Assembly: GCA_977020255.1 (NCBI GenBank)
Contig: CDROCS010004666.1
Location: 1-64,000 of the forward strand
Length of the DNA: 64,000 nucleotides
Direction: 5' to 3'
Source: Obrimoposthia wandeli
Taxonomy: Eukaryota
Below, one piece after another: positions 1-64,000 of the stretch. Numbering within the stretch: the stretch's first letter is position 1; each line of letters opens with the position of its first letter. The notes below the pieces were generated by a model. That model was not told the DNA's origin, searched no databases, and was given only the letters and a program-made list of their open reading frames with translations. The position numbers and the translations under genes were made by a program.

Positions 1-1
1 G

Positions 2-160
2 CAACAGCAGCTGATTGAGTGCCAAGGCTTAATAGATAAAACACAGCTGGCACTTAGCGCGCAAAGTGAAAGTTCAAGCAGTAAGCGGCTAGAGGAAGAG
101 TTTGATAAACAAGAAGAGCAGGATCAAGATTGGCAAAAAAAACAGTTATATGATCAATAA
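2..160 (+). CDS. 3' end of an unidentified CDS truncated by the window edge
   Basis: Frame 2 is open from the edge and reads QQQLIECQGLIDKTQLALSAQSESSSSKRLEEEFDKQEEQDQDWQKKQLYDQ to TAA at 158-160. No diagnostic motif. Confidence 0.5.
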   Translation, partial: QQQLIECQGLIDKTQLALSAQSESSSSKRLEEEFDKQEEQDQDWQKKQLYDQ

Positions 161-316
161 ACCACACATTATATAAGCGATATTAGATCAGTAACATAAG
201 ATTTGTAACATTAGCGATCTTCAATATTCAGCCATAAACTATCATGCTAATATTATTTATCTATTATCCGTTTAATCGCTATGTCGCCCTAATGAGTGAA
301 GGCAGGATGCTGTTTC

Positions 317-2571
317 ATGTGGTCAAAGTTTAAGAATAACCTCGCGATCATTATCGCCCTATATACAGTAATCACCGCAACACTATTAGGGATTGCAATC
401 GGCAGCTTTCAAATTTGGTCTAACTTTCAAGACCGAAACCAACACATACAGGACTCATTAAAAACGGTTGTCTCAACAACATTACCCTCACTAGCGCTAG
501 CAACTTATAATTTTAATACCCACCTCAACCAGCAACTAGTCGATGGCCTTGCCGCTCACCCTGACATCATCAACGCCTCAATCATAGATATCAAAGGCAG
601 TGAATTGGCTATTGCCAATACCCATAAAGCCTGCTCCCCGTCTAATTTAGACACATTCCTTTATGGCAGTAACAATCAATCTGAATACCCCCTTTTCCAT
701 AAAGGAACATTATTAGGCAAGCTGGTACTTGAAGTAAATTACTGCAAGCAAACGGATCATTTTTTTGAAGAAGTTAAAAACACACTTATCTCTAACTTCA
801 TACTCAGCATTAGCATCGCCCTATTCATCTATATTATTTTTTACCAGTTTGTCAGCCAACCTATTAGCCAGCTTGTACGACGCTTACAAGAGATAGACCC
901 TGCGGCCACAGTACCTTGGCAGCTCAAGGTAATACTCTAAAAGAGCACTCTCGCCAAGATGAAATCGGCTCACTGATCAATCATTTTTCTAACTTACTGC
1001 GAACAACTCACGACTGGAGTCTACGTCTTAAATCAGCCGAACATACGATTAACAACTATTCAGCAAACCTTGAAGATCTTGTAGGTAAAAGAACCAAGGC
1101 GTTAACAAGCATCAACCGTCAGTTAAAAGAAGTGAATCAAGAACTAGAGCAATCACAAAAACTGTCCGAGCGCTTTAATAAAAGCCAGTTCAAGCTATTA
1201 AGCAACCTTACCCATGAATTTCGCTTTCCTTTAACGACGTCCATTCAAACATTAAGTTCACTGCAAGATGACAGTAAAACTGCAGAAAATCATTTATTGC
1301 TACAACGATCCATTAATCAAAACAAAGCGATTTTAGCCTTATTATCTGAGCTGGATAGCATTGCGAACTTAAGAAATAATTTAAATAAACTGAATATCAG
1401 CCCTTTCAGCTTTAAGCGAATATTTTCAAATATCGAAGCTGCATTTAGTCAAAAGAACTGCCCCTGCACATTCTCCATTCGTTACGACAATACGGTTTCA
1501 AATAGCCACATTGGTGATATCCAAAAGATTGAGCCTTTACTCTTCAATTTAATTGCCAATATTTATTATTGCTCTCCTGAACAGCGTATTAATATTGAAA
1601 TTTCCGAAGTTAACCAAAGCATACTTATAAAACTATCCGCTCCAAGTTTAAGAATTAACGAACACTTATTTGAGCAAATGATACTGCCTTTTTCCAATAC
1701 ACTCGCAAATTCAAGACTCACCGCACTGGGTTTGGCTTTTGCAAAGGATTTGGCTGAGATATTAGAAGGGGAAATTCATCAGAGCAGTAATTCTCAAAAC
1801 GAACACGAACTGTCACTACAGTTGCCACTACTGTCCAGTGACAAACAACTTGATAAAATACGCCAGCAACTCCCCCCTGGCGGCATTAGAATCAACATAG
1901 CGCAGCAGCTGAATGCTAACCGAGTCGTCGATTCCCTTGAGCAATGGCAGCTTCCCTTCAATAATTCCGATCAGTGTGACAACGAACCTGTTATTTTAAT
2001 TACCGACGATAAAACACACTGCCAAGATGCCGCCTTCATTATTGGCCTAGGACAACAGTATGTGCAAATTGAAGCGTTAAAAGGAATAAGCGTAGTTTCG
2101 CTAAAGACAATTACAGAGGGGATACTATTTAATACCCTCATCCAGGCTTGCAACCAGCTAGAGCAGGACCAAACCTCTACCCAACTCGCCCGCATACTGC
2201 TGGTTGAAGATAATGCGATAAACCGCATGCTAAGTCAGCGCTTTCTTAAAAATCTTAATACCGACATAGAAATGGTGGAAGATGGTCGCGAAGCGCTCAA
2301 TATTTGCAACCAGAAGAAATTTGACCTGATTTTTATGGATTGCCAAATGCCAGTTATGGATGGCTTTCAGGCAACACGTCACATTCGCCGCTCACCCCTT
2401 AACCAAACAACACCGATTGTTGCCTTAACAGGACTCGATTCTGATAATGAGCGACAAGCTTGCCTGCAAGCAGGAATGAATGATTTTATTACAAAACCCT
2501 TCACCCAAGAACAATTACACAATGCCATTATTCAATGGCTTCCCAGTGAAAACCAAGAGCCAGAATCCTAA
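317..2571 (+). pseudogene. Membrane hybrid sensor histidine kinase (periplasmic sensor-HAMP-HisKA-degenerate HATPase-REC), SagS-like by synteny, split by a frameshift in the HAMP domain
   Basis: ORF 296-940 (likely ATG 317) has two TM segments and the first HAMP helix (PISQLVRRL). ORF 916-2571 continues with the second HAMP half (QDEIGSLINHF), H-box (LTHEFRFPL) and REC (DLIFMDCQMP). Adding one base near 931-937 would join them into about 751 aa. The position next to OhrR/OspR-gpx-msrB-aminotransferase matches P. aeruginosa PA2824-PA2828. Confidence 0.72.
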
Positions 2572-2586
2572 TATCACCAAACTGGC

Positions 2587-3033
2587 TTAACTCAAAGCCA
2601 CCAGCATCGACTTCAATGTTTCTCTAAGCTCAACCAAGCTCTTGGCATCAGTATCAGCCTGGCACAATAAGGATTGTGGAATATGTTTCGCCGCCTCTCT
2701 CAAACCAATGCCTGCTGCCGTTAAACTCACGATAACAATGCGTTCGTCCTGTTCACTGCGTTGGCGATCTAACAGCCCCTTAGCTTCCATGCGCTTAAGT
2801 AAAGGAGTGACCGTTCCGGTATCAAGCTTTAGTTTCTCGGTAAGCTGACTAACCGCCAAGCCCGCTTGCTTATTTTCTAGACCCTGCCACATGACCAGCA
2901 TGACTAAATACTGAGGATAAGTAAGGCCCAACGGTTTGAGCAAAGGCGTATAGCCTTGTATTACCTTGCGCGACAAACTGTATAAACTAAAGCACAACTG
3001 ATTATCGAGGTGCAACTCAGGATACGTATTCAT
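2587..3033 (-). CDS. MarR-family peroxide-sensing regulator (OhrR/OspR type)
   Basis: LDNQLCFSLY carries the conserved redox Cys, followed by a wHTH (LDTGTVTPLLKRME...R..DER). The start overlaps the gpx stop (TAATG). Confidence 0.9.
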   Translation of the reverse strand: MNTYPELHLDNQLCFSLYSLSRKVIQGYTPLLKPLGLTYPQYLVMLVMWQGLENKQAGLAVSQLTEKLKLDTGTVTPLLKRMEAKGLLDRQRSEQDERIVIVSLTAAGIGLREAAKHIPQSLLCQADTDAKSLVELRETLKSMLVALS

Positions 3034-3512
3034 TAACTTGCCAAGGCTGTTTCAATATCTGCTTTTAGCGCAGCAGGTTTGGTCGTTGAAGCATAACGAA
3101 CAACCTCACCCTGTTTATTCACCAAGAATTTAGTAAAATTCCACTTAATTTTTTTCGTCCCCAAAACACCCGGTGCTTTAACTTTCAACTCTTGATAAAG
3201 CGGCGCGGTATTATCACCGTTCACTTCAATTTTCGAGAACATAGGGAAACTCACACCGTAGTTTTTCTGACAAAAACTAGCAATCTCACTATCAGCGCCT
3301 TTTTCTTGCTCGCCAAACTGATTACAAGGAAAGCCCAATACCACCAACCCTTGTGCTTTATATTCTTCATATAAAGCTTCAAGACCTTCATATTGATTGG
3401 TAAAACCACACTTGCTGGCGGTATTTACGATCAGCACAACCTGACCTTGGTATTGCGAAAGATCCTGCATTTCTCCCGACAATAACGGCATTTCTTTATT
3501 CAGTAGCGACAT
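3033..3512 (-). CDS. gpx: Glutathione peroxidase (Cys type)
   Basis: Motifs NTASKCGFT, GFPCNQF and WNFTKFL. Confidence 0.95.
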   Translation of the reverse strand: MSLLNKEMPLLSGEMQDLSQYQGQVVLIVNTASKCGFTNQYEGLEALYEEYKAQGLVVLGFPCNQFGEQEKGADSEIASFCQKNYGVSFPMFSKIEVNGDNTAPLYQELKVKAPGVLGTKKIKWNFTKFLVNKQGEVVRYASTTKPAALKADIETALAS

Positions 3513-3575
3513 GGCTATATTCCTATTGTTAATTTTTTATGAATTTGAATAACCGTCATTTAAGCAGTAAATATT

Positions 3576-3591
3576 ATATTGTGCAAAATAT
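3576..3591. promoter_or_regulatory. Candidate OhrR/OspR operator upstream of gpx-marR
   Basis: ATATTGTGCAAAATAT is a 16-bp palindrome with one mismatch in the msrB-gpx spacer. It resembles the AT-rich ATTG...CAAT sites of OhrR proteins. Confidence 0.6.
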
Positions 3592-3620
3592 TATTGCCTG
3601 AAATAAACTGCTCACTGCTA

Positions 3621-4040
3621 TTATTCTTGACCCGCCTTACCCTCATCCAAAAGGATAGCAGCGGAGTTAATGCAATAACGCAACCCAGTAGGCGCAGGTC
3701 CATCAGGGAATACATGGCCCAAGTGCGCATCACAACGCTTACAAACAACCTCAGTACGAATCATAAAGAGACTGATATCTTTATGCTCTTCAATCGCACT
3801 ATCAGCTACCGGCTGACTAAAGCTGGGCCAGCCACAGCCTGCATCAAATTTTGATTCAGAATCAAATAGTGCCTCACCACAACAAATGCACTGATACTGC
3901 CCTGCCTTTTCACAATCATAGTACTTACCTGTAAAAGGTCGTTCGGTGCCTTTTTTTTGCGTGACGAAGTAACTTTCTTCATCCAATTGCGCGGCCCATT
4001 CCTTTGGTGTTTTTACGATTTTGTCTTTACCCGAAGTCAT
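3621..4040 (-). CDS. msrB: Peptide-methionine (R)-S-oxide reductase MsrB
   Basis: GTERPF, CxxC pairs, GCGWPSF, HLGHVF.DGP and RYCINS. Confidence 0.97.
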
Positions 4041-4135
4041 TATTTATTACTCACTTTCAATCTCTGTAAATTTCTATCATTCAAGGGTATCATTAGCCGT
4101 TTATACTCTTTTGTGATTTTATTGATTAAGGCGGA

Positions 4136-5362
4136 ATGCGTTCCATGCAGGATATTCTCAAATCCAACAAACTGGCTAATGTTTTTTATGATATTCGTGG
4201 GCCCGTTGCGCATGCCGCCAAGAAAATGGAAGAAGACGGCCACCGCATCCTTAAACTGAATATTGGTAACCCCAAACCTTTTGGTCTCGATGCTCCCGAA
4301 GAAATCATCCAAGATGTTATTCTAAACTTACCTGATTCTGAAGGCTATTGCGATTCTAAAGGCCTGTTTTCTGCACGTAAAGCGGTCATGCAATACAGCC
4401 AGCAAAAAGGCATTAAAGACGTTGGCATTGAAGACATTATATTAGGTAATGGCGTTAGCGAACTGATCGTAATGTCGATGCAAGGCTTATTAAACAGTGG
4501 CGATGAAGTTTTAATCCCTTCTCCAGACTACCCTCTTTGGACTGGCGCAGTCAGTTTAGCGGGCGGCACCCCTGTTCACTATCATTGCGATGAACAATCC
4601 AACTGGTTTCCAGATATGGATGACATTCGCAAAAAGGTAAATAAAAATACCAAAGCGTTGGTATTAATCAATCCAAACAACCCAACGGGTGCGGTTTATC
4701 CTGACGAAGTTCTTTTGGAGCTAATTCAGATAGCACGAGAAAATAATCTCATTATTTTCTCTGATGAAATCTACGACAAAATTTTGTTCGATGGCGCGAC
4801 TCATACATCCACCGCATCACTGGCCGATGATTTGTTATTCATCACCTTTAATGGCTTATCAAAAAATTATCGCCTTGCGGGTTTCCGTGCAGGCTGGATG
4901 ATTATCAGCGGTACAAAGCACAGAGCTAAAGATTATATCGAAGGCTTAGAAATGCTCGCATCCATGCGCCTATGTGCGAATGTGCCTTCACAACACGCGA
5001 TTCAAACATCGCTTGGGGGTTACCAAAGTATTGATGACTTAGTCGCACCTGGTGGCCGAATTTATGAGCAACGTAACATTGCTTATGAAGCGTTAAATAG
5101 CATCTCTGGAATCAGCTGTACTAAACCAATGGGCGCTCTATATTGCTTCCCTAAAATCGATATCAAAAAATTCAACATTCATAATGATGAACGCATGGTA
5201 TTGGATTTATTAGAGCAACAGAAAATATTAGTTGTCCACGGTACTGCATTTAACTGGGCACAGCCGGATCATTTCCGCGTTGTATTTTTACCTCGCCCTG
5301 AAGATTTGACCCTTGCCCTTGATAAGATGGGCCAGTTCTTTTCTTCTTATAAACAGTTATAA
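4136..5362 (+). CDS. alaA: Glutamate-pyruvate aminotransferase AlaA (class I/II PLP)
   Basis: YDIRGPV, LNIGNP, NPNNPTG, DEIYD and PLP-lysine GLSKNYRLAGFRAG. The start may be 4145. Confidence 0.92.
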   Translation: MRSMQDILKSNKLANVFYDIRGPVAHAAKKMEEDGHRILKLNIGNPKPFGLDAPEEIIQDVILNLPDSEGYCDSKGLFSARKAVMQYSQQKGIKDVGIEDIILGNGVSELIVMSMQGLLNSGDEVLIPSPDYPLWTGAVSLAGGTPVHYHCDEQSNWFPDMDDIRKKVNKNTKALVLINPNNPTGAVYPDEVLLELIQIARENNLIIFSDEIYDKILFDGATHTSTASLADDLLFITFNGLSKNYRLAGFRAGWMIISGTKHRAKDYIEGLEMLASMRLCANVPSQHAIQTSLGGYQSIDDLVAPGGRIYEQRNIAYEALNSISGISCTKPMGALYCFPKIDIKKFNIHNDERMVLDLLEQQKILVVHGTAFNWAQPDHFRVVFLPRPEDLTLALDKMGQFFSSYKQL

Positions 5363-5365
5363 ATC

Positions 5366-5758
5366 ATGCTCGACGTTCATATTGATGATTTTTTTAAAGA
5401 CTGTGCAGTTATTTTACTGCACGGCTTTAAATACTTTCCCGCCAAACAAGTACTGTATGTTGAAGATATTTGTGGCCCTGACGAAGCGGATGAATTTGGC
5501 TTACACAGCCCAAGACATCTAGCGGGCTTTGGTGCAATTATCTGGCTAAAAGAAGAAGGCTATATCCGCTTTAGCGAAATCGACCGTCAAGAATCGGTAG
5601 ATGATTTTGTACTGGCCAGCAAAGCTTTCACTCGACTTCTAACAGCCGATAGTGACGAACCCACTACCAGTCTTGCGCAAAAGATTGAGTTTGCTCGCTT
5701 ACAACGGGACTCCAACTTGTTAGCGCGCTTAATGCGAGAACACTTTCTCCCCGTATAA
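5366..5758 (+). CDS. Conserved-looking hypothetical protein downstream of alaA
   Basis: 130-aa ORF starting 3 nt after the alaA stop, with normal composition. No motif recognised. Confidence 0.75.
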   Translation: MLDVHIDDFFKDCAVILLHGFKYFPAKQVLYVEDICGPDEADEFGLHSPRHLAGFGAIIWLKEEGYIRFSEIDRQESVDDFVLASKAFTRLLTADSDEPTTSLAQKIEFARLQRDSNLLARLMREHFLPV

Positions 5759-5855
5759 CACCACCCTCCAATCTTGATAAATACCTGCATTGACCAAACT
5801 TTACGCCAGTATCGCCAAAGTTTTATCACAAGGGGCTGGTCTTCAATTGACTTCC

Positions 5856-5880
5856 TGTTAGAATGTGAATAGTTATCATT
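5856..5880 (+). promoter_or_regulatory. Extended -10 promoter element overlapped by a Fur box upstream of fbpA
   Basis: TG-T-TAGAAT at 5856-5864 is followed by TGTGAATAGTTATCA, which matches 11 of 14 positions of the 7-1-7 Fur consensus TGATAATnATTATCA. Confidence 0.7.
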
Positions 5881-5912
5881 TGCTTTTGTTTTTACTCTCT
5901 AGAGGAATTCCC

Positions 5913-6923
5913 ATGCGCAGTCTCTTATTAACCCTAGTATTGGCAACCAGCAGCCTTACTGCAAGCTTGGCTCACGCCGAACAAGTCAATATTTACTCTT
6001 TTCGTCAGCCGTTTTTAATTGAGCCTATTTTGGCTGAGTTTACTAAAAGCACAGGCATAGAAACCAAGGTAATTTTCGCCAAAAAAGGGCTTATTCAACG
6101 TCTTCAGCGTGAGGGAGACTTATCACCCGCTGACCTGGTTCTAACCTCTGACTTCAGCAAGTTATTGCAACTCAAAGAACAAGGATTAAGCCAAACTTTT
6201 GAGCTGTCTGATAACTTAAAGCATATTCCTGAGCAGTTCCGTGATTCAGAAAATCACTGGTTGGCGCTCACCAAACGCGTTCGTAACATTTATTCATCGA
6301 AAGACCGCGCTGGTAACCTTAATAACATTCGCTATGAAGACCTTGCCGACGCTAAATTTAAAGGCCGCATTTGTACTCGCTCGGGTAAGCATCCTTACAA
6401 TTTAGGGCTTGTGGCTTCAATGATTGCTCATCATGGTGAAGCCGATACTGAAATTTGGTTAAAAGGTGTAAAAGCTAACTTAGCTCGTAAACCACAAGGC
6501 AATGACCGCGGCCAAGTAAAAGCGATTAAAGAAGGTTTATGCGATATTTCATTAGGTAATAGCTACTACCTAGGTAAAATGCTGCAAGATCCTAAGCAAG
6601 TGGTCTGGGCTAATGCCGTCACCCTAAACTTCCCTAACCAAGAAGATCGTGGCTCTCACATTAATGTTTCAGGTGCGGTGATTGCCAAATACGCCCCCCA
6701 TAAAAAATCAGCGCAAGCTTTATTAGAGTTTCTATCCGCGCAACAAGCACAAAACCTGTATGCTGATTTGAATATGGAATACCCAGTTTCTCCTGACGCA
6801 CAGCCATCGGCTCTCGTTAAAAGCTGGGGAACGTTCAAAGAAGACGCATTACCGCTAGAGAAAATAGCCCAATACCGCAAGCAAGCATTAAAATTGATCG
6901 ACAAGGTTCATTTTGATTTATAA
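5913..6923 (+). CDS. fbpA: Fe(III) ABC transporter periplasmic binding protein
   Basis: GAGG RBS before ATG 5913 and a signal peptide (AHA|EQV). Motifs YSFRQ, RICTRSGKHPYN, KPQGNDR and GNSYYLG. Confidence 0.92.
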   Translation: MRSLLLTLVLATSSLTASLAHAEQVNIYSFRQPFLIEPILAEFTKSTGIETKVIFAKKGLIQRLQREGDLSPADLVLTSDFSKLLQLKEQGLSQTFELSDNLKHIPEQFRDSENHWLALTKRVRNIYSSKDRAGNLNNIRYEDLADAKFKGRICTRSGKHPYNLGLVASMIAHHGEADTEIWLKGVKANLARKPQGNDRGQVKAIKEGLCDISLGNSYYLGKMLQDPKQVVWANAVTLNFPNQEDRGSHINVSGAVIAKYAPHKKSAQALLEFLSAQQAQNLYADLNMEYPVSPDAQPSALVKSWGTFKEDALPLEKIAQYRKQALKLIDKVHFDL

Positions 6924-6976
6924 TACTCAACCTAATCGTTGTTATTATTGCTATTGAATTAAAGTAAGCCAGTTAA

Positions 6977-8641
6977 ATGAATGCAGAGTCAACTACAAGC
7001 CCGCGTATTGCGGGCTTTATCATGTCAGTAAGCACTGCAATTATTTGCCTTGTTATGCTTATGCCCATTATCGCCCTGCTCTTCGAATCGTTATCGAGCT
7101 TAGTGATCCCAAATGATGCTGATAATACCTTTAGTAATTTGGCAGACAGCGTTTTATTTGAATACATTAAGAACAGCCTAGCCATCGTAACGGGAACCTT
7201 ATTTTTTGCGTGCCTATTCGCCATTGCACCGGCTTGGTGGTGCGCCCGCTATGAATTTATAGGTCGACGTTACTTACAATGGATGATGGTTTTTCCACTG
7301 GCTATCCCAGCGTATATTTCGGCCTATATTTATACCGATGCATTAGATTATGCAGGTCCAATACAGTCTAGCTTAAGAGCAATCTTTGATTGGAAGTCCC
7401 CTCATGACTACTGGTTTATTAATATCCGTAGCCGCTTAGGCGCAAGTTTAATGCTCGGCCTAGCTCTATTTCCTTACATTTTTTTATTATTGCGCAATAC
7501 CTTCGAACAAGGCTCGCAAAGCCTGAGTCAAGCAGCTCAATTGATGGGAGCGAGTCCGCGCAAAATATTTTGGACAATTCATCTGCCACTCGCACGACCC
7601 GCCCTAGCCATTGGCTGCACCCTAGTTGCGATGGAATCATTAGCGGATTACGGGACCGTTCAGTTATTTGCCATCAATACATTAACCACAGCCATCTATG
7701 ATAGCTGGCTGGTATATGGCAGCCTTGCCAGTGCGGCTAAAATTTCTTGCTTGACGTTATTATTTGTCATTACCCTCACCATCCTTGAAAAGAACAGTCG
7801 TAAGAAACAACTGCACTTTGATAGCCGCACAGGGAAGAAAAACGAAAAAATACAGGCAAATACCGCAAAGACTTCTGTCATCTGGCTTTTTTGCGGCCTT
7901 GTTTTTTTCCTCGGTTTTCTAATTCCGATCATCACACTCATCGGTTATTGCATTGATTATTGGCTAGAAAACATCAATGCTAACGTCTGGCAACATAGCC
8001 AAAGTACTTTTCTATTAGCGATCAGCGCGGCTTCCGTAGCGACCTTATTAGCCATTTTATTCAATAGCCAGCAGCGTTTTTCACCGAATATGAAAAACCA
8101 AACTCAATTAAGCTTGTCGTCTTTAGGGTATGCAATTCCTGGTACGGTTTTGGCGATTGGCATACTCATTCCACTTGGGCAGCTCGATATATGGGTCAAT
8201 CACTTCATTCAATGGCTGGGCTTTGAAAAAGTCGGGCTTATTTTCTCAGGCACCAGCTTTGCTTTGATACTGGCCTTTGTCATTCGTTTCTCAGCCATCA
8301 GCAACGGCAGTATTCAAGCCGCCTATAAGCAAATGCCGACCAACCTTGATACAGCATCAACCATGCTCAAGGCCTCTCGCTTCAGAACATTCCATAGAAT
8401 TCACCTTCCGATTATGCGGCCAGCCCTGATCAGTGCTTTTTTATTGGTATTTATCGAGTGCGTTAAAGAACTGCCCGCTTCGCTTTTATTACGCCCTTTT
8501 GACTTTGAAACTCTTGCAACCTACGTTTATCAGTTTGCCTCGGACGAACAACTAGAACATGCGGCATCCAGCGCGCTGCTCATCATTGTCGTCAGCTTAC
8601 TCCCCATTCTATTGCTCTCTCGCAACCAGAGAATGCAATAG
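6977..8641 (+). CDS. fbpB: Fe(III) ABC transporter permease
   Basis: Polytopic protein with two EAA-like loops (AAQLMGASP, ASTMLKASR) and LPLARPA/KELPASLLLRPF. The start may be 7022. Confidence 0.92.
   Translation: MNAESTTSPRIAGFIMSVSTAIICLVMLMPIIALLFESLSSLVIPNDADNTFSNLADSVLFEYIKNSLAIVTGTLFFACLFAIAPAWWCARYEFIGRRYLQWMMVFPLAIPAYISAYIYTDALDYAGPIQSSLRAIFDWKSPHDYWFINIRSRLGASLMLGLALFPYIFLLLRNTFEQGSQSLSQAAQLMGASPRKIFWTIHLPLARPALAIGCTLVAMESLADYGTVQLFAINTLTTAIYDSWLVYGSLASAAKISCLTLLFVITLTILEKNSRKKQLHFDSRTGKKNEKIQANTAKTSVIWLFCGLVFFLGFLIPIITLIGYCIDYWLENINANVWQHSQSTFLLAISAASVATLLAILFNSQQRFSPNMKNQTQLSLSSLGYAIPGTVLAIGILIPLGQLDIWVNHFIQWLGFEKVGLIFSGTSFALILAFVIRFSAISNGSIQAAYKQMPTNLDTASTMLKASRFRTFHRIHLPIMRPALISAFLLVFIECVKELPASLLLRPFDFETLATYVYQFASDEQLEHAASSALLIIVVSLLPILLLSRNQRMQ
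6997..7020 (+). terminator. GC-rich hairpin after fbpA (attenuator or mRNA-stabilising stem)
   Basis: AAGCCCGC-GTATT-GCGGGCTT followed by a short TAT tail. Confidence 0.45.
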
Positions 8642-8692
8642 GCGGTTTATAAGTATTGCAATAAAACCGCGCACTATTAATGGAAAAAAAAC

Positions 8693-9766
8693 ATGAGCAC
8701 TGAAATTTACTCACAGAACAAAAACACCGCACTTGAATTATTCAATATTCAGCTGGCTATAGCCGATCAAGTCATTTTACGAGCACTGACCTTTGATTTA
8801 ACAGAAGGCGAGATTCTTTGCTTACTCGGCCCGAGCGGATGTGGCAAAACCACGGCGTTAAAAACCATCGCAGGATTGACTACTCCCCAACAAGGTCAGA
8901 TTAGTTTATTTGGTGATACCGTTTTCTCTGACAACACAATAAATCAGCCGCCAGAGCAGCGTTCGATTGGTTTTATTTTTCAAGACTATGCTCTTTTTCC
9001 ACATATGACAGTCGGCCAAAATATAGCTTATGGGCTCTCACATTTAAGCAAGCAAGAAAAACAGCAACGCATTAAAGAAAGTCTTGAGTTGGTTGAGCTA
9101 ACAGACCTTGAGCACCGATACCCACACGAGTTATCCGGTGGCCAGCAACAACGTATTGCCGTCGCGCGCGCACTTGCACCAAAGCCCAAGCTATTATTAA
9201 TGGATGAACCCTTTTCGAATATCGATGGCCAAGTAAAGCGCCGCATGATGGCGGACTTGCGCAGACTATTAAAAGAACACAATATTAGTTGTATTTTTGT
9301 TACCCACGCAAAAGAAGAGGCATTCGCTTTTGCGGATAAAACAGCGGTAATGATCAACGGTCATATTGAACAACTGGACCTTCCCGCCAAAGTATTTAAT
9401 CAACCTAAGACCTTTGCTGTCGCAGAATTTATGGAGGCAGGAAACCTGGCAACGCTTAAGCATAGCCAGCAGGTGCTTGATAGAATTCCGCACCAATGGC
9501 CCCGAGACATTGATAACTTAGGCTACTGGCTATTTAAACCTCAATACTTAATTTTGAGTCATAGCTTACAAAATACAGGAATCGAGCTGATTGATAGCAC
9601 ATATATTGGACGTGGTTATCAACATGATATTGCCATTCGCTTAACAAAAAGCAATAACGCGCCTACTATTATATGGAAAGCAGAAACTGAGGCTCCATTA
9701 GGCATTGCTATTGGCGAAAACATTGCAGTTGAGTATGATGAACAACCTCATTGGTTACAAGGTTAA
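8693..9766 (+). CDS. fbpC: Fe(III) ABC transporter ATP-binding subunit
   Basis: Walker A GPSGCGKT, signature LSGGQQQ, Walker B LLLMDE and H-loop VTH. Confidence 0.93.
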   Translation: MSTEIYSQNKNTALELFNIQLAIADQVILRALTFDLTEGEILCLLGPSGCGKTTALKTIAGLTTPQQGQISLFGDTVFSDNTINQPPEQRSIGFIFQDYALFPHMTVGQNIAYGLSHLSKQEKQQRIKESLELVELTDLEHRYPHELSGGQQQRIAVARALAPKPKLLLMDEPFSNIDGQVKRRMMADLRRLLKEHNISCIFVTHAKEEAFAFADKTAVMINGHIEQLDLPAKVFNQPKTFAVAEFMEAGNLATLKHSQQVLDRIPHQWPRDIDNLGYWLFKPQYLILSHSLQNTGIELIDSTYIGRGYQHDIAIRLTKSNNAPTIIWKAETEAPLGIAIGENIAVEYDEQPHWLQG

Positions 9767-9839
9767 AAATAATCGACCAAAACCCTGTCTCTGCTTTATA
9801 ATGAATGACTTAATACGGACTTTGGTTGAAATGGTAACA

Positions 9840-12572
9840 ATGCTCACCCATTCAATAGCACAACGGATAATTATTGTATTCAGTTGCTGGCTGGCAATAT
9901 CAAGTGCTCATGCAAACTGGGGCACAGAGGTGACTGCGGATGACACCCATATCAATTTAAGTTCTGCAATCCAATGGGTTGAAGACAGTACTAACCAGTT
10001 AACATTCGAAAAAGTTCGACAGCTTCCTCAAGAAAAATTCAACCATGGTTCTCAATATACATTTAACAAGGGTTACACCTCGTCGGGTTATTGGCTGCGC
10101 TTTCGCTTAAATATTTCCCCAGAACTTATCAATAGCCCCTGGCTACTAGAAATTCCTTTTCCACTATTGGACTATGTTGCTCTGTACTCTCCAGACAAAA
10201 ATGATAATTATTCCGTTATTTATACTGGCGATCGCAGCCCCTTCTCTCAGCGAGATTTAAATACCACCGAATTCGTCTTTAAATTAAAGCCTGAACAAAT
10301 AAACAACGTTTATTACTTACACGTTAAAACCCAAGACAGCCTACAAGTTCCTTTGCACTTATGGAGCACTTATTATTACCCCAAACACACGGCTGTAATG
10401 AGCGGCCTGCAAGGCCTTTTTTTCGGAATCATGACGGTAATGATTCTATACAATTTATTCATCTATTTATCGGTACGCGAACGAAGTTACCTTTATTATA
10501 TTAGCTACATAAGCTGCTCAACTCTTTTTCAGGCGAGCATGCAAGGTTATAGCTTTGAGTACTTCTGGCCCGAAAGTACCTGGTGGGCCAATATTAATAT
10601 CCCCTTTATAAGTGTTACTGCATTAATTTTTGCTTCGCTATTCACTCGTGACATTCTACGAACTAGAAGCTTACTGCCTACACTAGATAAAGCATTAATA
10701 GCCACAACAACCACATTATGCCTCACTCTTCCTATCGTTTTATTTGGCAGCTATAAACTCGCTATTTACAGTACGATAATAATATCCTTTATTTTCTTCA
10801 ACTTGGTTTTTTTTACGGCCTGCACTGCGGCTACTAAAGGAGATCGAACAGCAAAAGTATTTGTAATATCTTGGTCTATATTTTTAATTGGTGGCGCTAT
10901 TAGCATATTGGGTATGCTAGACATCCTGCCTCTAGAGTATGCGAACCTAAGCGCCATTCAAATTGGTTCAGCCATTGAAGTGATTTTATTGTCTTTAGCT
11001 CTCGCCGATCGAATCAATTTAATTGAAAAAGAAAAAGTAGAAATAGAAGCAAGATCTCGTGAAACATTACTGCAAGCCAATATTCAACTAGAAAACAGTA
11101 ATCGCTTAAAAGACGAATTTATTGCCACAATCAGCCATGAAATCCGTACGCCTATGAATGGGGTTTTAGGGTCAGCGCAATTACTTCTGGATACACCCTT
11201 AAATACAGATCAATCGTTATACATCGATACGATTAACAGTTCAGGGAAAACTCTACTAGAGATTCTGAATAACATTCTCGACTATTCGAAAATAGAAGCT
11301 AATAAACTATCGCTAGAACCCATTGAATTTGATCTAGAAGAAATGATTAATGAATGCGCAGAATTCTTCAGTGTTATCGCCAGCCAAAACAACATAAAAC
11401 TTTTTGTCAGAATTCATCAGAATGCTCCAAAAATAATCATCTCCGATCCTGTTCGCTTCAAACAGATTTTGTTAAACCTTATTAGCAATGCATTTAAGTT
11501 TACCTCGCGCGGTCAGATTGTTGTTCATGTACAAATGGCTGAGAACTCTCATGATCAACTTTATATTGAAGTAGAGGATAGTGGTTGCGGGCTAACCTAT
11601 GAACAGCAAAACATGCTATTCCAGCCTTTTGTTCAAGTCGATGCCAGTAGCTCTCGCGAAAAAGGTGGAACTGGACTTGGACTGGCCATTAGTAAAAAGT
11701 TAACTAAATTAATGCAAGGTGACATCGGTGTACATAGCCTGCCCGGGAAAGGCGCTACATTCTGGTTCACCGCATCAATAAAGGTTATTGAAAGAGAAAA
11801 TAACAATCACTTCATTTCTGATAAAAGTGTCTGCGTATTATTATCAAGCCAGTATCAGGACGCGTTAATCAAAGAGCAACTGCAAGATTGGGAAGTTAAA
11901 GTTATCAGCCGACATATGCTGAAATATGATAATGAAATTAACGTCATCAGCGATAACGCCAATTTGCCTGAGTTATTAAACTTAGGCATCCCTACTCAAA
12001 ACATTATTATTATTTCCGACAGCCCACATAAACTCGACGATACCGTTCACATAATAAGTTCACCGATAACTCCGCAAAAGTTACGCCATGCATTACGCTC
12101 TTGTCACTCACTCGTATTAAAACCCTGCTTGCTAAATGAACAAAAAAAGAGAGAAAAGAAAACACCTAATTTCTCTAAACTCCGCGTATTGGCCGTTGAT
12201 GATAATAGCGTGAATCGCATGATCATTAAAAAGATGCTAAGTAAATATAAAGTTGAGGCCGACATAGTTGTTGGGGGGCTGGATGCACTGGAGTTTATTC
12301 GTGAACAGAAAAAACGCTATGACTTAATCTTGATGGATATCGAAATGCCAGTGAAAGATGGCTATCAAACCACTGACGACATTCGCCAATACGAACGTGA
12401 GCAAAATTTAGAGCCGTGTAAAATCGTTGCGGTTAGCGCTCATTCAATGAAAGAATCTCGGGGAAAAGCGCTAATTTCTGGTATGGATGACTTCTTAAGT
12501 AAGCCCATCGACCAAAATATCTTAATCGACATTCTGACGATGACTCAAGCACAATCATCCATTCCAAGCTAA
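9840..12572 (+). CDS. 7TMR-DISM hybrid sensor histidine kinase (LadS/RetS-like architecture)
   Basis: Signal peptide, DISMED2 (YWLRF...LDYV..Y), 7 TM helices, H-box SHEIRTPMNG, N-box NLISNAFKF, G1 DSGCG, G2 GGTGLGL and C-terminal REC DLILMDIEMP. The ORF track starts at 9705; the true start is probably 9831 or 9840. Confidence 0.9.
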   Translation: MLTHSIAQRIIIVFSCWLAISSAHANWGTEVTADDTHINLSSAIQWVEDSTNQLTFEKVRQLPQEKFNHGSQYTFNKGYTSSGYWLRFRLNISPELINSPWLLEIPFPLLDYVALYSPDKNDNYSVIYTGDRSPFSQRDLNTTEFVFKLKPEQINNVYYLHVKTQDSLQVPLHLWSTYYYPKHTAVMSGLQGLFFGIMTVMILYNLFIYLSVRERSYLYYISYISCSTLFQASMQGYSFEYFWPESTWWANINIPFISVTALIFASLFTRDILRTRSLLPTLDKALIATTTTLCLTLPIVLFGSYKLAIYSTIIISFIFFNLVFFTACTAATKGDRTAKVFVISWSIFLIGGAISILGMLDILPLEYANLSAIQIGSAIEVILLSLALADRINLIEKEKVEIEARSRETLLQANIQLENSNRLKDEFIATISHEIRTPMNGVLGSAQLLLDTPLNTDQSLYIDTINSSGKTLLEILNNILDYSKIEANKLSLEPIEFDLEEMINECAEFFSVIASQNNIKLFVRIHQNAPKIIISDPVRFKQILLNLISNAFKFTSRGQIVVHVQMAENSHDQLYIEVEDSGCGLTYEQQNMLFQPFVQVDASSSREKGGTGLGLAISKKLTKLMQGDIGVHSLPGKGATFWFTASIKVIERENNNHFISDKSVCVLLSSQYQDALIKEQLQDWEVKVISRHMLKYDNEINVISDNANLPELLNLGIPTQNIIIISDSPHKLDDTVHIISSPITPQKLRHALRSCHSLVLKPCLLNEQKKREKKTPNFSKLRVLAVDDNSVNRMIIKKMLSKYKVEADIVVGGLDALEFIREQKKRYDLILMDIEMPVKDGYQTTDDIRQYEREQNLEPCKIVAVSAHSMKESRGKALISGMDDFLSKPIDQNILIDILTMTQAQSSIPS

Positions 12573-12616
12573 CGCTATAACTAATCTTATAGCTATTCCG
12601 GTGCTTGCGTCTATAC

Positions 12617-13435
12617 CTATGGGTGACCCGAAACAATCATCGAAGTATTCGATAGATTAACATTATCTAAGCTGAATGAACCAATAGAGGCATCAGCAAT
12701 TGATATCGACCCAATGCCCATATCAAATTCAAGACTCTGAGGGTTAATATGAAGCCCTTCATCATCAGCATGTATATCTATTTTAATTTCAGCCACGATA
12801 TCAGACAATGCAACGCCTTGAACGCCCCAGTCGGCTACGGATTCAAAATACGTAGATGATGCAATAAATGCATTTTCAATTTTCATATTTAAGCCAGATA
12901 TATCAATATCTAAATCCGAAATACCCATTTCAGCTTCGGTCATAATATGCGAGGTAGCGGCATCAATTTTCATACGAAACTTCGTGGCGACACCATTAAT
13001 ATTAATAGAGTCGATAAGCGTTGCAGAAGTTAACGTATCAGCACTGCGTAATTGAATACTGCCCGTTGTGATTCCAAAGTCGATAATCCCACCGACTGCA
13101 GGATCAACCCCACCAGATATCACTAAGTCGCCATCACTTAAAACATCAATTTTTATCAGAGAGCCATCCAACTTATTACCCGAATGAGAACCTGGGCCCC
13201 AGTCTATGCCAAAATACTTTTGCTTATTCGCACCACCAATCACAATATTATTTACTCTAATACTGCCTTCATCTTTATATTCTAAACTGCCAATGGTTGC
13301 ATAAAGATCGGCGTCGATAGTAACACCCGCCTGCCCACTAATATCCCCCAACGCTGTATCATCAATAGGATTAAAATCCGCATGAGATACTGACGTTGCG
13401 GTTAATATACATAAGGTTAAAATTGATTTTTTCAT
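12617..13435 (-). CDS. Secreted DUF6160-family beta-rich protein (putative fimbrial/FilA-like subunit)
   Basis: Signal peptide (SHA|DF) followed by the family-typical start IDDTALGDISGQAGVTID. The remainder is Gly/Asp/Ile-rich beta strands. Confidence 0.7.
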   Translation of the reverse strand: MKKSILTLCILTATSVSHADFNPIDDTALGDISGQAGVTIDADLYATIGSLEYKDEGSIRVNNIVIGGANKQKYFGIDWGPGSHSGNKLDGSLIKIDVLSDGDLVISGGVDPAVGGIIDFGITTGSIQLRSADTLTSATLIDSININGVATKFRMKIDAATSHIMTEAEMGISDLDIDISGLNMKIENAFIASSTYFESVADWGVQGVALSDIVAEIKIDIHADDEGLHINPQSLEFDMGIGSISIADASIGSFSLDNVNLSNTSMIVSGHP

Positions 13436-13529
13436 AAAGCACCGTGATGAGTTTAATTATTTTTTTGCAGTTTAAATAAGCAAAATCATTGGCGCAATAT
13501 TTCTATGGGTTTTGAAAGATAAATCATCT

Positions 13530-13561
13530 TTATCCATTAGAACAGGTGTTCCAATGGATAA
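13530..13561. other. Intergenic hairpin between dyp and the DUF6160 gene
   Basis: TTATCCATT-A-GAAC-AGGT-GTTC-C-AATGGATAA. Confidence 0.55.
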
Positions 13562-13638
13562 GGTTTTAGCACGAGTGTTTTATCAACACCGATGTTGGCA
13601 GGGTTTTGGCAAGCAAGTAGTTCAATAATTTTATTCGA

Positions 13639-14601
13639 TTACTTCATTAACTGAGTTAAATCTTTTTCACTCGGCATAAACCAATAAGACCCGGTTTTGG
13701 CTTTAGAAAACTGCATTAACTTATCACTAATCCCATCATCGCTTAGCCCCAGCATGCGATTAAGCTGAACCGTAAAACGCTGCATTTCACACGCAAACGC
13801 TAAAAAATACAAACCATGATCAGGCTTGATACTTTCATCTTGCGAGCTTGCGGTATTTAACTGACTCGACATATAAGGTGAGCTGCGGCGATAAATTTTC
13901 ATCCCTACACCATCGACCTCAGCATCGGTTCGGCTAACATGTGAATCTTCAGGCATCACATCATCATCTAATTCAATATCGTCTTCTTTGGTACGGCCAA
14001 CAACTTTTTCTTGTTCGGGAATGGGTAAGTGATTGAACTTGGTAAGGTCATGCTGCCAGCGCTGAGAAATCACATAGCTTCCACCCGCACCCAACTCCCC
14101 TTCAGGAATCAAAGCGACCGCTAGGCGCTCATCATCTTTATCATTAGCGGTGCCATCAACAAAGCCAATTAAATCACGAGATTGCTTATTCTTAATGCCT
14201 TCAAGGTCTAACTGAATATCTGCGAGAGACTGCATCCTTTGATAAATTTCGATCACCGCGTATGGTATCAACTCTGCATCAGAACTGTTCAGCCAGACAA
14301 ATATATCCCCTTGAGTACCGGGCATCGACAACCCACTAGGATCTAATGCAGCATCAGAACCCAAGGTACAAAAAGGAACAAGCTGAGCAGGACGCCAGCT
14401 TGGATTTAGTCGATCCCAACAATGTGAACCAAAAGCGATATTCAAATTCAGGCCATCAATGCCAGCCACATACTGGATTACACCTTTTAATGTCGCTTTT
14501 AAATCTTCATCAATTACCGATGGCTTAATACAATACTCTAAAAAACGACCGTGACGGCTGTCTTCTTCAAAGATCCCTTTTTGTGCAATTTCAATGTTCA
14601 A
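13639..14601 (-). CDS. Dyp-type peroxidase
   Basis: GFVDGTAN (GxxDG), proximal His DSHVSR and distal Arg IYRRSSPY. Confidence 0.93.
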   Translation of the reverse strand: MNIEIAQKGIFEEDSRHGRFLEYCIKPSVIDEDLKATLKGVIQYVAGIDGLNLNIAFGSHCWDRLNPSWRPAQLVPFCTLGSDAALDPSGLSMPGTQGDIFVWLNSSDAELIPYAVIEIYQRMQSLADIQLDLEGIKNKQSRDLIGFVDGTANDKDDERLAVALIPEGELGAGGSYVISQRWQHDLTKFNHLPIPEQEKVVGRTKEDDIELDDDVMPEDSHVSRTDAEVDGVGMKIYRRSSPYMSSQLNTASSQDESIKPDHGLYFLAFACEMQRFTVQLNRMLGLSDDGISDKLMQFSKAKTGSYWFMPSEKDLTQLMK

Positions 14602-14625
14602 AATTACCCTAACCTCTTCTAATCG

Positions 14626-15825
14626 TTAACGTTTACCAATACGAACATCAAAACCTGCCGCTTCTAAGGCTTGTTGTAAATCCTGACGCTTACTCGGTAC
14701 TTCTACGCGCATCGTTGGAATATCGCGACGCAAAGGATAATTTTTTCTTAATAGATCAAACTGAGTGCGCATAGCCTGCACTTCACCATTTGTACGCAAT
14801 AAAGACGAGCGCATAATGCCGTCATCAACTCGCACCTCATACACCGCTCGAATCGCCGTACGCAGGGCTTGTCGAACAGGCACGCTGTCACCAAACTTAA
14901 TTTTCTTAATCGACGGTTCAGGTAAATACTGCGCTAATTTATTACGGATAGGCAGACCAAAGGTTTGACAGCACGCTTGATAAACTTGCTCGGTGCCGCG
15001 CATTTTTCCGTCTAACGAATAACCTGCAATGTGAGGTGTCGCTAACATACAGCGATTCATTAATTGCAGATCTAAATTCGGCTCCCCTTCCCACACATCA
15101 ATAATGCTTTCAAAATCAGCATATTTGTCCATGTGAGCCTTTAATGCCACGTTGTCTACCACAGAACCGCGACAGCTATTAATCAAACACGCATTCGGTT
15201 TCATCTGCTGCAAACGCTGCTCGTTCATTAAATGATAGGTTGCATGCTCACCAGCGTCTTCGGCTAACGTTATGGGTATGTGCAAGCTCACGACATCGGC
15301 TTTCAAAGCCTCATCAAGACTTGATAACTCACCGACCTCTTCCGCCTCTTTAAAAGGATCAACCGCAATAACAGTCACCCCCATAGCTTCTAAACGACGG
15401 CGTAAAAGAAAACCGACATTGCCTACACCGATAATAGCGACTGAAATGTCTTGAAATATCTGATCACGTTTATCAATTAAAACGCTGACCGCACTCAATA
15501 CATAGTCCACTACGGCTTGAGCATTACAGCCTGGGGCACTCGAAAAGGCGACTTTTTGCTGATTATTAATACTACGCTGCTGATTCAGTGCATTTAAATA
15601 CGTAAGGTCAATGTGATCTGTGCCGATAGTACAAGTGCCAATAAATTTCACTGGGCTATTAGCGATCAGGGCCTCATTCACCTGCGTTACCGAACGCACT
15701 AAAAGAATATCCGCATCTTTCACATCCTCGCTCGTCATAGTACGACCTGCAACTTTGCGGATCTCACCAAATTCACTAAAGAATTGTTCTAATAAGGGAA
15801 TGTTCTCATCGGCAACGATTTGCAC
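14626..15825 (-). CDS. pdxB: Erythronate-4-phosphate dehydrogenase
   Basis: MQIVADENIP, LLVRSVT, GTCTIGTDH, APGCNA, GxGNVG, DVWEGEP, TPHIAGYS and C-terminal FDLLRKNYPLRR. GTG start with a GAGGA RBS. Confidence 0.95.
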   Translation of the reverse strand: MQIVADENIPLLEQFFSEFGEIRKVAGRTMTSEDVKDADILLVRSVTQVNEALIANSPVKFIGTCTIGTDHIDLTYLNALNQQRSINNQQKVAFSSAPGCNAQAVVDYVLSAVSVLIDKRDQIFQDISVAIIGVGNVGFLLRRRLEAMGVTVIAVDPFKEAEEVGELSSLDEALKADVVSLHIPITLAEDAGEHATYHLMNEQRLQQMKPNACLINSCRGSVVDNVALKAHMDKYADFESIIDVWEGEPNLDLQLMNRCMLATPHIAGYSLDGKMRGTEQVYQACCQTFGLPIRNKLAQYLPEPSIKKIKFGDSVPVRQALRTAIRAVYEVRVDDGIMRSSLLRTNGEVQAMRTQFDLLRKNYPLRRDIPTMRVEVPSKRQDLQQALEAAGFDVRIGKR

Positions 15826-16237
15826 TAGGCTATCCTCAGCATCAGCTGTAATAAAGAGTTTATTAATTAGCGCCCATTCTCACTCAGCTTGAAGTCAGCG
15901 TCCATAGGTAAGAATGGGATATGATCAAAACATGGTCTATTCTGATCAGTCAGCAGTCGCTTATAGAAAAAGAGAGGGTGTTTTTTAATCACATTCACTC
16001 AATGAATAGCGAATATAAGCTAAATAAGCCAAATTTATGGGCAATGTGAGCACGGCTTTCTTAACGCGCCATGCCACATGTTTTATACTAACACTGCTAA
16101 ATTTTCAGGTTGTGCTGATTAACCGCGGCCAACCCCCTCTGTCAGAGTTAATTTGATAGACTAAATGATAAGGCAAAGAACCAATCGTTAAAGCGGTTCT
16201 TTGATATTCATTATTATAACTTGAGTGAGAGATTCCT

Positions 16238-19024
16238 ATGAGCTTGTATTCAGAATACCTAGAAGAAATTGAGGTTCGTAAAAACGACCTTGGCTTGAAC
16301 CCAAAACCTATTGATACGAGCGACTTGTTAGCTGAAATCATTGCTCAGATTAAAGATACTGGCAATGCCGCTCGTGAAGCGTCTTTAAACTTCTTCATCT
16401 ACAATACGATTCCTGGTACTACAAGTGCTGCAGTCGTTAAAGCAGCGTTCTTGAAAGACATCGCTCTTGGTAACGAAACTGTTGCAGAAATCACTCCTGA
16501 GTTCGCTCTTGAGCAGCTTTCTCACATGAAAGGCGGCCCTTCTGTTGAAGCGCTACTAGACATCGCTCTTTCTGACGATGCACAAGCTAAAGCCGCTGGT
16601 GAAGTTCTAAAGTCTCAAGTTTTCTTATACGAAGCAGATACTGCACGTATTGCTGACGCTTTCAAAGCGGGTAACGCAATTGCTAAAGATCTTCTAGAAA
16701 GCTACGCAGCTGCAGAGTTCTTCACAAGCCTTCCTGAAATTCCAGCTAAAATCGACGTAGTTACTTACATCGCAGCTGAAGGTGATATCTCTACTGACCT
16801 TCTTTCTCCGGGTAACCAGTCTCACTCACGTGCTGACCGCGAATTACACGGCCAGTGCATGATCACTCCTGAAGCTCAGCAAGAAATCGTTGCGCTAGGT
16901 AAGAAGCACCCGAACGCTAAAGTGATGCTAATCGCTGAAAAAGGCACAATGGGTGTTGGTTCTTCTCGTATGTCTGGTGTTAACAACGTTGCTCTTTGGG
17001 CAGGTGAAAAGACTTCTCCTTACATCCCATTCATCAACAACGCACCTGTTGTTGCGGGAACTAACGGTATCGCACCAATTTTCTTGACAACTGTTGGTGT
17101 AACTGGCGGTATCGGTCTTGACCTTAAAAACTGGGTTAAGAAAGTAGACGCTAACGGCAACGTAGTTAAAGATGCTAACGGCGACAACGTTCTAGAAGAA
17201 GCTTACTCTGTAGCAACAGGTACCGTTCTTACTATCGATACTGCAGCTAAGAAGCTTTACAACGGTGACAAAGAGCTAGTAGACGTTTCTGATGCGTTCT
17301 CTCCTCAGAAAGTTGAATTCATGAAAGCCGGCGGTTCTTACGCTTTGACTTTCGGTAAGAAGCTACAGACTTTTGCTGCTGAAACATTAGGCATTCAAGC
17401 ACCTTCTGTATTCGCTGCTTCTAAAGAAATCTCTGTTGAAGGCCAAGGCCTTACTGCTGTTGAAAAAATCTTCAACCGTAACGCAGTAGGCGTAGCATCT
17501 TCTACTCCTCTACACACAGGTTCTGACGTTCGCGTTAAAGTGAACATCGTTGGTTCTCAAGATACGACAGGTCCTATGACTTGCCAAGAACTTGAATCAA
17601 TGGCGGCTTCTACTATTTCTCCAAGTGTTGATGGTGCCTTCCAGTCTGGTTGTCACACAGCATCTGTATGGGATAACAAAGCTAAGGCAAACACACCTAA
17701 GCTTATGGCATTCATGAACGACTTCGGCGTAATCACTGCACGTGATCCGAAAGGCGTTTACCACTCAATGACTGACGTAATCCACAAAGTATTGAACGAC
17801 ATCACTATCGATGATCGTGCAATCATCATCGGTGGTGACTCGCATACTCGTATGTCTAAGGGCGTAGCATTCGGTGCTGACTCCGGTACTGTTGCAATCG
17901 CACTAGCGACTGGCGAATGTGCAATGCCAATCCCTGAGTCTGTTAAAGTAACCTTTAAAGGCCAGATGAAAGACCACATCGATTTCCGTGATGTTGTTCA
18001 CTCTACTCAAGCCCAAATGCTTAACAAGTTCGGCGAAAACGTTTTCCAAGGCCGCGTAATCGAAGTTCAAATCGGAACTTTGCTTGCTGACCAAGCGTTT
18101 ACCTTCACTGATTGGACTGCAGAAATGAAAGCTAAGGCTTCTATCTGTATTTCTACTGACGATACTTTGGTTCAATCTCTAGAGCTATCGAAAGCCCGTA
18201 TCCAGATCATGATCAACAAAGGTATGGAAAACGCAGCTGGCATGTTACAAGGTCTTATCGATCTTGCAGACAAGCGTATTGCAGGCATCCAGTCTGGTGA
18301 AGAGCCAGCACTTGCTCCTGATGATACGGCTACGTACTTCGCTGAAATGGTTGTAGATCTAGACTTGATCGACGAGCCAATGATTGCCGATCCAGACGTT
18401 AACAACGAAGACGCTTCTAAGCGTTATACCCACGATGTTATTCGTCAAGCGTCTTTCTACGATGGCCGTAAAGTTGATTTAGGCTTTGTTGGTTCTTGTA
18501 TGGTTCACAAAGGCGATATGCAAATCATCGCGGCTATGCTTCGTAACCTAGAGAAGAACGGTCCTATCACGTTCAACTCTCCTCTAGTTGTAGCGCCACC
18601 TACGTACAACATCGTTGACGAGCTTAAAGCTGAAGGCGATTGGGATGTTCTTTCTAAGTACGCTGGCTTCACTTTTGATGATACTAATCCAAAAGAAGCA
18701 GCCCGTACTAAGTACGAAAACATCATGTACCTAGAACGCCCTGGTTGTAACCTATGCATGGGTAACCAAGAGAAAGCAGAAGCAGGTGATACTGTTCTTG
18801 CGACTTCTACTCGTCTTTTCCAAGGCCGTGTTGTAGAAGACTCTGCTGAGAAGAAAGGCGAATCTCTACTAGGTTCAACTCCAATGGTTGTATTGGCTAG
18901 TATCCTAGGCCGTTTCCCAACGATTGCTGAGTACAAAGAAGCGGTTGATGGTATTAACCTAACAAGCTTCGCGCCACCGTCTGAAGACCTAGCGCGTCCA
19001 GCTATTCCTCTTAAAGCGATCTAA
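16238..19024 (+). CDS. acnB: Aconitate hydratase B / 2-methylisocitrate dehydratase (long 928-aa variant)
   Basis: HEAT-like N-terminus, GSSRMS, GSQDTTG, GGDSHTR and Fe-S cysteines (FVGSC, PGCNLCMGNQ). Strongly biased high-expression codon use. Confidence 0.93.
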   Translation: MSLYSEYLEEIEVRKNDLGLNPKPIDTSDLLAEIIAQIKDTGNAAREASLNFFIYNTIPGTTSAAVVKAAFLKDIALGNETVAEITPEFALEQLSHMKGGPSVEALLDIALSDDAQAKAAGEVLKSQVFLYEADTARIADAFKAGNAIAKDLLESYAAAEFFTSLPEIPAKIDVVTYIAAEGDISTDLLSPGNQSHSRADRELHGQCMITPEAQQEIVALGKKHPNAKVMLIAEKGTMGVGSSRMSGVNNVALWAGEKTSPYIPFINNAPVVAGTNGIAPIFLTTVGVTGGIGLDLKNWVKKVDANGNVVKDANGDNVLEEAYSVATGTVLTIDTAAKKLYNGDKELVDVSDAFSPQKVEFMKAGGSYALTFGKKLQTFAAETLGIQAPSVFAASKEISVEGQGLTAVEKIFNRNAVGVASSTPLHTGSDVRVKVNIVGSQDTTGPMTCQELESMAASTISPSVDGAFQSGCHTASVWDNKAKANTPKLMAFMNDFGVITARDPKGVYHSMTDVIHKVLNDITIDDRAIIIGGDSHTRMSKGVAFGADSGTVAIALATGECAMPIPESVKVTFKGQMKDHIDFRDVVHSTQAQMLNKFGENVFQGRVIEVQIGTLLADQAFTFTDWTAEMKAKASICISTDDTLVQSLELSKARIQIMINKGMENAAGMLQGLIDLADKRIAGIQSGEEPALAPDDTATYFAEMVVDLDLIDEPMIADPDVNNEDASKRYTHDVIRQASFYDGRKVDLGFVGSCMVHKGDMQIIAAMLRNLEKNGPITFNSPLVVAPPTYNIVDELKAEGDWDVLSKYAGFTFDDTNPKEAARTKYENIMYLERPGCNLCMGNQEKAEAGDTVLATSTRLFQGRVVEDSAEKKGESLLGSTPMVVLASILGRFPTIAEYKEAVDGINLTSFAPPSEDLARPAIPLKAI

Positions 19025-19260
19025 CTTTTAGTTAAATACAGACAAGATGCGCCTACCTTCTCTCACTTGAATTAAGTGAAGTATGAGCTAGGCTCTTTCT
19101 TAAGAGCAAAATGAGTGACTAGAATAAAAGATTAGAAAGACGCACAAAAGATGGATGACGAAGAGTGGATTTATTAAGGCTAAGCTTAGCCTGATATGTA
19201 GCTCTCCGATTTGATCGGCTTCTACTGACTGAGATTGAAAATTTAGATTACTGATTGCTT

Positions 19261-19326
19261 AAAAAAACCGCTTCCCTTGATTCTGAAGACGAAAGTCTAA
19301 CGATGAAAAGGGAGAGCGGTTTTTTT
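19261..19326. terminator. Bidirectional intrinsic terminator with an unusually long inner arm
   Basis: A7-CCGCT-TCCCTT ... AAGGGA-G-AGCGG-T7, with an inner AGAC-GAAA-GTCT tetraloop hairpin. It lies between convergent acnB and YHYH genes. Confidence 0.8.
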
Positions 19327-19357
19327 ATGTCTATTACCTGCTTCTCTACTCCTCAAG

Positions 19358-20447
19358 TTAAAAAGAAGAATGTGGCGTACCTTTAAAACATGCGATTACC
19401 CAAGGGTACGCATCATTTTTAAAATGTCACCTCCTTTTTACCATCGTAATAGCCATATCAAATGGCCATTAATCGTAGTTGTCATTCCATTACATTCTCC
19501 TTATTTGTTTCAAACTATCTCCATGCGTGATCACCCTTACCCGTAAATTCCCAATCAGCCACATAAGTTCCATTATAGACACTTGAGTTAGCGGCATTAT
19601 CACTGGGATTTAAGCCATTTATCGCGATTCGATTTCCTGTACGCAAGGTGAATCCTGACACTGCTTTTCTGACGCTGCCCGTGTTTGAATCTAAAAAGTA
19701 GCTACCATAGATTGGAAAACCATCAGCGGCAAAGCCAATAACCGGAGAGCCATCAACCCCCGGGTTCTCATCAAACATAGCATTAGGGTTTCCATGGTAG
19801 TGATATAATCCATCAGGTTGAGTATGAGCATTGTGCGTATCAGCACCAAATGACGTATCACTACTTAAAGGATCAAGTAACCAAGGATCCCTTACATTGC
19901 AGCCTATCTGAACATTACCATCAGTGCCCGCCCCACTTTTACTTGGGTCATAACAACCAGCAGAAAGAATATCGAGAATGACACCGTTGAGGAAAATCGC
20001 GTTATCAGTTTTTTGTGATAACGCCGTAGTATTAGCAGCAAAACTGGGGGAACGTACAACCGTCAAGTTGAGATTATTCGCTGATACATTCGTAGCAAAG
20101 TGGGCGCTAGCATCATTGAAGTCGTGATTAGGAATGCTATTAGAAACAAAAGTACACGTGGTAGCGTCACTCGTAATTGTAACAGCGGCATCAAAGCCTT
20201 GGCTTCGCTGCATGTCTAAAACAGAGGCCGTAAATGTATCAACATAATCGGCACAATCAGCGCTGCGCTCAATGAAAATTGTATCGGTAATATCAGTAGC
20301 GACACCGCTATTCTCATCCAAACTATTACTGTCATTATGGCCCGAGCCATCACTGTCAGACCCACAACCAAATAAAAATAGACTGCTTGATAAACACAAA
20401 ATCCCCGCAGTCCTAATGCTATTGGCACACTTCTCTTCATTTAACAT
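19358..20447 (-). pseudogene. YHYH-domain lipoprotein with a disrupted 3' end
   Basis: Lipobox LFGC, IPNH, HNAHTQPDGLYHYHG and ADGFPIYG. The ORF stops at 19515, but the conserved tail fragments ECNGM, YGYY and DAYPWVIACFKGTPHSSF* lie downstream in broken frames to 19358. Confidence 0.8.
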
Positions 20448-20761
20448 ATTAATTGCTTCCTATCAGCCATCTATTACTACCCGTTAATTATCTCAACGAT
20501 CTAATTTCAGTATAGAAAATAAATGTGGAAGAATTATGCAAAGTTTATGATCCCTGATAGTTCGCTAGGACATGTCGTATTTTATAAACTTTAAGCCCTC
20601 TGGAAAAATACTATCAGGACACCAAACCTAACAAGAATTTTGGCACCCAAGACCTCTCAGCCAATCTTATAATCCCAGAGCCTTTGCCTGTGCGCACCGC
20701 CAATAACGCCAATAACACTCCGCCCAGCTCGACTAAATGATCAAGGTTTCAACACGCTCTG

Positions 20762-21142
20762 CTAAGCTTGGCAAACAACAAAGAAACAATTCATCTCTGC
20801 ATTTTCACCGAATCCTATTAAAGGCGTATCTAATCTTACATGTGAATCATCGAGTTCTTTTTCTTCTGCGGCAAACACTTCATAGCCCTGCACTTCGCCA
20901 TCAATCAACAAGGCCTTGGCTTCGGTGATGGTTACACAGTCAGGCGATTGCTCATCAAAATAAAGCAAACATTCCTCACTTTCCGTATCAATTTCAATCT
21001 TCGTCACAGGCAAGGCATTTCCGTATTCTTCTGCTTCACCGTTCTCGTTTAGCGTTACTTTCAATACATGCAAGCGGAAGTGCTCTTCTACTTCGCTTTG
21101 AATTTCAAACTCTAGCAGTAGATCTCTGACATGCTTACTCAT
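20762..21142 (-). CDS. Acidic hypothetical protein
   Basis: GAGG RBS upstream of ATG 21142 (MSKHVRDLL). The 126-aa product is Glu-rich. No motif recognised. Confidence 0.7.
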   Translation of the reverse strand: MSKHVRDLLLEFEIQSEVEEHFRLHVLKVTLNENGEAEEYGNALPVTKIEIDTESEECLLYFDEQSPDCVTITEAKALLIDGEVQGYEVFAAEEKELDDSHVRLDTPLIGFGENAEMNCFFVVCQA

Positions 21143-21451
21143 CGTTAATTTCCTCATTTTTGGTCGGCCATATAACCACAATACGATCCATCCTGCTTCT
21201 TTATACCTGTTATTTCACCGAAAAATCATTTTTTACTTTTAAGAACCTTCTTCGTTATGACTTTAACCTATAGTCCGACAAGCATTCACAGAATTCACAT
21301 CTATACTAATCTATATAGACGTACTGCTATTAGTCTAGTCAAACAGCCATACATATAACGAAACTGAATTTTTCAACAATGAGCATTGATCGTATATTTA
21401 CAACGTATCACACCAGCATTCAAAGTAAGTTAACTGAACGATTAAGAATGC

Positions 21452-24259
21452 ATGATTAAGAAAGGTGATAGGCATTTGTTAGGATTAAAATTTAACAGCA
21501 AAAAGTCACGTAACCTCAATACTGGCAGTAGCCTGCAAGCAGTAGCGCAAAGGGCTGACTGGAGAAAAATTATTGTCTCGCTACTCATGGCGAGCTTTGT
21601 TGTATTCATTAATTTATCTGAAACCCTAAGGCTGCCCGAGTTATTAGTGTATGACAAATTGGTTTTTCATAGTTATGACAAGCCTCAGCAGAATCATGCG
21701 CTATTACTTGAGGTTCCCTCAGAAACACTGAATAGTTCATCAGAGCTTATGAGCATTATCATTGATCGCCTGCTGGCACACTCACCAAAGCAAATTCTCA
21801 TCCTGAATTCACTGAATCATCTCGATCAGTCACAGCAGCTAGAATGGTTAAAGAATGAATATGTAGACTATGCCCCGCCTGTCCACACAATACTTCAAGA
21901 TGGAGGCAGCATTGGCTATCAATACGATACATCAAACGCCTCAAACACAATACCACCCCTAGGCTTTTCTCTTCCAGCTTCTGCTAGCTTTGGCATTACT
22001 CGCGCTATGCCACTTGAGATTTCAACCAGCGAAGAAATACTGCTGGGCTTTCAGGCCAAGCTCACAAAAGGAAATAAAAAAAGCTCAGATTTCATCTATA
22101 TTAATTTTAATCAAGGCACTAAGCCCATTCCACGCTACCCAGCGCAAAAACTACTCGAAATTGGCATCATTGATGAATTGATAAAAGATAAAATCGTACT
22201 TATCACCTCACCTTTAGATAACGTTACGGCCGGTTTGACGACTCCAAAAAATAATTATTCCGAGCCACTTTCCCCCGACCTTATACAGGCGATGGCACTT
22301 AACTCGCTGATTAATCAATCAGATATCAGCATGCTAAAACCTTGGCAGGCTGCTATCGTTTGCTTTTTATTATTTATGTTTTACCTATTTACGTTTCAAT
22401 GGCTAAATATACGTTTTGGTACGGTAATTATTGCCGCGTCTGGCATTACACTCCTTTTAATCGATTGGTATCTATTAAGCTTCCACTATTTTTACATACC
22501 CGCATTTAGTTTCATCGTTTCAATTGTCGCGGCATTATTAACGGCGATCCCCTTGCACCGCATAAGAGAACAGGGTGTCATCGAGACTTTGCACCTAGAT
22601 ATACTGTCGCAACTAAAATCTAAAAAAACACCCCATAGCTTTTATCAAGTAGAAGACCCTTGGAACCATATCATCGTTTTTATCAATCAACATTTACTGT
22701 TAAGTCGCTCTATCTTATTAGAACGCGTTGAGAATGATCACCGCGTCAGAGAAATAAAAAGCCTAGGGTGCAGCATTGATGACATAGCAGAACAGCGTCG
22801 AGATTATACACGCTTCCCTTATGATAAATCGTTACAGCAACAAATCCCTCTAGACTTAGAGAATCGTCATTATTTCAAACAGAGCTTTGAAGGCGAAAAA
22901 CAATTCCTGATTCCGCTCCGATTTGCGGAAGAGGTTTTAGGTTTCTGGGCTTTTACTGTCATTCCAGATGAGCACTGGGATCAGAATAAATTCTTTTCAG
23001 ATATTAATGTCTTTGCCAAACAAATAGGCTTGTTAATACATAACCGCAAAGCCTTTAATTACGAAGACAGTATTAATAGCAAGCTGCTTACGCAGCTACT
23101 GAATTTCAACCTAGGTTCAGGTAACCATAAATCGCTAAAGTCTGCAGTCGATGGCATAAATCATCGACTTCGCATCATGGAAGGGATATTTGATGGCATG
23201 AGTTCTGCCGCTATGCTGTATGACCTGTTTGGTCAGATTATTAGCAGTAACCACCTAATGGAGCAACTAGCTCGACAGTCTCACTTGTCTATTTATGACC
23301 TCACCTCTTTAGATTTAATTGCACAAGCCTGTGGTATTTCTAAAGACGAAGCACGCAGCCGCTTAAGACATGTTGCAATGAATGCAGCCAGCATTGACCT
23401 ACCACTCTCAGAATTGATTGATAATCGTCAGTATTTGCTTCGTATACGTTCTATCAAACCAAAAATCCAAACGACGGCAACCCTTAATGATAATGACCTG
23501 CCGTTTGAGTTATTGGGGATCCTATTCGAATTTATCAATGTCACTCCAATACAACAGAGATTTACCACCGACATCATCGTCTATGAAAATCTCTATTCAA
23601 TGCTAAGAAATGATCTCAGTGCGCTCTCTTTGTGCCAGCTACAATTAAGCTTATCACCCGCTTCCGATCAGAAACTGATGGCACAAATGGATCAAACCCT
23701 ACAGCACTGCACAGAAATAGTGACCAATGCAGAGGCATTGCTAAATGACACCTCAAGTAACCTAGCCAGCACAGGAAAACTATTACAACCCTTAGTGCTG
23801 CTTAAACGAATATTGGTTGAACTAAAAGAGCCTGCCGACCAAGCGAAGCTGTCGTTCAACGCCTTATTGCCAACATTCAGCAGCCTAATATTTATAGATG
23901 AGGATGAGCTTGCTCACTTGCTGATCCAAAGTTTACGTTTACTAGTAGAAGATGCGATACCCGATACTCAAATCAGCATCCTTTTCACGGAACAAGAGCG
24001 AGCAGATAAGCTACTGCATAACGGAAAAATCATGATAACCATGAGTAATGTGGGCTATGGCATGCCACAAAAAGAATTAAATGCCGAAAGAAAAGACACC
24101 AGCTATATTGAAGCCGATACCCTCTCACTATTTAAAAAAGCCGTCATGAACGTATCCCCCTGGCAAGTCATCGTTACCAATACTTCTCAAGTGGGCACGG
24201 GGTTCGAGATCAGTATTGAATTACCGATTATCAACTTTTATAGAACGATTGAGATCTAA
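21452..24259 (+). CDS. CHASE2-domain membrane sensor with GAF/PAS-like and degenerate histidine-kinase domains
   Basis: CHASE2 hallmarks (LPELLVYD..., TP...SPDLIQAMALNSL) followed by 3 TM helices, a GAF-like region, a PAS-like region (FDGMSSAAMLYDLFGQIISSN), an H-box lacking His (YSMLRNDL) and G1-like SNVGYGMP. Confidence 0.75.
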   Translation: MIKKGDRHLLGLKFNSKKSRNLNTGSSLQAVAQRADWRKIIVSLLMASFVVFINLSETLRLPELLVYDKLVFHSYDKPQQNHALLLEVPSETLNSSSELMSIIIDRLLAHSPKQILILNSLNHLDQSQQLEWLKNEYVDYAPPVHTILQDGGSIGYQYDTSNASNTIPPLGFSLPASASFGITRAMPLEISTSEEILLGFQAKLTKGNKKSSDFIYINFNQGTKPIPRYPAQKLLEIGIIDELIKDKIVLITSPLDNVTAGLTTPKNNYSEPLSPDLIQAMALNSLINQSDISMLKPWQAAIVCFLLFMFYLFTFQWLNIRFGTVIIAASGITLLLIDWYLLSFHYFYIPAFSFIVSIVAALLTAIPLHRIREQGVIETLHLDILSQLKSKKTPHSFYQVEDPWNHIIVFINQHLLLSRSILLERVENDHRVREIKSLGCSIDDIAEQRRDYTRFPYDKSLQQQIPLDLENRHYFKQSFEGEKQFLIPLRFAEEVLGFWAFTVIPDEHWDQNKFFSDINVFAKQIGLLIHNRKAFNYEDSINSKLLTQLLNFNLGSGNHKSLKSAVDGINHRLRIMEGIFDGMSSAAMLYDLFGQIISSNHLMEQLARQSHLSIYDLTSLDLIAQACGISKDEARSRLRHVAMNAASIDLPLSELIDNRQYLLRIRSIKPKIQTTATLNDNDLPFELLGILFEFINVTPIQQRFTTDIIVYENLYSMLRNDLSALSLCQLQLSLSPASDQKLMAQMDQTLQHCTEIVTNAEALLNDTSSNLASTGKLLQPLVLLKRILVELKEPADQAKLSFNALLPTFSSLIFIDEDELAHLLIQSLRLLVEDAIPDTQISILFTEQERADKLLHNGKIMITMSNVGYGMPQKELNAERKDTSYIEADTLSLFKKAVMNVSPWQVIVTNTSQVGTGFEISIELPIINFYRTIEI

Positions 24260-24639
24260 TGAATCAACCAATAAATAAAAAACGTATTTTACTCGTAGAA
24301 GATGATGAAGCAATTTCAATGCTAACCCTCATGTTTCTAGAACAGCAAAATATCGACACGGTTCACGCTAAAGATGGTGACGAAGCTTTATTACAGCTAA
24401 AAAACCAAAACTTTAACGTGATTATCACAGACTTGGTTATGCCGCAAAAAGATGGTTTAGCGTTTATAACCGAGCTGCGAAAGCTAGGTAATACTACTCC
24501 CGTCATCGTCACTAGCGGTATAACTGACAAACGCATTCATGACCAACTCTATGCAGTGGGTGTTGAAAAAATTTATACCAAACCTTTATTGCCAGAGGTC
24601 TACCTTGAACTCATAGAACATATTAAGCAGTATCTATAG
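24259..24639 (+). CDS. Single-domain response regulator (receiver only)
   Basis: LLVEDD, phospho-Asp ITDLVMP, TS and TKP are conserved. TAATG overlap with the sensor gene. Confidence 0.92.
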   Translation: MNQPINKKRILLVEDDEAISMLTLMFLEQQNIDTVHAKDGDEALLQLKNQNFNVIITDLVMPQKDGLAFITELRKLGNTTPVIVTSGITDKRIHDQLYAVGVEKIYTKPLLPEVYLELIEHIKQYL

Positions 24640-27600
24640 ATGGATATATTCCCATTAGCTATATTTCCAGAAGGAGGCCTAGCGAGTTCCGTTGTGGTCA
24701 CCGTTTGGATCGGCATATGGGTGGTTACTTTTCTTAACCTGCGCTTTGGTTTCGCACTTTCCGGTTTGGTTGTGCCGGGGTACTTGGTTCCTCTACTCAT
24801 CGTCAAACCTATCAGTGCCGGGGTCATTCTTTTAGAAGGGTTAACGACCTATTTCATTACGGTATTCTTAGCTAGCAGTTTAATGCGACGGATGGGCGCT
24901 AGCGAGATGTTTGGCCGCGACCGATTCTTTGCTTTAGTCTTAGTCAGCATTGTCGTTCGTGTTCTTTTCGATAGCTTGCTATTACCCACCCTAGGCCAGG
25001 CACTCGTGGATGCCGGTATAGACTTTGATTACCGCAATAACTTACAAAGTTTTGGCCTGATTATTATTTCGTTGATCGCTAACCAAATGTGGAATGGCGG
25101 AGTCAGACGTGGATCTTCTTCTTTACTGCTCTATCTCGGCATCACTTACCTCATTGTTAACTTCCTGATTATTCCCTACACCAATTTCAGCATCTCGAAT
25201 TTAAGTTTTATCTACGAGGATATGGCCAGCTCAATTTTAGCAACGCCAAAAGCTTATATTATTCTACTTACCGCAGCCTATATTGCCTCAAAAATGAATC
25301 TGCGCTATGGCTGGGAATTTAACGGCATACTTATTCCTTCTTTATTAGCACTGCAATGGTACGAACCCAGCAAGCTAGTCGTGACGTTTTTGGAGGCCTT
25401 TCTTATATTAGGTTTAGGCCGAATATTCCTTAAGCTGCCGCTGTTTGCTAACTTTAATATGGAAGGCTCACGCCTGCTGTTGTTTTTTTTCAACCTCAGT
25501 TTTATTTATAAATATTTATTAAGTCTGGTACTCATAAAATGGTTTCCAGAAGTCAAAGTTAGTGATTTCTTTGCTTTTGGTTATCTACTCAGTACGCTCT
25601 TGGCATTAAAAATGTTTCAAAAGGACATCCCAACACTGGTGACTCGAGCGACACTTCAAACATCAGGTTTTGCGCTAATATTCGCCAGTATCGTCGGCTT
25701 TGCCCTAACACTGATTGTATTTTCGCCCCCTCCCTCAAGCAATAACTCGTTTGCAAGTACCGATATTAAACGGGCAGAAAAAACACAAGAACAGCTGGTA
25801 ATTGCGGGCTATTCTAACTTCTATCAATCACGCACCTTGCAATATAGCCAGCCGACACTGCAAGATCTGGCAACCTATGAACAAGCATTCATTGCCATTA
25901 GACAGGCCTTGCTAACCACTACAAGACCCTTGCCTGCGAACCATCCAAAATTAATGGAAGCCTATGCATTGCTTTCAAGTATCGATGTCGAAATGATTCA
26001 AACACCAGAAAACTCGTTAATTATTAAAGATACTCGCCCAGAAAGAGCCGGTGGACTGGTGCTGATCAATCTCAATAAATCAACGGGTCTAACCTTAGAA
26101 GTGCCTGCGCCACTGAACGAAAATGGCATTGCCGACCTCAGCCTTAGAATGTACAGCCACTTAAACGCCAAAGCCCTAATCTATGCAGGCAGTCATCGCT
26201 TTCAAGACCCTCTTCGACAAAGTGATATGTTAAATGTACCACGCAGTTTTTTCCAAATTGCCCATGAACGGCTGAGTGAACGTAATGTTTTACAATTACG
26301 GGGTTATACCCGCTCTGCCGCACGTGAACTCTATGGTCAGCGTTTTGATGACGAGCTAATGACAGCACAAGACCTGCCAAACCAACTTTGGATTAAAGAA
26401 AGTTTGCCAGAGAGTTTAAATGTTACTCAGTTAAAAGCGGGCGTTAATAATTTTGTAATCAGCTGGAGCGCCCCTCATTTTTCCAATCGCCAAAGAGAAT
26501 ATAGCCGTGAAGGTTTTGCCGAACTGATGCTGACAAACTCTGGCATGAGAAAGTTAATTGCAAGTTTTGAACCCGCCATAGAATCAGGAAGAAAAACAAA
26601 CATAGATATTGAACAAACGCATTTACAAGACTGGCTACTGGCACATAAAGAAACGTGGGCGGCCAAATACAGTGAACGCTTTCAACTTGCTCAGCTCAAT
26701 GAATTAATATTTTTTGACGAACAAGTACTTTCCCCCTTATTTCTATTTATAGATAAAGATCCATCAACTAAAAACCTGCTTGATCAGCAGCAAGAATTAC
26801 AAAGCATAAACCGAATGGCTCAGGCTATGGGCTACCATATTTTGTTATTACAAGAACCCGATTCACGAGAGCAATTTCTAATTCTTACTGAGTTGACCTC
26901 AGATAAGCAACGTTATTGGGGAAGCTATATTTTTCGAATGGGTTCCACAGCGCCTTACTTTATAGAAACACCGCACCCACTAACCGAATCAAATAGCTTT
27001 GATTATGCGATTGACCTATTTCACGATTTACAGGCACAAGTATTGTTAGTGCCAACGAGTCACGCACTGGCAAATGCAGATGGCCGCTCGAACATGCTGG
27101 CACGAGATAATAAAATCACCTTATTTAATCGTGTTCACCAAAGTCTATTACGTCATTACCAAGCACAAGGACCGTTAGTTATTCAAACTCGAGGATTAAG
27201 TGCAAAACAGTGGAACCCACAGAATCCTGTCGATATTCGCTTAGCTATTTGGCAAAACTCAAACACACAATTTACTTCACCACTAATCGACAATCTAACT
27301 CGAAAAATAACGTTAAGTGGACTCAGCTATGACTTAGTCAACGGAGAAGCGGCTGAAGCAGGTTATGAAGACCACTACAGTTTACTCAGCCAGTACATGC
27401 CCGTAGCACGCAAGGCTGACATGGTAACGCTGTGGTTATCAGAAAATTTACGCCGAAAAATAAACCGAGGCACTGGCACAGCTACTTATCGCAAACAGTT
27501 TATGGCTATGCAAGTCGAGCTCAAAAGCCGTGATATTGAAAACTGGCTTAATACCATAGCGCGTAGTGATAAAAAGTTACGCCCTAAAATTTATCAACAG

Positions 27601-27879
27601 CTTCAAGCTTTCATTTATTCTGGCGACATAATAAGACTGGCTAATGCATTGGATGCACTTAAATCAGCAGCACCTGATGCAATGCAGCTTGAATACCTTC
27701 AAGACAGTGTTTCAAAACAATACTTTATTGCTATCACAGCACAAGATCAGTTGGTAGCACTTGCCAGTATCAATCCGTTAAAACCCGAAGAGCGTATTAT
27801 TTTAAAGGGCAGATCATCTATCACTAATTTTATCAAACGTCAGTCAGGCTGGCTGTTAGTATTAGAAGGAGGGCAATAA
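24640..27879 (+). CDS. capC: Poly-gamma-glutamate biosynthesis CapC/PgsC-family protein, doubled and fused to a large C-terminal domain
   Basis: SGLVVPGYL, FGRDRF and GLIIISLIANQM match the CapC motifs AGLVVPGYL, YGRRKF and GVIVPGLIANTI. A second diverged repeat follows (NGILIPSLLAL). About 700 aa of soluble C-terminus. Confidence 0.85.
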   Translation: MDIFPLAIFPEGGLASSVVVTVWIGIWVVTFLNLRFGFALSGLVVPGYLVPLLIVKPISAGVILLEGLTTYFITVFLASSLMRRMGASEMFGRDRFFALVLVSIVVRVLFDSLLLPTLGQALVDAGIDFDYRNNLQSFGLIIISLIANQMWNGGVRRGSSSLLLYLGITYLIVNFLIIPYTNFSISNLSFIYEDMASSILATPKAYIILLTAAYIASKMNLRYGWEFNGILIPSLLALQWYEPSKLVVTFLEAFLILGLGRIFLKLPLFANFNMEGSRLLLFFFNLSFIYKYLLSLVLIKWFPEVKVSDFFAFGYLLSTLLALKMFQKDIPTLVTRATLQTSGFALIFASIVGFALTLIVFSPPPSSNNSFASTDIKRAEKTQEQLVIAGYSNFYQSRTLQYSQPTLQDLATYEQAFIAIRQALLTTTRPLPANHPKLMEAYALLSSIDVEMIQTPENSLIIKDTRPERAGGLVLINLNKSTGLTLEVPAPLNENGIADLSLRMYSHLNAKALIYAGSHRFQDPLRQSDMLNVPRSFFQIAHERLSERNVLQLRGYTRSAARELYGQRFDDELMTAQDLPNQLWIKESLPESLNVTQLKAGVNNFVISWSAPHFSNRQREYSREGFAELMLTNSGMRKLIASFEPAIESGRKTNIDIEQTHLQDWLLAHKETWAAKYSERFQLAQLNELIFFDEQVLSPLFLFIDKDPSTKNLLDQQQELQSINRMAQAMGYHILLLQEPDSREQFLILTELTSDKQRYWGSYIFRMGSTAPYFIETPHPLTESNSFDYAIDLFHDLQAQVLLVPTSHALANADGRSNMLARDNKITLFNRVHQSLLRHYQAQGPLVIQTRGLSAKQWNPQNPVDIRLAIWQNSNTQFTSPLIDNLTRKITLSGLSYDLVNGEAAEAGYEDHYSLLSQYMPVARKADMVTLWLSENLRRKINRGTGTATYRKQFMAMQVELKSRDIENWLNTIARSDKKLRPKIYQQLQAFIYSGDIIRLANALDALKSAAPDAMQLEYLQDSVSKQYFIAITAQDQLVALASINPLKPEERIILKGRSSITNFIKRQSGWLLVLEGGQ

Positions 27880-27880
27880 T

Positions 27881-30538
27881 ATGAGAATACTTGGTCGAAG
27901 CTTATTATTCTTATTTTTAATACTCCTTATCTGGTTAGCTTATGGAATTTGGTTACAGGTTTTCCAAAAAGATCATCTCGATCTTGCCACCCCATATCCT
28001 AATGCGGTAACTGAACGCAACGATGTCTACCTGCTTTCAACGTCAAAACCTGCGCAAATATCCTCTAGCTCTGCAACGCCGTCAATTTCTGCAGCGCAGT
28101 CTTCACCCGCTACACTGAATTTTAAACTAGACCAAAGAATTGAGCGCTTACAAATTGCCGCTATTCCTTTATTTCAGCTTTCAGATGAATACCCCGAGCG
28201 TTTTAATCCCGCCAATGTCGAAGCCATGCGTCAGCATAAAAACACTACAAAATATGCCATTGAATACACTCTATTCGATGATAAAAACACTCAACTCAGC
28301 CATGAAACCTATTGGTTTAATGCTAAACCGACACCTTGGGCCCGACAGCAAGATAACGCGCTAGTACCTGAACTTTTTCTGTCAGATTCCAACTACTACG
28401 CAGGAGCTCGGCAAAGTGTTTATTTACGCATGAAAAACTGGCCTACCGCTCGAAAACTTGAGCTTCGCATGCACCATCAACCTAAGGAAATTGCAGGGGC
28501 ATCCGTTTATATCCGTCAGCATTTTAATCGCAGTAAAAAAGAGGTTACTACTTTATGGCGAAAATTAAGCGATACAAAGCGCACTCGCTATACAGAAAAT
28601 GTTCATATGTATCCTCACTATATTTGGTCCAGTAACGAAATAGATTCTTTGTTATCAAATTATTGGCAGCAACAAGGGCCAGAAGGCATTGTGGGAAAAG
28701 ACTTCACAACCATGGGCTTATACCGAGTTGTTGGAGTTCAGCCACCCGACCCAATAGAAGGTACAAGTCCCACATTACCTGTATCAAGCTTGATTGTGAG
28801 TGAAAATAAAAACCTTACCTTTCCTATTCATTCTGCAGGCGAAGTGCAACTTTCTTTTCGGCCATTACAAGCCAGTGCCGTGGGAAAAATATTCACTCTT
28901 ACCTTGCATCCATTTGATAGCTCTCCAGCCATTATTATTCAACAGTTAATTAGTCAAACAATCACAACCTGGACAGGAATATTACCAAAAGGCCTACTTG
29001 AACTCAGTGCAGATCCAGCATTAGAAATTGAGTTTCAAAAAGTGCCTGATGAAATGACAGAAAATCATAAACAACACCTTTCACGGTATTATTGGGTAAC
29101 AGAAAATAAACCACTCACCTACCCTATCGAACACTGGCGCGATCAAAAAACACCCGTAAAAATTGAACTGCGTGCAATCATTAATCAACCTGGCCTTGTG
29201 ACGGCAAAAGATGCCAGCGTCAGTATTAACTGGATTAGCGCTAATAAGGGAATCTTAGATGTTCGTAACAGCCAACAAATCACCCTCAACTATCAACTTT
29301 CTCGCTACGAACATTTATCTAATATCAAAACAGTGGGGCCTGATGGCGAAATAGCAGACAGTATTTCCGAAGAAAAATCGGCTTATTATCTGGCAGCCAA
29401 TAGTATCAATCAACTGCAAATAACATCCACCAGCCCAGTACTGGTTCAAGTTTCAAGCCGACCTTTTGAACTCCCTTTAGTGCGCACAGTGCCCACACAC
29501 AACCGCGCATGGTTTGATGATGAAGACTACCTACCGACTTGGTTCCCTCTTCGCCCTGAGCAGCATCATATTCTGGTTAATCAAGGTGACAGTGCAATGA
29601 TACGGACTCAGCATCGCCCTTTAATCGATCGCTATGCGGCGCTGGATGAAGAATTTATCGGCGAGCAAATTCCGCCGAATCAAGCGCGGGTGAATCTTAA
29701 TCAAATACTGTTTCCTGTTAACAATGAAGAACAACTTATCGCTTCCTCATCCGCTAGGCGCTATCAACAATTAACCACAAACAATACGTTATTGAAGGGA
29801 GCTATAAGCCTCAATTTCATCAACGACAATAACAATCGCTCTCTGTCGCCATCACTGATTTATCAGAATAATAAAAGTGCAGCTCGCGAAGTCACTATCA
29901 AACTCGATCATCAAGATATTCATAGCCAATGGATCAGCGGTTATTGGGGGAAAATCACCCTACCTAAAATTAATAAAGGTGTGCGTAAACTTAATATAAA
30001 AAACTCAACTGAGAATTGGTTTGTGAACCATGTTGATTATATAAAAGGGGCGAATTATCTATTATTGAAAGAGGCCTTTTCGTTAAAAAAACAAAGTACG
30101 ATTACTTACACTATTAAGAAAAACAATGCTCAGACTTTACTAAATTTCACCTACTATCAAGAGTTCGCCAACAAGGCTAAGCAAGGTGCTCTACCTGAAG
30201 ATACTGTTATAGAAGTAAAACTTTTGAATATCAAAGAATCATCAGCCGCTAATGTTAGCGAGGCAATGAGCAGCAGCATGACCATCCCCATCCGCCACTG
30301 GCGCTTACTTCCAGACCCAGGCGCGACTGAACAAGGACTCATGCTCAACCGTGGTGGCAGAAAAACCAATAGCGGAACGCATTTTGTTTATAGTCTTGGC
30401 GATGATCTTCCTGCAGGAGAATACCAAATCCAATTCAGCTTAATCGAAGGTTCTGAAGGGTATTTAAACGTATCTCGCCTCACCCCAAAACCGGGTACCG
30501 AAATAGACTATTTCAGAGAATCAATCCATGCTTATTAA
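27881..30538 (+). CDS. Uncharacterised N-terminally anchored, probably periplasmic beta-rich protein of the cap-like operon
   Basis: Single hydrophobic N-terminal segment (SLLFLFLILLIWLAYGIWL) followed by 850 aa soluble sequence. Starts 1 nt after the capC stop. Confidence 0.8.
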   Translation: MRILGRSLLFLFLILLIWLAYGIWLQVFQKDHLDLATPYPNAVTERNDVYLLSTSKPAQISSSSATPSISAAQSSPATLNFKLDQRIERLQIAAIPLFQLSDEYPERFNPANVEAMRQHKNTTKYAIEYTLFDDKNTQLSHETYWFNAKPTPWARQQDNALVPELFLSDSNYYAGARQSVYLRMKNWPTARKLELRMHHQPKEIAGASVYIRQHFNRSKKEVTTLWRKLSDTKRTRYTENVHMYPHYIWSSNEIDSLLSNYWQQQGPEGIVGKDFTTMGLYRVVGVQPPDPIEGTSPTLPVSSLIVSENKNLTFPIHSAGEVQLSFRPLQASAVGKIFTLTLHPFDSSPAIIIQQLISQTITTWTGILPKGLLELSADPALEIEFQKVPDEMTENHKQHLSRYYWVTENKPLTYPIEHWRDQKTPVKIELRAIINQPGLVTAKDASVSINWISANKGILDVRNSQQITLNYQLSRYEHLSNIKTVGPDGEIADSISEEKSAYYLAANSINQLQITSTSPVLVQVSSRPFELPLVRTVPTHNRAWFDDEDYLPTWFPLRPEQHHILVNQGDSAMIRTQHRPLIDRYAALDEEFIGEQIPPNQARVNLNQILFPVNNEEQLIASSSARRYQQLTTNNTLLKGAISLNFINDNNNRSLSPSLIYQNNKSAAREVTIKLDHQDIHSQWISGYWGKITLPKINKGVRKLNIKNSTENWFVNHVDYIKGANYLLLKEAFSLKKQSTITYTIKKNNAQTLLNFTYYQEFANKAKQGALPEDTVIEVKLLNIKESSAANVSEAMSSSMTIPIRHWRLLPDPGATEQGLMLNRGGRKTNSGTHFVYSLGDDLPAGEYQIQFSLIEGSEGYLNVSRLTPKPGTEIDYFRESIHAY

Positions 30539-31571
30539 ATACTTAAAGCACAGTCTACAATTAACAGTATGGGCATTAATCGGGGGATGCATGATGTCGA
30601 TTCAAACCAGTCAAGCGACCTGCATGAAGCACCGTGTGCAAGAACAGCACAGCCTTAAATCTCTCACTAAGATTTTACGTTCGCAAAAACATGTTCCTTT
30701 TCAAACCGTCGATTCAGTGCGCTATCAATACGCAAAATCACTTTTTAAGCAATTACTCAATCCGCCTTTATTAACAACAGCAGCGACAACTGAAACGACA
30801 ACTGAAGAGAAGTCACAACCAGAGCTGTCCGATGCCGTTAAAACCTTAGCGACCCAAGCGGGTCTATGCTGGCAGTGGCTAACGATTTCTCATCGAGAAC
30901 AAAATCATACGGTATTGTTATTAATGGAACATAGCGATGATGCCAATAAGGGTGCACAAGGCCAAGGCGCTTATTTGTTTGCGTTAAATCAACCACTGAA
31001 CTTTGTTATTCAAGCCCCTCATCAATACTTTGATTACGCGACTGGAAAAATCGCGCTGCAGTTTTTCTTTGAGCAAGGCCTGCGCGCAATCACTATGAAT
31101 AGCGTTCATAGAAATCAAACGCCACAATCTGACTTAGCCCATCAGGCTAACAGTTTATTTTCCGCCTTTGCCGAAGCTTATGCAGAGGTTTTGTTAGATA
31201 AAACAGCCGATGAACAGACAACGAAGCAGGCTGAAGGCTATCTAATACAAGTCCACGGATTCAGTAATAAACACCGACGCAGCGAGGCCGGAAAAAAAGC
31301 CGATGTTATTATTAGTAATGGTACTCGCTCTCCGTCTCTTTATTTACGACAGAGCCAAGAGCGCATCAACAATACAACAGCGTTCAAAAGCTACCTCTAC
31401 GGTATAGATATTGATGAACTAGGTGGCAGCCAAAATAGCAGCTTGGCAATACTTAGGCAGCTAAATCAACAAACCCATTTTATTCATATCGAATTATCAG
31501 CGGATGCACGGAAAGAACTCAAGCGATCACCTAGCCAACGTGAGCAACTGTGGAGGAGCTTGCAACCATGA
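30528..31571 (+). CDS. Putative exported Zn-dependent amidohydrolase (possible gamma-glutamyl polymer hydrolase)
   Basis: Signal-like N-terminus and the motifs IQAPHQYFD, LIQVHGF and HIELS. This is the APH...HG...E pattern of Zn-exopeptidase-fold hydrolases such as phage PghP and N-formylglutamate amidohydrolase. Confidence 0.6.
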   Translation: MLIKYLKHSLQLTVWALIGGCMMSIQTSQATCMKHRVQEQHSLKSLTKILRSQKHVPFQTVDSVRYQYAKSLFKQLLNPPLLTTAATTETTTEEKSQPELSDAVKTLATQAGLCWQWLTISHREQNHTVLLLMEHSDDANKGAQGQGAYLFALNQPLNFVIQAPHQYFDYATGKIALQFFFEQGLRAITMNSVHRNQTPQSDLAHQANSLFSAFAEAYAEVLLDKTADEQTTKQAEGYLIQVHGFSNKHRRSEAGKKADVIISNGTRSPSLYLRQSQERINNTTAFKSYLYGIDIDELGGSQNSSLAILRQLNQQTHFIHIELSADARKELKRSPSQREQLWRSLQP

Positions 31572-34500
31572 ATAAAGCAAGATTGACCTTTCGCATACTA
31601 GGACTGATAAGTTTATTACTCTGCCTATCTGCCAGTGCAGAAACAGCGGTGCTCGCGAATAATCTTTCTAATAACCTCTCGAACAACCTTTATTGGGATG
31701 ACATCCCACGCTGGGAACATGCCACGGGTAAGGTTTCAAAAACAACGATTAAACACTCAGACTGGGATGCCGTAAACTTAGGCCCTGGAGCAATGGTCAC
31801 CTATCGCATTCCACGCAGCGCATTTACTCGCATTGTCAGTGATGAAAAAAAGAGCGCTGAAAAAAATAGCTTTGAGAAAATTAAATTATCTCGTGGTGAT
31901 GGCAGCGGCCTATTCACTGAATTAACACAGATTGAAAAACCCCATACGGTGGATAAAAAAAACAGCAGCCTGCTATTAATGCCTGAAAATAATTACTGGC
32001 AGCTATTAATTCATAATGCCAGCGAGAAATCGGTCATATTATCCGTAATGACCAGCAGAGCGAGTGAAGCAGCGCCTTTCCCACAGGCACGAACACTCAT
32101 CACTCCCAATGCCAATCCTATTAATAATAAAGACCAGTGGTTAACGACCCCCCATCTTAGCCAACGCGATCTATTTGCTTTTAATAATGGCGATACTAAA
32201 ACGACCTACTCGGTAACAGGCCCCAGAGTTATTGAAGTGGAAAGTATATTATTAGCCGCCGGAATGGATGAATCACTGCCCAGTTATTTAATAACCAGTG
32301 AGTTAGACGGTGCACCTTGGCAGCAGTGGCGACATCAGGCAGCGCTTTACCCTTTTATTCGCCGCAGTGACATGCTTAAAGATAGCAACGAGCTGCTGCG
32401 CAGCACTTATACTGAAAAATATTTTTTAAAAATCCCAGACGGCTCACATACGTTAAGCTTTAATACTTTACGCCCCATCGCTTTGCGAATTTTTGCAAAC
32501 CAGCCTTGGGGATTATTAAGTAACGAAGATTCACTCTACCCAAGATTTAAAGAGCAGCAGCAAGCTCAACTCGACTATCAAAATACACTTAACAATTTAA
32601 CCGATACATTACTAGCCAGCCCAACGGCGGCAATTACTCAGCTGCTTAACCAGTGGCAAGATAAACAAGACCCCATCACGGCATCAAAAGAAAGAGTCGT
32701 TAACCGTTCGCAATTTTATCGTGCTTTGGCAGCCAATACCTCCAGACCACCACTGAAAACTTTCAATCTTAAGCCTGTAGTTGCTTCATATACCTCCATT
32801 CAAAAACACCCTGACCTGATAGACAATAGCTCAGTAGACAATAGCTCAGCAGACAGCAGTTCAGAAAGCGCTTCAGACCACGATTTAGAAACGGGATTAG
32901 AAAACCATTTAGAAAACCGGGCACAGACTCAAACCTCTAGTATATTTAACCAACTAGCCGAAAAAGATCTGTTAACGTTTTCTCTACCTAATCGATCAGG
33001 TCCCTCAAAACTTCGCGTTCGCTTGGCAGGACTCAACCAGCAGCCAGCGAAGTTTTTACTCAGTAATCAGCAAGGGCAAAACTCTACAATTTTTTATTAT
33101 CCACAGTTTAGATCCAAGCTATTAAATGCGAGCAATCACAACTTAGAAAAAGAGGAAGTTTTAATCGCCGAAGCCTTTATTCCTCTGAGCAATGAAACAA
33201 AAACGATCACAATACAAACCGTATCTGGGGCCACCAGCAAACTGCAACTAGCCTACCTCATGGGTAAGCAACTCAATTTGCAGCCTGACGAATTGATGCA
33301 AGCCCTAAGGCAGCTCGAGACTGAATCGGATAACAGTATTATTGCTTACTTGCAGGGCAAGTACGTCGAAAACAAGGCTCATGCCGACTACCGTTTATTG
33401 CAATCATCACTTGCAGATCTGGCACACAGAATTCAAATACGCTCACAGCAGTTCGAGCAAACCTCGCTCAATAGCGCTAGCCCATTAATCATCAAGCCTG
33501 TGGTCGCTAAACAGTGGCAACAAACGGTAAATACCTTAATTGATAAAAAAGAATGGGCGGCTGCAATTGATATCGTCGCCCCCCTAACTCGACATAAAAA
33601 TATCAGCATTCGTAATGCGGCGGCTACACTTCAAGCCGATATATTATTGGGCGCGGGCGAGTTCATTCTTTATCAGCAATGGCTGCTGAAATTATTAACG
33701 TCCCCAGCCTATGCGGATTTAAGCGGCTATGCCGAAAGTATGCTCATTGAGCGTTATAAAAAATTAGAACAGTGGGCCGCGCTGGAAAAATTATCTGCCT
33801 ATCGATTTATGCAAACTTCTGATATCGCCTATTTAGAATTAATCGAAACTAGTTTAACCAGCGAATCTAGCCTGCCACTTAAGCAGCAATTAGCCTTAAT
33901 TCATCAAGTGCTTAGCGCTGAAAAGATTACCGTTCAGCCAGCTTTAGCAGACAGCCCAACTTTATGGCAACCACTGCAAACAGATAAACTCTCTGCTGCG
34001 TCAACAGTGCTGATGCATGGACACGATTTTGATAATTACAGCACTCGCTATACGGCAAATCCCTCACAAGCACTAGAGTTCACGATAGAAGGCCCTACCG
34101 TATTGGCAATCAGTTATCGAACGCTATTGGCTAAAGGCACTGCACAAAGCCCTTACAGCTGGTTAACCTTACACGATAATCAACAAGCCCATTATATTCC
34201 CACCTTCCAGTCTGCCCTATCCAACAGTGTCTCTATCGTCGGGGCCGACAGGCAAGTTAGCGGTGAACAAAGCATTGAATATCAGCTTGGGGCCGGTCGT
34301 CATCAAATACACATTCGCCCTGAGCTGGGTGATCTTGTTATCGGCTTATCCACTCGTACCAGCGCGGTGAATGAAGACGCGAGACTTACCCTGCTAAGCC
34401 AAGGCGAGATCGATACTGAACTCGATACTTCATCCAAAATTAAACTATTCAAGCAACAGCAAACCCATGCACATCCGGTTAAATCGTTACTGCAATTACT

Positions 34501-36394
34501 TTGGGCTAGTGAGCATTCACCTAAAAAATCCCTGCCCTTAATTGCCCTAGGCAATGCCATCATTGAGCAATACCCTAGCAGCCCATTACTCAATCGTTTA
34601 AATACTCGCCTGAACCAATTCAGCGGTTGGCAATTAGAGCAGCAACTTATCGACAGTGCTGGCAAACGTTCTATTACATTTAAAACAGCCCCTGTATCCA
34701 ATCCAAAAACCCGCATAAGACACAACTTAAACCGACCCGATGTTGAATCTGGCCAATGGTTATCCGCACACAGTGACTTAAGCTTTAATATCAATAGCAC
34801 CAGCCCTATTGCGCTTAAATTACAATTAAAACAGCTGTCGTTACTCAACGGTTATACCGAAGGTGCAAGCATCCAGTTATGGTTAAACGAGCAACTTTAT
34901 CGCACAATTCATCTCACCAGTAACCGTCCATTCAAAAGCCTAATACTGAATCTAAAAGCCGGTAATCAACAACTGCGCATCGCCATGAAAGATGCTAAGT
35001 CAGATCAACAAGTGCTCTTTAGAGGATCACGAAAAGCGCCCAATAAACCATGGCAATTAATTAATATGCCAGCCAAACAAGCTTATGCCGTCAGTTTAAA
35101 AGATAACCCAGTAACGGTATTCGCCGCGGCGTCTGACTGGCTGCGTATTGATGAGCTGATAAACGGACAAGTACAGCGCAGTTATCACTATCAAGAAGAA
35201 AACGGGACATTAGACCTGCTACCCCAAAGCGGCCAGTCAGAGCGTTTATTAAGAGTTTATAAGCTTCGCCTCAAACCTTATTTAACAGATTTAGCGTCGA
35301 GCTCAGCTCCGAATAATCTCGTTAAAAAAACAACCTATCCATTTACCCCACAGCTTAAGTCTTGGCAGCTGGTCGATCATTTAGAATTAGGTGAAGAAAA
35401 TGAAGGCACTTGGGGTGGCTATTTAAAACTGTCCAACCAGGGGTTTAGCGATGATCCCGAAGACGATATCAGCTCTTCAATGAATGCCTTTCAACTGGGC
35501 CATACTTATCGTAAGAAAGTATCAGACGACCATTACTGGACCAGCACAACCGGCGATTGGCAAAGCAATGCCTACTGGAAAAGTGATACCTTTGTCCGCT
35601 CCCTCAATACCAGCGGTGAAAACAATGGTAATACCTTAGGCACCGATCAAAAACTGATTATGACCGACCCAGAAACAGATTGGCAGTTTAGCCTGAACGC
35701 GAAAGCTCTGTATTTTCAGGCCTCAGGCGACCTTAGTGATCATGTATTACACGCCTATACCGAGGCCCAATACCGACACAACTGGAAGTTTAATCGTAAG
35801 CAAACTCTGGATGCTTCTTTAACCGGATTTGCTCGTTATCTAGATAACAAATCACCTCGCGCAGCCAATAACATCGACCCACTGGTGTATAGCGATTACA
35901 AACGTGACCATACTTATGGCTGGCGCTTAGCCGGTAATTGGCGTCATCGTTTATGGCACGACAGCCGCTGGAATATCGGTAGCCAGTTGATCAGCAATGA
36001 ATCATTGCTCACTCTTGACCAAGCCTCCTTACAAACGGGCTACCAGCAATACTTCAACGGTTTGACCGCCGCAGTATCACTGCGTCATGTTCAGCGCTTT
36101 GCTGACGATGACCGCCAGTTAAAAACGGTTAATAACATAATAAAAGGCAGCCTGCGCTTTCATCAATGGAATGTAAAAGGCAACGAAGGGTATTTTGGTC
36201 TAACTTTAGAACATGACCTATCCATTGAAGAAAGTGCCGTAGCGCTGACCTTTGGTTTTAATCACAGTGATGGTCGCGGTGTGCGAGATTATTTGCCCAC
36301 AGAACTGCCAATGCGTGATCTCTATCAACAACAAAGCTCGCAGCAAATAACTTCGCAAAAAATAAATACATTATCGGATCCGTCTTCACTATGA
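31568..36394 (+). CDS. Large exported protein with a TPR-like helical region and C-terminal outer-membrane beta-barrel
   Basis: Signal peptide from ATG 31568 (ATGA overlap; SASA|ET). Helical TPR-like stretch at about aa 660-760. The last ~330 aa show alternating aromatic/hydrophobic strands (WGGYLKL, FQLGHTY, YTEAQYRH, WRLAGNWRH, LQTGYQQY, ALTFGF). Confidence 0.7.
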   Translation: MNKARLTFRILGLISLLLCLSASAETAVLANNLSNNLSNNLYWDDIPRWEHATGKVSKTTIKHSDWDAVNLGPGAMVTYRIPRSAFTRIVSDEKKSAEKNSFEKIKLSRGDGSGLFTELTQIEKPHTVDKKNSSLLLMPENNYWQLLIHNASEKSVILSVMTSRASEAAPFPQARTLITPNANPINNKDQWLTTPHLSQRDLFAFNNGDTKTTYSVTGPRVIEVESILLAAGMDESLPSYLITSELDGAPWQQWRHQAALYPFIRRSDMLKDSNELLRSTYTEKYFLKIPDGSHTLSFNTLRPIALRIFANQPWGLLSNEDSLYPRFKEQQQAQLDYQNTLNNLTDTLLASPTAAITQLLNQWQDKQDPITASKERVVNRSQFYRALAANTSRPPLKTFNLKPVVASYTSIQKHPDLIDNSSVDNSSADSSSESASDHDLETGLENHLENRAQTQTSSIFNQLAEKDLLTFSLPNRSGPSKLRVRLAGLNQQPAKFLLSNQQGQNSTIFYYPQFRSKLLNASNHNLEKEEVLIAEAFIPLSNETKTITIQTVSGATSKLQLAYLMGKQLNLQPDELMQALRQLETESDNSIIAYLQGKYVENKAHADYRLLQSSLADLAHRIQIRSQQFEQTSLNSASPLIIKPVVAKQWQQTVNTLIDKKEWAAAIDIVAPLTRHKNISIRNAAATLQADILLGAGEFILYQQWLLKLLTSPAYADLSGYAESMLIERYKKLEQWAALEKLSAYRFMQTSDIAYLELIETSLTSESSLPLKQQLALIHQVLSAEKITVQPALADSPTLWQPLQTDKLSAASTVLMHGHDFDNYSTRYTANPSQALEFTIEGPTVLAISYRTLLAKGTAQSPYSWLTLHDNQQAHYIPTFQSALSNSVSIVGADRQVSGEQSIEYQLGAGRHQIHIRPELGDLVIGLSTRTSAVNEDARLTLLSQGEIDTELDTSSKIKLFKQQQTHAHPVKSLLQLLWASEHSPKKSLPLIALGNAIIEQYPSSPLLNRLNTRLNQFSGWQLEQQLIDSAGKRSITFKTAPVSNPKTRIRHNLNRPDVESGQWLSAHSDLSFNINSTSPIALKLQLKQLSLLNGYTEGASIQLWLNEQLYRTIHLTSNRPFKSLILNLKAGNQQLRIAMKDAKSDQQVLFRGSRKAPNKPWQLINMPAKQAYAVSLKDNPVTVFAAASDWLRIDELINGQVQRSYHYQEENGTLDLLPQSGQSERLLRVYKLRLKPYLTDLASSSAPNNLVKKTTYPFTPQLKSWQLVDHLELGEENEGTWGGYLKLSNQGFSDDPEDDISSSMNAFQLGHTYRKKVSDDHYWTSTTGDWQSNAYWKSDTFVRSLNTSGENNGNTLGTDQKLIMTDPETDWQFSLNAKALYFQASGDLSDHVLHAYTEAQYRHNWKFNRKQTLDASLTGFARYLDNKSPRAANNIDPLVYSDYKRDHTYGWRLAGNWRHRLWHDSRWNIGSQLISNESLLTLDQASLQTGYQQYFNGLTAAVSLRHVQRFADDDRQLKTVNNIIKGSLRFHQWNVKGNEGYFGLTLEHDLSIEESAVALTFGFNHSDGRGVRDYLPTELPMRDLYQQQSSQQITSQKINTLSDPSSL

Positions 36395-39300
36395 TGCAGC
36401 CAATGAGTATGAAAGCATTAAGCCAACAGCTGAACACCCAACTATGCATAGGATTAACCGATCTTAATAAGCAGCTTGAGGGTAAAAACATTGAGCGCTG
36501 CCAGAAAGATTTATTACTGTTTATTAAAGACCAAAATAGCTCAGAAAATGAATTGCACGCGATTATGGTTACTTTTTTAATCACTGAACTTAAGCAACAG
36601 TTAGAAACCCTTGATCAACAGCAAAAACATTACCAAAGCTTTCTAACCAATAGTCGTAACTCGGCGACTGAACTCGAACGAAGAAACTATATTTTACAGT
36701 TTGCTAGTCAACTAGGAGCGTCTCAAAAACAACTGCGTGGTGATAAAAAAGCTTTTAAACGTTATTTTGGCGCCGACGCTATTTCTGAACGCTATGCACG
36801 ATTAAACAAAGATAATGAACACTACATCACGTTTATACTCGATCGTTTGGCCCACATTACCAGCGATTGGTTTACCGAGCTCACTACCCTAGAAATTAAG
36901 CAACACTGGCAACAGATTCAACTTGAACCTCTGCTGGTTAATATGCTGACACATTTCCAAGAAGATCGACTCAAGCATGCCACGTTTAAATGTTTAAGTT
37001 TCATCATCCGTCGCTTAAAAGGAAAGAGTGCTGACTATTTGGGCAGCTCGACTATTCGTTATGTATATCGCTTTGCGCAAGATTACCGCCAGCCTATTTG
37101 GACCCAAGTTGAAGCGGCCGCACTGATTGCAGAAATAGAACCACAGAGCCTACTCTCCATAGCCCAGCGTCACTTTAATGCTGCAAAAGATACTGTAAAA
37201 GATGGTGCAAAGAATAGTGCAAAGGATAGCAAAAAAGGAGATGACCTTATTTTCTTACGACGTCACCTGCTATCAATCATTGCAGACCACGCCAATGCGC
37301 ACCCGCCTTTATTAAGCATCATTCCCTTAGCCGTGAACGACCCCAGTGAATTTGTGCGCCAAGGCTTGGTCAATATACTGCCAAGCCTACCCGATGACTT
37401 AGTCTCACAATTGATCATCCCGCTCAGTGAAGACCAGACGGAACAAGTACGCGCAAGTTTAGTATTGCAGTTACCAATACTGGCTAAGCAAGCTGCATTA
37501 AGCGAGGTTTGCAGCCAATTAATGTTAAATTTTCTGCACGCTCAACAACCCCTATTTGTATTAAGAACCACACTGATCACCACCGTCGATTTTTTCCGCA
37601 GTATCAATAAAAGCTCAGGCTTAAACGTTACAGAAAAAAGTCTTGCTGCCCAGCCTATTTACCAGCAATTGATTGCAGCGATATCTGATTTGCACACACA
37701 GCATAGCGCGACCAAGGTCAGACGCTGGGCAGCCAATGCCCGTGAACAACTGTGGGCAACGGTGTATAAAATTTGTCGTGAGCATGAATTTTCTGCCGCT
37801 CAAGATCAATTTCAAAAACGCTCGTTAGCAGATCTTTCGTTAGCAGAGCCCTCGACAGACAATCTTTGTTTAGGCGATTTACCCTTAGGTAAGTCTCGTC
37901 GCCTACCCAAGGCCATAAGAAAGCATTTAACTTCAGACATGCAAACACGCTTATTAGCCGTGCAAGCTCAAGATGGTTTTGGCTTCGACATCAGCGCCAA
38001 TAAAGTAATCAGAGACCATAAGGTAAAATTTAGGCTCTGGCGCTTTATTCACGAACTACGAAACAGTGCCACCGATAAACGCCAAAATTATTCCCACATG
38101 ACAGGGCGAGTCTATTATGGCGAACAACATATACCGTCTAATATCGTATCTGAACGCAGTGCGACCAAAGTACCTGGGGAGCCTTTATTTCAAGATGACG
38201 AAGAAGGCTGGCGTCCTTACCTGCCACTGGTCGATCAGGTTATTTCAGCCATTGATCAAAACTGGCCAACCAAAGCCATCAAGATCATCACCAGCGAAGG
38301 CATAACCTGGCTTACGCCACCGAATTCTTTGTGGCAGCGCTTAACCGCACGAGCCACACTGGTATGGTATTTCAAAAGTTTTGCACAACTACGCAACTGG
38401 TCTGAAGGGGATGCTGAAGCCCCTGATGCTTATTTAAAATCTCTTGTTGATCTAGGCTTTACCATTGAGCTGACGCCACATACTGATCATAATAAAACCG
38501 CCTTTAAACTCGACCAGCAAGTACAGCGCTTTTTCCCGGTCTTTTTCCCACCTTGGTTTATTGATGGCTGGCGTCAATTCGAAGACTACTTTTTTTCCGT
38601 TTATCAAAACAGTCTCAACCATTTACTGATATTTTGCAGCGGTCTGTCGCTGCTATTTTTTGGTAGCCATTTAGGGGCCAACTGGCAAATGCGTAAAGCA
38701 CGCGCCAAGATTCCCTTAGTCATTGGCGGCTGGGGCACGCGTGGAAAATCGGGCACCGAGCGCCTAAAAGCCGCCTTATTCAATGCTATGGGTTATCACG
38801 TAGTATCAAAAACTTCGGGCTGTGAAGCGATGTTTTTACACGGTACTGCCCTGCAGCCGCTGCACGAAATGTTTTTATTTCGCCCTTACGATAAAGCAAC
38901 TATTTGGGAACAAGCGCAGGTAGTAACGTTATCTGAAAAACTAGGCGCTGATGTTTTCTTATGGGAATGCATGGGGCTAACGCCGCGTTATATTGAGATT
39001 TTACAACAACAATGGATGTGTGATGACATTGCCACCATCACCAACTGCTATCCCGACCATGAAGATATTCAAGGCCCTGCGGGAGTTGATATTCCCAAGG
39101 TGATGCAAAAGTTTGTACCGAAAAAAAGCATATTAATTACCAGTGAAGAAAACATGCGTCCGTTTCTTGATGATGCGGCGCGCGAGAAAGAAACCGAACT
39201 GCATAAAATTAATTGGCTAGATGCAGGATTGCTTACCAACGATGTATTAAATCGTTTTCCTTATGAAGAGCACCCTTACAATATTGCACTAGTAATGAAG

Positions 39301-40707
39301 ATGGGGGCTTTGCTCAACCTGCCGGCTGAATATTGCTTAAAAGAAATGGCTGATCGTGTTGTCCCGGACTTAGGAGTGCTTAAAATATATCCGCTAGCCG
39401 AGGTCAACGGTCGCTATTTAAGTTTTATCAACGGCATGTCGGCTAACGAACGCTTCGGTACCCTAAGTAATTGGCAACGCGTCGGCTTTAACGATACTCA
39501 CTTAGATGAGCAACCTAATATATGGATAACGACCGTGGTTAATAACCGCGCCGATCGTATTGCTCGCTCTCAGGTATTCGCTCAACTGCTGGTTGAAGAT
39601 ATTGGCGCGGACAAACATTTTCTGATTGGCTCTAATTTGGATGGCCTGCAAAACTATATTGATGCCGCGTGGGATAACTATATTGATGAGCTCAGCATTG
39701 CCGATGAAAGCATTGAACATGAACTGTCTAAACAAAAAATCATCAGCACCTTCGGCCAAATCGCCAAACGCTTAAGAGTACCGTCAAGCCAACAACAGGT
39801 GAATCAACGCTTAGTCGCTATGTTAAAAGGCATTGGCTTGGATGCTGATACGGATACTCATACTGCACCAACAACCGCAGCCGAATGGACTGAGCAACAC
39901 ATCCAACAACTCATCAATAAACTAAATGCTAGCGAGGTTGTTGAAGAAAATAAGCACAGTATTCTTCAACAGTGGCAGCAAGATACTGCCGAATTAGCCG
40001 CGATGACCTCTCTTTCAGAAAGCCTAAATAGCGCCAATAAAAGTGAGCTAGCGGCGCTCATCATAACCTGCCAGCAACAACTGGCCAGCTGGTTTAAAGC
40101 ACGCTTTGTCGTCGTTTCTGAGTTTTATACCAGCGGTAACCAACTCATCACCCTAATTGCCAATAATACCCCCGCAGGCCTGACTAATCGCATCATGGGC
40201 TTACAAAATATTAAAGGCACCGGTTTAGATTTTGTTTATCGCTGGCAAGCTTGGGATCGTACCCACTCTTTATGTGAACAGCTGAATGCAGATGATGAGT
40301 TAATCGCAAAAAGTGCGGTTAGCGAACTGGCGCGTATTCAGGATTTTGGCCCACTCGACCAACACAAAATACTCAGCTCTGTCGAAGCGGTTAAGCATAA
40401 GTCGATTGCCCAAACTGAGCAGTTCCAAGCCGAGCTCGAACTCATCGACGATAACCTCATACGCCACTCACAAGATGGGCAAGTCAAATCTGATAACGAG
40501 CAACATCGCTTCACACTTGTGATGATCGACTTTATTGAAGCCCTACTAGACCCAGGCCAAGCGATTAAACGCAAAAAAGCAGCCAATCAGATTTATCAGG
40601 ATTTAGCTGATGAACGCATTAGCCATGCTCGCGCCGCCATTGAGTTACAAACACTGAATAAAAAACAAAAAGGGGGATGGTTACGAAAAGCCCTGAATAA
40701 GAATTAG
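36391..40707 (+). CDS. capB: Poly-gamma-glutamate synthase CapB/PgsB-family ligase fused to a ~750-aa HEAT-repeat N-terminus
   Basis: P-loop GGWGTRGKSGTERL, KTSGCEA, WECMGL, ITNCYPDHEDIQGP, FINGMSANE and VVNNRADRIARS are collinear with CapB (NGIRGKS, KTTGT, ECMAV, NVLEDHMDVMGP, NGFAAND, NCRADRVDRT). A hydrophobic helix precedes the ligase domain. Confidence 0.87.
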   Translation: MMQPMSMKALSQQLNTQLCIGLTDLNKQLEGKNIERCQKDLLLFIKDQNSSENELHAIMVTFLITELKQQLETLDQQQKHYQSFLTNSRNSATELERRNYILQFASQLGASQKQLRGDKKAFKRYFGADAISERYARLNKDNEHYITFILDRLAHITSDWFTELTTLEIKQHWQQIQLEPLLVNMLTHFQEDRLKHATFKCLSFIIRRLKGKSADYLGSSTIRYVYRFAQDYRQPIWTQVEAAALIAEIEPQSLLSIAQRHFNAAKDTVKDGAKNSAKDSKKGDDLIFLRRHLLSIIADHANAHPPLLSIIPLAVNDPSEFVRQGLVNILPSLPDDLVSQLIIPLSEDQTEQVRASLVLQLPILAKQAALSEVCSQLMLNFLHAQQPLFVLRTTLITTVDFFRSINKSSGLNVTEKSLAAQPIYQQLIAAISDLHTQHSATKVRRWAANAREQLWATVYKICREHEFSAAQDQFQKRSLADLSLAEPSTDNLCLGDLPLGKSRRLPKAIRKHLTSDMQTRLLAVQAQDGFGFDISANKVIRDHKVKFRLWRFIHELRNSATDKRQNYSHMTGRVYYGEQHIPSNIVSERSATKVPGEPLFQDDEEGWRPYLPLVDQVISAIDQNWPTKAIKIITSEGITWLTPPNSLWQRLTARATLVWYFKSFAQLRNWSEGDAEAPDAYLKSLVDLGFTIELTPHTDHNKTAFKLDQQVQRFFPVFFPPWFIDGWRQFEDYFFSVYQNSLNHLLIFCSGLSLLFFGSHLGANWQMRKARAKIPLVIGGWGTRGKSGTERLKAALFNAMGYHVVSKTSGCEAMFLHGTALQPLHEMFLFRPYDKATIWEQAQVVTLSEKLGADVFLWECMGLTPRYIEILQQQWMCDDIATITNCYPDHEDIQGPAGVDIPKVMQKFVPKKSILITSEENMRPFLDDAAREKETELHKINWLDAGLLTNDVLNRFPYEEHPYNIALVMKMGALLNLPAEYCLKEMADRVVPDLGVLKIYPLAEVNGRYLSFINGMSANERFGTLSNWQRVGFNDTHLDEQPNIWITTVVNNRADRIARSQVFAQLLVEDIGADKHFLIGSNLDGLQNYIDAAWDNYIDELSIADESIEHELSKQKIISTFGQIAKRLRVPSSQQQVNQRLVAMLKGIGLDADTDTHTAPTTAAEWTEQHIQQLINKLNASEVVEENKHSILQQWQQDTAELAAMTSLSESLNSANKSELAALIITCQQQLASWFKARFVVVSEFYTSGNQLITLIANNTPAGLTNRIMGLQNIKGTGLDFVYRWQAWDRTHSLCEQLNADDELIAKSAVSELARIQDFGPLDQHKILSSVEAVKHKSIAQTEQFQAELELIDDNLIRHSQDGQVKSDNEQHRFTLVMIDFIEALLDPGQAIKRKKAANQIYQDLADERISHARAAIELQTLNKKQKGGWLRKALNKN

Positions 40708-40729
40708 AAAAAGGGCTTAATTATACTGG

Positions 40730-41311
40730 CTAGACTTTGTTTAATGCCCTTTCAATACAAATCGCACAATGCGCATCATTGGCAGCATAGACAACTTGGT
40801 TGTCTTTAAGCGGATAAGCGCCCCAATTTGATTTCTGCGCACCTTTTCCTAAGCGAGCGTTAAGCACCATGGCTACTCCAGCTCTAGCGCCAACACGGTT
40901 CTTCTCTCCCGCTAGTTTTTTTAACTTAACCGCTAAATCTTCTGTATTGACGATATTGATATTGAGCTTATCCCGCAGCTCTTTATTATCACCGTTAAGG
41001 CCGAATCCTATTTTTTTTATATTTGGGTTACTTAATATTTTACCCGCTGAGGAAACAGCAGCAGGAAACCGAGTTGGAAATAGATACGCCTTTGTCTCAG
41101 TAGCCAGCTGAATTAACGTTGGTCCTGGGCTCACCTCACCTTTACGAAAAATAGGCTTACTTTCGGTATCAAACCCCAGGCAAACTTCATGCTCTAACGC
41201 CTTTATTGCATCAACTGCATCAAGTTCATTTTCAATGATCTTTATGTCTATAATATCTAGACCAATATACAAAGGTAACTCTCTTATCTGATCCTTAGTA
41301 GGACGCTTCAT
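40730..41311 (-). CDS. 3'-5' exonuclease (DEDDy, WRN/RNase D-like)
   Basis: LGFDTESKP, LIQLA, KIGFGL..D and YAANDA. Confidence 0.88.
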   Translation of the reverse strand: MKRPTKDQIRELPLYIGLDIIDIKIIENELDAVDAIKALEHEVCLGFDTESKPIFRKGEVSPGPTLIQLATETKAYLFPTRFPAAVSSAGKILSNPNIKKIGFGLNGDNKELRDKLNINIVNTEDLAVKLKKLAGEKNRVGARAGVAMVLNARLGKGAQKSNWGAYPLKDNQVVYAANDAHCAICIERALNKV

Positions 41312-41431
41312 AACTTATCTCTTTCATAACATTCATCTAAGCAACTCTTCGAGTTTTCAACATCGTATTCACTATAACCTGGCTACACTTAGAGCGTATT
41401 AAATAGCTCATAAATAGCCAATGGCGTCATA

Positions 41432-41959
41432 TCACAACAAATCCTCCATAAACCAAGCTGAGAACACATGTCTGCCGGCAACACCTGCTTTTTTATAGAT
41501 AGCAGAAGCCTGCTGGCGAATGGTCTTTTCGGCCGTGCCCCGTAAGGTCGAAATTTCTTTCAGGCTAAAACCTTTCAATAGCAGGTGCCCTATCTCCTGC
41601 TCACTCTTACTTAGCTTCCATTCTTCAAACTGCATGACGATCACTTCCGCCAACTGACGCCTAGCATCGATCATTTTTTGTGAGCTTGGCTGTGGCATTT
41701 CTTTAATACTGCCCAACTCTGCATAGAGCTGTTTAATCTCATCTTGGCTGCGAATCAAGCTGATTAACATCCAGCTAAAACCCAATAGCGCAATCACCAT
41801 CACCGCCGCTTCTTGTAATACGTGTCCGGCACCTGAGCCTTGAGACACATCCGCCATTAAATCTGCACCGCTGGCAATCACGATGAGCAAGAGGAAGAGC
41901 ATTATTAGCTTATCTTGCACGTGGTCTTTTATCAGCCCTGCAATAAACCCTTTTATCAT
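41432..41959 (-). CDS. Membrane-anchored LuxR-type HTH regulator
   Basis: Two N-terminal TM helices, a coiled coil and a C-terminal HTH (LSKSEQEIGHLLLKGFSLKEISTLRGTAEKTIRQQ). Confidence 0.88.
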   Translation of the reverse strand: MIKGFIAGLIKDHVQDKLIMLFLLLIVIASGADLMADVSQGSGAGHVLQEAAVMVIALLGFSWMLISLIRSQDEIKQLYAELGSIKEMPQPSSQKMIDARRQLAEVIVMQFEEWKLSKSEQEIGHLLLKGFSLKEISTLRGTAEKTIRQQASAIYKKAGVAGRHVFSAWFMEDLL

Positions 41960-41980
41960 ATTTTTGTTGCCTCAAATCCA

Positions 41981-41996
41981 TAGGACATATGTCTAA
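41981..41996. promoter_or_regulatory. Candidate LuxR operator between divergent luxR and cytochrome b genes
   Basis: TAGGACATATGTCTAA contains the perfect palindrome GACATATGTC. GGACA/TGTCC half-sites recur near 42017 and 42107. Confidence 0.5.
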
Positions 41997-42119
41997 TCGC
42001 CCTGTTTATCTTACATCTGTCCAATAGAATTGATGATTCTCTAGGTCAATAATACAACACATAAAGCAGTGACATTAACTTTTAATATTAAAGATTTTCA
42101 CATTACGGGACATAGAAGT

Positions 42120-42791
42120 ATGACGCATAACCCTGAACAACAATCACAGCACCACTCTAAACCTATAAGGGTCTGGGATCTTTTCGTTCGCATCTTCCAC
42201 TGGTCTTTGGTGGGCTTAGTCGCCATCAGTTATCTATCAGGAGAGTTTGAATTTGAGATTCACTCCTATTCTGGTTACGCCATTTTCAGCTTGGTATTCT
42301 TACGAGTAATCTGGGGATTGGTCGGTAGTAAATATGCTCGATTTAAGAATTTTGTTTATTCACCTAGCAATGTCATAGGGTATCTAAAAAGCATTGTTAC
42401 AGGCAACCCTAAGCGCTTCCTTGGCCATAACCCAGCGGGGGGCATAATGGTATTGGCATTACTTACCGTATTAGGCACAACCACGTTAAGTGGCATGAAA
42501 CTTTACGCCATTGAAGAAGGTGAAGGGCCTTTTGCCAGCAATGTTCACATTAGCTTAGTAAATCAAGCTTATGCCGACTCGGACGAAAGTGAACATCGAA
42601 GCAAAGAAGGTAAGCATCATGATGAAGAAAAAGAAGGCGAAGAGTTCTGGGAAGAGATTCATGAAACTTCAATCAACCTTCTAATGTTATTGATTCTGCT
42701 GCATGTTCTTGGCGTTGTGATAGCGAGCAAGCAGCATAAAGAAAACCTAGCTCGCTCTATGGTTACTGGCGACAAAGCTCCTCTTAGCTAA
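42120..42791 (+). CDS. Cytochrome b/b6-domain membrane protein
   Basis: VWDLFVRIFHW, IHSYSGY, GHNPAGG and EIHE...LHVLGV supply four heme His residues. Likely ATG at 42120. Confidence 0.9.
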   Translation: MTHNPEQQSQHHSKPIRVWDLFVRIFHWSLVGLVAISYLSGEFEFEIHSYSGYAIFSLVFLRVIWGLVGSKYARFKNFVYSPSNVIGYLKSIVTGNPKRFLGHNPAGGIMVLALLTVLGTTTLSGMKLYAIEEGEGPFASNVHISLVNQAYADSDESEHRSKEGKHHDEEKEGEEFWEEIHETSINLLMLLILLHVLGVVIASKQHKENLARSMVTGDKAPLS

Positions 42792-42828
42792 TCAGTATGG
42801 GCCGTAGTCTCTGCTCGTGTGACGGAAA

Positions 42829-43329
42829 TCATGAGCAGCGTTGTGCGGCCCACTTATCAGCGACAAGGCGACCCAGTTTCAGCATGCCAAAATCATAGTT
42901 CGCTAATTCTTCTTTACTGAGTAATTTGTACTCCAGCAATTCTTCATTGAGCTGAACTTCACCTTCTGCTTTTACCCCAAAGGCGATGATTAACTGATTC
43001 ATGGCAGGGAACGGATAGTGGCCAATGAAGTGTGTCGACACTGCCTTCAAACCGACCTCTTCCATGACTTCTCTTTCTATTGAAATCTCTGGGCTTTCAC
43101 CTGCTTCGATAAAGCCTGAGATTAACGAAAAGAACCCTGCTGGCCAAGCATGATTTCTAGCGAGTAAGTACTTGCCGTTAATTTCTATTAGGGCTGCGGC
43201 AACAGGTATTGGGTTATTCCAATCGACAAAGCTGCATTCTTTAGCACTGGATTGAGAGCATGCCCTTCGCTCTGCACCGTCGGTAACCTGTAATATCAGA
43301 AGGCTTGCACACTGTGGGCAATATTTCAT
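42829..43329 (-). CDS. NUDIX hydrolase with N-terminal zinc ribbon (NudC-like)
   Basis: YCPQC...C..C and Nudix box GFIEAGESPEISIEREVMEEVG. Confidence 0.9.
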   Translation of the reverse strand: MKYCPQCASLLILQVTDGAERRACSQSSAKECSFVDWNNPIPVAAALIEINGKYLLARNHAWPAGFFSLISGFIEAGESPEISIEREVMEEVGLKAVSTHFIGHYPFPAMNQLIIAFGVKAEGEVQLNEELLEYKLLSKEELANYDFGMLKLGRLVADKWAAQRCS

Positions 43330-43697
43330 GATTGTGACTCTCCCCTCTCAAACTTTTTATGCTCCCGTTTTTCAACCCGCTTCTCAATCCACTGTTCAGC
43401 CCATTGATTCAGCGGGCTAAAAAGTATTACCAACTCTTTCCCTAATTCCGTCAGCTGATAGCCACTGGGGCTATCCTTATCGACTAAATTTTCTGCAATA
43501 AGATCCTTCATCCGATTATTGATCATAGTGGGCGAGATACCGCCACAACGATCTTGCAGCTCACGAAAGGTACAAGGCCCTGAGTTCATCTCCCAGAGAA
43601 TGCGCATCATCCATTTGGTGCCCAGTAAATCAATTAGTTGCATGATCGGCCGAGAGGATGCTGCACCAGCTGCCGCTTCAATTACTGCTTTCGTCAT
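43326..43697 (-). CDS. HxlR-family winged-helix regulator
   Basis: IDLLGTKWMMRILWEM...TFRELQ..CGGISP...YQLTELG. Confidence 0.9.
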   Translation of the reverse strand: MTKAVIEAAAGAASSRPIMQLIDLLGTKWMMRILWEMNSGPCTFRELQDRCGGISPTMINNRMKDLIAENLVDKDSPSGYQLTELGKELVILFSPLNQWAEQWIEKRVEKREHKKFERGESQS

Positions 43698-43707
43698 AAT
43701 AAAACCC

Positions 43708-43764
43708 TTGCGCTACAGATTATGTAGCATTAGTATGATTTACACGCTACAGATTATGTAGCAT
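43708..43764 (+). promoter_or_regulatory. Sigma70 promoter with two identical palindromic operators
   Basis: -35 TTGCGC (43708-13), 17-bp spacer and -10 TAGTAT (43731-36). The 20-mer CGCTACAGATTATGTAGCAT occurs at 43711-30 and 43745-64, each containing GCTACA-N5-TGTAGC. Confidence 0.8.
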
Positions 43765-43804
43765 AACGAAAATAAATACCATCTCAATAACAATCAGGAT
43801 ATGA

Positions 43805-44365
43805 ATGATGACCTCTAGAATCAAAGCAGTCGCAGCGCCTTATAGCGAAGATGTTCAAAAAGCCTTCGATACCATTATGCCTGCCGGCATGGTGCCCTTA
43901 AATATTTTCACCTCCGTTGCCAACAACCCACGTATCTTGCAACGTATGGTCGCTGGGGGTTTGCTGGATAAAGGCAGCATTTCTCTTCTGACACGTGAAA
44001 TCGTTATTTTGCGAACCTGCGCTCTCTGTAAGGCGGAATATGAATGGGGAGTCCACGTTGCAGGCTTCGCCATGAAAGCTAAGTTAACTCAGGCACAAAT
44101 TGATGATACGCTCAGCGCTAACATAAATAGATCGTTGTGGAATGACGAGCAAGCTAGCCTGCTGGCTTTAGCGGATGAGTTGCATACTACACAGGGCATC
44201 AGCGATGCCTTATGGCTTTCTTTAAGTGATCACTTTAGCCATGAGCAGTCGATTGAACTGATTATGCTGGCGGGCTTGTATCATGCGGTGAGTTTTATCG
44301 TGAATGGCCTTAAGGTCCCGAATGAAGCTTTTGCACCTTCTTTTCCAACGTCTAACTCTAAATAA
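43805..44365 (+). CDS. Carboxymuconolactone decarboxylase/AhpD-like family protein
   Basis: PLNIF...NP, REIVILRT...C.AEYEWGVH and E.AL..LADELH. Confidence 0.85.
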   Translation: MMTSRIKAVAAPYSEDVQKAFDTIMPAGMVPLNIFTSVANNPRILQRMVAGGLLDKGSISLLTREIVILRTCALCKAEYEWGVHVAGFAMKAKLTQAQIDDTLSANINRSLWNDEQASLLALADELHTTQGISDALWLSLSDHFSHEQSIELIMLAGLYHAVSFIVNGLKVPNEAFAPSFPTSNSK

Positions 44366-44379
44366 ATAAGGTAATTGGC

Positions 44380-44868
44380 TTGTCTGATTTAACGGCTCAA
44401 AAAACGGTCACCCTTCAGCGCACTGTATTGTTTGGTGACTGCGACCCTGAAGGCATCGTTTACACCCCTCGCTTTTCCTATTTTTCGGTAGAAGCGATTC
44501 AAGATGCTTTATCAATTTGGTTAGTCGACAAGCCTAAAGATCCAACCAAGCCCCCCAAAAAAAGTGGCGGTTTACGCAAGCTAATGGACCATGGCATTTT
44601 ACCTCCGGCTCGAGCTTTCTCTTTAGAATTCCACCACCCTGTGACTTGGGACGATGAGCTGTCCATAAAGGTTTGGGTCTGCCAAATCACCGAGCGTTCT
44701 TTTTCTTTTCAAGTAGAAGCTTGGTTAGAAACCAGCAGACTGAGTGATGCTCATAATGTACTGGCCTTTTCCGCTAAGCTTACACAGGTCTGCGTATCGC
44801 GAGAAAACCATCAAAGCATGCCCTTACCTGATGATTTAAGAGAGCGCCTATCGGCTCTATTGATTTAA
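44380..44868 (+). CDS. Acyl-CoA thioesterase (4HBT-like hotdog fold)
   Basis: VLFGDCDPEGIVYTPRF and FHHPVTWDDEL. Confidence 0.85.
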   Translation: MSDLTAQKTVTLQRTVLFGDCDPEGIVYTPRFSYFSVEAIQDALSIWLVDKPKDPTKPPKKSGGLRKLMDHGILPPARAFSLEFHHPVTWDDELSIKVWVCQITERSFSFQVEAWLETSRLSDAHNVLAFSAKLTQVCVSRENHQSMPLPDDLRERLSALLI

Positions 44869-44946
44869 AATTTGCTAACGATGCGTCTACTCCATAATAT
44901 TGGTACTCGCTGAAAGACCTGATAACCGTTAAAAAGTTGCTAAGCC

Positions 44947-45903
44947 ATGATCACCATTGAAGCCGTCGCGCCGCCCTCCAACGAAGATGCCATCACCCGC
45001 ATTGCCAAGCAAAACGACGCGACCGATTATTGGGTAAGCAGCTCCAGCGATAAACAGATCGCGATTAAGATTTTAGTTGAGAAGTCTAAATCTCAGAAGA
45101 TTCTCGATCAGCTACAAAACTTAATGGAAGGAAAAAGTAATTTCCGTGTTTTAGCCTATCCACTAGAAATCGCGCTGCCTTACGAAAAAAAGAAAGCCAG
45201 CAATAGCACCGCCACTATTTCTCGTGAAGCGTTATTGAGCCAGTTAAAAACTCAAGGTAAGCTGGATAGCCATTATTTGATGTTGGTTTTTCTCAGTACC
45301 ATTGTGGCTGCCATCGGTTTAATCGAAAACAATGTCGCGGTTATTATTGGCGCGATGGTAATTGCGCCATTGCTAGGCCCTAACTTAGCGTTGTCGCTAT
45401 CCACAGTATTAGGCCAAGTTAGCGGTGTTTTTAATGCCTTAAGAACCTTAACCGTCGGTATTTTGTTTGCACTCGGTTTATCTATTCTTTTATCGCTATT
45501 TTATCCAAACCTTACCCTGACTCCCGAATTACTTTCTCGAACAACCGTAGGCTTAGATGGCCTAGCCTTAGCACTGGCTTCTGGCGCGGCCGCGGCACTG
45601 TCGATTACAACGGGGGTTTCTTCGGTATTGGTAGGTGTGATGGTGGCCGTTGCTTTATTACCTCCCACGGTTACTTTAGGAATATGTTTGGGGTTAGAAG
45701 CCTTCCCTGAAGCTAAAGGTGCAGCATTATTGTTAATTGCCAATATTGCTTCGGTAAACTTGACCGCACAGCTGACGATGAAGTTAAAAGGCATTAAACC
45801 CAGAGAAAAAGAAAAACAGCGTACTGCCCTGATCGTATTCCTGGTGGGTATGCTGTTCTGGTGCGCATTAATTGGTTATTTAATTTATCGCTTATATCTG
45901 TGA
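44947..45903 (+). CDS. TIGR00341/DUF389-family membrane protein
   Basis: LSTIVAAIGL, VIIGAMVIAPLLGP, ALASGAAAALS and GVMVAVALLPP. Confidence 0.88.
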   Translation: MITIEAVAPPSNEDAITRIAKQNDATDYWVSSSSDKQIAIKILVEKSKSQKILDQLQNLMEGKSNFRVLAYPLEIALPYEKKKASNSTATISREALLSQLKTQGKLDSHYLMLVFLSTIVAAIGLIENNVAVIIGAMVIAPLLGPNLALSLSTVLGQVSGVFNALRTLTVGILFALGLSILLSLFYPNLTLTPELLSRTTVGLDGLALALASGAAAALSITTGVSSVLVGVMVAVALLPPTVTLGICLGLEAFPEAKGAALLLIANIASVNLTAQLTMKLKGIKPREKEKQRTALIVFLVGMLFWCALIGYLIYRLYL

Positions 45904-45913
45904 TCAGCAGCTA

Positions 45914-46458
45914 TTAAGAATTGATAAACGCCACGACTTTACGAATCACCAGTCGTGGTGATATTCGAACAGACTGCGCCATCACCCAGTTGACCCAACC
46001 TGAAACAACAATAGCTCTTCCTTTGTTCAAAGCGGCATAGCCAATCTTTGCTACTTGTTCAGCAGGCATTATGAACGGGCTGTTAGCCAAGTTCGTCCCG
46101 ACCATATCAGCGGCGTTAAAGAACTCTGTCTTGGTTGCGCCAGGGCAAAGTGCAGTCACGGTCACACCCTCTTTTTTCAATTCTTCATGCAGTGCTTCAG
46201 AAAATAACAAGACATACGATTTAGACGCGTAGTAATTAGCCATGTAGGGCCCCGGTTGAAAAGCAGCTGTTGATGCTACATTCAAAATTTCCCCTTGCTT
46301 ACGTTCACTCATCGCTTTGCCGTACAAATAGCATAGAGCAACGAGTGAAGTAACATTCAATTGAACCATATTCAATTCGGTCGCTAGATCTAAATCAGTG
46401 AACTTGCCGTTTGAACCAATACCAATCGATGCGCCGGTAATTAATGCTGTTTTTTCAT
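45914..46458 (-). pseudogene. Short-chain dehydrogenase (DltE-like) pseudogene
   Basis: AGGA RBS plus ATG at 46458 is out of frame by one A in an A-run. TGASIGIG runs straight into SNGKFTDLDL, so the region up to NNAG is missing. The catalytic YYASK and PGATKTEF are retained. Confidence 0.85.
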
Positions 46459-46567
46459 ACTGTATAATCCTATTATCCGCGACTGCGTTGAATTTTTTTT
46501 ATCATATATGACGATGAACATTCCATTTACTGAGTAAGGTCAAAGTTTAGAATACGTAATCCATTTT

Positions 46568-49018
46568 TTAAGTTTCAAAACTCAGCCTAGAGACCGCATC
46601 ATCACTAGAGTCTATTTGCGGTGTACATAGTAATAAACGTGATGAGTGAATGTTCTCTTTTTCAGTCATATACGCTTTAAAAATATCTACACGTTGCTTG
46701 GATATTTCTTTTAATCGTTTTAAGTCTTCTGAATTAGTTAAGTCACTTCCCGACTGTTTGTTAATATCTGCCGCTGTTGCAATAGCACAGAGTTTAACTT
46801 GAGTGCTCTCTTGATCTTTCAGCAACGCAGAAAATTGTTGTAAGAACTCTTGTTGTTCAGGCTGTAATTCAGTTACTTTTTCAGTATAAGGTAAGTCATT
46901 AATTCTAACTTTCAGGGCATACGTTCCTGCAATAACCGCTATATTTACGACTTGTGCGTAAGGAACAAAGGTATTTACCAAATAATCCCTAGCGCCTAAT
47001 AAAGTCGCTTGTTTAACTAACAGTGTTAAAAACCCTGACAAACCAAAATCAGGACTACTGGTATCTCCACTAATTGGCAGCGTTAACTCTACGTTGCCAT
47101 TACTGTCTTTCAACATGCCTAACGCCATATTAAACGGCACGGACTTTTGATCAATCAAACTCGATTTCTCGGAATCATCTGCGGCCGTTAAATCGATTCC
47201 TCGCAACAATACTTGAACTTCACCCTCAATATCGGCTCCTGTTAGCTGGACATCGACTCCAAGATCTAACTGACCACTTTCAATTTCATACTGTAATGCT
47301 TGTTTAATATAGGAGGACAAACTGGGTAGGCTAAACTCTTTAAAGTCACCCTCTAGCTTATAACTTGGTTTCGCTAAGAAAGGCTTTGCGATAGTAGTAA
47401 ACGAAAATGTCGCATAGCGATTACTCTTGCCAGAAAGAGTAATCATGGACTCTTGCTCAGAATTTTCATTATCAAATGGACCTGCCATCATGTTGTTAAT
47501 TACAACATTCTGCTTATAGATTGGTTCAACACTGTGATCCAAGAAGAATATTTCGGCGTCATTAACAAGTTTAAAGGACTTCAGCTTTATCTTAAAATTA
47601 GATTTAGATTCAGCAGTATTGCTCTTTATAGTTTCAGAGGTATTTTTGGTCAATTCAGTCTCTTGCTTATCAACCTCAAGAGCCTCTTTCTTGGTAGGTA
47701 TATCTATTAGATTTTTAACTTCCTTATTCTCATCCAGTTCAACATTAGCAATTAAGCCCGCTAAGCTTACATCACCTATTTCAATACCCTCTTGAGATAA
47801 CCCTATCTCTTGAATGTTTAATGAAGAAAATTTAACCAATGCCGGGATTGAATCATCTTGATTGTCTGATAATAAAGTTTCGTTTAATGCAACGCTCCCT
47901 ACACTAACTCGTTGAATGCCCTTTTCATCGCTAAATAGGGTTATAGATGAAAAATCTAGTTGTTTGATATCGACTAATTTATTGAATTTCTTATCATTAT
48001 AAATTACTAGATCATTTATTTTAGTAGATCCTTCACCTTTAATTCTTGGTGGCTGATTATCATCTAGAATAACGACAAAGCCATCTAAACTTAATTTTTG
48101 CTGCCCAATGCTGAGATATGTATCCTCTTTCCCAATATTTATCTCTGCTCCACTAAGTCGTCCTTTTTCAATACTCAATTCAATTGAATCATCTTGTATT
48201 TTAAGTCGATGACGACCTTGATAGCTCACTAGCCCTTCTAGAGCATCTATATCCTTAGTCAACAAATGACTAAACCTACCGATTTCAATATTGGATATCT
48301 CTACATCAAAATCCACAGTTCCTTTTTTATCCAACAAGTCAGCGTTCACATTAATTTCAATTGGCCCATCATCCAGTGCGCTTTTAATCGAGAGGTTAAT
48401 AACTTGCTGTTGTAATGTAGCCAATACATCAATAACTTCTATGGACTGTAAAGAAAGCCGATGCTTATTTCCACCTAAGTTCAAATTGATGCTGGAATCT
48501 TCCAGTATTAATTTAGGCATTAGGAAGCGCTTTAAGAAGTTAGGTTCACTATTATCATCACTATCACGCTCACTAAATCCGATATCTTCACGGGTTTTAA
48601 TTCTCTCCTCTTTCTCTCCAAGTCCTAAGGAAATACCTGCAACAAAAATTTCACTTTCAGATTTTTCAATCGATAAATCCAACCCTTTAATAACAATTTT
48701 AGGAATGTATATATCTTCAAATATTAATTGATGCAGATTCAATTCGAAGCTTAGATAAGATAATGACAAGGCTCTTCCTGAATCAGACTTATTAATGTTT
48801 AAAGTATTGACTTCAAGTCTTGATCGGAAGGGATTATATCGAATACTGGTTTCATCATTTAAGACTAAGCCTTCAGTTTCTAGATACTGACCTAAATAAT
48901 GATTCGCTATCCAAGGTGAAGATAACCATACGAATGTGTATAAACCAATTACAGTAAAAAAGGCCACATTTAAGATTTTAAGTAGTTTAGAAAGCATTCG
49001 CATTAGTTCCTTGAGCAA
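46568..49018 (-). CDS. DUF748-domain (AsmA-like) protein
   Basis: N-terminal TM anchor, IRYNPF, long beta-rich body, LSSYI...YEIESGQLDL, LGMLKDSNGNVELTLPISGD..SPDF and an OmpA-like tail. Visibly AT-richer than its neighbours. Confidence 0.8.
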   Translation of the reverse strand: MLKELMRMLSKLLKILNVAFFTVIGLYTFVWLSSPWIANHYLGQYLETEGLVLNDETSIRYNPFRSRLEVNTLNINKSDSGRALSLSYLSFELNLHQLIFEDIYIPKIVIKGLDLSIEKSESEIFVAGISLGLGEKEERIKTREDIGFSERDSDDNSEPNFLKRFLMPKLILEDSSINLNLGGNKHRLSLQSIEVIDVLATLQQQVINLSIKSALDDGPIEINVNADLLDKKGTVDFDVEISNIEIGRFSHLLTKDIDALEGLVSYQGRHRLKIQDDSIELSIEKGRLSGAEINIGKEDTYLSIGQQKLSLDGFVVILDDNQPPRIKGEGSTKINDLVIYNDKKFNKLVDIKQLDFSSITLFSDEKGIQRVSVGSVALNETLLSDNQDDSIPALVKFSSLNIQEIGLSQEGIEIGDVSLAGLIANVELDENKEVKNLIDIPTKKEALEVDKQETELTKNTSETIKSNTAESKSNFKIKLKSFKLVNDAEIFFLDHSVEPIYKQNVVINNMMAGPFDNENSEQESMITLSGKSNRYATFSFTTIAKPFLAKPSYKLEGDFKEFSLPSLSSYIKQALQYEIESGQLDLGVDVQLTGADIEGEVQVLLRGIDLTAADDSEKSSLIDQKSVPFNMALGMLKDSNGNVELTLPISGDTSSPDFGLSGFLTLLVKQATLLGARDYLVNTFVPYAQVVNIAVIAGTYALKVRINDLPYTEKVTELQPEQQEFLQQFSALLKDQESTQVKLCAIATAADINKQSGSDLTNSEDLKRLKEISKQRVDIFKAYMTEKENIHSSRLLLCTPQIDSSDDAVSRLSFET

Positions 49019-49163
49019 TCTAGTTTAGATAGAAAGCTAGAGGTGATTTTTGTAAACACGCAGTATATAGCGGCCTCTACAGTGCTAGAAGTAAAATCCT
49101 GTATAATATTTTTATAATTACGCCGTCTATTCTATAAGTAACTTATTTTTGTTGGATATTTAA

Positions 49164-49961
49164 ATGCTATTTGAACAATTGCTGCAACAAGCTAAAACTG
49201 ATTCAGAGTTCAGTGTTAATCCAAGTTGGGGGCAAGGTAGAACACTGTTTGGTGGACTCTCTGCTGCCCTTGCCTATGAAAAGATCAGTCAAAAACTCAG
49301 CTCCGATCGCCCTTTAAGGTCTATTGCAATTAACTTTAGTGGTCAGGCTCTAGCGGATATTCCTTTTTCTATCTCTGAACAAGTTCTTTCAAATGGAAAG
49401 TCGATCAGTCAAATTAATGGGCAGTTAGTGCAAAATGAAAGAATAGTGACTCAAGTTTGCGCATGTTTTGGTATTGAACGAGATTCCAAAATAGACATAG
49501 CTCCGACAAAAAGAGACCTACCCAAAATTGGCAGCAATCAACGTCTAAGCTACATGAAAGGAGTTACTCCAGAATTCGTTCAGTATTTTGAATTTGAATA
49601 TTGCAAGGGCCAGTTTCCTTTTACAAATAGCCCTTTGAATGAACTAGCCGGCTGGATACGCTTCAAAGAGCCGTGTCAGTCTTTTACTGAAAGTCATTTG
49701 ATTGCAATGATCGATGCATGGCCACCGACCGTCCTACAAAAACTTAAACAACCCGCGGCGTGCGCAACCATCAGCTGGAATTTAGAAATTGTACAGCCGC
49801 TAGCTCTGCTCGAACTGCCTTTAAAAGCCGACGACTGGCTCTATTATGAAGCTGAAATAAAACAAGCCCATCATGGTTATGTCCATACTGAAGCTAAGGT
49901 TTATGCACCAGATGGCACATTAATAGCTTTAAGCCGTCAGCTTATATCTATTTATGCTTAA
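49164..49961 (+). CDS. Acyl-CoA thioesterase II-like (double hotdog)
   Basis: WGQGRTLFGG, DAWPP, TISW and LIALSRQ. Confidence 0.88.
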   Translation: MLFEQLLQQAKTDSEFSVNPSWGQGRTLFGGLSAALAYEKISQKLSSDRPLRSIAINFSGQALADIPFSISEQVLSNGKSISQINGQLVQNERIVTQVCACFGIERDSKIDIAPTKRDLPKIGSNQRLSYMKGVTPEFVQYFEFEYCKGQFPFTNSPLNELAGWIRFKEPCQSFTESHLIAMIDAWPPTVLQKLKQPAACATISWNLEIVQPLALLELPLKADDWLYYEAEIKQAHHGYVHTEAKVYAPDGTLIALSRQLISIYA

Positions 49962-49996
49962 TAAATTCAGCATCTTAGCTGACAAAGACTAAATAT

Positions 49997-50023
49997 GTTC
50001 TAGGCTTAAAATAAGCCTAGAAC
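49997..50023. repeat. Perfect 12-bp inverted repeat just upstream of the MCP gene
   Basis: GTTCTAGGCTTA-AAA-TAAGCCTAGAAC, ending 13 nt before ATG 50037. Confidence 0.8.
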
Positions 50024-50036
50024 TAACGGTCACCCA

Positions 50037-51566
50037 ATGAATCAAACGAGTTTATTAGTTAAAACTATTAGCCAAATAACATTTGGATTAACAGTCCTTT
50101 TGATTTTATTAGGCATGATTGGCTACAACAATACTAAGAGTGATTTAGAGGAGTCCGCTGCTGCCGATGCCCAGCATGTTGTTGATCGACTGGCCGCAAG
50201 TTTGCCCATCTCGATTTGGAACTTTGATAGCAGCATCGCCGGCAAAGCGATTGATGCTGAAATCAGTGCCGATTTTATTAATTCGATCTCCATCATCAGT
50301 AATGACGAGGTATTTGTCTCTCGAGCAAAGTCCTTAGATGGCAGTATTACCGACAATAAGAATTCCGCTCGCAGCCAAGCTTTTATTTTACAAAAAAATT
50401 TAGAATTTGAAGAAGATGGCACAATGAACCCTGTTGGTGAGTTAATTATCACCTATAACCAGGATCGTACAGAAGCCGCTCTAAGCAATGCTTTGAACCT
50501 AGAAATACTTCGTATTCTATTACTCGATATTGCTGCCGCAATTTTAATTAGCCTTATTATCCGCAGTAGCGTTATACGTCCTATAATGAGCGTGCGAAAT
50601 GCCATTCAAGACATTGCTCAAGGCAATGGAGATCTAACGAAACGTTTACCAGAAAAAGGGGTCCGAGAGCTGGCAGAACTAAGCCATTCTTTTAATAACT
50701 TCGTAGAACGCCTCGATGATCTAGTCAAAAACATTAATCAAACATCATTACAACTTGCTGAAAAAGCACAATCAGGCCAAGTTCATGTTGAAGATATACG
50801 TGGTGAACTAAATCTTCAAAAATCTGAAATTGATCTTGTCGCTTCAGCCAGCACCGAGCTGTCTAGCTCAACTGAAATGGTTGCACAGAATGCTAAGCAG
50901 GCTGCCGATACAGCCATGATCGCAAATACATCTGCTCAAAAAAGCCATGCTATTGTTGACGAATCCGTTTCAAGCATTCGCAGTTTATCGACTGAAATCA
51001 ATCAAATCTCAGACATTATTCAAGTATTAGTAAAAGAAGGCGAAAATATCGGTACTGTCAGCGGTGTTATTCAAGGTATTGCTGAACAGACTAACTTACT
51101 CGCACTCAATGCTGCTATTGAAGCTGCTAGAGCTGGCGAGCAAGGTAGAGGTTTTGCGGTTGTGGCGGATGAAGTAAGAACTCTTGCACAGCGCACGCAA
51201 CAATCGACAGAAGAGATCAATCAAATGATTGAGCGTCTGCAAAAATCAACCGAGGTCGCTGATCAAGCCGTTCGTAAAGGCAACCAAAATGCTGAAAATA
51301 GTGTTGAGAAAATTGAACAAGCAGGACTGTCTATTAATGATGTAGCTAAAAATGTGAATGCAATTAGTGAAATGAATAGTCAAATTTCTCAAGCTGCTTC
51401 AGAACAAAGCGCTGTGATAAATGAACTTAACCAGAACATCGTGAATATATCGCGTAATGCAGATAGCACATCAGAACTCGCTGAAAAAACGTCCAGTACC
51501 AGCTCAAGCTCCATGGAGATGGCACTAGAATTAAAAGAAAAAATGAACACGTTTAAAACATCATAA
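50037..51566 (+). CDS. Methyl-accepting chemotaxis protein
   Basis: Two TM helices, a small periplasmic domain, HAMP and the signalling hairpin [34 protein letters not shown]. Confidence 0.96.
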
Positions 51567-51582
51567 TCCAAGGAAGTACTGA

Positions 51583-52320
51583 ATGAGAAACATACTGCTA
51601 ACAATAAGTTTAATCCTATTGTCCAGCTTGAGCTACGCGGCGAATAAAACAATTTATCTGACGTCGCTTGATTGGCCTCCCTATTCCAGTAAAACTCTTG
51701 ATCAGCAAGGCGCGTCCGTCGCTGTAGCAAAAGAAGCCTTTAAAGCGATGGGATACGAACTGAAAGTAGATTTTTACCCTTGGAGCCGAGCCGTTGCACT
51801 AGCAAAAGATAGTGGCAGCAAATATTCAGGCTATTTCCCTGAGTACTTTTCTGATGATACGGCGAAAGATTTTGTTTATTCTGATGCGATGGGCTCTGGC
51901 CCTTTAGGATTTGCTGAACGTAAAGATAAAAGCATTAGCTGGTCTACTCTGAATGATTTAAAGCCTTACCGTATCGGCGTTGTACAAGACTACATCAATG
52001 CCGCAGAGTTTGATGCGATGGTCGCGAGCAAAGCACTCAAGTCTTCGGTTACAACGACGGACGAGAAAAATCTGAAGAAGTTAGTCGGTGGCCGTGTTGA
52101 TCTTGCGGTTATAGATCAGAATGTAATGAACTACTTATTTAAAACTAACTCTGATTTAGCTAAGAACGCCGATACTGCTCAATTTAACAGCACGTTACTA
52201 GAAGATAAAAAGCTGTTTATTTGCTTTAAGAAAGGCTCTCAGGGCGAAGATCTAGCAAAAATTTATAATGAAGGTTTAAAGAAAATTGATGTAGCCGCCA
52301 TTATGAATAAGCATCTATAA
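51583..52320 (+). CDS. Periplasmic substrate-binding protein (family 3-like)
   Basis: Signal peptide (SYA|AN), DWPPY, PWSRA, IGVVQDY and KLVGGRVDL. Confidence 0.88.
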   Translation: MRNILLTISLILLSSLSYAANKTIYLTSLDWPPYSSKTLDQQGASVAVAKEAFKAMGYELKVDFYPWSRAVALAKDSGSKYSGYFPEYFSDDTAKDFVYSDAMGSGPLGFAERKDKSISWSTLNDLKPYRIGVVQDYINAAEFDAMVASKALKSSVTTTDEKNLKKLVGGRVDLAVIDQNVMNYLFKTNSDLAKNADTAQFNSTLLEDKKLFICFKKGSQGEDLAKIYNEGLKKIDVAAIMNKHL

Positions 52321-52347
52321 AGAACAGTGAGTTATAAATATTGCCAC

Positions 52348-52377
52348 AAAAAAGCCTGCATAGACGCAGGCTTTTTT
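52348..52377. terminator. Bidirectional intrinsic terminator
   Basis: A6-GCCTGC-ATAGAC-GCAGGC-T6 between convergent genes. Confidence 0.9.
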
Positions 52378-52437
52378 ATTTATATACTCATCTACTTACA
52401 ATTTCTATCGCTCTAACTTACACAGTATTCTATATTC

Positions 52438-53064
52438 TTAATACTGTTTAAACTGAGCACGTAAATCATCAAAGCTGCCTATATCGATGCCTAAGTCATT
52501 GATTAGTCCATTGTGCAAACCATAAACAAAGCCATGTAAAACAAGCTCTTGGCCTTTTTGCCAAGCATCACGCACTACCGTTGTTCTCGCTAAATTTCGA
52601 ACTTGCTCCATAACATTTAATTCGCACAATCTATTTCGAGCAGCATCATCATCTAATTTAGAAAGTTCATCCATATGCTTATAATGCACATCTTTGACAT
52701 GACTTAGCCAGTTATCAACCAAGCCATGACGTGAATTATCATACGCGGCATGAACACCACCACAGCCATAATGCCCAGTAACGATAATATGTTTTACGTT
52801 GAGTACTTCTACCGCAAACTGTACCGCAGATAAGCAATTCAAATCAGAATGGATAACTTGGTTAGCCACATTTCTGTGGACAAAAACCTCCCCTGGCATC
52901 AACCCAACAATCTGATTGGCGGGAACACGACTATCAGAGCAACCAATCCAAAGATACTCAGGGTTCTGCTGCTTACTTAAATTAGCAAAAAAATCAGGAT
53001 TTTCTTGGTTAATTTTATCAGCCCATTCTTTATTACTGGCGAGTAAGCGATCAAGTGTAGACAC
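52438..53064 (-). CDS. can: Beta-class carbonic anhydrase
   Basis: WIGCSDSR, VHRNVAN and GHYGCGG Zn ligands. Confidence 0.95.
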   Translation of the reverse strand: MSTLDRLLASNKEWADKINQENPDFFANLSKQQNPEYLWIGCSDSRVPANQIVGLMPGEVFVHRNVANQVIHSDLNCLSAVQFAVEVLNVKHIIVTGHYGCGGVHAAYDNSRHGLVDNWLSHVKDVHYKHMDELSKLDDDAARNRLCELNVMEQVRNLARTTVVRDAWQKGQELVLHGFVYGLHNGLINDLGIDIGSFDDLRAQFKQY

Positions 53065-53079
53065 CGCAAGCTCCTAGTT

Positions 53080-55860
<2,781 letters not shown>

Positions 55861-55884
55861 TTATTAATGCCGCTATTCGTTTTT

Positions 55885-57174
55885 CTATTTTTTGCCCGCA
55901 AGCTTCTGCTTACGAACAAAATCACGAACTTGTTGACGGTTGTGTTCAATGGTCTGTAAAGCCATGATGCTATGTGTCTCATCATGAACATCGCCACCTA
56001 AATTACGAGCAATAACCGAGGCCATTTCCGTCATAGCTTCAAACGCATTCATCGCTTTTTCAGGCCCAGGTAAGCTCATAAATAAACTAACGCCGTGAAT
56101 GCGTTCATGTAATAACGCTTCTGGATCAAATGTTCCTGGATTAAAGGAGTTTGCCATTGAGAATTGAACACAGCCTTCACCATTTTCTTGTTCAAAACGA
56201 TGGAATATTTCTTTTTCACCGTGGCGTAAATCACAACTATTCACCAAATAGAGAATATCCTCACCACAAAACCCATCCTCATCATGAGAAACTACATGGG
56301 TGACTATCACTAAACTTGGGATATTTCGTGATGATAAAGACTCTGCATTAGGACCTGGTTTTTTAACCGGTGCATAGGCGGCTTGTGCCATCATTTGATC
56401 TGCTCCCATACGCCCATCGTCTTTGCTTCGTAGTGCTTTTTCGACAACTATGCGCTCTTCTACTATACCTTCTTCTACTACCTGTTCCGCAACGACCGTA
56501 TCGGCGGGTGACATCAAAGAACCAATATCCTGTACCGAAGCCTGAATACCAACAATGTCGTCTACTGTCAGTTCTATATGCTCTACGTCACCATTTTCTT
56601 CGTCCACTGCATGCACATCAACATCGTCTCCAAGCTCTTCAACATCGATAAGTAGAGGAACGTGTTCGTCTAGGTTTAATGGCTTTGCTTTTGGTACAAA
56701 TCGCTCAAGAGATTCATTTTTCGTACTAGCTTGTTCTAGCGTTGAAGGAGCTATCGTTTCAGGCTCTGCAGAATGTATTACTTCAGATTCCACCAGTGAA
56801 TAGCTATCATGCTGAAAATCGGGTTCTCCCGCATAGATTCTATCTTCGTGAAGACTCACTTTCACATCAGCTGCAAGATCATAATCAGCTTGTTTCTCCA
56901 ATTCATCTAACGCAGAGATCACAGGAAGTTCATCTAATTGATTACGAAAATTTGTAACATCTTCCAATAATTCTCCACGCTCGCCAATAATTCGAGCCCC
57001 ACCGTTAGGCAACTCTGAAGAAAAGCTTTCCTCAGGAAACTTAAAGTCTCCTTTGACATCCAACTTCAATGCATCAAATCGAGCTCGTCGCATTCGACGA
57101 AAACCATCGACGAGAATACCCAGCATGATAATTGCTCCGAGTATTACTAAAACTGTCCGTAGATTTAATTCCAT
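55885..57174 (-). CDS. zipA: Cell division protein ZipA
   Basis: N-terminal TM (LVILGAIIMLGILVDG), acidic linker and C-terminal FtsZ-binding domain (IFHRF, FSMAN...PGTFD, GVSLFMSLPG). Located between smc and ligA. Confidence 0.92.
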   Translation of the reverse strand: MELNLRTVLVILGAIIMLGILVDGFRRMRRARFDALKLDVKGDFKFPEESFSSELPNGGARIIGERGELLEDVTNFRNQLDELPVISALDELEKQADYDLAADVKVSLHEDRIYAGEPDFQHDSYSLVESEVIHSAEPETIAPSTLEQASTKNESLERFVPKAKPLNLDEHVPLLIDVEELGDDVDVHAVDEENGDVEHIELTVDDIVGIQASVQDIGSLMSPADTVVAEQVVEEGIVEERIVVEKALRSKDDGRMGADQMMAQAAYAPVKKPGPNAESLSSRNIPSLVIVTHVVSHDEDGFCGEDILYLVNSCDLRHGEKEIFHRFEQENGEGCVQFSMANSFNPGTFDPEALLHERIHGVSLFMSLPGPEKAMNAFEAMTEMASVIARNLGGDVHDETHSIMALQTIEHNRQQVRDFVRKQKLAGKK

Positions 57175-57244
57175 TTTTTCACCTTAACTCTTTCCTTTGA
57201 TGCAAATTCGCTGCATTTATTAACAATTATTTTTTTCATTCCAA

Positions 57245-60200
57245 TCACGCTTGCACCATTTTAGTGGCTTCTTCAATATCAACTGATACAAGACGAGAAA
57301 CACCTGGCTCGTGCATGGTGACACCCATCAATTGATCGGCTTTTTCCATCGCAATTTTATTGTGAGTAATATAGATGAACTGCACTTTCTCTGACATAGC
57401 CTTTACCAAGCGAGCATAACGGCCAACGTTAGCGTCATCTAAAGGTGCATCAACTTCATCCAGCATACAGAAAGGGGCTGGATTCAATTTGAAAATAGAG
57501 AAAACTAACGCAATAGCCGTTAATGCTTTCTCACCACCGGATAGTAAATGAATGGTGCTGTTTTTCTTACCAGGAGGCGATGCCATAATAGCCACACCCG
57601 CATTCAATAAATCGTCACCGACAAGCTCTAAGCTCGCATGGCCTCCACCGAATACTTTCGGGAATAATTCGGCAAGTCCTGAGTTTACTTTATCAAAAGT
57701 CTCTTTAAAACGAGTTCGGGTCTCACGATCAATTTTATGAATCGCATTTTCTAAGGTGGCCAGTGCTTTTTCTAAATCTTCGTGCTGAGCATCAAGATAG
57801 ATTTTACGCTCTGACTGTATTTTATATTCGTCAATTGCGGCAAGGTTAATCGCCCCTAATCTGCGGATACGATCGGCGATGCGTTCAAGCTCTTCCGACC
57901 AAACTCTAATATCCGCATCGTGAGGTAAATTTTCAATGACCTCTTCTAGGGTTAAGTCATCTTCGGTAAGTTGCTCAACTAAGCTGCTTCGACGTATCTC
58001 TAACGATTGCGTTTCCATTCGCACCTGTTCTAGCTTGGTACGTAAATCCAGTCCTGCTTTTTCAGCAATGCCACGGTCTTTTTCGAATTGTCTAAGTTCA
58101 GCGTCTACCGTTTCTAATTCTCTACGCGCATCGCTCATAATTTGTTCAGCATCAAGGCGTTTTTCTAACAGTTCTTCTAACTGCATTTTTAACTCTTCAA
58201 GATCAGAGTCATGATCACGATTTTGATTTTGCTGAATCGAGGATTTACGTTCTTGGTTGCGCTGCATTTGCTGATGCAGACGCTCAACCGCTTGCGATAA
58301 ACTTTGCTGCTGACTGCTAAAACCTTGATGACGCAACTGCAGCTGGTGTGCTTGATCTTTTTCTTGGCGTGCTCGCATACGGGCACTTTCAATACGAGTT
58401 GTCGTATTTTCACGCTCTGACTGCAAGCGAGTGCGCTCATCGGCATCTTGATCCATATTCTCCATGGCTTCTTGCCATTGGATTCTAGCCTCAGCAATTT
58501 GTTCTTTCTCTAGTGCTTGAAGCTCACTTACTTCAATCAAATCATTATTAATTTTATCGGTACGTAACGCTAATTGCTCAGCACGAGCTTGCTTGCCTGA
58601 TAATTGCGATTGGTATTCAGCAAGCTGACGAGCATAAGCGGCCATTTCTTTTTGCTGAACTTCACGCTGCTGTTCTAGATTACGTAATTTAAGTTGCTCA
58701 GCATCGAGATCGACTTCCCATTCTTCGACACTAATATCTAAATCTTCAAAGCGAACTTCTAACTCTTCTAACTCTTGCTGACGTGCAAGGATGCCACCAT
58801 TGCCCTCACCGTCTTTGGCAACTCTTAGCCAGGACTGACCTAGCCATATTCCTTCAGGAGTAATGATCGATTCATCGATCGCGAGCTGCTGTCGACGAGA
58901 CATGGCGTCAGATAAACTTTCTGCAACTTGCACCTTGCCTAGAAGTGAACTGACATTTTCATCGCCTGTCACTTTATTAGATAATAAGTTTGTCGAGAGT
59001 GACTGCTCTAATGAATCACGTTGAGCAGCTGACCATAAAATGATCTCACCATCTTTTAAACCATCAACCCAATGCTGAACAGGATCAAGGTCATCAACAA
59101 TGACCGCTTGTAGGTAATTACCCAAAACCATTTCAACGGCTTTTTCCCAGCCGCTTTCAACATGAATCTTTTCAGATAAACGTGCCTTTCGAGATAATTG
59201 ATGACTCTCTAACCAATGACTAACCGCTTTGTTACCTTCACCTTTTGCCGCTTGCTGCAGTGCTTCTAATGAGGCTTTACGACCTTGCACTTGCTGCAGT
59301 TCACCACGCCCCTCATCCAGCTGGCGGCGTAAGCTTTCAATACTTCCACGCTGATTATTAACCTGTTCACCAAAGCTATCTCCTGATATTTCCTGCTCTT
59401 CAAGCTGCATTTCATGTTCTGAAATTTGCTCTTGTAAGAATAGGATTTCTTCCGCTTCAGGATTGGAGGTAAGTTGGCGTTTTTCTTCGTCTAAGCGTTC
59501 GATTCGCTGCTGTAAGCGAGTGAGCTGTTGTTCTAAGTTTTGAATGCGACTTTGAGCGACTTCTGCTTGACGAGCTGGCGCACTGGCTTTTTGTGTAAAC
59601 TCATCCCAACTGCGTTGCCATTCCTGCATTGCCTCTTCTGCAATAATCAGTTCTTCACCAGCCGCTTCTTCACCCGCTAGTAAAACTTCAAGCTCAGGCT
59701 CAAGCATCATTAATTCTTCATTAACGTCTTCAAGTTTAAGCTGATCTTCTTCTAAGGCAAGTTGCGTTTCTAAAATACCTTTTTCAGTTTCGGCTAAGTC
59801 TTGAGACAGCTGTAAACTCATTTGCGCTTGATGTTCTAGCTTTTGCTCATGGCGAGCGATTTGCGAACCGACTTCGTAATATTTAGCTTGAGCACTGCTA
59901 AAAACCTCATTGCGCTCGTGATGACTTTCGCGACGCTCTTCTATGGCAGTATCAGCGGACGTCTGCTGAGCCATTTTCGCTTCGTATTGAACATCGAGTT
60001 CAGCGATCTCTAATTCACGCTTGCGATAATCAACTTCAAGAACCTGCCATTTAAGCGCTTGCAACTGCCCCTTTTTGAGTCGTTCATCACTTTTTAATTC
60101 TTTATATTTCTCGGCTGCCTGAGCTTGGCGGTGCAAGTGGGCTAACTGTCGCTCCATTTCATCACGAATATCTTGTAAACGTTCTAGGTTTTCTGTTGTG

Positions 60201-60757
60201 CGACGCATACGATTTTCAGTTTCACGGCGACGCTCTTTGTATTTTGAAATACCTGCCGCTTCTTCAATAAAGACCCTAAGTTCTTCAGGCTTTGATTCAA
60301 TAAGGCGAGAAATCATTCCCTGCTCAATAATTGAATACGAGCGCGCCCCCAGTCCAGTCCCTAAGAAAATTTCGGTGATATCTTTTCGTCGACACTTTGT
60401 TCCGTTGAGATAGTAAGTCGATTGCCCTTCCCGGGTAACCTGACGACGTAAAGCTACTTCAGCAAAAGCAGCGTATTCACCCCGAAGCGTACCATCACTA
60501 TTATCAAAGATAAGGTCGACACTGGCTTTTCCTACAGGTTTACGCTGTGCAGAACCGTTGAAAATAACGTCCGTCATTGATTCGCCACGCAGGTTCTTCG
60601 CAGAACTTTCACCCATAACCCAGCGCACTGCATCAATGGTATTTGATTTTCCACAGCCGTTCGGCCCAAGAATACCCGTCATATTAGTTGGAAACGGTAT
60701 ATAAGTTGGGTCTACAAACGATTTAAATCCTGCCAGTTTGATGGCCTTTAGGCGCAT
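57245..60757 (-). CDS. smc: Chromosome segregation protein SMC
   Basis: GFKSF, GPNGCGKSN, coiled coils, hinge, LSGGEK and LDEVDAPLDD. Confidence 0.98.
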   Translation of the reverse strand: MRLKAIKLAGFKSFVDPTYIPFPTNMTGILGPNGCGKSNTIDAVRWVMGESSAKNLRGESMTDVIFNGSAQRKPVGKASVDLIFDNSDGTLRGEYAAFAEVALRRQVTREGQSTYYLNGTKCRRKDITEIFLGTGLGARSYSIIEQGMISRLIESKPEELRVFIEEAAGISKYKERRRETENRMRRTTENLERLQDIRDEMERQLAHLHRQAQAAEKYKELKSDERLKKGQLQALKWQVLEVDYRKRELEIAELDVQYEAKMAQQTSADTAIEERRESHHERNEVFSSAQAKYYEVGSQIARHEQKLEHQAQMSLQLSQDLAETEKGILETQLALEEDQLKLEDVNEELMMLEPELEVLLAGEEAAGEELIIAEEAMQEWQRSWDEFTQKASAPARQAEVAQSRIQNLEQQLTRLQQRIERLDEEKRQLTSNPEAEEILFLQEQISEHEMQLEEQEISGDSFGEQVNNQRGSIESLRRQLDEGRGELQQVQGRKASLEALQQAAKGEGNKAVSHWLESHQLSRKARLSEKIHVESGWEKAVEMVLGNYLQAVIVDDLDPVQHWVDGLKDGEIILWSAAQRDSLEQSLSTNLLSNKVTGDENVSSLLGKVQVAESLSDAMSRRQQLAIDESIITPEGIWLGQSWLRVAKDGEGNGGILARQQELEELEVRFEDLDISVEEWEVDLDAEQLKLRNLEQQREVQQKEMAAYARQLAEYQSQLSGKQARAEQLALRTDKINNDLIEVSELQALEKEQIAEARIQWQEAMENMDQDADERTRLQSERENTTTRIESARMRARQEKDQAHQLQLRHQGFSSQQQSLSQAVERLHQQMQRNQERKSSIQQNQNRDHDSDLEELKMQLEELLEKRLDAEQIMSDARRELETVDAELRQFEKDRGIAEKAGLDLRTKLEQVRMETQSLEIRRSSLVEQLTEDDLTLEEVIENLPHDADIRVWSEELERIADRIRRLGAINLAAIDEYKIQSERKIYLDAQHEDLEKALATLENAIHKIDRETRTRFKETFDKVNSGLAELFPKVFGGGHASLELVGDDLLNAGVAIMASPPGKKNSTIHLLSGGEKALTAIALVFSIFKLNPAPFCMLDEVDAPLDDANVGRYARLVKAMSEKVQFIYITHNKIAMEKADQLMGVTMHEPGVSRLVSVDIEEATKMVQA

Positions 60758-60881
60758 AACCTGTCTATCCTAATCAATTATTCTTTATTCAAAATCTCGC
60801 ATCTGAATTTCCACTGAGTCTGTCAGTAAAAATCTGACCCGTTAATTCTTAATGTATGGGTTCTAACGTGTATCTTTTATT

Positions 60882-61541
60882 TTACTTTTTCGCTTCTAAG
60901 GCTGCTAATACCAGTTCTAACTGATGATCAAAATACTGTTTCACCGCCGCTGGCAACAACCCTATCTCACGCTTTGTTACACCGATCAACAAGGCAGAAA
61001 AAAATCTAGATGCCGCTTGCCCATCATTAGGCTTATACCTTTGCGCCAATGCATAGCATCGATGCACGGCAGGCTGCATATTCGTTAATAGTTCATGCAA
61101 GTATTCATTGCGGGCTAATGGATAGGCCATGTCTAACAGCACAAATACTTGCGCCATAAACTCTTCTCGATCTTCTTGCTCGGCAATTCGCTGCAAACTT
61201 TTGAGATGTTGAATGAGTTCATCCAATTCTCTCTCTTGCCAGCGCTGAGTAACCAGTACCGCTAGTCGAGTAACCAAAACTCCAAATACATCAAACAAGT
61301 TTTCAACCGAGCCAGCCGTTATCTCCGCAACCATTGCACCTCGTCTTGGTACGATATCGACGAGATGTCTTCTTTCCATTAGCAGCAGCGCTTCACGGAC
61401 CGAGCCTCGACTAACATCGAGTTCATCGACAACTTTCAGTTCTTGAATGCGCTCATTCGCACTTCGTTGACCAGAAATTATTTGATGTGCGAGATGCTGA
61501 GCTATCTGCTCAGCCATGCTTTTGGGCGCGTTAAAACTCAT
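60882..61541 (-). CDS. GntR (FadR-subfamily) transcriptional regulator
   Basis: wHTH VSRGSVREAL...VDIVPRRGAMV with an FCD-like C-terminus. Divergent from alkB. Confidence 0.92.
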   Translation of the reverse strand: MSFNAPKSMAEQIAQHLAHQIISGQRSANERIQELKVVDELDVSRGSVREALLLMERRHLVDIVPRRGAMVAEITAGSVENLFDVFGVLVTRLAVLVTQRWQERELDELIQHLKSLQRIAEQEDREEFMAQVFVLLDMAYPLARNEYLHELLTNMQPAVHRCYALAQRYKPNDGQAASRFFSALLIGVTKREIGLLPAAVKQYFDHQLELVLAALEAKK

Positions 61542-61746
61542 CTAGTTGATTACTTATCCTACATCTATATGCAAAAGAATTAGTCTACCACAGCCACTTA
61601 GCTCTGGAAGCCTTATCTGACGCCCTTTTACACTATTTTTCTTTCAGCACAGAACACTCGAGTATGAGGACTCAGCCACTGACGAACTACATAATTTCAG
61701 GTTGATTTTCAGCCAACGCTTGCTATTTTAATACTACCACTCCATT

Positions 61747-61766
61747 ATTGTCCTACAATCCTACAA
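61747..61766. promoter_or_regulatory. Candidate GntR operator upstream of alkB
   Basis: The palindrome ATTGT-CCT-ACAAT fits the GntR TnGT-N(0-3)-ACnA pattern. TCCTACA repeats at 61751, 61759 and 61557. Confidence 0.55.
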
Positions 61767-61804
61767 AATAACAATATTTGGAATGCAATCCAAAGGAGAA
61801 AAGC

Positions 61805-62935
61805 ATGAGCACATCCATTTCAGCACAGCCAAGCAAGCTCGATTTCATGATCAGAGTTAAGAAATATGCGTATTTATTGGTAACCCTTCCCTCCCTTATC
61901 CTCTTAACCTCTGTTTGGCTAGGTGAACAATATGGTTACAAGGACCTCTTTGCCTTTACCACCATATTTTTTGTCTTTGTCCTAGTACCTATTTTTGATC
62001 ATATTATTGGCCAAGATCCTGTCAATCCAGATGAAGAAACGCAAGTTCCTGAGCTTTCAAAAGAAGTATTTTATCGAATACTAACGCTTCTATGCCTACC
62101 CATGCAGATTGCTACGATCTTTTACGGTGGTCACATTTTAATGTCGACAGATTTAACCTGGATTGGCCAATTAGGCTGGGTTCTTTCTGTAGGAACCGTC
62201 GGCGCTATCGTAGCGATTAACGTCGGCCATGAATTGATACATAAAGACCCCATCATTGAACAATGGGCTGGCGGACTACTATTCGCATGCGTTACTTACG
62301 GCGGCTTTAAAGTTGAGCATGTTCGCGGTCATCATGTTCACGTCTCCACACCATCCGATGCCTCATCATCTCGCTTCGGTCAAAGCCTGTATGCATTTTT
62401 ACCCCACGCATATCTTCACAACTTCTTAAATGCCTGGTCATTAGAAGCGAAAAAACTAAAGCGTAAAGGAAAAAGTGCATTCAGTTTAAATAACGAATTA
62501 GTCTGGTGGTATGGCATTAGTATTATGTTCTCAGCAGCATGCGGTGCACTTTGGGGGTGGACGGGTGTGGCTTATTTCTTTGCTCAGAGCTTTGTGGCCT
62601 TTTCTCTATTAGAGGTCATTAACTACATTGAACATTATGGCCTGCACCGTAGAAAGCTAGAGAATGGTCGCTATGAACGCACTACCGTCGAACACTCTTG
62701 GAATAGTAACTACCTACTAACAAACTTGTTTCTTTTTCAATTACAGCGCCATTCAGATCATCACGCCAACCCGAAGCGCCGCTATCAAGTTTTACGTCAT
62801 CATGACGTTAGCCCACAACTTCCGAGTGGCTACGCAACAATGGTTGTACTGGCTCTATTTCCGCCACTATGGTTCAAAGTAATGAACCCAAAAGTTGAAG
62901 CTTATTATCAAGGTGAGGAGCACCAGCTAAAATAA
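61805..62935 (+). CDS. alkB: Alkane 1-monooxygenase
   Basis: All His boxes are present: HELIH, EHVRGHH, NYIEHYG and LQRHSDHH. GGAG RBS before ATG 61805. Confidence 0.96.
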   Translation: MSTSISAQPSKLDFMIRVKKYAYLLVTLPSLILLTSVWLGEQYGYKDLFAFTTIFFVFVLVPIFDHIIGQDPVNPDEETQVPELSKEVFYRILTLLCLPMQIATIFYGGHILMSTDLTWIGQLGWVLSVGTVGAIVAINVGHELIHKDPIIEQWAGGLLFACVTYGGFKVEHVRGHHVHVSTPSDASSSRFGQSLYAFLPHAYLHNFLNAWSLEAKKLKRKGKSAFSLNNELVWWYGISIMFSAACGALWGWTGVAYFFAQSFVAFSLLEVINYIEHYGLHRRKLENGRYERTTVEHSWNSNYLLTNLFLFQLQRHSDHHANPKRRYQVLRHHDVSPQLPSGYATMVVLALFPPLWFKVMNPKVEAYYQGEEHQLK

Positions 62936-62945
62936 CCTGATATTC

Positions 62946-62987
62946 CTTGGCTAAAACGGAGTAAACTAACACTCCGTTTTAGCCAAG
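62946..62987. repeat. Perfect 17-bp inverted repeat after alkB
   Basis: CTTGGCTAAAACGGAGT-AAACTAAC-ACTCCGTTTTAGCCAAG, with no U-tract on either side. Confidence 0.85.
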
Positions 62988-63000
62988 CTGTTACTACTGC

Positions 63001-63762
63001 ATGCTCGCCGACCTATTAGATTTACTTACTCAACTCAGCACCGACTATGCGACTGAAATACTTTTAACATTATTCGCCACTGCAACGTCGGCTATTGCGG
63101 GAATCCTTGGTTTTGGCGGAGGTATGCTATTGATTGCCATCATGCCTAGCTTTCTACCCGTCGCCGTTATAATTCCTATCCACGGCATTGTGCAACTGGC
63201 CAGTAATAGTTCTCGGGTAGCCTTATCGTTAAACCAAGTTGCTTGGCATTTACTGCCGCCATTTTTAATTGGCTCAGCAATCGGCCTAGGGCTTTTCACC
63301 ACCTTACTTCTAAACCTAACCATCGACTACATTCCTTTGGCGATTGGCAGCTACATACTTCTTAATCTTTGGCTAAAGCCTTTTTCAGATACTATGAAAC
63401 GTTTTGAGAATTTTTATCTTATTGGCGCATTGCAAACAGGATTAAGTTTAATTGTCGGCGCAACAGGCCCACTAACACATAATATATTACTTAAAAAACT
63501 GAACGATAAAGATCAAATAATTGCCACGGGTGCTATTTTCATGAGCATCAGCCATCTGGCGAAAATAATAGTCTTTGGTTTAATTGGCTTTCAATTTGGT
63601 GAATATTTTCTAACCTTAATATTGATGAGTTTCGGCGCAATACTAGGCTCATATATCGGCTCTAAGGCACGAAAAAAAGTCGATAATCAAGTCTATATTC
63701 GAATGATTAAATATTTACTGAGCCTACTCGCCATAAAAATGATCATTTTCGTTTTTATATAA
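63001..63762 (+). CDS. TauE/SafE-family membrane exporter
   Basis: GILGFGGG, PIHGIVQL..N, GATGP and a multi-TM profile. Confidence 0.85.
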   Translation: MLADLLDLLTQLSTDYATEILLTLFATATSAIAGILGFGGGMLLIAIMPSFLPVAVIIPIHGIVQLASNSSRVALSLNQVAWHLLPPFLIGSAIGLGLFTTLLLNLTIDYIPLAIGSYILLNLWLKPFSDTMKRFENFYLIGALQTGLSLIVGATGPLTHNILLKKLNDKDQIIATGAIFMSISHLAKIIVFGLIGFQFGEYFLTLILMSFGAILGSYIGSKARKKVDNQVYIRMIKYLLSLLAIKMIIFVFI

Positions 63763-63825
63763 AATATTTTTTGTATTTAATATTAGTCGCATTTATTAAA
63801 CAATTTACAGCATAGAAGATACAGT

Positions 63826-64000
63826 ATGGAAAGTTCGGCGCAGTTCTTATTAACCCTAGGTGGCATACTTTTATTAGGGCTGATTACATCGACTATGGCA
63901 GAGAGAACCTCTCTGCCTAGAGTAACCTTATTACTTATTTTTGGACTCGTTATTGGCCATGAAGGTTTTGACATTATTCCATTGGAGTTTTCAAGTTACT
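63826..64000 (+). CDS. 5' part of a cation:proton antiporter (truncated by window end)
   Basis: ATG 63826 reads MESSAQFLLTLGGILLLGLITSTMAERTSLPRVTLLLIFGLVIG, the LPRVT..L.G..IG start typical of CPA transporters. Confidence 0.7.
   Translation, partial: MESSAQFLLTLGGILLLGLITSTMAERTSLPRVTLLLIFGLVIGHEGFDIIPLEFSSY

Follow-up and report, generated by a model that had tools for sequence, protein, structure and literature searches.

The window analyzed, a 64,000-nucleotide stretch (positions 1 to 64,000 of contig CDROCS010004666.1, assembly GCA_977020255.1), contains seven genes on the + strand between positions 21452 and 40707, here named g1 to g7, that abut or overlap at every junction. From g1 to g7 the junctions are TAATG (1-nt overlap), TAG-ATG (no gap), a 1-nt gap, an 11-nt overlap, ATGA and ATGA, as the earlier note had described, and no N is present in the region. 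The genes and their parts are:

21452-24259 (+): g1, 935 aa, probable CHASE2-type membrane sensor with a degenerate histidine-kinase C-terminus
24259-24639 (+): g2, 126 aa, stand-alone response-regulator receiver
24640-27879 (+): g3, 1079 aa
24640-25722 (+): g3 N-terminal membrane domain (residues 1-361), tandem CapC/PgsC repeats, about 12 hydrophobic segments
25780-27483 (+): g3 C-terminal soluble part, two degenerate copies of the g5 hydrolase fold (residues 381-645 and 735-948)
27881-30538 (+): g4, 885 aa, one N-terminal membrane anchor and a large, probably periplasmic body of unknown fold
30528-31571 (+): g5, 347 aa, secreted (possibly lipoprotein) zinc amidohydrolase-like enzyme, candidate polymer hydrolase
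31568-36394 (+): g6, 1608 aa, signal peptide, beta-rich modules, helical (TPR-like) repeats (residues ~650-788, nt 33515-33931) and a predicted C-terminal 14-strand beta-barrel (residues ~1281-1566, nt 35408-36265); translation is taken from the ATG at 31568, although the mechanical ORF begins at GTG 31550
36391-40707 (+): g7, 1438 aa
36391-38622 (+): g7 N-terminal 744 aa, HEAT-type helical repeats plus a strongly conserved linker region (residues ~545-720)
38623-40707 (+): g7 C-terminal half, hydrophobic helix (745-763), CapB/PgsB amide-ligase core (764-1095, nt 38680-39675), a roughly 190-aa insertion and a helical C-terminal extension

The flanking genes are unrelated and mostly on the other strand, and encode aconitase B, a YHYH protein, a 3'-5' exonuclease and a LuxR-type protein. 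The GC content inside the operon (0.40-0.45) matches that of the surroundings. Scans for promoters and terminators at both ends gave nothing above the shuffled expectation.

The synthase core and conservation of the operon

The ligase core of g7 aligns with profile positions 18-334 of 380 of TIGR04012 (PgsB/CapB) with 203.9 bits (E 3.1e-60). This is the only NCBIfam hit for g7, although it falls below the curated equivalog cut-off of 222.7 bits. No Mur, FolC or CphA model was matched in NCBIfam at E<=0.01 or in Pfam at E<=10. A tblastn search gave 27% identity (E 5e-26) to the pXO2 capB, and of the 104 matching records in the plasmid collection 85 are Bacillus; a megablast search of g7 against plasmids found no match, and a search of PDB sequences with g7 gave nothing meaningful. 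Alignment of eight g7-family proteins with B. anthracis CapB showed that the membrane helix, the P-loop GxRGKS, GKTxG, ECM, DHxDxxGP, NGxxAN, NxRxDRxxR and the terminal NIxG are kept. In the N-terminal region the window protein has no Pfam hit, while orthologues carry PF13646 or PF02985 HEAT hits, and the eight-sequence alignment contains the conserved blocks DKRQ, KVPGEPL, RPYLPLxD and LRNW.

The CapC domain of g3 lies at residues 24-157 and matches PF14102 in two stretches (E 1.4e-37, 129.2 bits against a cut-off of 27), whereas the score to TIGR04011, 56 bits, is below the equivalog cut-off of 96.45. The first repeat aligns with the full length of B. anthracis CapC at 28% identity (E 1e-10) and shares the GLVVPGYL motif, while the second is weaker (E 6e-4 to the first repeat). 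This membrane domain is the most conserved part of the protein between Oleispira and Victivallales. Both g7 and g3 are a distinct subfamily whose substrate could differ.

The arrangement of the genes is far beyond chance. The order g1-g7 recurs at 20-45% protein identity in independent loci from Gamma- and Betaproteobacteria, namely in two metagenome contigs and in the Marinobacter, Halomonas and Sulfuricellaceae (MAG) loci, and g3-g7 was also found in Oleispira MAGs and in an uncultured gammaproteobacterium. Victivallales keep only g3, a fusion of the N-terminal third of g4 with g5, and g7. A Stappia locus returned by the same search was set aside, as it is a 48-residue chance-level match in a high-GC region crowded with overlapping ORFs. 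The family is large, with more than 1800 g7-like clusters and 934 g4 representatives.

Envelope and signalling components

Protein g5 has no sequence link to gamma-PGA hydrolases (PghP, PF05908) or to N-formylglutamate amidohydrolase (PF05013): no Pfam hit was obtained at E<=10, a profile search against PDB sequences and a tblastn search against phage genomes were both empty, and a further profile search recovered only the same family plus Bacteroidota proteins with a T9SS tail. Its structural model, however, is confident. The best structural match is Atu2144, followed by an N-formylglutamate amidohydrolase, which acts on a small N-acyl-glutamate and is not a polymer hydrolase. The neighbours named as enzymes all act on glutamate amides, and three of the top five matches are PGA hydrolases, with two gamma-PGA hydrolase families and a YndL-PGA complex represented. 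The g5 family has an invariant His/Asp/His plus His/Glu set and invariant arginines, which we infer would fit a polycarboxylate. In contrast to PghP, YndL and N-formylglutamate amidohydrolase, g5 has an extra N-terminal helical/beta part of about 140 aa, is secreted into a periplasm and is encoded by the producer's own synthase operon.

The C-terminal part of g3 is related to g5. Alignment of the g5 and g3 profiles gave 95% probability (E 2.9e-8) for the first copy and 88% (E 3.1e-6) for the second. In these copies the putative metal ligands are replaced or not conserved, PH..D becoming PA..N and QxHGF becoming QxRG. A periplasmic location of this part is inferred from the positive-inside pattern of the loops. 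Protein g4 contains a single hydrophobic segment (residues 7-25) and has no Pfam, NCBIfam or PDB-sequence match; its 934 representatives, at 50% identity, are mostly of about 820 aa. Profile alignment of g4 with g6, carried out to test for shared beta-sandwich modules, showed no relation (1% probability). Fusions of g4 with g5 occur in nature, the protein P0257 containing full g4 plus g5, and place both in one compartment.

Protein g6 has a signal peptide and is modeled as beta-sandwiches and helical repeats followed by an outer-membrane barrel, although the overall pTM of the model is low (0.37) and the helical repeats give no Pfam TPR hit. The barrel is predicted with 14 strands, a generic porin size, like OmpG, CymA and Slam and not 16-18 like PgaA, BcsC or AlgE. 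Among solved chains, the PelB, BcsC and PgaA barrels rank third to sixth, after the 14-strand porins, and Slam barrels are among the best AlphaFold-DB matches to residues ~1278-1566. Slams have an N-terminal periplasmic helical-repeat region before a 14-strand barrel, as is predicted for g6, but they are about 490 aa and move lipoproteins, while g6 has several beta-sandwich modules and sits in a polymer-synthase operon. One g6 orthologue carries a peptidoglycan-binding OmpA domain.

In g1, hydrophobic segments at residues 40-58 and 300-366 lie around a roughly 240-aa external domain. The window protein has no Pfam hit, but its Atlas cluster carries HATPase_c and, in 66% of members, CHASE2; the Sulfuricellaceae orthologue hits PF05226 CHASE2, and the orthologue in locus L018 does so faintly. 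The H-box position holds S (in the window protein), H, N and N in the four orthologues aligned, and the N-box Asn is an invariant Asp, while the G1/G2-like glycines are kept. Hence, g1 may not be a kinase. Protein g2 is an intact receiver (PF00072, E 1.1e-20) in which E14/D15, D58 (the phospho-acceptor), S86 and K108-P109 are invariant in six orthologues.

A proposed machine for polyamide synthesis and export

Taking into account that: (i) g7 carries a complete CapB/PgsB-type ligase behind a membrane-associated helix; (ii) g3 carries a tandem CapC/PgsC membrane domain, and (iii) the seven genes form one conserved unit, we propose, with moderate confidence, that the operon encodes an envelope-spanning machine that makes and exports a gamma-glutamyl-type polyamide in a two-membrane bacterium. 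In the model, g7 and g3 form the inner-membrane synthase, as PgsB-PgsC do in Bacillus, and polymerize glutamate with ATP, although the 744-aa N-terminus of g7 precedes a helix that is N-out in Bacillus PgsB, which leaves the topology unresolved. The chain emerges into the periplasm at the C-terminal part of g3, whose two metal-site-less copies of the hydrolase fold would bind the polymer rather than cut it. The membrane-anchored g4 and the candidate hydrolase g5 act together in the periplasm, where they would guide, trim or clear the polymer, as AlgL, BcsZ, PgaB and PelA do for polysaccharides. Protein g6 bridges the periplasm and passes the chain through its predicted barrel. Finally, g1 and g2 switch the machine on or off, perhaps at the protein level, since g2 has no output domain. 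The identity of the polymer and its export are inferred; no polymer has been shown for any member of the family. No expression data were found, the one public run holding the sequence consisting of fragmentary contigs of a roughly 99%-identical relative from a library of unknown kind, and the absence of g6 in Victivallales indicates that export across the outer membrane is not part of the minimal system. The earlier note, which had proposed a polyamide synthase paired with a Gram-negative export toolkit and its own sensor and receiver, is supported in every part that could be examined in silico, with the corrections given above for the TPR repeats it invoked, the barrel and the sensor.

Compared with the PgsBCA(E)/CapBCA(DE) synthetase of B. 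subtilis and B. anthracis, the operon shares the amide ligase with its membrane helix before the P-loop and the polytopic CapC-type partner, both encoded in one operon. It differs in the size of the ligase (about 400-460 aa in Bacillus), in the tandem duplication of CapC (about 150 aa) and its fusion to about 700 aa, in the absence of CapA/PgsA (PF09587, not hit by any of the seven proteins even at E<=10), which Bacillus needs, and of CapE and CapD, and in the dedicated envelope proteins added in a host with an outer membrane. With the synthase-dependent exopolysaccharide systems (alginate Alg8/44-AlgK-AlgE-AlgL, cellulose BcsA/B-BcsC-BcsZ, PNAG PgaCD-PgaA-PgaB, Pel PelF/D/E/G-PelB/C-PelA) it would share the overall logic of an inner-membrane polymerase, a periplasmic enzyme acting on the polymer, one outer-membrane protein that combines helical repeats with a beta-barrel, and a dedicated signal input. 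However, the presumed polymerase is an ATP-dependent amide ligase, no glycosyltransferase and no PilZ, GGDEF/EAL or other c-di-GMP module was found in g1-g7, the place of the latter being taken by the probable CHASE2-type sensor and the receiver, and g4 has no counterpart.

An alternative, which seems unlikely, is that the ligase does not make homopolymeric gamma-polyglutamate. It might polymerize another amino acid or a mixed polyamide, or add glutamyl chains to an acceptor such as a glycan, lipid or protein, in the way haloarchaeal CapB has been suggested to serve glutaminylglycan synthesis; CapB homologues in Halobacteria may serve a different glutamate-containing wall polymer (PMC11915815). 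The scores below the equivalog cut-offs, the large extra domains of the ligase, the absence of CapA and the two best structural matches of g5 would favor this possibility, whereas the retention of all CapB motifs and of a CapC partner, together with the glutamate-amide neighbours and invariant arginines of g5, argue against it. Somewhat less likely still, the glutamate polymer would not be released but stay in the periplasm or on the cell surface as a nitrogen/carbon store, osmolyte or envelope component, with g6 as an anchor or scaffold. The Victivallales core without g6, the OmpA domain of one g6 orthologue, the suitability of a dedicated hydrolase for remobilization of a store, and the filing of CapB/CapC of Gammaproteobacteria under 'storage compounds' in a paper on lucinid symbionts (PMC11168628) are in its favor. 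Nevertheless, in Proteobacteria g6 is always present between g5 and g7 with translationally coupled junctions, its barrel ranks next to exporter barrels after the 14-strand porins, and a periplasmic polyanion store appears to lack precedent. An accidental neighbourhood in which only g3 and g7 work together, suggested by the lack of Pfam or NCBIfam hits in g1, g4, g5 and g6, is already contradicted by the synteny, and the junctions, the g4::g5 fusions and the g5-like domains of g3 argue against it.

Poly-gamma-glutamate synthesis has been studied mainly in Gram-positive Bacillus, with a few other cases, and how such a polyanionic polyamide would cross a periplasm and an outer membrane is not known. 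Literature searches found no description of this architecture, the nearest mentions being generic: CapB and CapC are treated as the mandatory PGA capsule genes by CapsuleFinder (PMC5542703), CapB is noted as present in Gammaproteobacteria (PMC11915815), and CapB/CapC are listed for lucinid symbionts (PMC11168628). In a further reading, about as likely as not, this would be the first dedicated trans-envelope secretion system for a non-polysaccharide polymer in diderm bacteria, built around fused CapB and CapC 'giant' subunits, with inactive hydrolase domains reused as polymer-binding modules and a new periplasmic family (g4). Its hosts, widespread among marine and saline Gamma- and Betaproteobacteria, would then be unrecognised producers of polyglutamate.

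The operon offers a concrete, conserved and testable candidate machine, present in culturable and genetically tractable genera (Marinobacter, Halomonas). Four of its parts, the g4 family, the g6 exporter candidate, the g5 hydrolase family and g1, lack any Pfam or NCBIfam hit in the window proteins, and a fifth, the N-terminal region of g7, has only weak HEAT hits in orthologues. If confirmed, it would extend the principle of synthase-dependent secretion from polysaccharides to polyamides, would change how the CapB/CapC hits reported by annotation pipelines in Proteobacteria are read, and would point to new producers and new hydrolases of an industrially used polymer. For cold-adapted oil degraders such as Oleispira, it would give a candidate for matrix, cryo- or osmoprotective material.

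Organization and conservation of the operon

The listing of open reading frames and the inspection of the junction sequences confirmed the presence of seven co-directional genes on the plus strand, as follows:

g1, 21452-24259 (+), 935 aa, sensor-like protein with the transmembrane layout of CHASE2 sensors
g2, 24259-24639 (+), 126 aa, receiver without output domain
g3, 24640-27879 (+), 1079 aa, protein with an N-terminal CapC membrane domain
g4, 27881-30538 (+), 885 aa, protein with one N-terminal membrane anchor
g5, 30528-31571 (+), 347 aa, protein with a predicted hydrolase fold
g6, 31568-36394 (+), 1608 aa from the ATG, protein with predicted helical repeats and a predicted C-terminal β-barrel
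g7, 36391-40707 (+), 1438 aa, protein with a PgsB-type ligase core

The successive junctions are TAATG, TAG-ATG, a 1-nt gap, an 11-nt overlap, ATGA and ATGA, exactly as described in the earlier note. A 270-nt gap separates g1 from a divergent upstream gene, and a convergent 3′-5′ exonuclease gene starts 23 nt after g7. The neighbouring genes (aconitase B, a YHYH protein, a LuxR-type protein, cytochrome b561 and NUDIX) are unrelated, and base composition does not set the operon apart. Two antisense open reading frames of 181 and 108 aa (34303-34848 and 36258-36584, both on the minus strand) lie inside g6 and across the g6/g7 junction; they start with TTG and GTG, overlap conserved coding sequence, and are most likely not genes. 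The closest relatives are Oleispira MAGs, with 93% identity for g7. In addition, a public run whose kind is not on record holds fragmentary low-depth contigs about 99% identical to the 30500-36450 stretch, and hence a close relative of this Oleispira is present in that sample.

A word-indexed search with the ligase region returned more than 1800 clusters of proteins, mostly about 1400 aa long, from sources that include Alkalimarinus, Marinobacter, Halomonas/Vreelandella, Marinobacterium, Oleiphilaceae, Psychrosphaera, Sedimenticolaceae, Contendobacter and Sulfuricellaceae. Most of them are named "hypothetical", "HEAT repeat domain-containing" or "PgsB". The order g3-g4-g5-g6-g7 is kept in two Oleispira MAGs, an uncultured gammaproteobacterium, a Marinobacter, a Halomonas and a Sulfuricellaceae MAG. 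Extension of the analysis upstream showed the complete g1-g7 order in the last three and in two metagenome contigs, at 20-45% identity, and four shorter contigs also show g1 directly before g3, three of them with g2 in between. Two Victivallales MAGs carry only g3, a fusion of the N-terminal third of g4 with g5, and g7, flanked by unrelated genes. Therefore, the minimal unit is composed of the ligase, the CapC protein and the hydrolase-like protein, to which the proteobacterial form adds g6, g1 and g2. In Halomonas sp. ZH2S (locus L008, 14801-24149) the cassette is followed by a polysaccharide export cluster containing YjbH, a GfcC-like gene, Wza, Wzc, and epimerase and nucleotidyl-transferase genes, so that two surface-polymer systems, that of the cassette being inferred, sit side by side. 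In the Sulfuricellaceae MAG it is flanked by defence-type genes, with a Wadjet-like JetD/SbcC-type pair upstream (locus L020, 1-2472) and a type I restriction-modification set, with AAA and GIY-YIG genes, downstream (locus L009, 14629-24413).

The CapC and PgsB cores of g3 and g7

Residues 24-157 of g3 hit the Pfam CapC family (PF14102, E 1.4e-37, 129 bits against a cut-off of 27) in two stretches. The first repeat aligns with the whole of Bacillus anthracis CapC at 28% identity and shares the GLVVPGYL motif, and it is followed by a second, weaker repeat. The membrane domain, of roughly 360 aa, is by far the most conserved part of g3 between Oleispira and Victivallales. In g7, residues 764-1095 hit TIGR04012 PgsB (E 3e-60, 203.9 bits), the only NCBIfam family found for this protein, while no Mur-ligase or FolC model appeared in Pfam even at E<=10. 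When 72,556 plasmids were searched by tblastn, 85 of the 104 matching records were from Bacillus; the matches include pXO2 capB (27% identity, E 5e-26), together with Streptomyces and haloarchaeal homologues. An alignment of eight family members with CapB keeps the hydrophobic helix and the basic stretch before the P-loop, the motifs GxRGKS, GKTxG, ECM, DHxDxxGP, NGxxAN and NxRxDRxxR, and the terminal NIxG. An insertion of roughly 190 aa precedes NIxG and a helical extension follows it. Nevertheless, both scores lie below the curated equivalog cut-offs (222.7 bits for PgsB; 96.45 against the 56 bits obtained for PgsC), and therefore the proteins form a distinct subfamily, not orthologues in the strict sense. 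No CapA/PgsA is present. The N-terminal region of g7 extends for 744 aa before a helix that is N-out in Bacillus PgsB; a re-entrant hairpin with the preceding aromatic segment FFPVFFPPWFIDGW is possible. g7 also contains a strongly conserved linker (DKRQ, KVPGEPL, RPYLPLxD, LRNW).

Putative envelope and signalling components

g5 has a hydrophobic N-terminus (...LIGGC in the Oleispira protein), whereas other orthologues have signal-peptide or lipobox-like ends. Eleven orthologues share the invariant residues H165, D169, R195, H243, H320, E322 and R328. Comparison of the predicted g5 structure with solved proteins gave the following matches:

Structural matches of the g5 model, with their scores
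Atu2144: 13.8
N-formylglutamate amidohydrolase: 11.5
phage PghP: 11.0
YndL with bound PGA: 10.9
phage PM1 PGA hydrolase: 10.6
M14 carboxypeptidases and the CCP5 deglutamylase (plateau): about 9.5-9.9

The best-matching enzymes thus cleave amide bonds of glutamate, although the margin over the generic plateau is modest and no sequence-level link was found. The UniRef entry of the Alkalimarinus alittae orthologue is named "Haem-binding uptake Tiki superfamily ChaN domain...", a name supported neither by the Pfam scan nor by the structural search of the Oleispira protein. A profile search with the g5 alignment also detected proteins of about 400-510 aa (P0290-P0301, P0303 and P0304) with a g5-like domain over about 35-43% of the query (E 1e-9 to 1e-19) and a T9SS C-terminal sorting domain (PF18962); hence, the g5 hydrolase-like family also occurs as a secreted stand-alone protein outside this operon. 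Profile-profile comparison showed that residues 381-645 (95% probability, E 2.9e-8) and 735-948 (88%, E 3.1e-6) of g3 are homologous to g5, with the candidate metal ligands replaced or not conserved. From the distribution of basic residues in the loops between the approximately 12 hydrophobic segments, we infer that the g3 C-terminus is periplasmic, in the same compartment as g5.

The g4 protein has one N-terminal membrane anchor and no match in Pfam, NCBIfam or PDB sequences; Atlas leads to CBM or Ig-like domains scored only 0.66-0.69. An exhaustive profile search found 934 representatives at 50% identity, nearly all of about 820 aa. One of them (P0257, 1157 aa) is a full g4 fused to a g5 domain with the His/Asp/His motifs intact, which, together with the Victivallales fusion, ties g4 and g5 functionally.

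g6 has a signal-peptide-like N-terminus, just after which there is a short low-complexity run (NNLSNNLSNNL; within 31568-31750), and its first 520 residues are poorly conserved in distant orthologues. Residues 520-1608 were modelled with nine orthologues. The overall confidence of the model is low (pTM 0.37), since the domains are not placed relative to each other, but the locally confident parts (pLDDT 70-90) show eight or nine paired helices (residues ~650-788), two β-sandwich regions and 14 long antiparallel strands (residues ~1281-1566). Protein-language-model neighbours name PgaA, BcsC and PelB at 0.79-0.80, which is only a lead, and the Sulfuricellaceae orthologue carries an OmpA domain. 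An outer-membrane location with a periplasmic helical-repeat arm is therefore a prediction, while an export function is inferred by analogy.

The g1 protein itself has no Pfam hit, but it fits the 1 + 3 transmembrane layout of CHASE2 sensors, and its Atlas cluster and some of its orthologues carry CHASE2 and HATPase_c. However, in four orthologues the H-box His is present only once and the N-box Asn is an invariant Asp, although the G1- and G2-like glycines persist. Thus, g1 is probably not a conventional kinase. g2 is a receiver with all phosphorylation residues invariant and no output domain. In Marinobacter and Halomonas a GAF-HisKA-HATPase_c histidine kinase of 516-529 aa, transcribed divergently, lies directly upstream of the g1 orthologue (loci L018, 1975-3525, minus strand, and L019, 1954-3543, minus strand). 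Since g1 lacks a conserved H-box His, this protein is a candidate for the true kinase of the receiver g2 in those genera; Oleispira has no such gene at that position.

Proposed mechanism and relation to known systems

The ligase and CapC cores, together with the conserved operon structure, the homology between g5 and the C-terminal part of g3 and the natural g4::g5 fusions, are the basis of the mechanism that we propose. We infer that the product is γ-polyglutamate or a close polyamide, that the degenerate hydrolase domains of g3 bind it, that g4 and g5 process it, that g6 exports it, and that g1 and g2 gate the activity. In this scenario, which also relies on the predicted g5 hydrolase fold and the predicted barrel and repeats of g6, the operon would work like a hybrid of the Bacillus PgsBC synthase and the synthase-dependent exopolysaccharide systems of Gram-negative bacteria. 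It is not a strict member of either, since the equivalog cut-offs are not reached and there is no CapA, no glycosyltransferase and no c-di-GMP module. No description of this architecture was found in full-text searches of the literature, and published work only notes CapB/CapC hits in Gammaproteobacteria at the annotation level (PMC5542703, PMC11915815, PMC11168628). We consider it more likely than not that the operon makes and exports a glutamate-type polyamide, and the arrangement is of high interest for envelope biology and biopolymer research.

Follow-up and report, generated by a model that had tools for sequence, protein, structure and literature searches.

In Bacillus, PgsC/CapC (TIGR04011) is a protein of about 150 aa with a PF14102 membrane domain, encoded in one operon with the ligase PgsB, and its C-terminus is periplasmic according to PhoA fusions (PMC7490850). 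The hydrolases PghP and PghL (YndL; PF05908; PDB entries 3a9l, 5onj and 21dc), which are functionally linked to the PgsB/PgsC polymer, have an alpha/beta zinc-carboxypeptidase-like fold; in PghL the zinc is held by His41, Glu46 and His102, Glu165 is the base, and a gamma-PGA hexapeptide is bound in the equivalent cleft (PMC6506827). Catalytic or zinc residues have been lost from proteins of the carboxypeptidase fold in the M14 pseudo-carboxypeptidases AEBP1/ACLP, CPXM1/2 and fungal Ecm14, which are thought to bind in an extracellular matrix context (PMC11266112, PMC7706225).

The window analysed here, the first 64,000 nucleotides of contig CDROCS010004666.1 of the Obrimoposthia wandeli assembly GCA_977020255.1, contains on its forward strand a cluster of seven genes (21452..40707), whose reading frames overlap or abut and which encode, in this order, a sensor, a receiver, a PgsC fusion protein, an 885-aa protein, a 347-aa protein, a 1614-aa protein and a PgsB-like ligase. 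The same order was found in six distant loci of Gammaproteobacteria and Desulfobacterota (Marinobacter, Desulfobacula, Porticoccaceae, Litorivivens and two Oleispira MAG loci), and here as in the related loci the PgsC fusion is paired with the ligase gene. Residues 764-1095 of the ligase (36391..40707, forward strand; 1438 aa) match the PgsB model TIGR04012 with 203.9 bits (E 3e-60; equivalog cut-off 222.7), and its presence would mark the operon as one for a PgsB/PgsC-type polyamide synthase. The fusion protein likewise stays below the equivalog cut-off of its NCBIfam model, with 56 bits against TIGR04011 (E 5e-15; cut-off 96.45 bits), and the polymer may thus be something other than poly-gamma-glutamate. 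Our literature searches returned no description of a long PgsC or of such an operon in Gram-negative bacteria.

The fusion gene (24640..27879, forward strand) encodes 1079 aa, in which a tandem PgsC/CapC membrane domain precedes a soluble part of about 700 residues. The membrane part (24640..25752, forward strand; residues 1-371) has about 12 hydrophobic segments, and against PF14102 the ORF scored 129.2 bits (Pfam cut-off 27) in two stretches at 24709-25110 and 25285-25629, both of which were also recovered by a six-frame search. Judged from these profile matches, the membrane part is a PgsC-family domain, though no equivalog of Bacillus PgsC, from which the long protein differs in the tandem arrangement of its membrane domain, in its roughly 700 extra, predicted periplasmic residues, and in having neither a PgsA nor a PgsE partner. 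The soluble part is made up of a tandem of homologous units, each about 280 aa long, unit A (25780..26604, forward strand; residues ~381-655) and unit B (26605..27474, forward strand; residues ~656-945), and of a C-terminal alpha+beta tail domain (27475..27876, forward strand; residues 946-1079, 134 aa). Hydropathy and loop charges of the membrane domain favour an N-out, C-out orientation, which, by analogy to the topology of Bacillus PgsC, fits a location of units A and B in the periplasm. The AlphaFold model of the soluble module (pLDDT 92.8, pTM 0.91), in which the tail is also modelled with confidence, indicates one rigid and compact three-part arrangement. Pfam and NCBIfam scans of the fusion, the 347-aa protein and divergent orthologues yielded nothing significant except PF14102, and the soluble residues of the long PgsC are without a domain from either collection. 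Relatives of the fusion are numerous (356 at E<=1e-30 among 50%-identity representatives) and mostly 1050-1110 aa long, and this family of more than 350 clusters is annotated just as 'PgsC/CapC'.

In a preliminary description, three collinear motif sets had been reported, two in the long PgsC and one in the 347-aa protein, and it had been proposed that the three segments have one fold in common. The motif sets are located exactly as described: LEVPAPLNE...LQLRGY at residues 486-556 and FIETPHPLTE...IQTRGL at residues 774-853 of ORF 24640-27879, and VIQAPHQYFD...IQVHGF at residues 160-245 of ORF 30528-31571. The segments outlined there had the right motif positions but were too short, as the actual units of about 280 aa far exceed the motif spans. 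Pairwise BLASTP gave E-values of 1e-5 (A/B), 7e-5 (A/347-aa) and 5e-3 (B/347-aa), and from these first values a chance or low-complexity similarity of segments without a common fold might still have been argued. We give this reading virtually no credence, since it is refuted by hhalign comparisons of the family alignments, which matched unit A to unit B with a probability of 99.9% and E 2e-31 over 244 columns, and by independent models of both proteins, which match the same PDB entries. The 347-aa family was likewise matched by unit A (97.5%, E 7e-12) and by unit B (96.8%, E 2.6e-10, 212 columns). A further refutation comes from tblastn, by which unit B was matched over 109 aa to the 347-aa orthologue of Marinobacter (30% identity, E 8e-6), with the motifs paired across species, ETPHPLTE with QAPHQFYD and IQTRGLS with LQLHGFS. 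The profile comparisons show units A and B to be, at the level of sequence, ancient tandem duplicates and paralogues of the 347-aa protein, and the common fold proposed earlier is borne out by these E-values and by models that match the same fold class.

All three segments are placed by their AlphaFold models in the zinc-carboxypeptidase-like fold of FGase/Atu2144, PghP/PghL and M14 enzymes, with Z-scores of 7-13. For the 347-aa model (pLDDT 79.7), VIA-align returned Atu2144 (2odf, Z 13.1), PghL (5onj, Z 10.4, 173 residues aligned, rmsd 3.8), FGase (2q7s, Z 10.3), PghP (3a9l, Z 10.0) and M14 structures (Z about 9). Unit B (model residues ~290-570) matched 2odf (Z 10.9), 2q7s (Z 10.3), CCP5 (9.1) and the PghP/PghL entries 21dc (Z 8.4), 3a9l and 5onj (both Z 8.2), while unit A (model residues 10-273) matched other members of the PghP fold class, PghP itself not being among them: succinylglutamate desuccinylase 1yw4 (Z 8.3), EutE (7.7), carboxypeptidase A (7.4) and REP34 (7.3). 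The N-formylglutamate amidohydrolases (FGases; PF05013; 2q7s, Atu2144 2odf) are thus the best structural matches of both the 347-aa model and unit B. FGases are cytoplasmic enzymes with small-molecule substrates, whereas the 347-aa protein and units A and B are predicted to be exported or periplasmic and belong to a polymer-synthesis operon. PghP and PghL have the same fold as the 347-aa model and unit B, and the 347-aa family resembles them also in its likely functional link to a PgsB/PgsC polymer. The likeness extends to short motifs, as the 347-aa family has APH...acid, xHG[FY] and xELS..RK where PghP of phage PM1 has APHAGGIE, SYHGY and VQLELS..RK. However, the spacing from the histidine to the acid is +5 with Glu in PghP/PghL and +4 with Asp in the 347-aa family, an additional helix/hairpin part is present at the N-terminus of all three of our segments, and units A and B are without zinc histidines and fused to a membrane protein.

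Sequence profiles gave no significant link between any of the three segments and either PF05908 or PF05013. For PF05908, none of the three had a Pfam profile match at E<=1, and one of 16 relatives reached E 0.034; for PF05013, a single relative, and no other, reached E 0.14. In an hhalign comparison with one natural PghP (phage PM1 ORF34, a confirmed PF05908 member), only the xELS..RK motif was aligned and the match was not significant (probability 1%, E 0.044), and an hmmsearch of PDB sequences with the 347-aa family profile gave nothing at E<=10. There is also no Pfam M14 match, and the M14 motif HxxE...H is missing, the 347-aa family having HxxxD and units A and B neither. In a language-model search for look-alikes, PF05908 was the nearest named cluster (score 0.76), which we take as a lead only, and when the 347-aa model was used to search the ESM Atlas by shape, a PF14102-bearing cluster was retrieved (TM 0.62, 268 residues aligned).

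The gene for the 347-aa protein (30528..31571, forward strand) lies two genes downstream of the PgsC fusion. The protein starts with a hydrophobic helix (residues 3-21) with an IGGC motif, and its residues H165, D169, H243 and E322 are kept in 16 of 16 relatives, each of them at the end of a strand, as is the case in PghL. By motif and strand-end position, rather than by residue superposition, this H/D/H plus Glu set resembles the zinc site of PghP/PghL together with their catalytic base. Accordingly, the 347-aa protein is a candidate exported zinc amidohydrolase and apparently active.

In units A and B this site has been replaced. While all 16 standalone proteins have H-D-H-E, neither unit has retained the complete histidine pair in any of 107 diverse fusions. 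The predominant quartet is A-E-R-E in unit A (66/107 fusions; here A490, E494, R554 and E628) and R-E-R-W in unit B (83/107; here H779, E783, R851 and W932). In both copies, as the preliminary description had it, the second metal histidine has become arginine, which 94% of the 107 relatives have at this position in unit A and 99% in unit B, and unit A has indeed lost the first histidine as well, with A490 in its place. The statement that copy B retains the first histidine holds for the present clade (H779), but does not extend to the family, in which position 779 is Arg in 91/107 sequences (85%) and His in 8/107. These altered pockets are among the best-conserved positions of the family (unit A: R554 94%, E628 94%; unit B: R779 85%, E783 93%, H808 90%, N812 93%, R838 93%, R851 99%, W932 96%, R938 94%), suggesting that they are ligand sites and not decayed relics. 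With the fold predicted to be kept and the catalytic residues lost family-wide, units A and B qualify as pseudoenzymes, and both look catalytically inactive. It might be argued that one or both are still enzymes, metal-independent or otherwise liganded, for example in polymer trimming, transpeptidation or anchoring, as unit A keeps counterparts of the metal-binding acid (E494, conserved in 87%) and of the catalytic base (E628) and unit B keeps E783, H808, N812 and D814. Given the acidic pocket residues, unit A may have retained some residual chemistry. Nevertheless, we regard continued enzymatic activity as very unlikely: the histidine pair is missing throughout, the position of the base is taken by Trp in unit B (W932), and we know of no metal-free catalysis in a zinc-carboxypeptidase-like fold.

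The zinc histidines having been lost, mostly to conserved arginine, the most likely role of units A and B is to bind the polymer in the periplasm without cleaving it. Net charge was considered as a sign of polyanion binding and rejected: the medians obtained were -1, -6 and -2, those of units A and B being -1 and -6, and the units are not net basic. Any binding of the polymer would thus rest on the conserved pocket arginines and not on bulk charge. Binding and guiding of the polymer by units A and B, as proposed in the preliminary description, are plausible on sequence and modelling grounds, and on balance we favour, by a modest degree of belief, the view that the zinc-free pseudo-hydrolase pair holds the polymer as it leaves the PgsC channel and passes it on through the periplasm. 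The former active-site clefts, lined by guanidinium groups, would hold stretches of the carboxylate-rich polymer at the channel exit, the units would hand it on towards the 885-aa and 1614-aa proteins, and trimming or clearing of polymer in this compartment would fall to the active 347-aa paralogue.

Alternatively, the units might act by protein contacts at the synthase, where they would dock or regulate the active 347-aa paralogue or else the 885-aa protein. In the six loci on which the co-occurrence rests, this paralogue invariably accompanies the fused units, in an unchanged operon order; the compact and confidently modelled module offers large surfaces; and scaffolding or regulation of active relatives is common among pseudopeptidases (PMC11266112). 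However, conservation is centred on what was once the active-site pocket, where arginines occupy the metal positions, a pattern that fits a small anionic ligand better than an interface between proteins, and we consider a role through protein contacts unlikely. The carboxypeptidase fold with lost catalytic or zinc residues is common to units A and B and to the M14 pseudo-carboxypeptidases. The latter are eukaryotic, single-copy and not fused to a synthase, whereas units A and B are a bacterial tandem with Arg at metal positions, are fused to PgsC and have an apparently active paralogue in their operon.

The proposed holding and guiding of the polymer might also bear on the missing PgsA, which the soluble module may replace. 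PgsA/CapA (PF09587) had no match in the assembly, which may hold an incomplete bacterial genome copy, and none in the syntenic loci. Together with the fact that hundreds of 50%-identity clusters have the module covalently fused to PgsC, this could be taken to mean that the synthase cannot do without the module, which would replace PgsA/CapA in chain elongation or release, beyond guiding the finished chain. This reading overlaps with that of a conduit, from which it is inseparable by sequence; yet the fold family of PgsA is another one, and what PgsA itself does is not settled (PMC7490850), and we think this reading quite improbable.

Guiding of the polymer by the pseudo-hydrolase pair would have functional parallels in synthase-dependent exopolysaccharide secretion. 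BcsB and the C-terminal domain of PgaB are periplasmic, non-catalytic or weakly catalytic polymer-binding modules on or with an inner-membrane synthase, with a periplasmic hydrolase encoded in the same operon. The analogy is one of function only, as these modules have other folds and handle a polysaccharide, in contrast to the polyamide expected here. Extending it, it might be speculated that the module is the periplasmic conduit of an undescribed and widespread Gram-negative pathway of synthase-dependent polyamide secretion, in which a hydrolase gene was duplicated, its metal site was turned into a carboxylate clamp and the product was fused to PgsC in place of PgsA, with the chain leaving through a TPR/beta-barrel outer-membrane exporter and the active paralogue policing the periplasm. 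We offer this wider scenario tentatively and hold it to be rather doubtful.

The comparison gives the soluble residues of the long PgsC a fold, an evolutionary origin in a neighbouring hydrolase and a testable role, and offers a clear example of a bacterial metallohydrolase that has probably become a binding module, its metal positions now being occupied by arginines. Should the module indeed hold the polymer, a periplasmic handling step would have been proposed for the first time for a PgsBC-type polyamide of diderm bacteria. The system is of relevance to capsule or biofilm polymers of marine bacteria and to the engineering of poly-gamma-glutamate production in Gram-negative hosts. The tail (residues 946-1079) was also considered as a third, truncated unit, but profile comparison revealed no homology to units A and B or to the 347-aa family; its positions D1022 and L1000 are conserved in 96% and 94%, respectively.

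The long PgsC encoded at 24640-27879 on the forward strand (1079 aa) is labelled PgsC/CapC over its entire length in public annotation. In a Pfam scan, PF14102 (PgsC/CapC) matches the first ~365 residues of this fusion twice (129 bits; copies at 24709-25110 and 25285-25629, forward strand), and the remaining ~700 residues were without a match in Pfam or NCBIfam, both of which were scanned. This part comprises two repeat units of ~280 aa, unit A (residues ~381-655) and unit B (residues ~656-945), and a C-terminal alpha+beta tail of 134 aa (residues 946-1079, window 27475-27876). All motifs of both units lie within the ORF, exactly where the preliminary description had placed them: residues 486-556 for unit A, 774-853 for unit B, and 160-245 of the standalone 347-aa protein (30528-31571, forward strand) for the third set. 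By hhalign, the tail has no detectable relation to unit A, unit B or the 347-aa family; it is modelled confidently, and its D1022 is conserved at 96%.

By pairwise BLASTP, unit A matches unit B with an E value of 1e-5 and the 347-aa protein with 7e-5, and unit B matches the latter with 5e-3. Relatives of the fusion and of the 347-aa protein were gathered, and 1.84 billion representatives were searched with a profile for further diverse fusions; this search yielded 1387 matches at E<=1e-3, 356 of them reaching E<=1e-30. Almost all fusion relatives among these are 1050-1110 aa long and share the architecture of the query. When 15, later 107, fusions and 16 standalone proteins of the 347-aa family were supplied to hhalign, unit A was related to unit B with a probability of 99.9% (E 2e-31, 244 columns) and to the 347-aa family with 97.5% (E 7e-12), and unit B to the 347-aa family with 96.8% (E 2.6e-10, 212 columns), the latter alignment extending to the C-terminal xELS..R motif. 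Similarly, in a tblastn search of the fusion against the Marinobacter locus, unit B matched the orthologue of the 347-aa protein, which is 303 aa long there (E 8e-6, 30% identity across 109 residues), with the motifs of the preliminary description superimposed. As judged from these alignments, the resemblance between the three segments is real. Three profile matches of 600-690 aa in which the soluble module alone is covered (P0047, P0056 and P0059) may be split or single-unit variants or truncated metagenomic genes. An ESM Atlas cluster of 726-aa PF14102 proteins likewise allows for single-unit or split variants, truncated metagenomic genes being equally possible.

The model of the 347-aa protein (pLDDT 79.7, pTM 0.81) was matched by Foldseek against the PDB, at a probability of 1.00, to CCP5, the PghP proteins of PM1 and PhiNIT1, PghL/YndL, Atu2144, N-formylglutamate amidohydrolase (FGase) and Csd4. 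VIA-align placed it closest to Atu2144 (2odf, Z 13.1, 188 residues aligned, rmsd 3.5), followed by PghL (5onj, Z 10.4), FGase (2q7s, Z 10.3), PghP (3a9l, Z 10.0) and M14 carboxypeptidases (~Z 9); independently, querying the ESM Atlas by shape with the same model returned a PF14102-bearing cluster (TM 0.62, 268 residues aligned) and an FGase cluster. The soluble module of the fusion (residues 372-1079), modelled from the 107-sequence alignment, reached a pLDDT of 92.8 and a pTM of 0.91 and is therefore predicted to be a single rigid module. Its unit B (model residues ~290-570) shares the structural matches of the 347-aa protein (2odf Z 10.9, 2q7s Z 10.3, CCP5 9.1, PghP/PghL 8.2-8.4). Unit A (model residues 10-273) was matched to succinylglutamate desuccinylase (1yw4, Z 8.3), EutE (7.7), carboxypeptidase A (7.4) and REP34 (7.3), scores that lie near the stated VIA-align background of Z 7-8 and, taken alone, are only suggestive, so that the fold of unit A is assigned largely through homology with unit B. 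By the structural matches together with this homology, all three segments are predicted to belong to the zinc-carboxypeptidase-like fold class, which includes PghP; the shared PghP/M14-type fold proposed earlier is thus borne out by Foldseek, VIA-align and hhalign. Sequence profiles assigned none of the three to PF05908 or PF05013.

PghL binds zinc through His41, Glu46 and His102 and uses Glu165 as catalytic base (PMC6506827). In the 347-aa family H165, D169, H243 and E322 are invariant (H-D-H-E in 16/16 standalone proteins), and in the model each ends a predicted strand, as in PghL. The natural PghP of phage PM1 has APHAGGIE, SYHGY and VQLELS..RK, resembling APHxxxD, QxHG[FY] and xHxELS..R of the family. 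From motifs and strand positions we infer that the four residues are equivalent to the zinc and base residues of PghL. Among 107 fusions, only 22-30% identical to the query, their counterparts in unit A are Ala490 (72/107, His never being among the six commonest residues), Glu494 (93/107), Arg554 (101/107) and Glu628 (94%); those in unit B are Arg779 (91/107), Glu783 (100/107), Arg851 (106/107) and Trp932 (103/107), the base Glu being lost. Both histidines are retained in 0/107 fusions, in unit A or unit B. Hence, the preliminary description was correct about the Arg at the second His in both copies and the loss of the first His in unit A. The first His it had read in unit B is present in the window's clade, but occurs in only 8/107 fusions; H779 is a local peculiarity, since the family likewise has Arg there. 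In the query and its nearest relatives H779 (window 26974-26976) and E783 restore half a metal site, with R851 still at the second ligand position.

Unit A retains both acidic residues, and the module could on this account keep a non-canonical catalysis. Conservation of residues R554, E628, E783, H808, N812, R838, R851, W932 and R938 is 90-99%, which ranks with the top values of the alignment; on this pattern, the substituted pocket appears not to be decaying, and its conservation reads as the mark of selection for a new role other than catalysis. In literature searches, neither this long PgsC nor an operon of this type was found described. Pseudo-carboxypeptidases are already known (PMC11266112, PMC7706225); the novelty lies in the combination of two such domains in tandem in a bacterial protein, with Arg in place of metal ligands, their fusion to a polymer synthase subunit and the accompanying active paralogue.

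Hydropathy suggests ~12 membrane segments in the fusion, six per PgsC repeat, with the arginine-rich loops on one side, which fits an N-out, C-out topology. PhoA fusions to Bacillus PgsC in E. coli located the C-terminus in the periplasm and only the region around residue 73 in the cytoplasm (PMC7490850), in agreement with the RR..R.DR loop at residues 79-96 of the fusion. Therefore, the soluble module is most likely periplasmic. The hydrophobic N-terminal helix and the IGGC motif of the 347-aa protein mark it as exported, possibly as a lipoprotein.

The module is a paralogous domain pair of conserved fold without the metal histidines, its former active site being arginine-rich and strongly conserved; it is fused to the membrane subunit of a PgsB/PgsC-type synthase, and an apparently active paralogue is inherited together with it. 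We consider this structural and evolutionary statement highly probable. The further suggestion, made earlier, that the apparently dead hydrolase copies guide a polyanion from the channel into the periplasm is tentative, with slightly less than even chances for polymer binding and guidance in particular; hence, the explanation as a whole is only narrowly favoured. The PghL cleft accommodates about six gamma-linked glutamates (PMC6506827). Similarly, the former active-site clefts of units A and B would bind a carboxylate-rich chain without cutting it and pass it across the periplasm. A weak point of this proposal is that the module lacks a net positive charge. Alternatively, the active 347-aa paralogue could dock on the module or be regulated by it. 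In the polymer-guiding proposal, this paralogue would share the compartment of the module and trim or clear the polymer there, as BcsZ, AlgL and PelA do in polysaccharide systems.

The fusion belongs to a forward-strand cluster (21452-40707) encoding, in order, a 935-aa sensor-like protein, a receiver, the fusion, and proteins of 885, 347, 1614 and 1438 aa. The frames overlap or abut at 24259, 24639/24640, 27879/27881, 30528-30538, 31550-31571 and 36391-36394, suggesting translational coupling of all seven genes. The core of the 1438-aa protein (36391-40707) matches PgsB (TIGR04012, E 3e-60) slightly below the equivalog cut-off; since the ligase and PgsC domains are both under these thresholds, the polymer may not be poly-gamma-glutamate. 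The PgsB-like core spans residues 764-1095, leaving ~760 N-terminal and ~340 C-terminal residues unexplained. A PgsA/CapA gene was found neither in the assembly (1.35 Gb, 6912 contigs) nor in the syntenic loci; the module could be an obligatory, PgsA-like synthase subunit, and in the polymer-guiding proposal, too, it may fill the role of PgsA in Bacillus.

The gene order is shared with Marinobacter, Desulfobacula, Porticoccaceae, Litorivivens and two Oleispira MAG loci, and a ~300-aa gene clearly homologous to the 347-aa family occurs in the Marinobacter (E 8e-42) and Desulfobacula (E 1e-35) loci. The 885-aa family is likely another periplasmic component. For the Marinobacter orthologue (L001:13237-15663) of its window member (27881-30538), Pfam gives no more than a faint hint of CarboxypepD_reg (Ig-like), and the N-terminal part includes a hydrophobic segment. 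The Desulfobacula operon is without a separate receiver gene, and its orthologue of the sensor-like protein (L003:5429-8113) has a weak CHASE2 match. The closest relatives are the Oleispira MAGs, with 80-93% protein identity across the operon, and no part of the window resembled human sequence; the window therefore looks bacterial and is probably a contig of a symbiont or contaminant inside a eukaryote-sized assembly.
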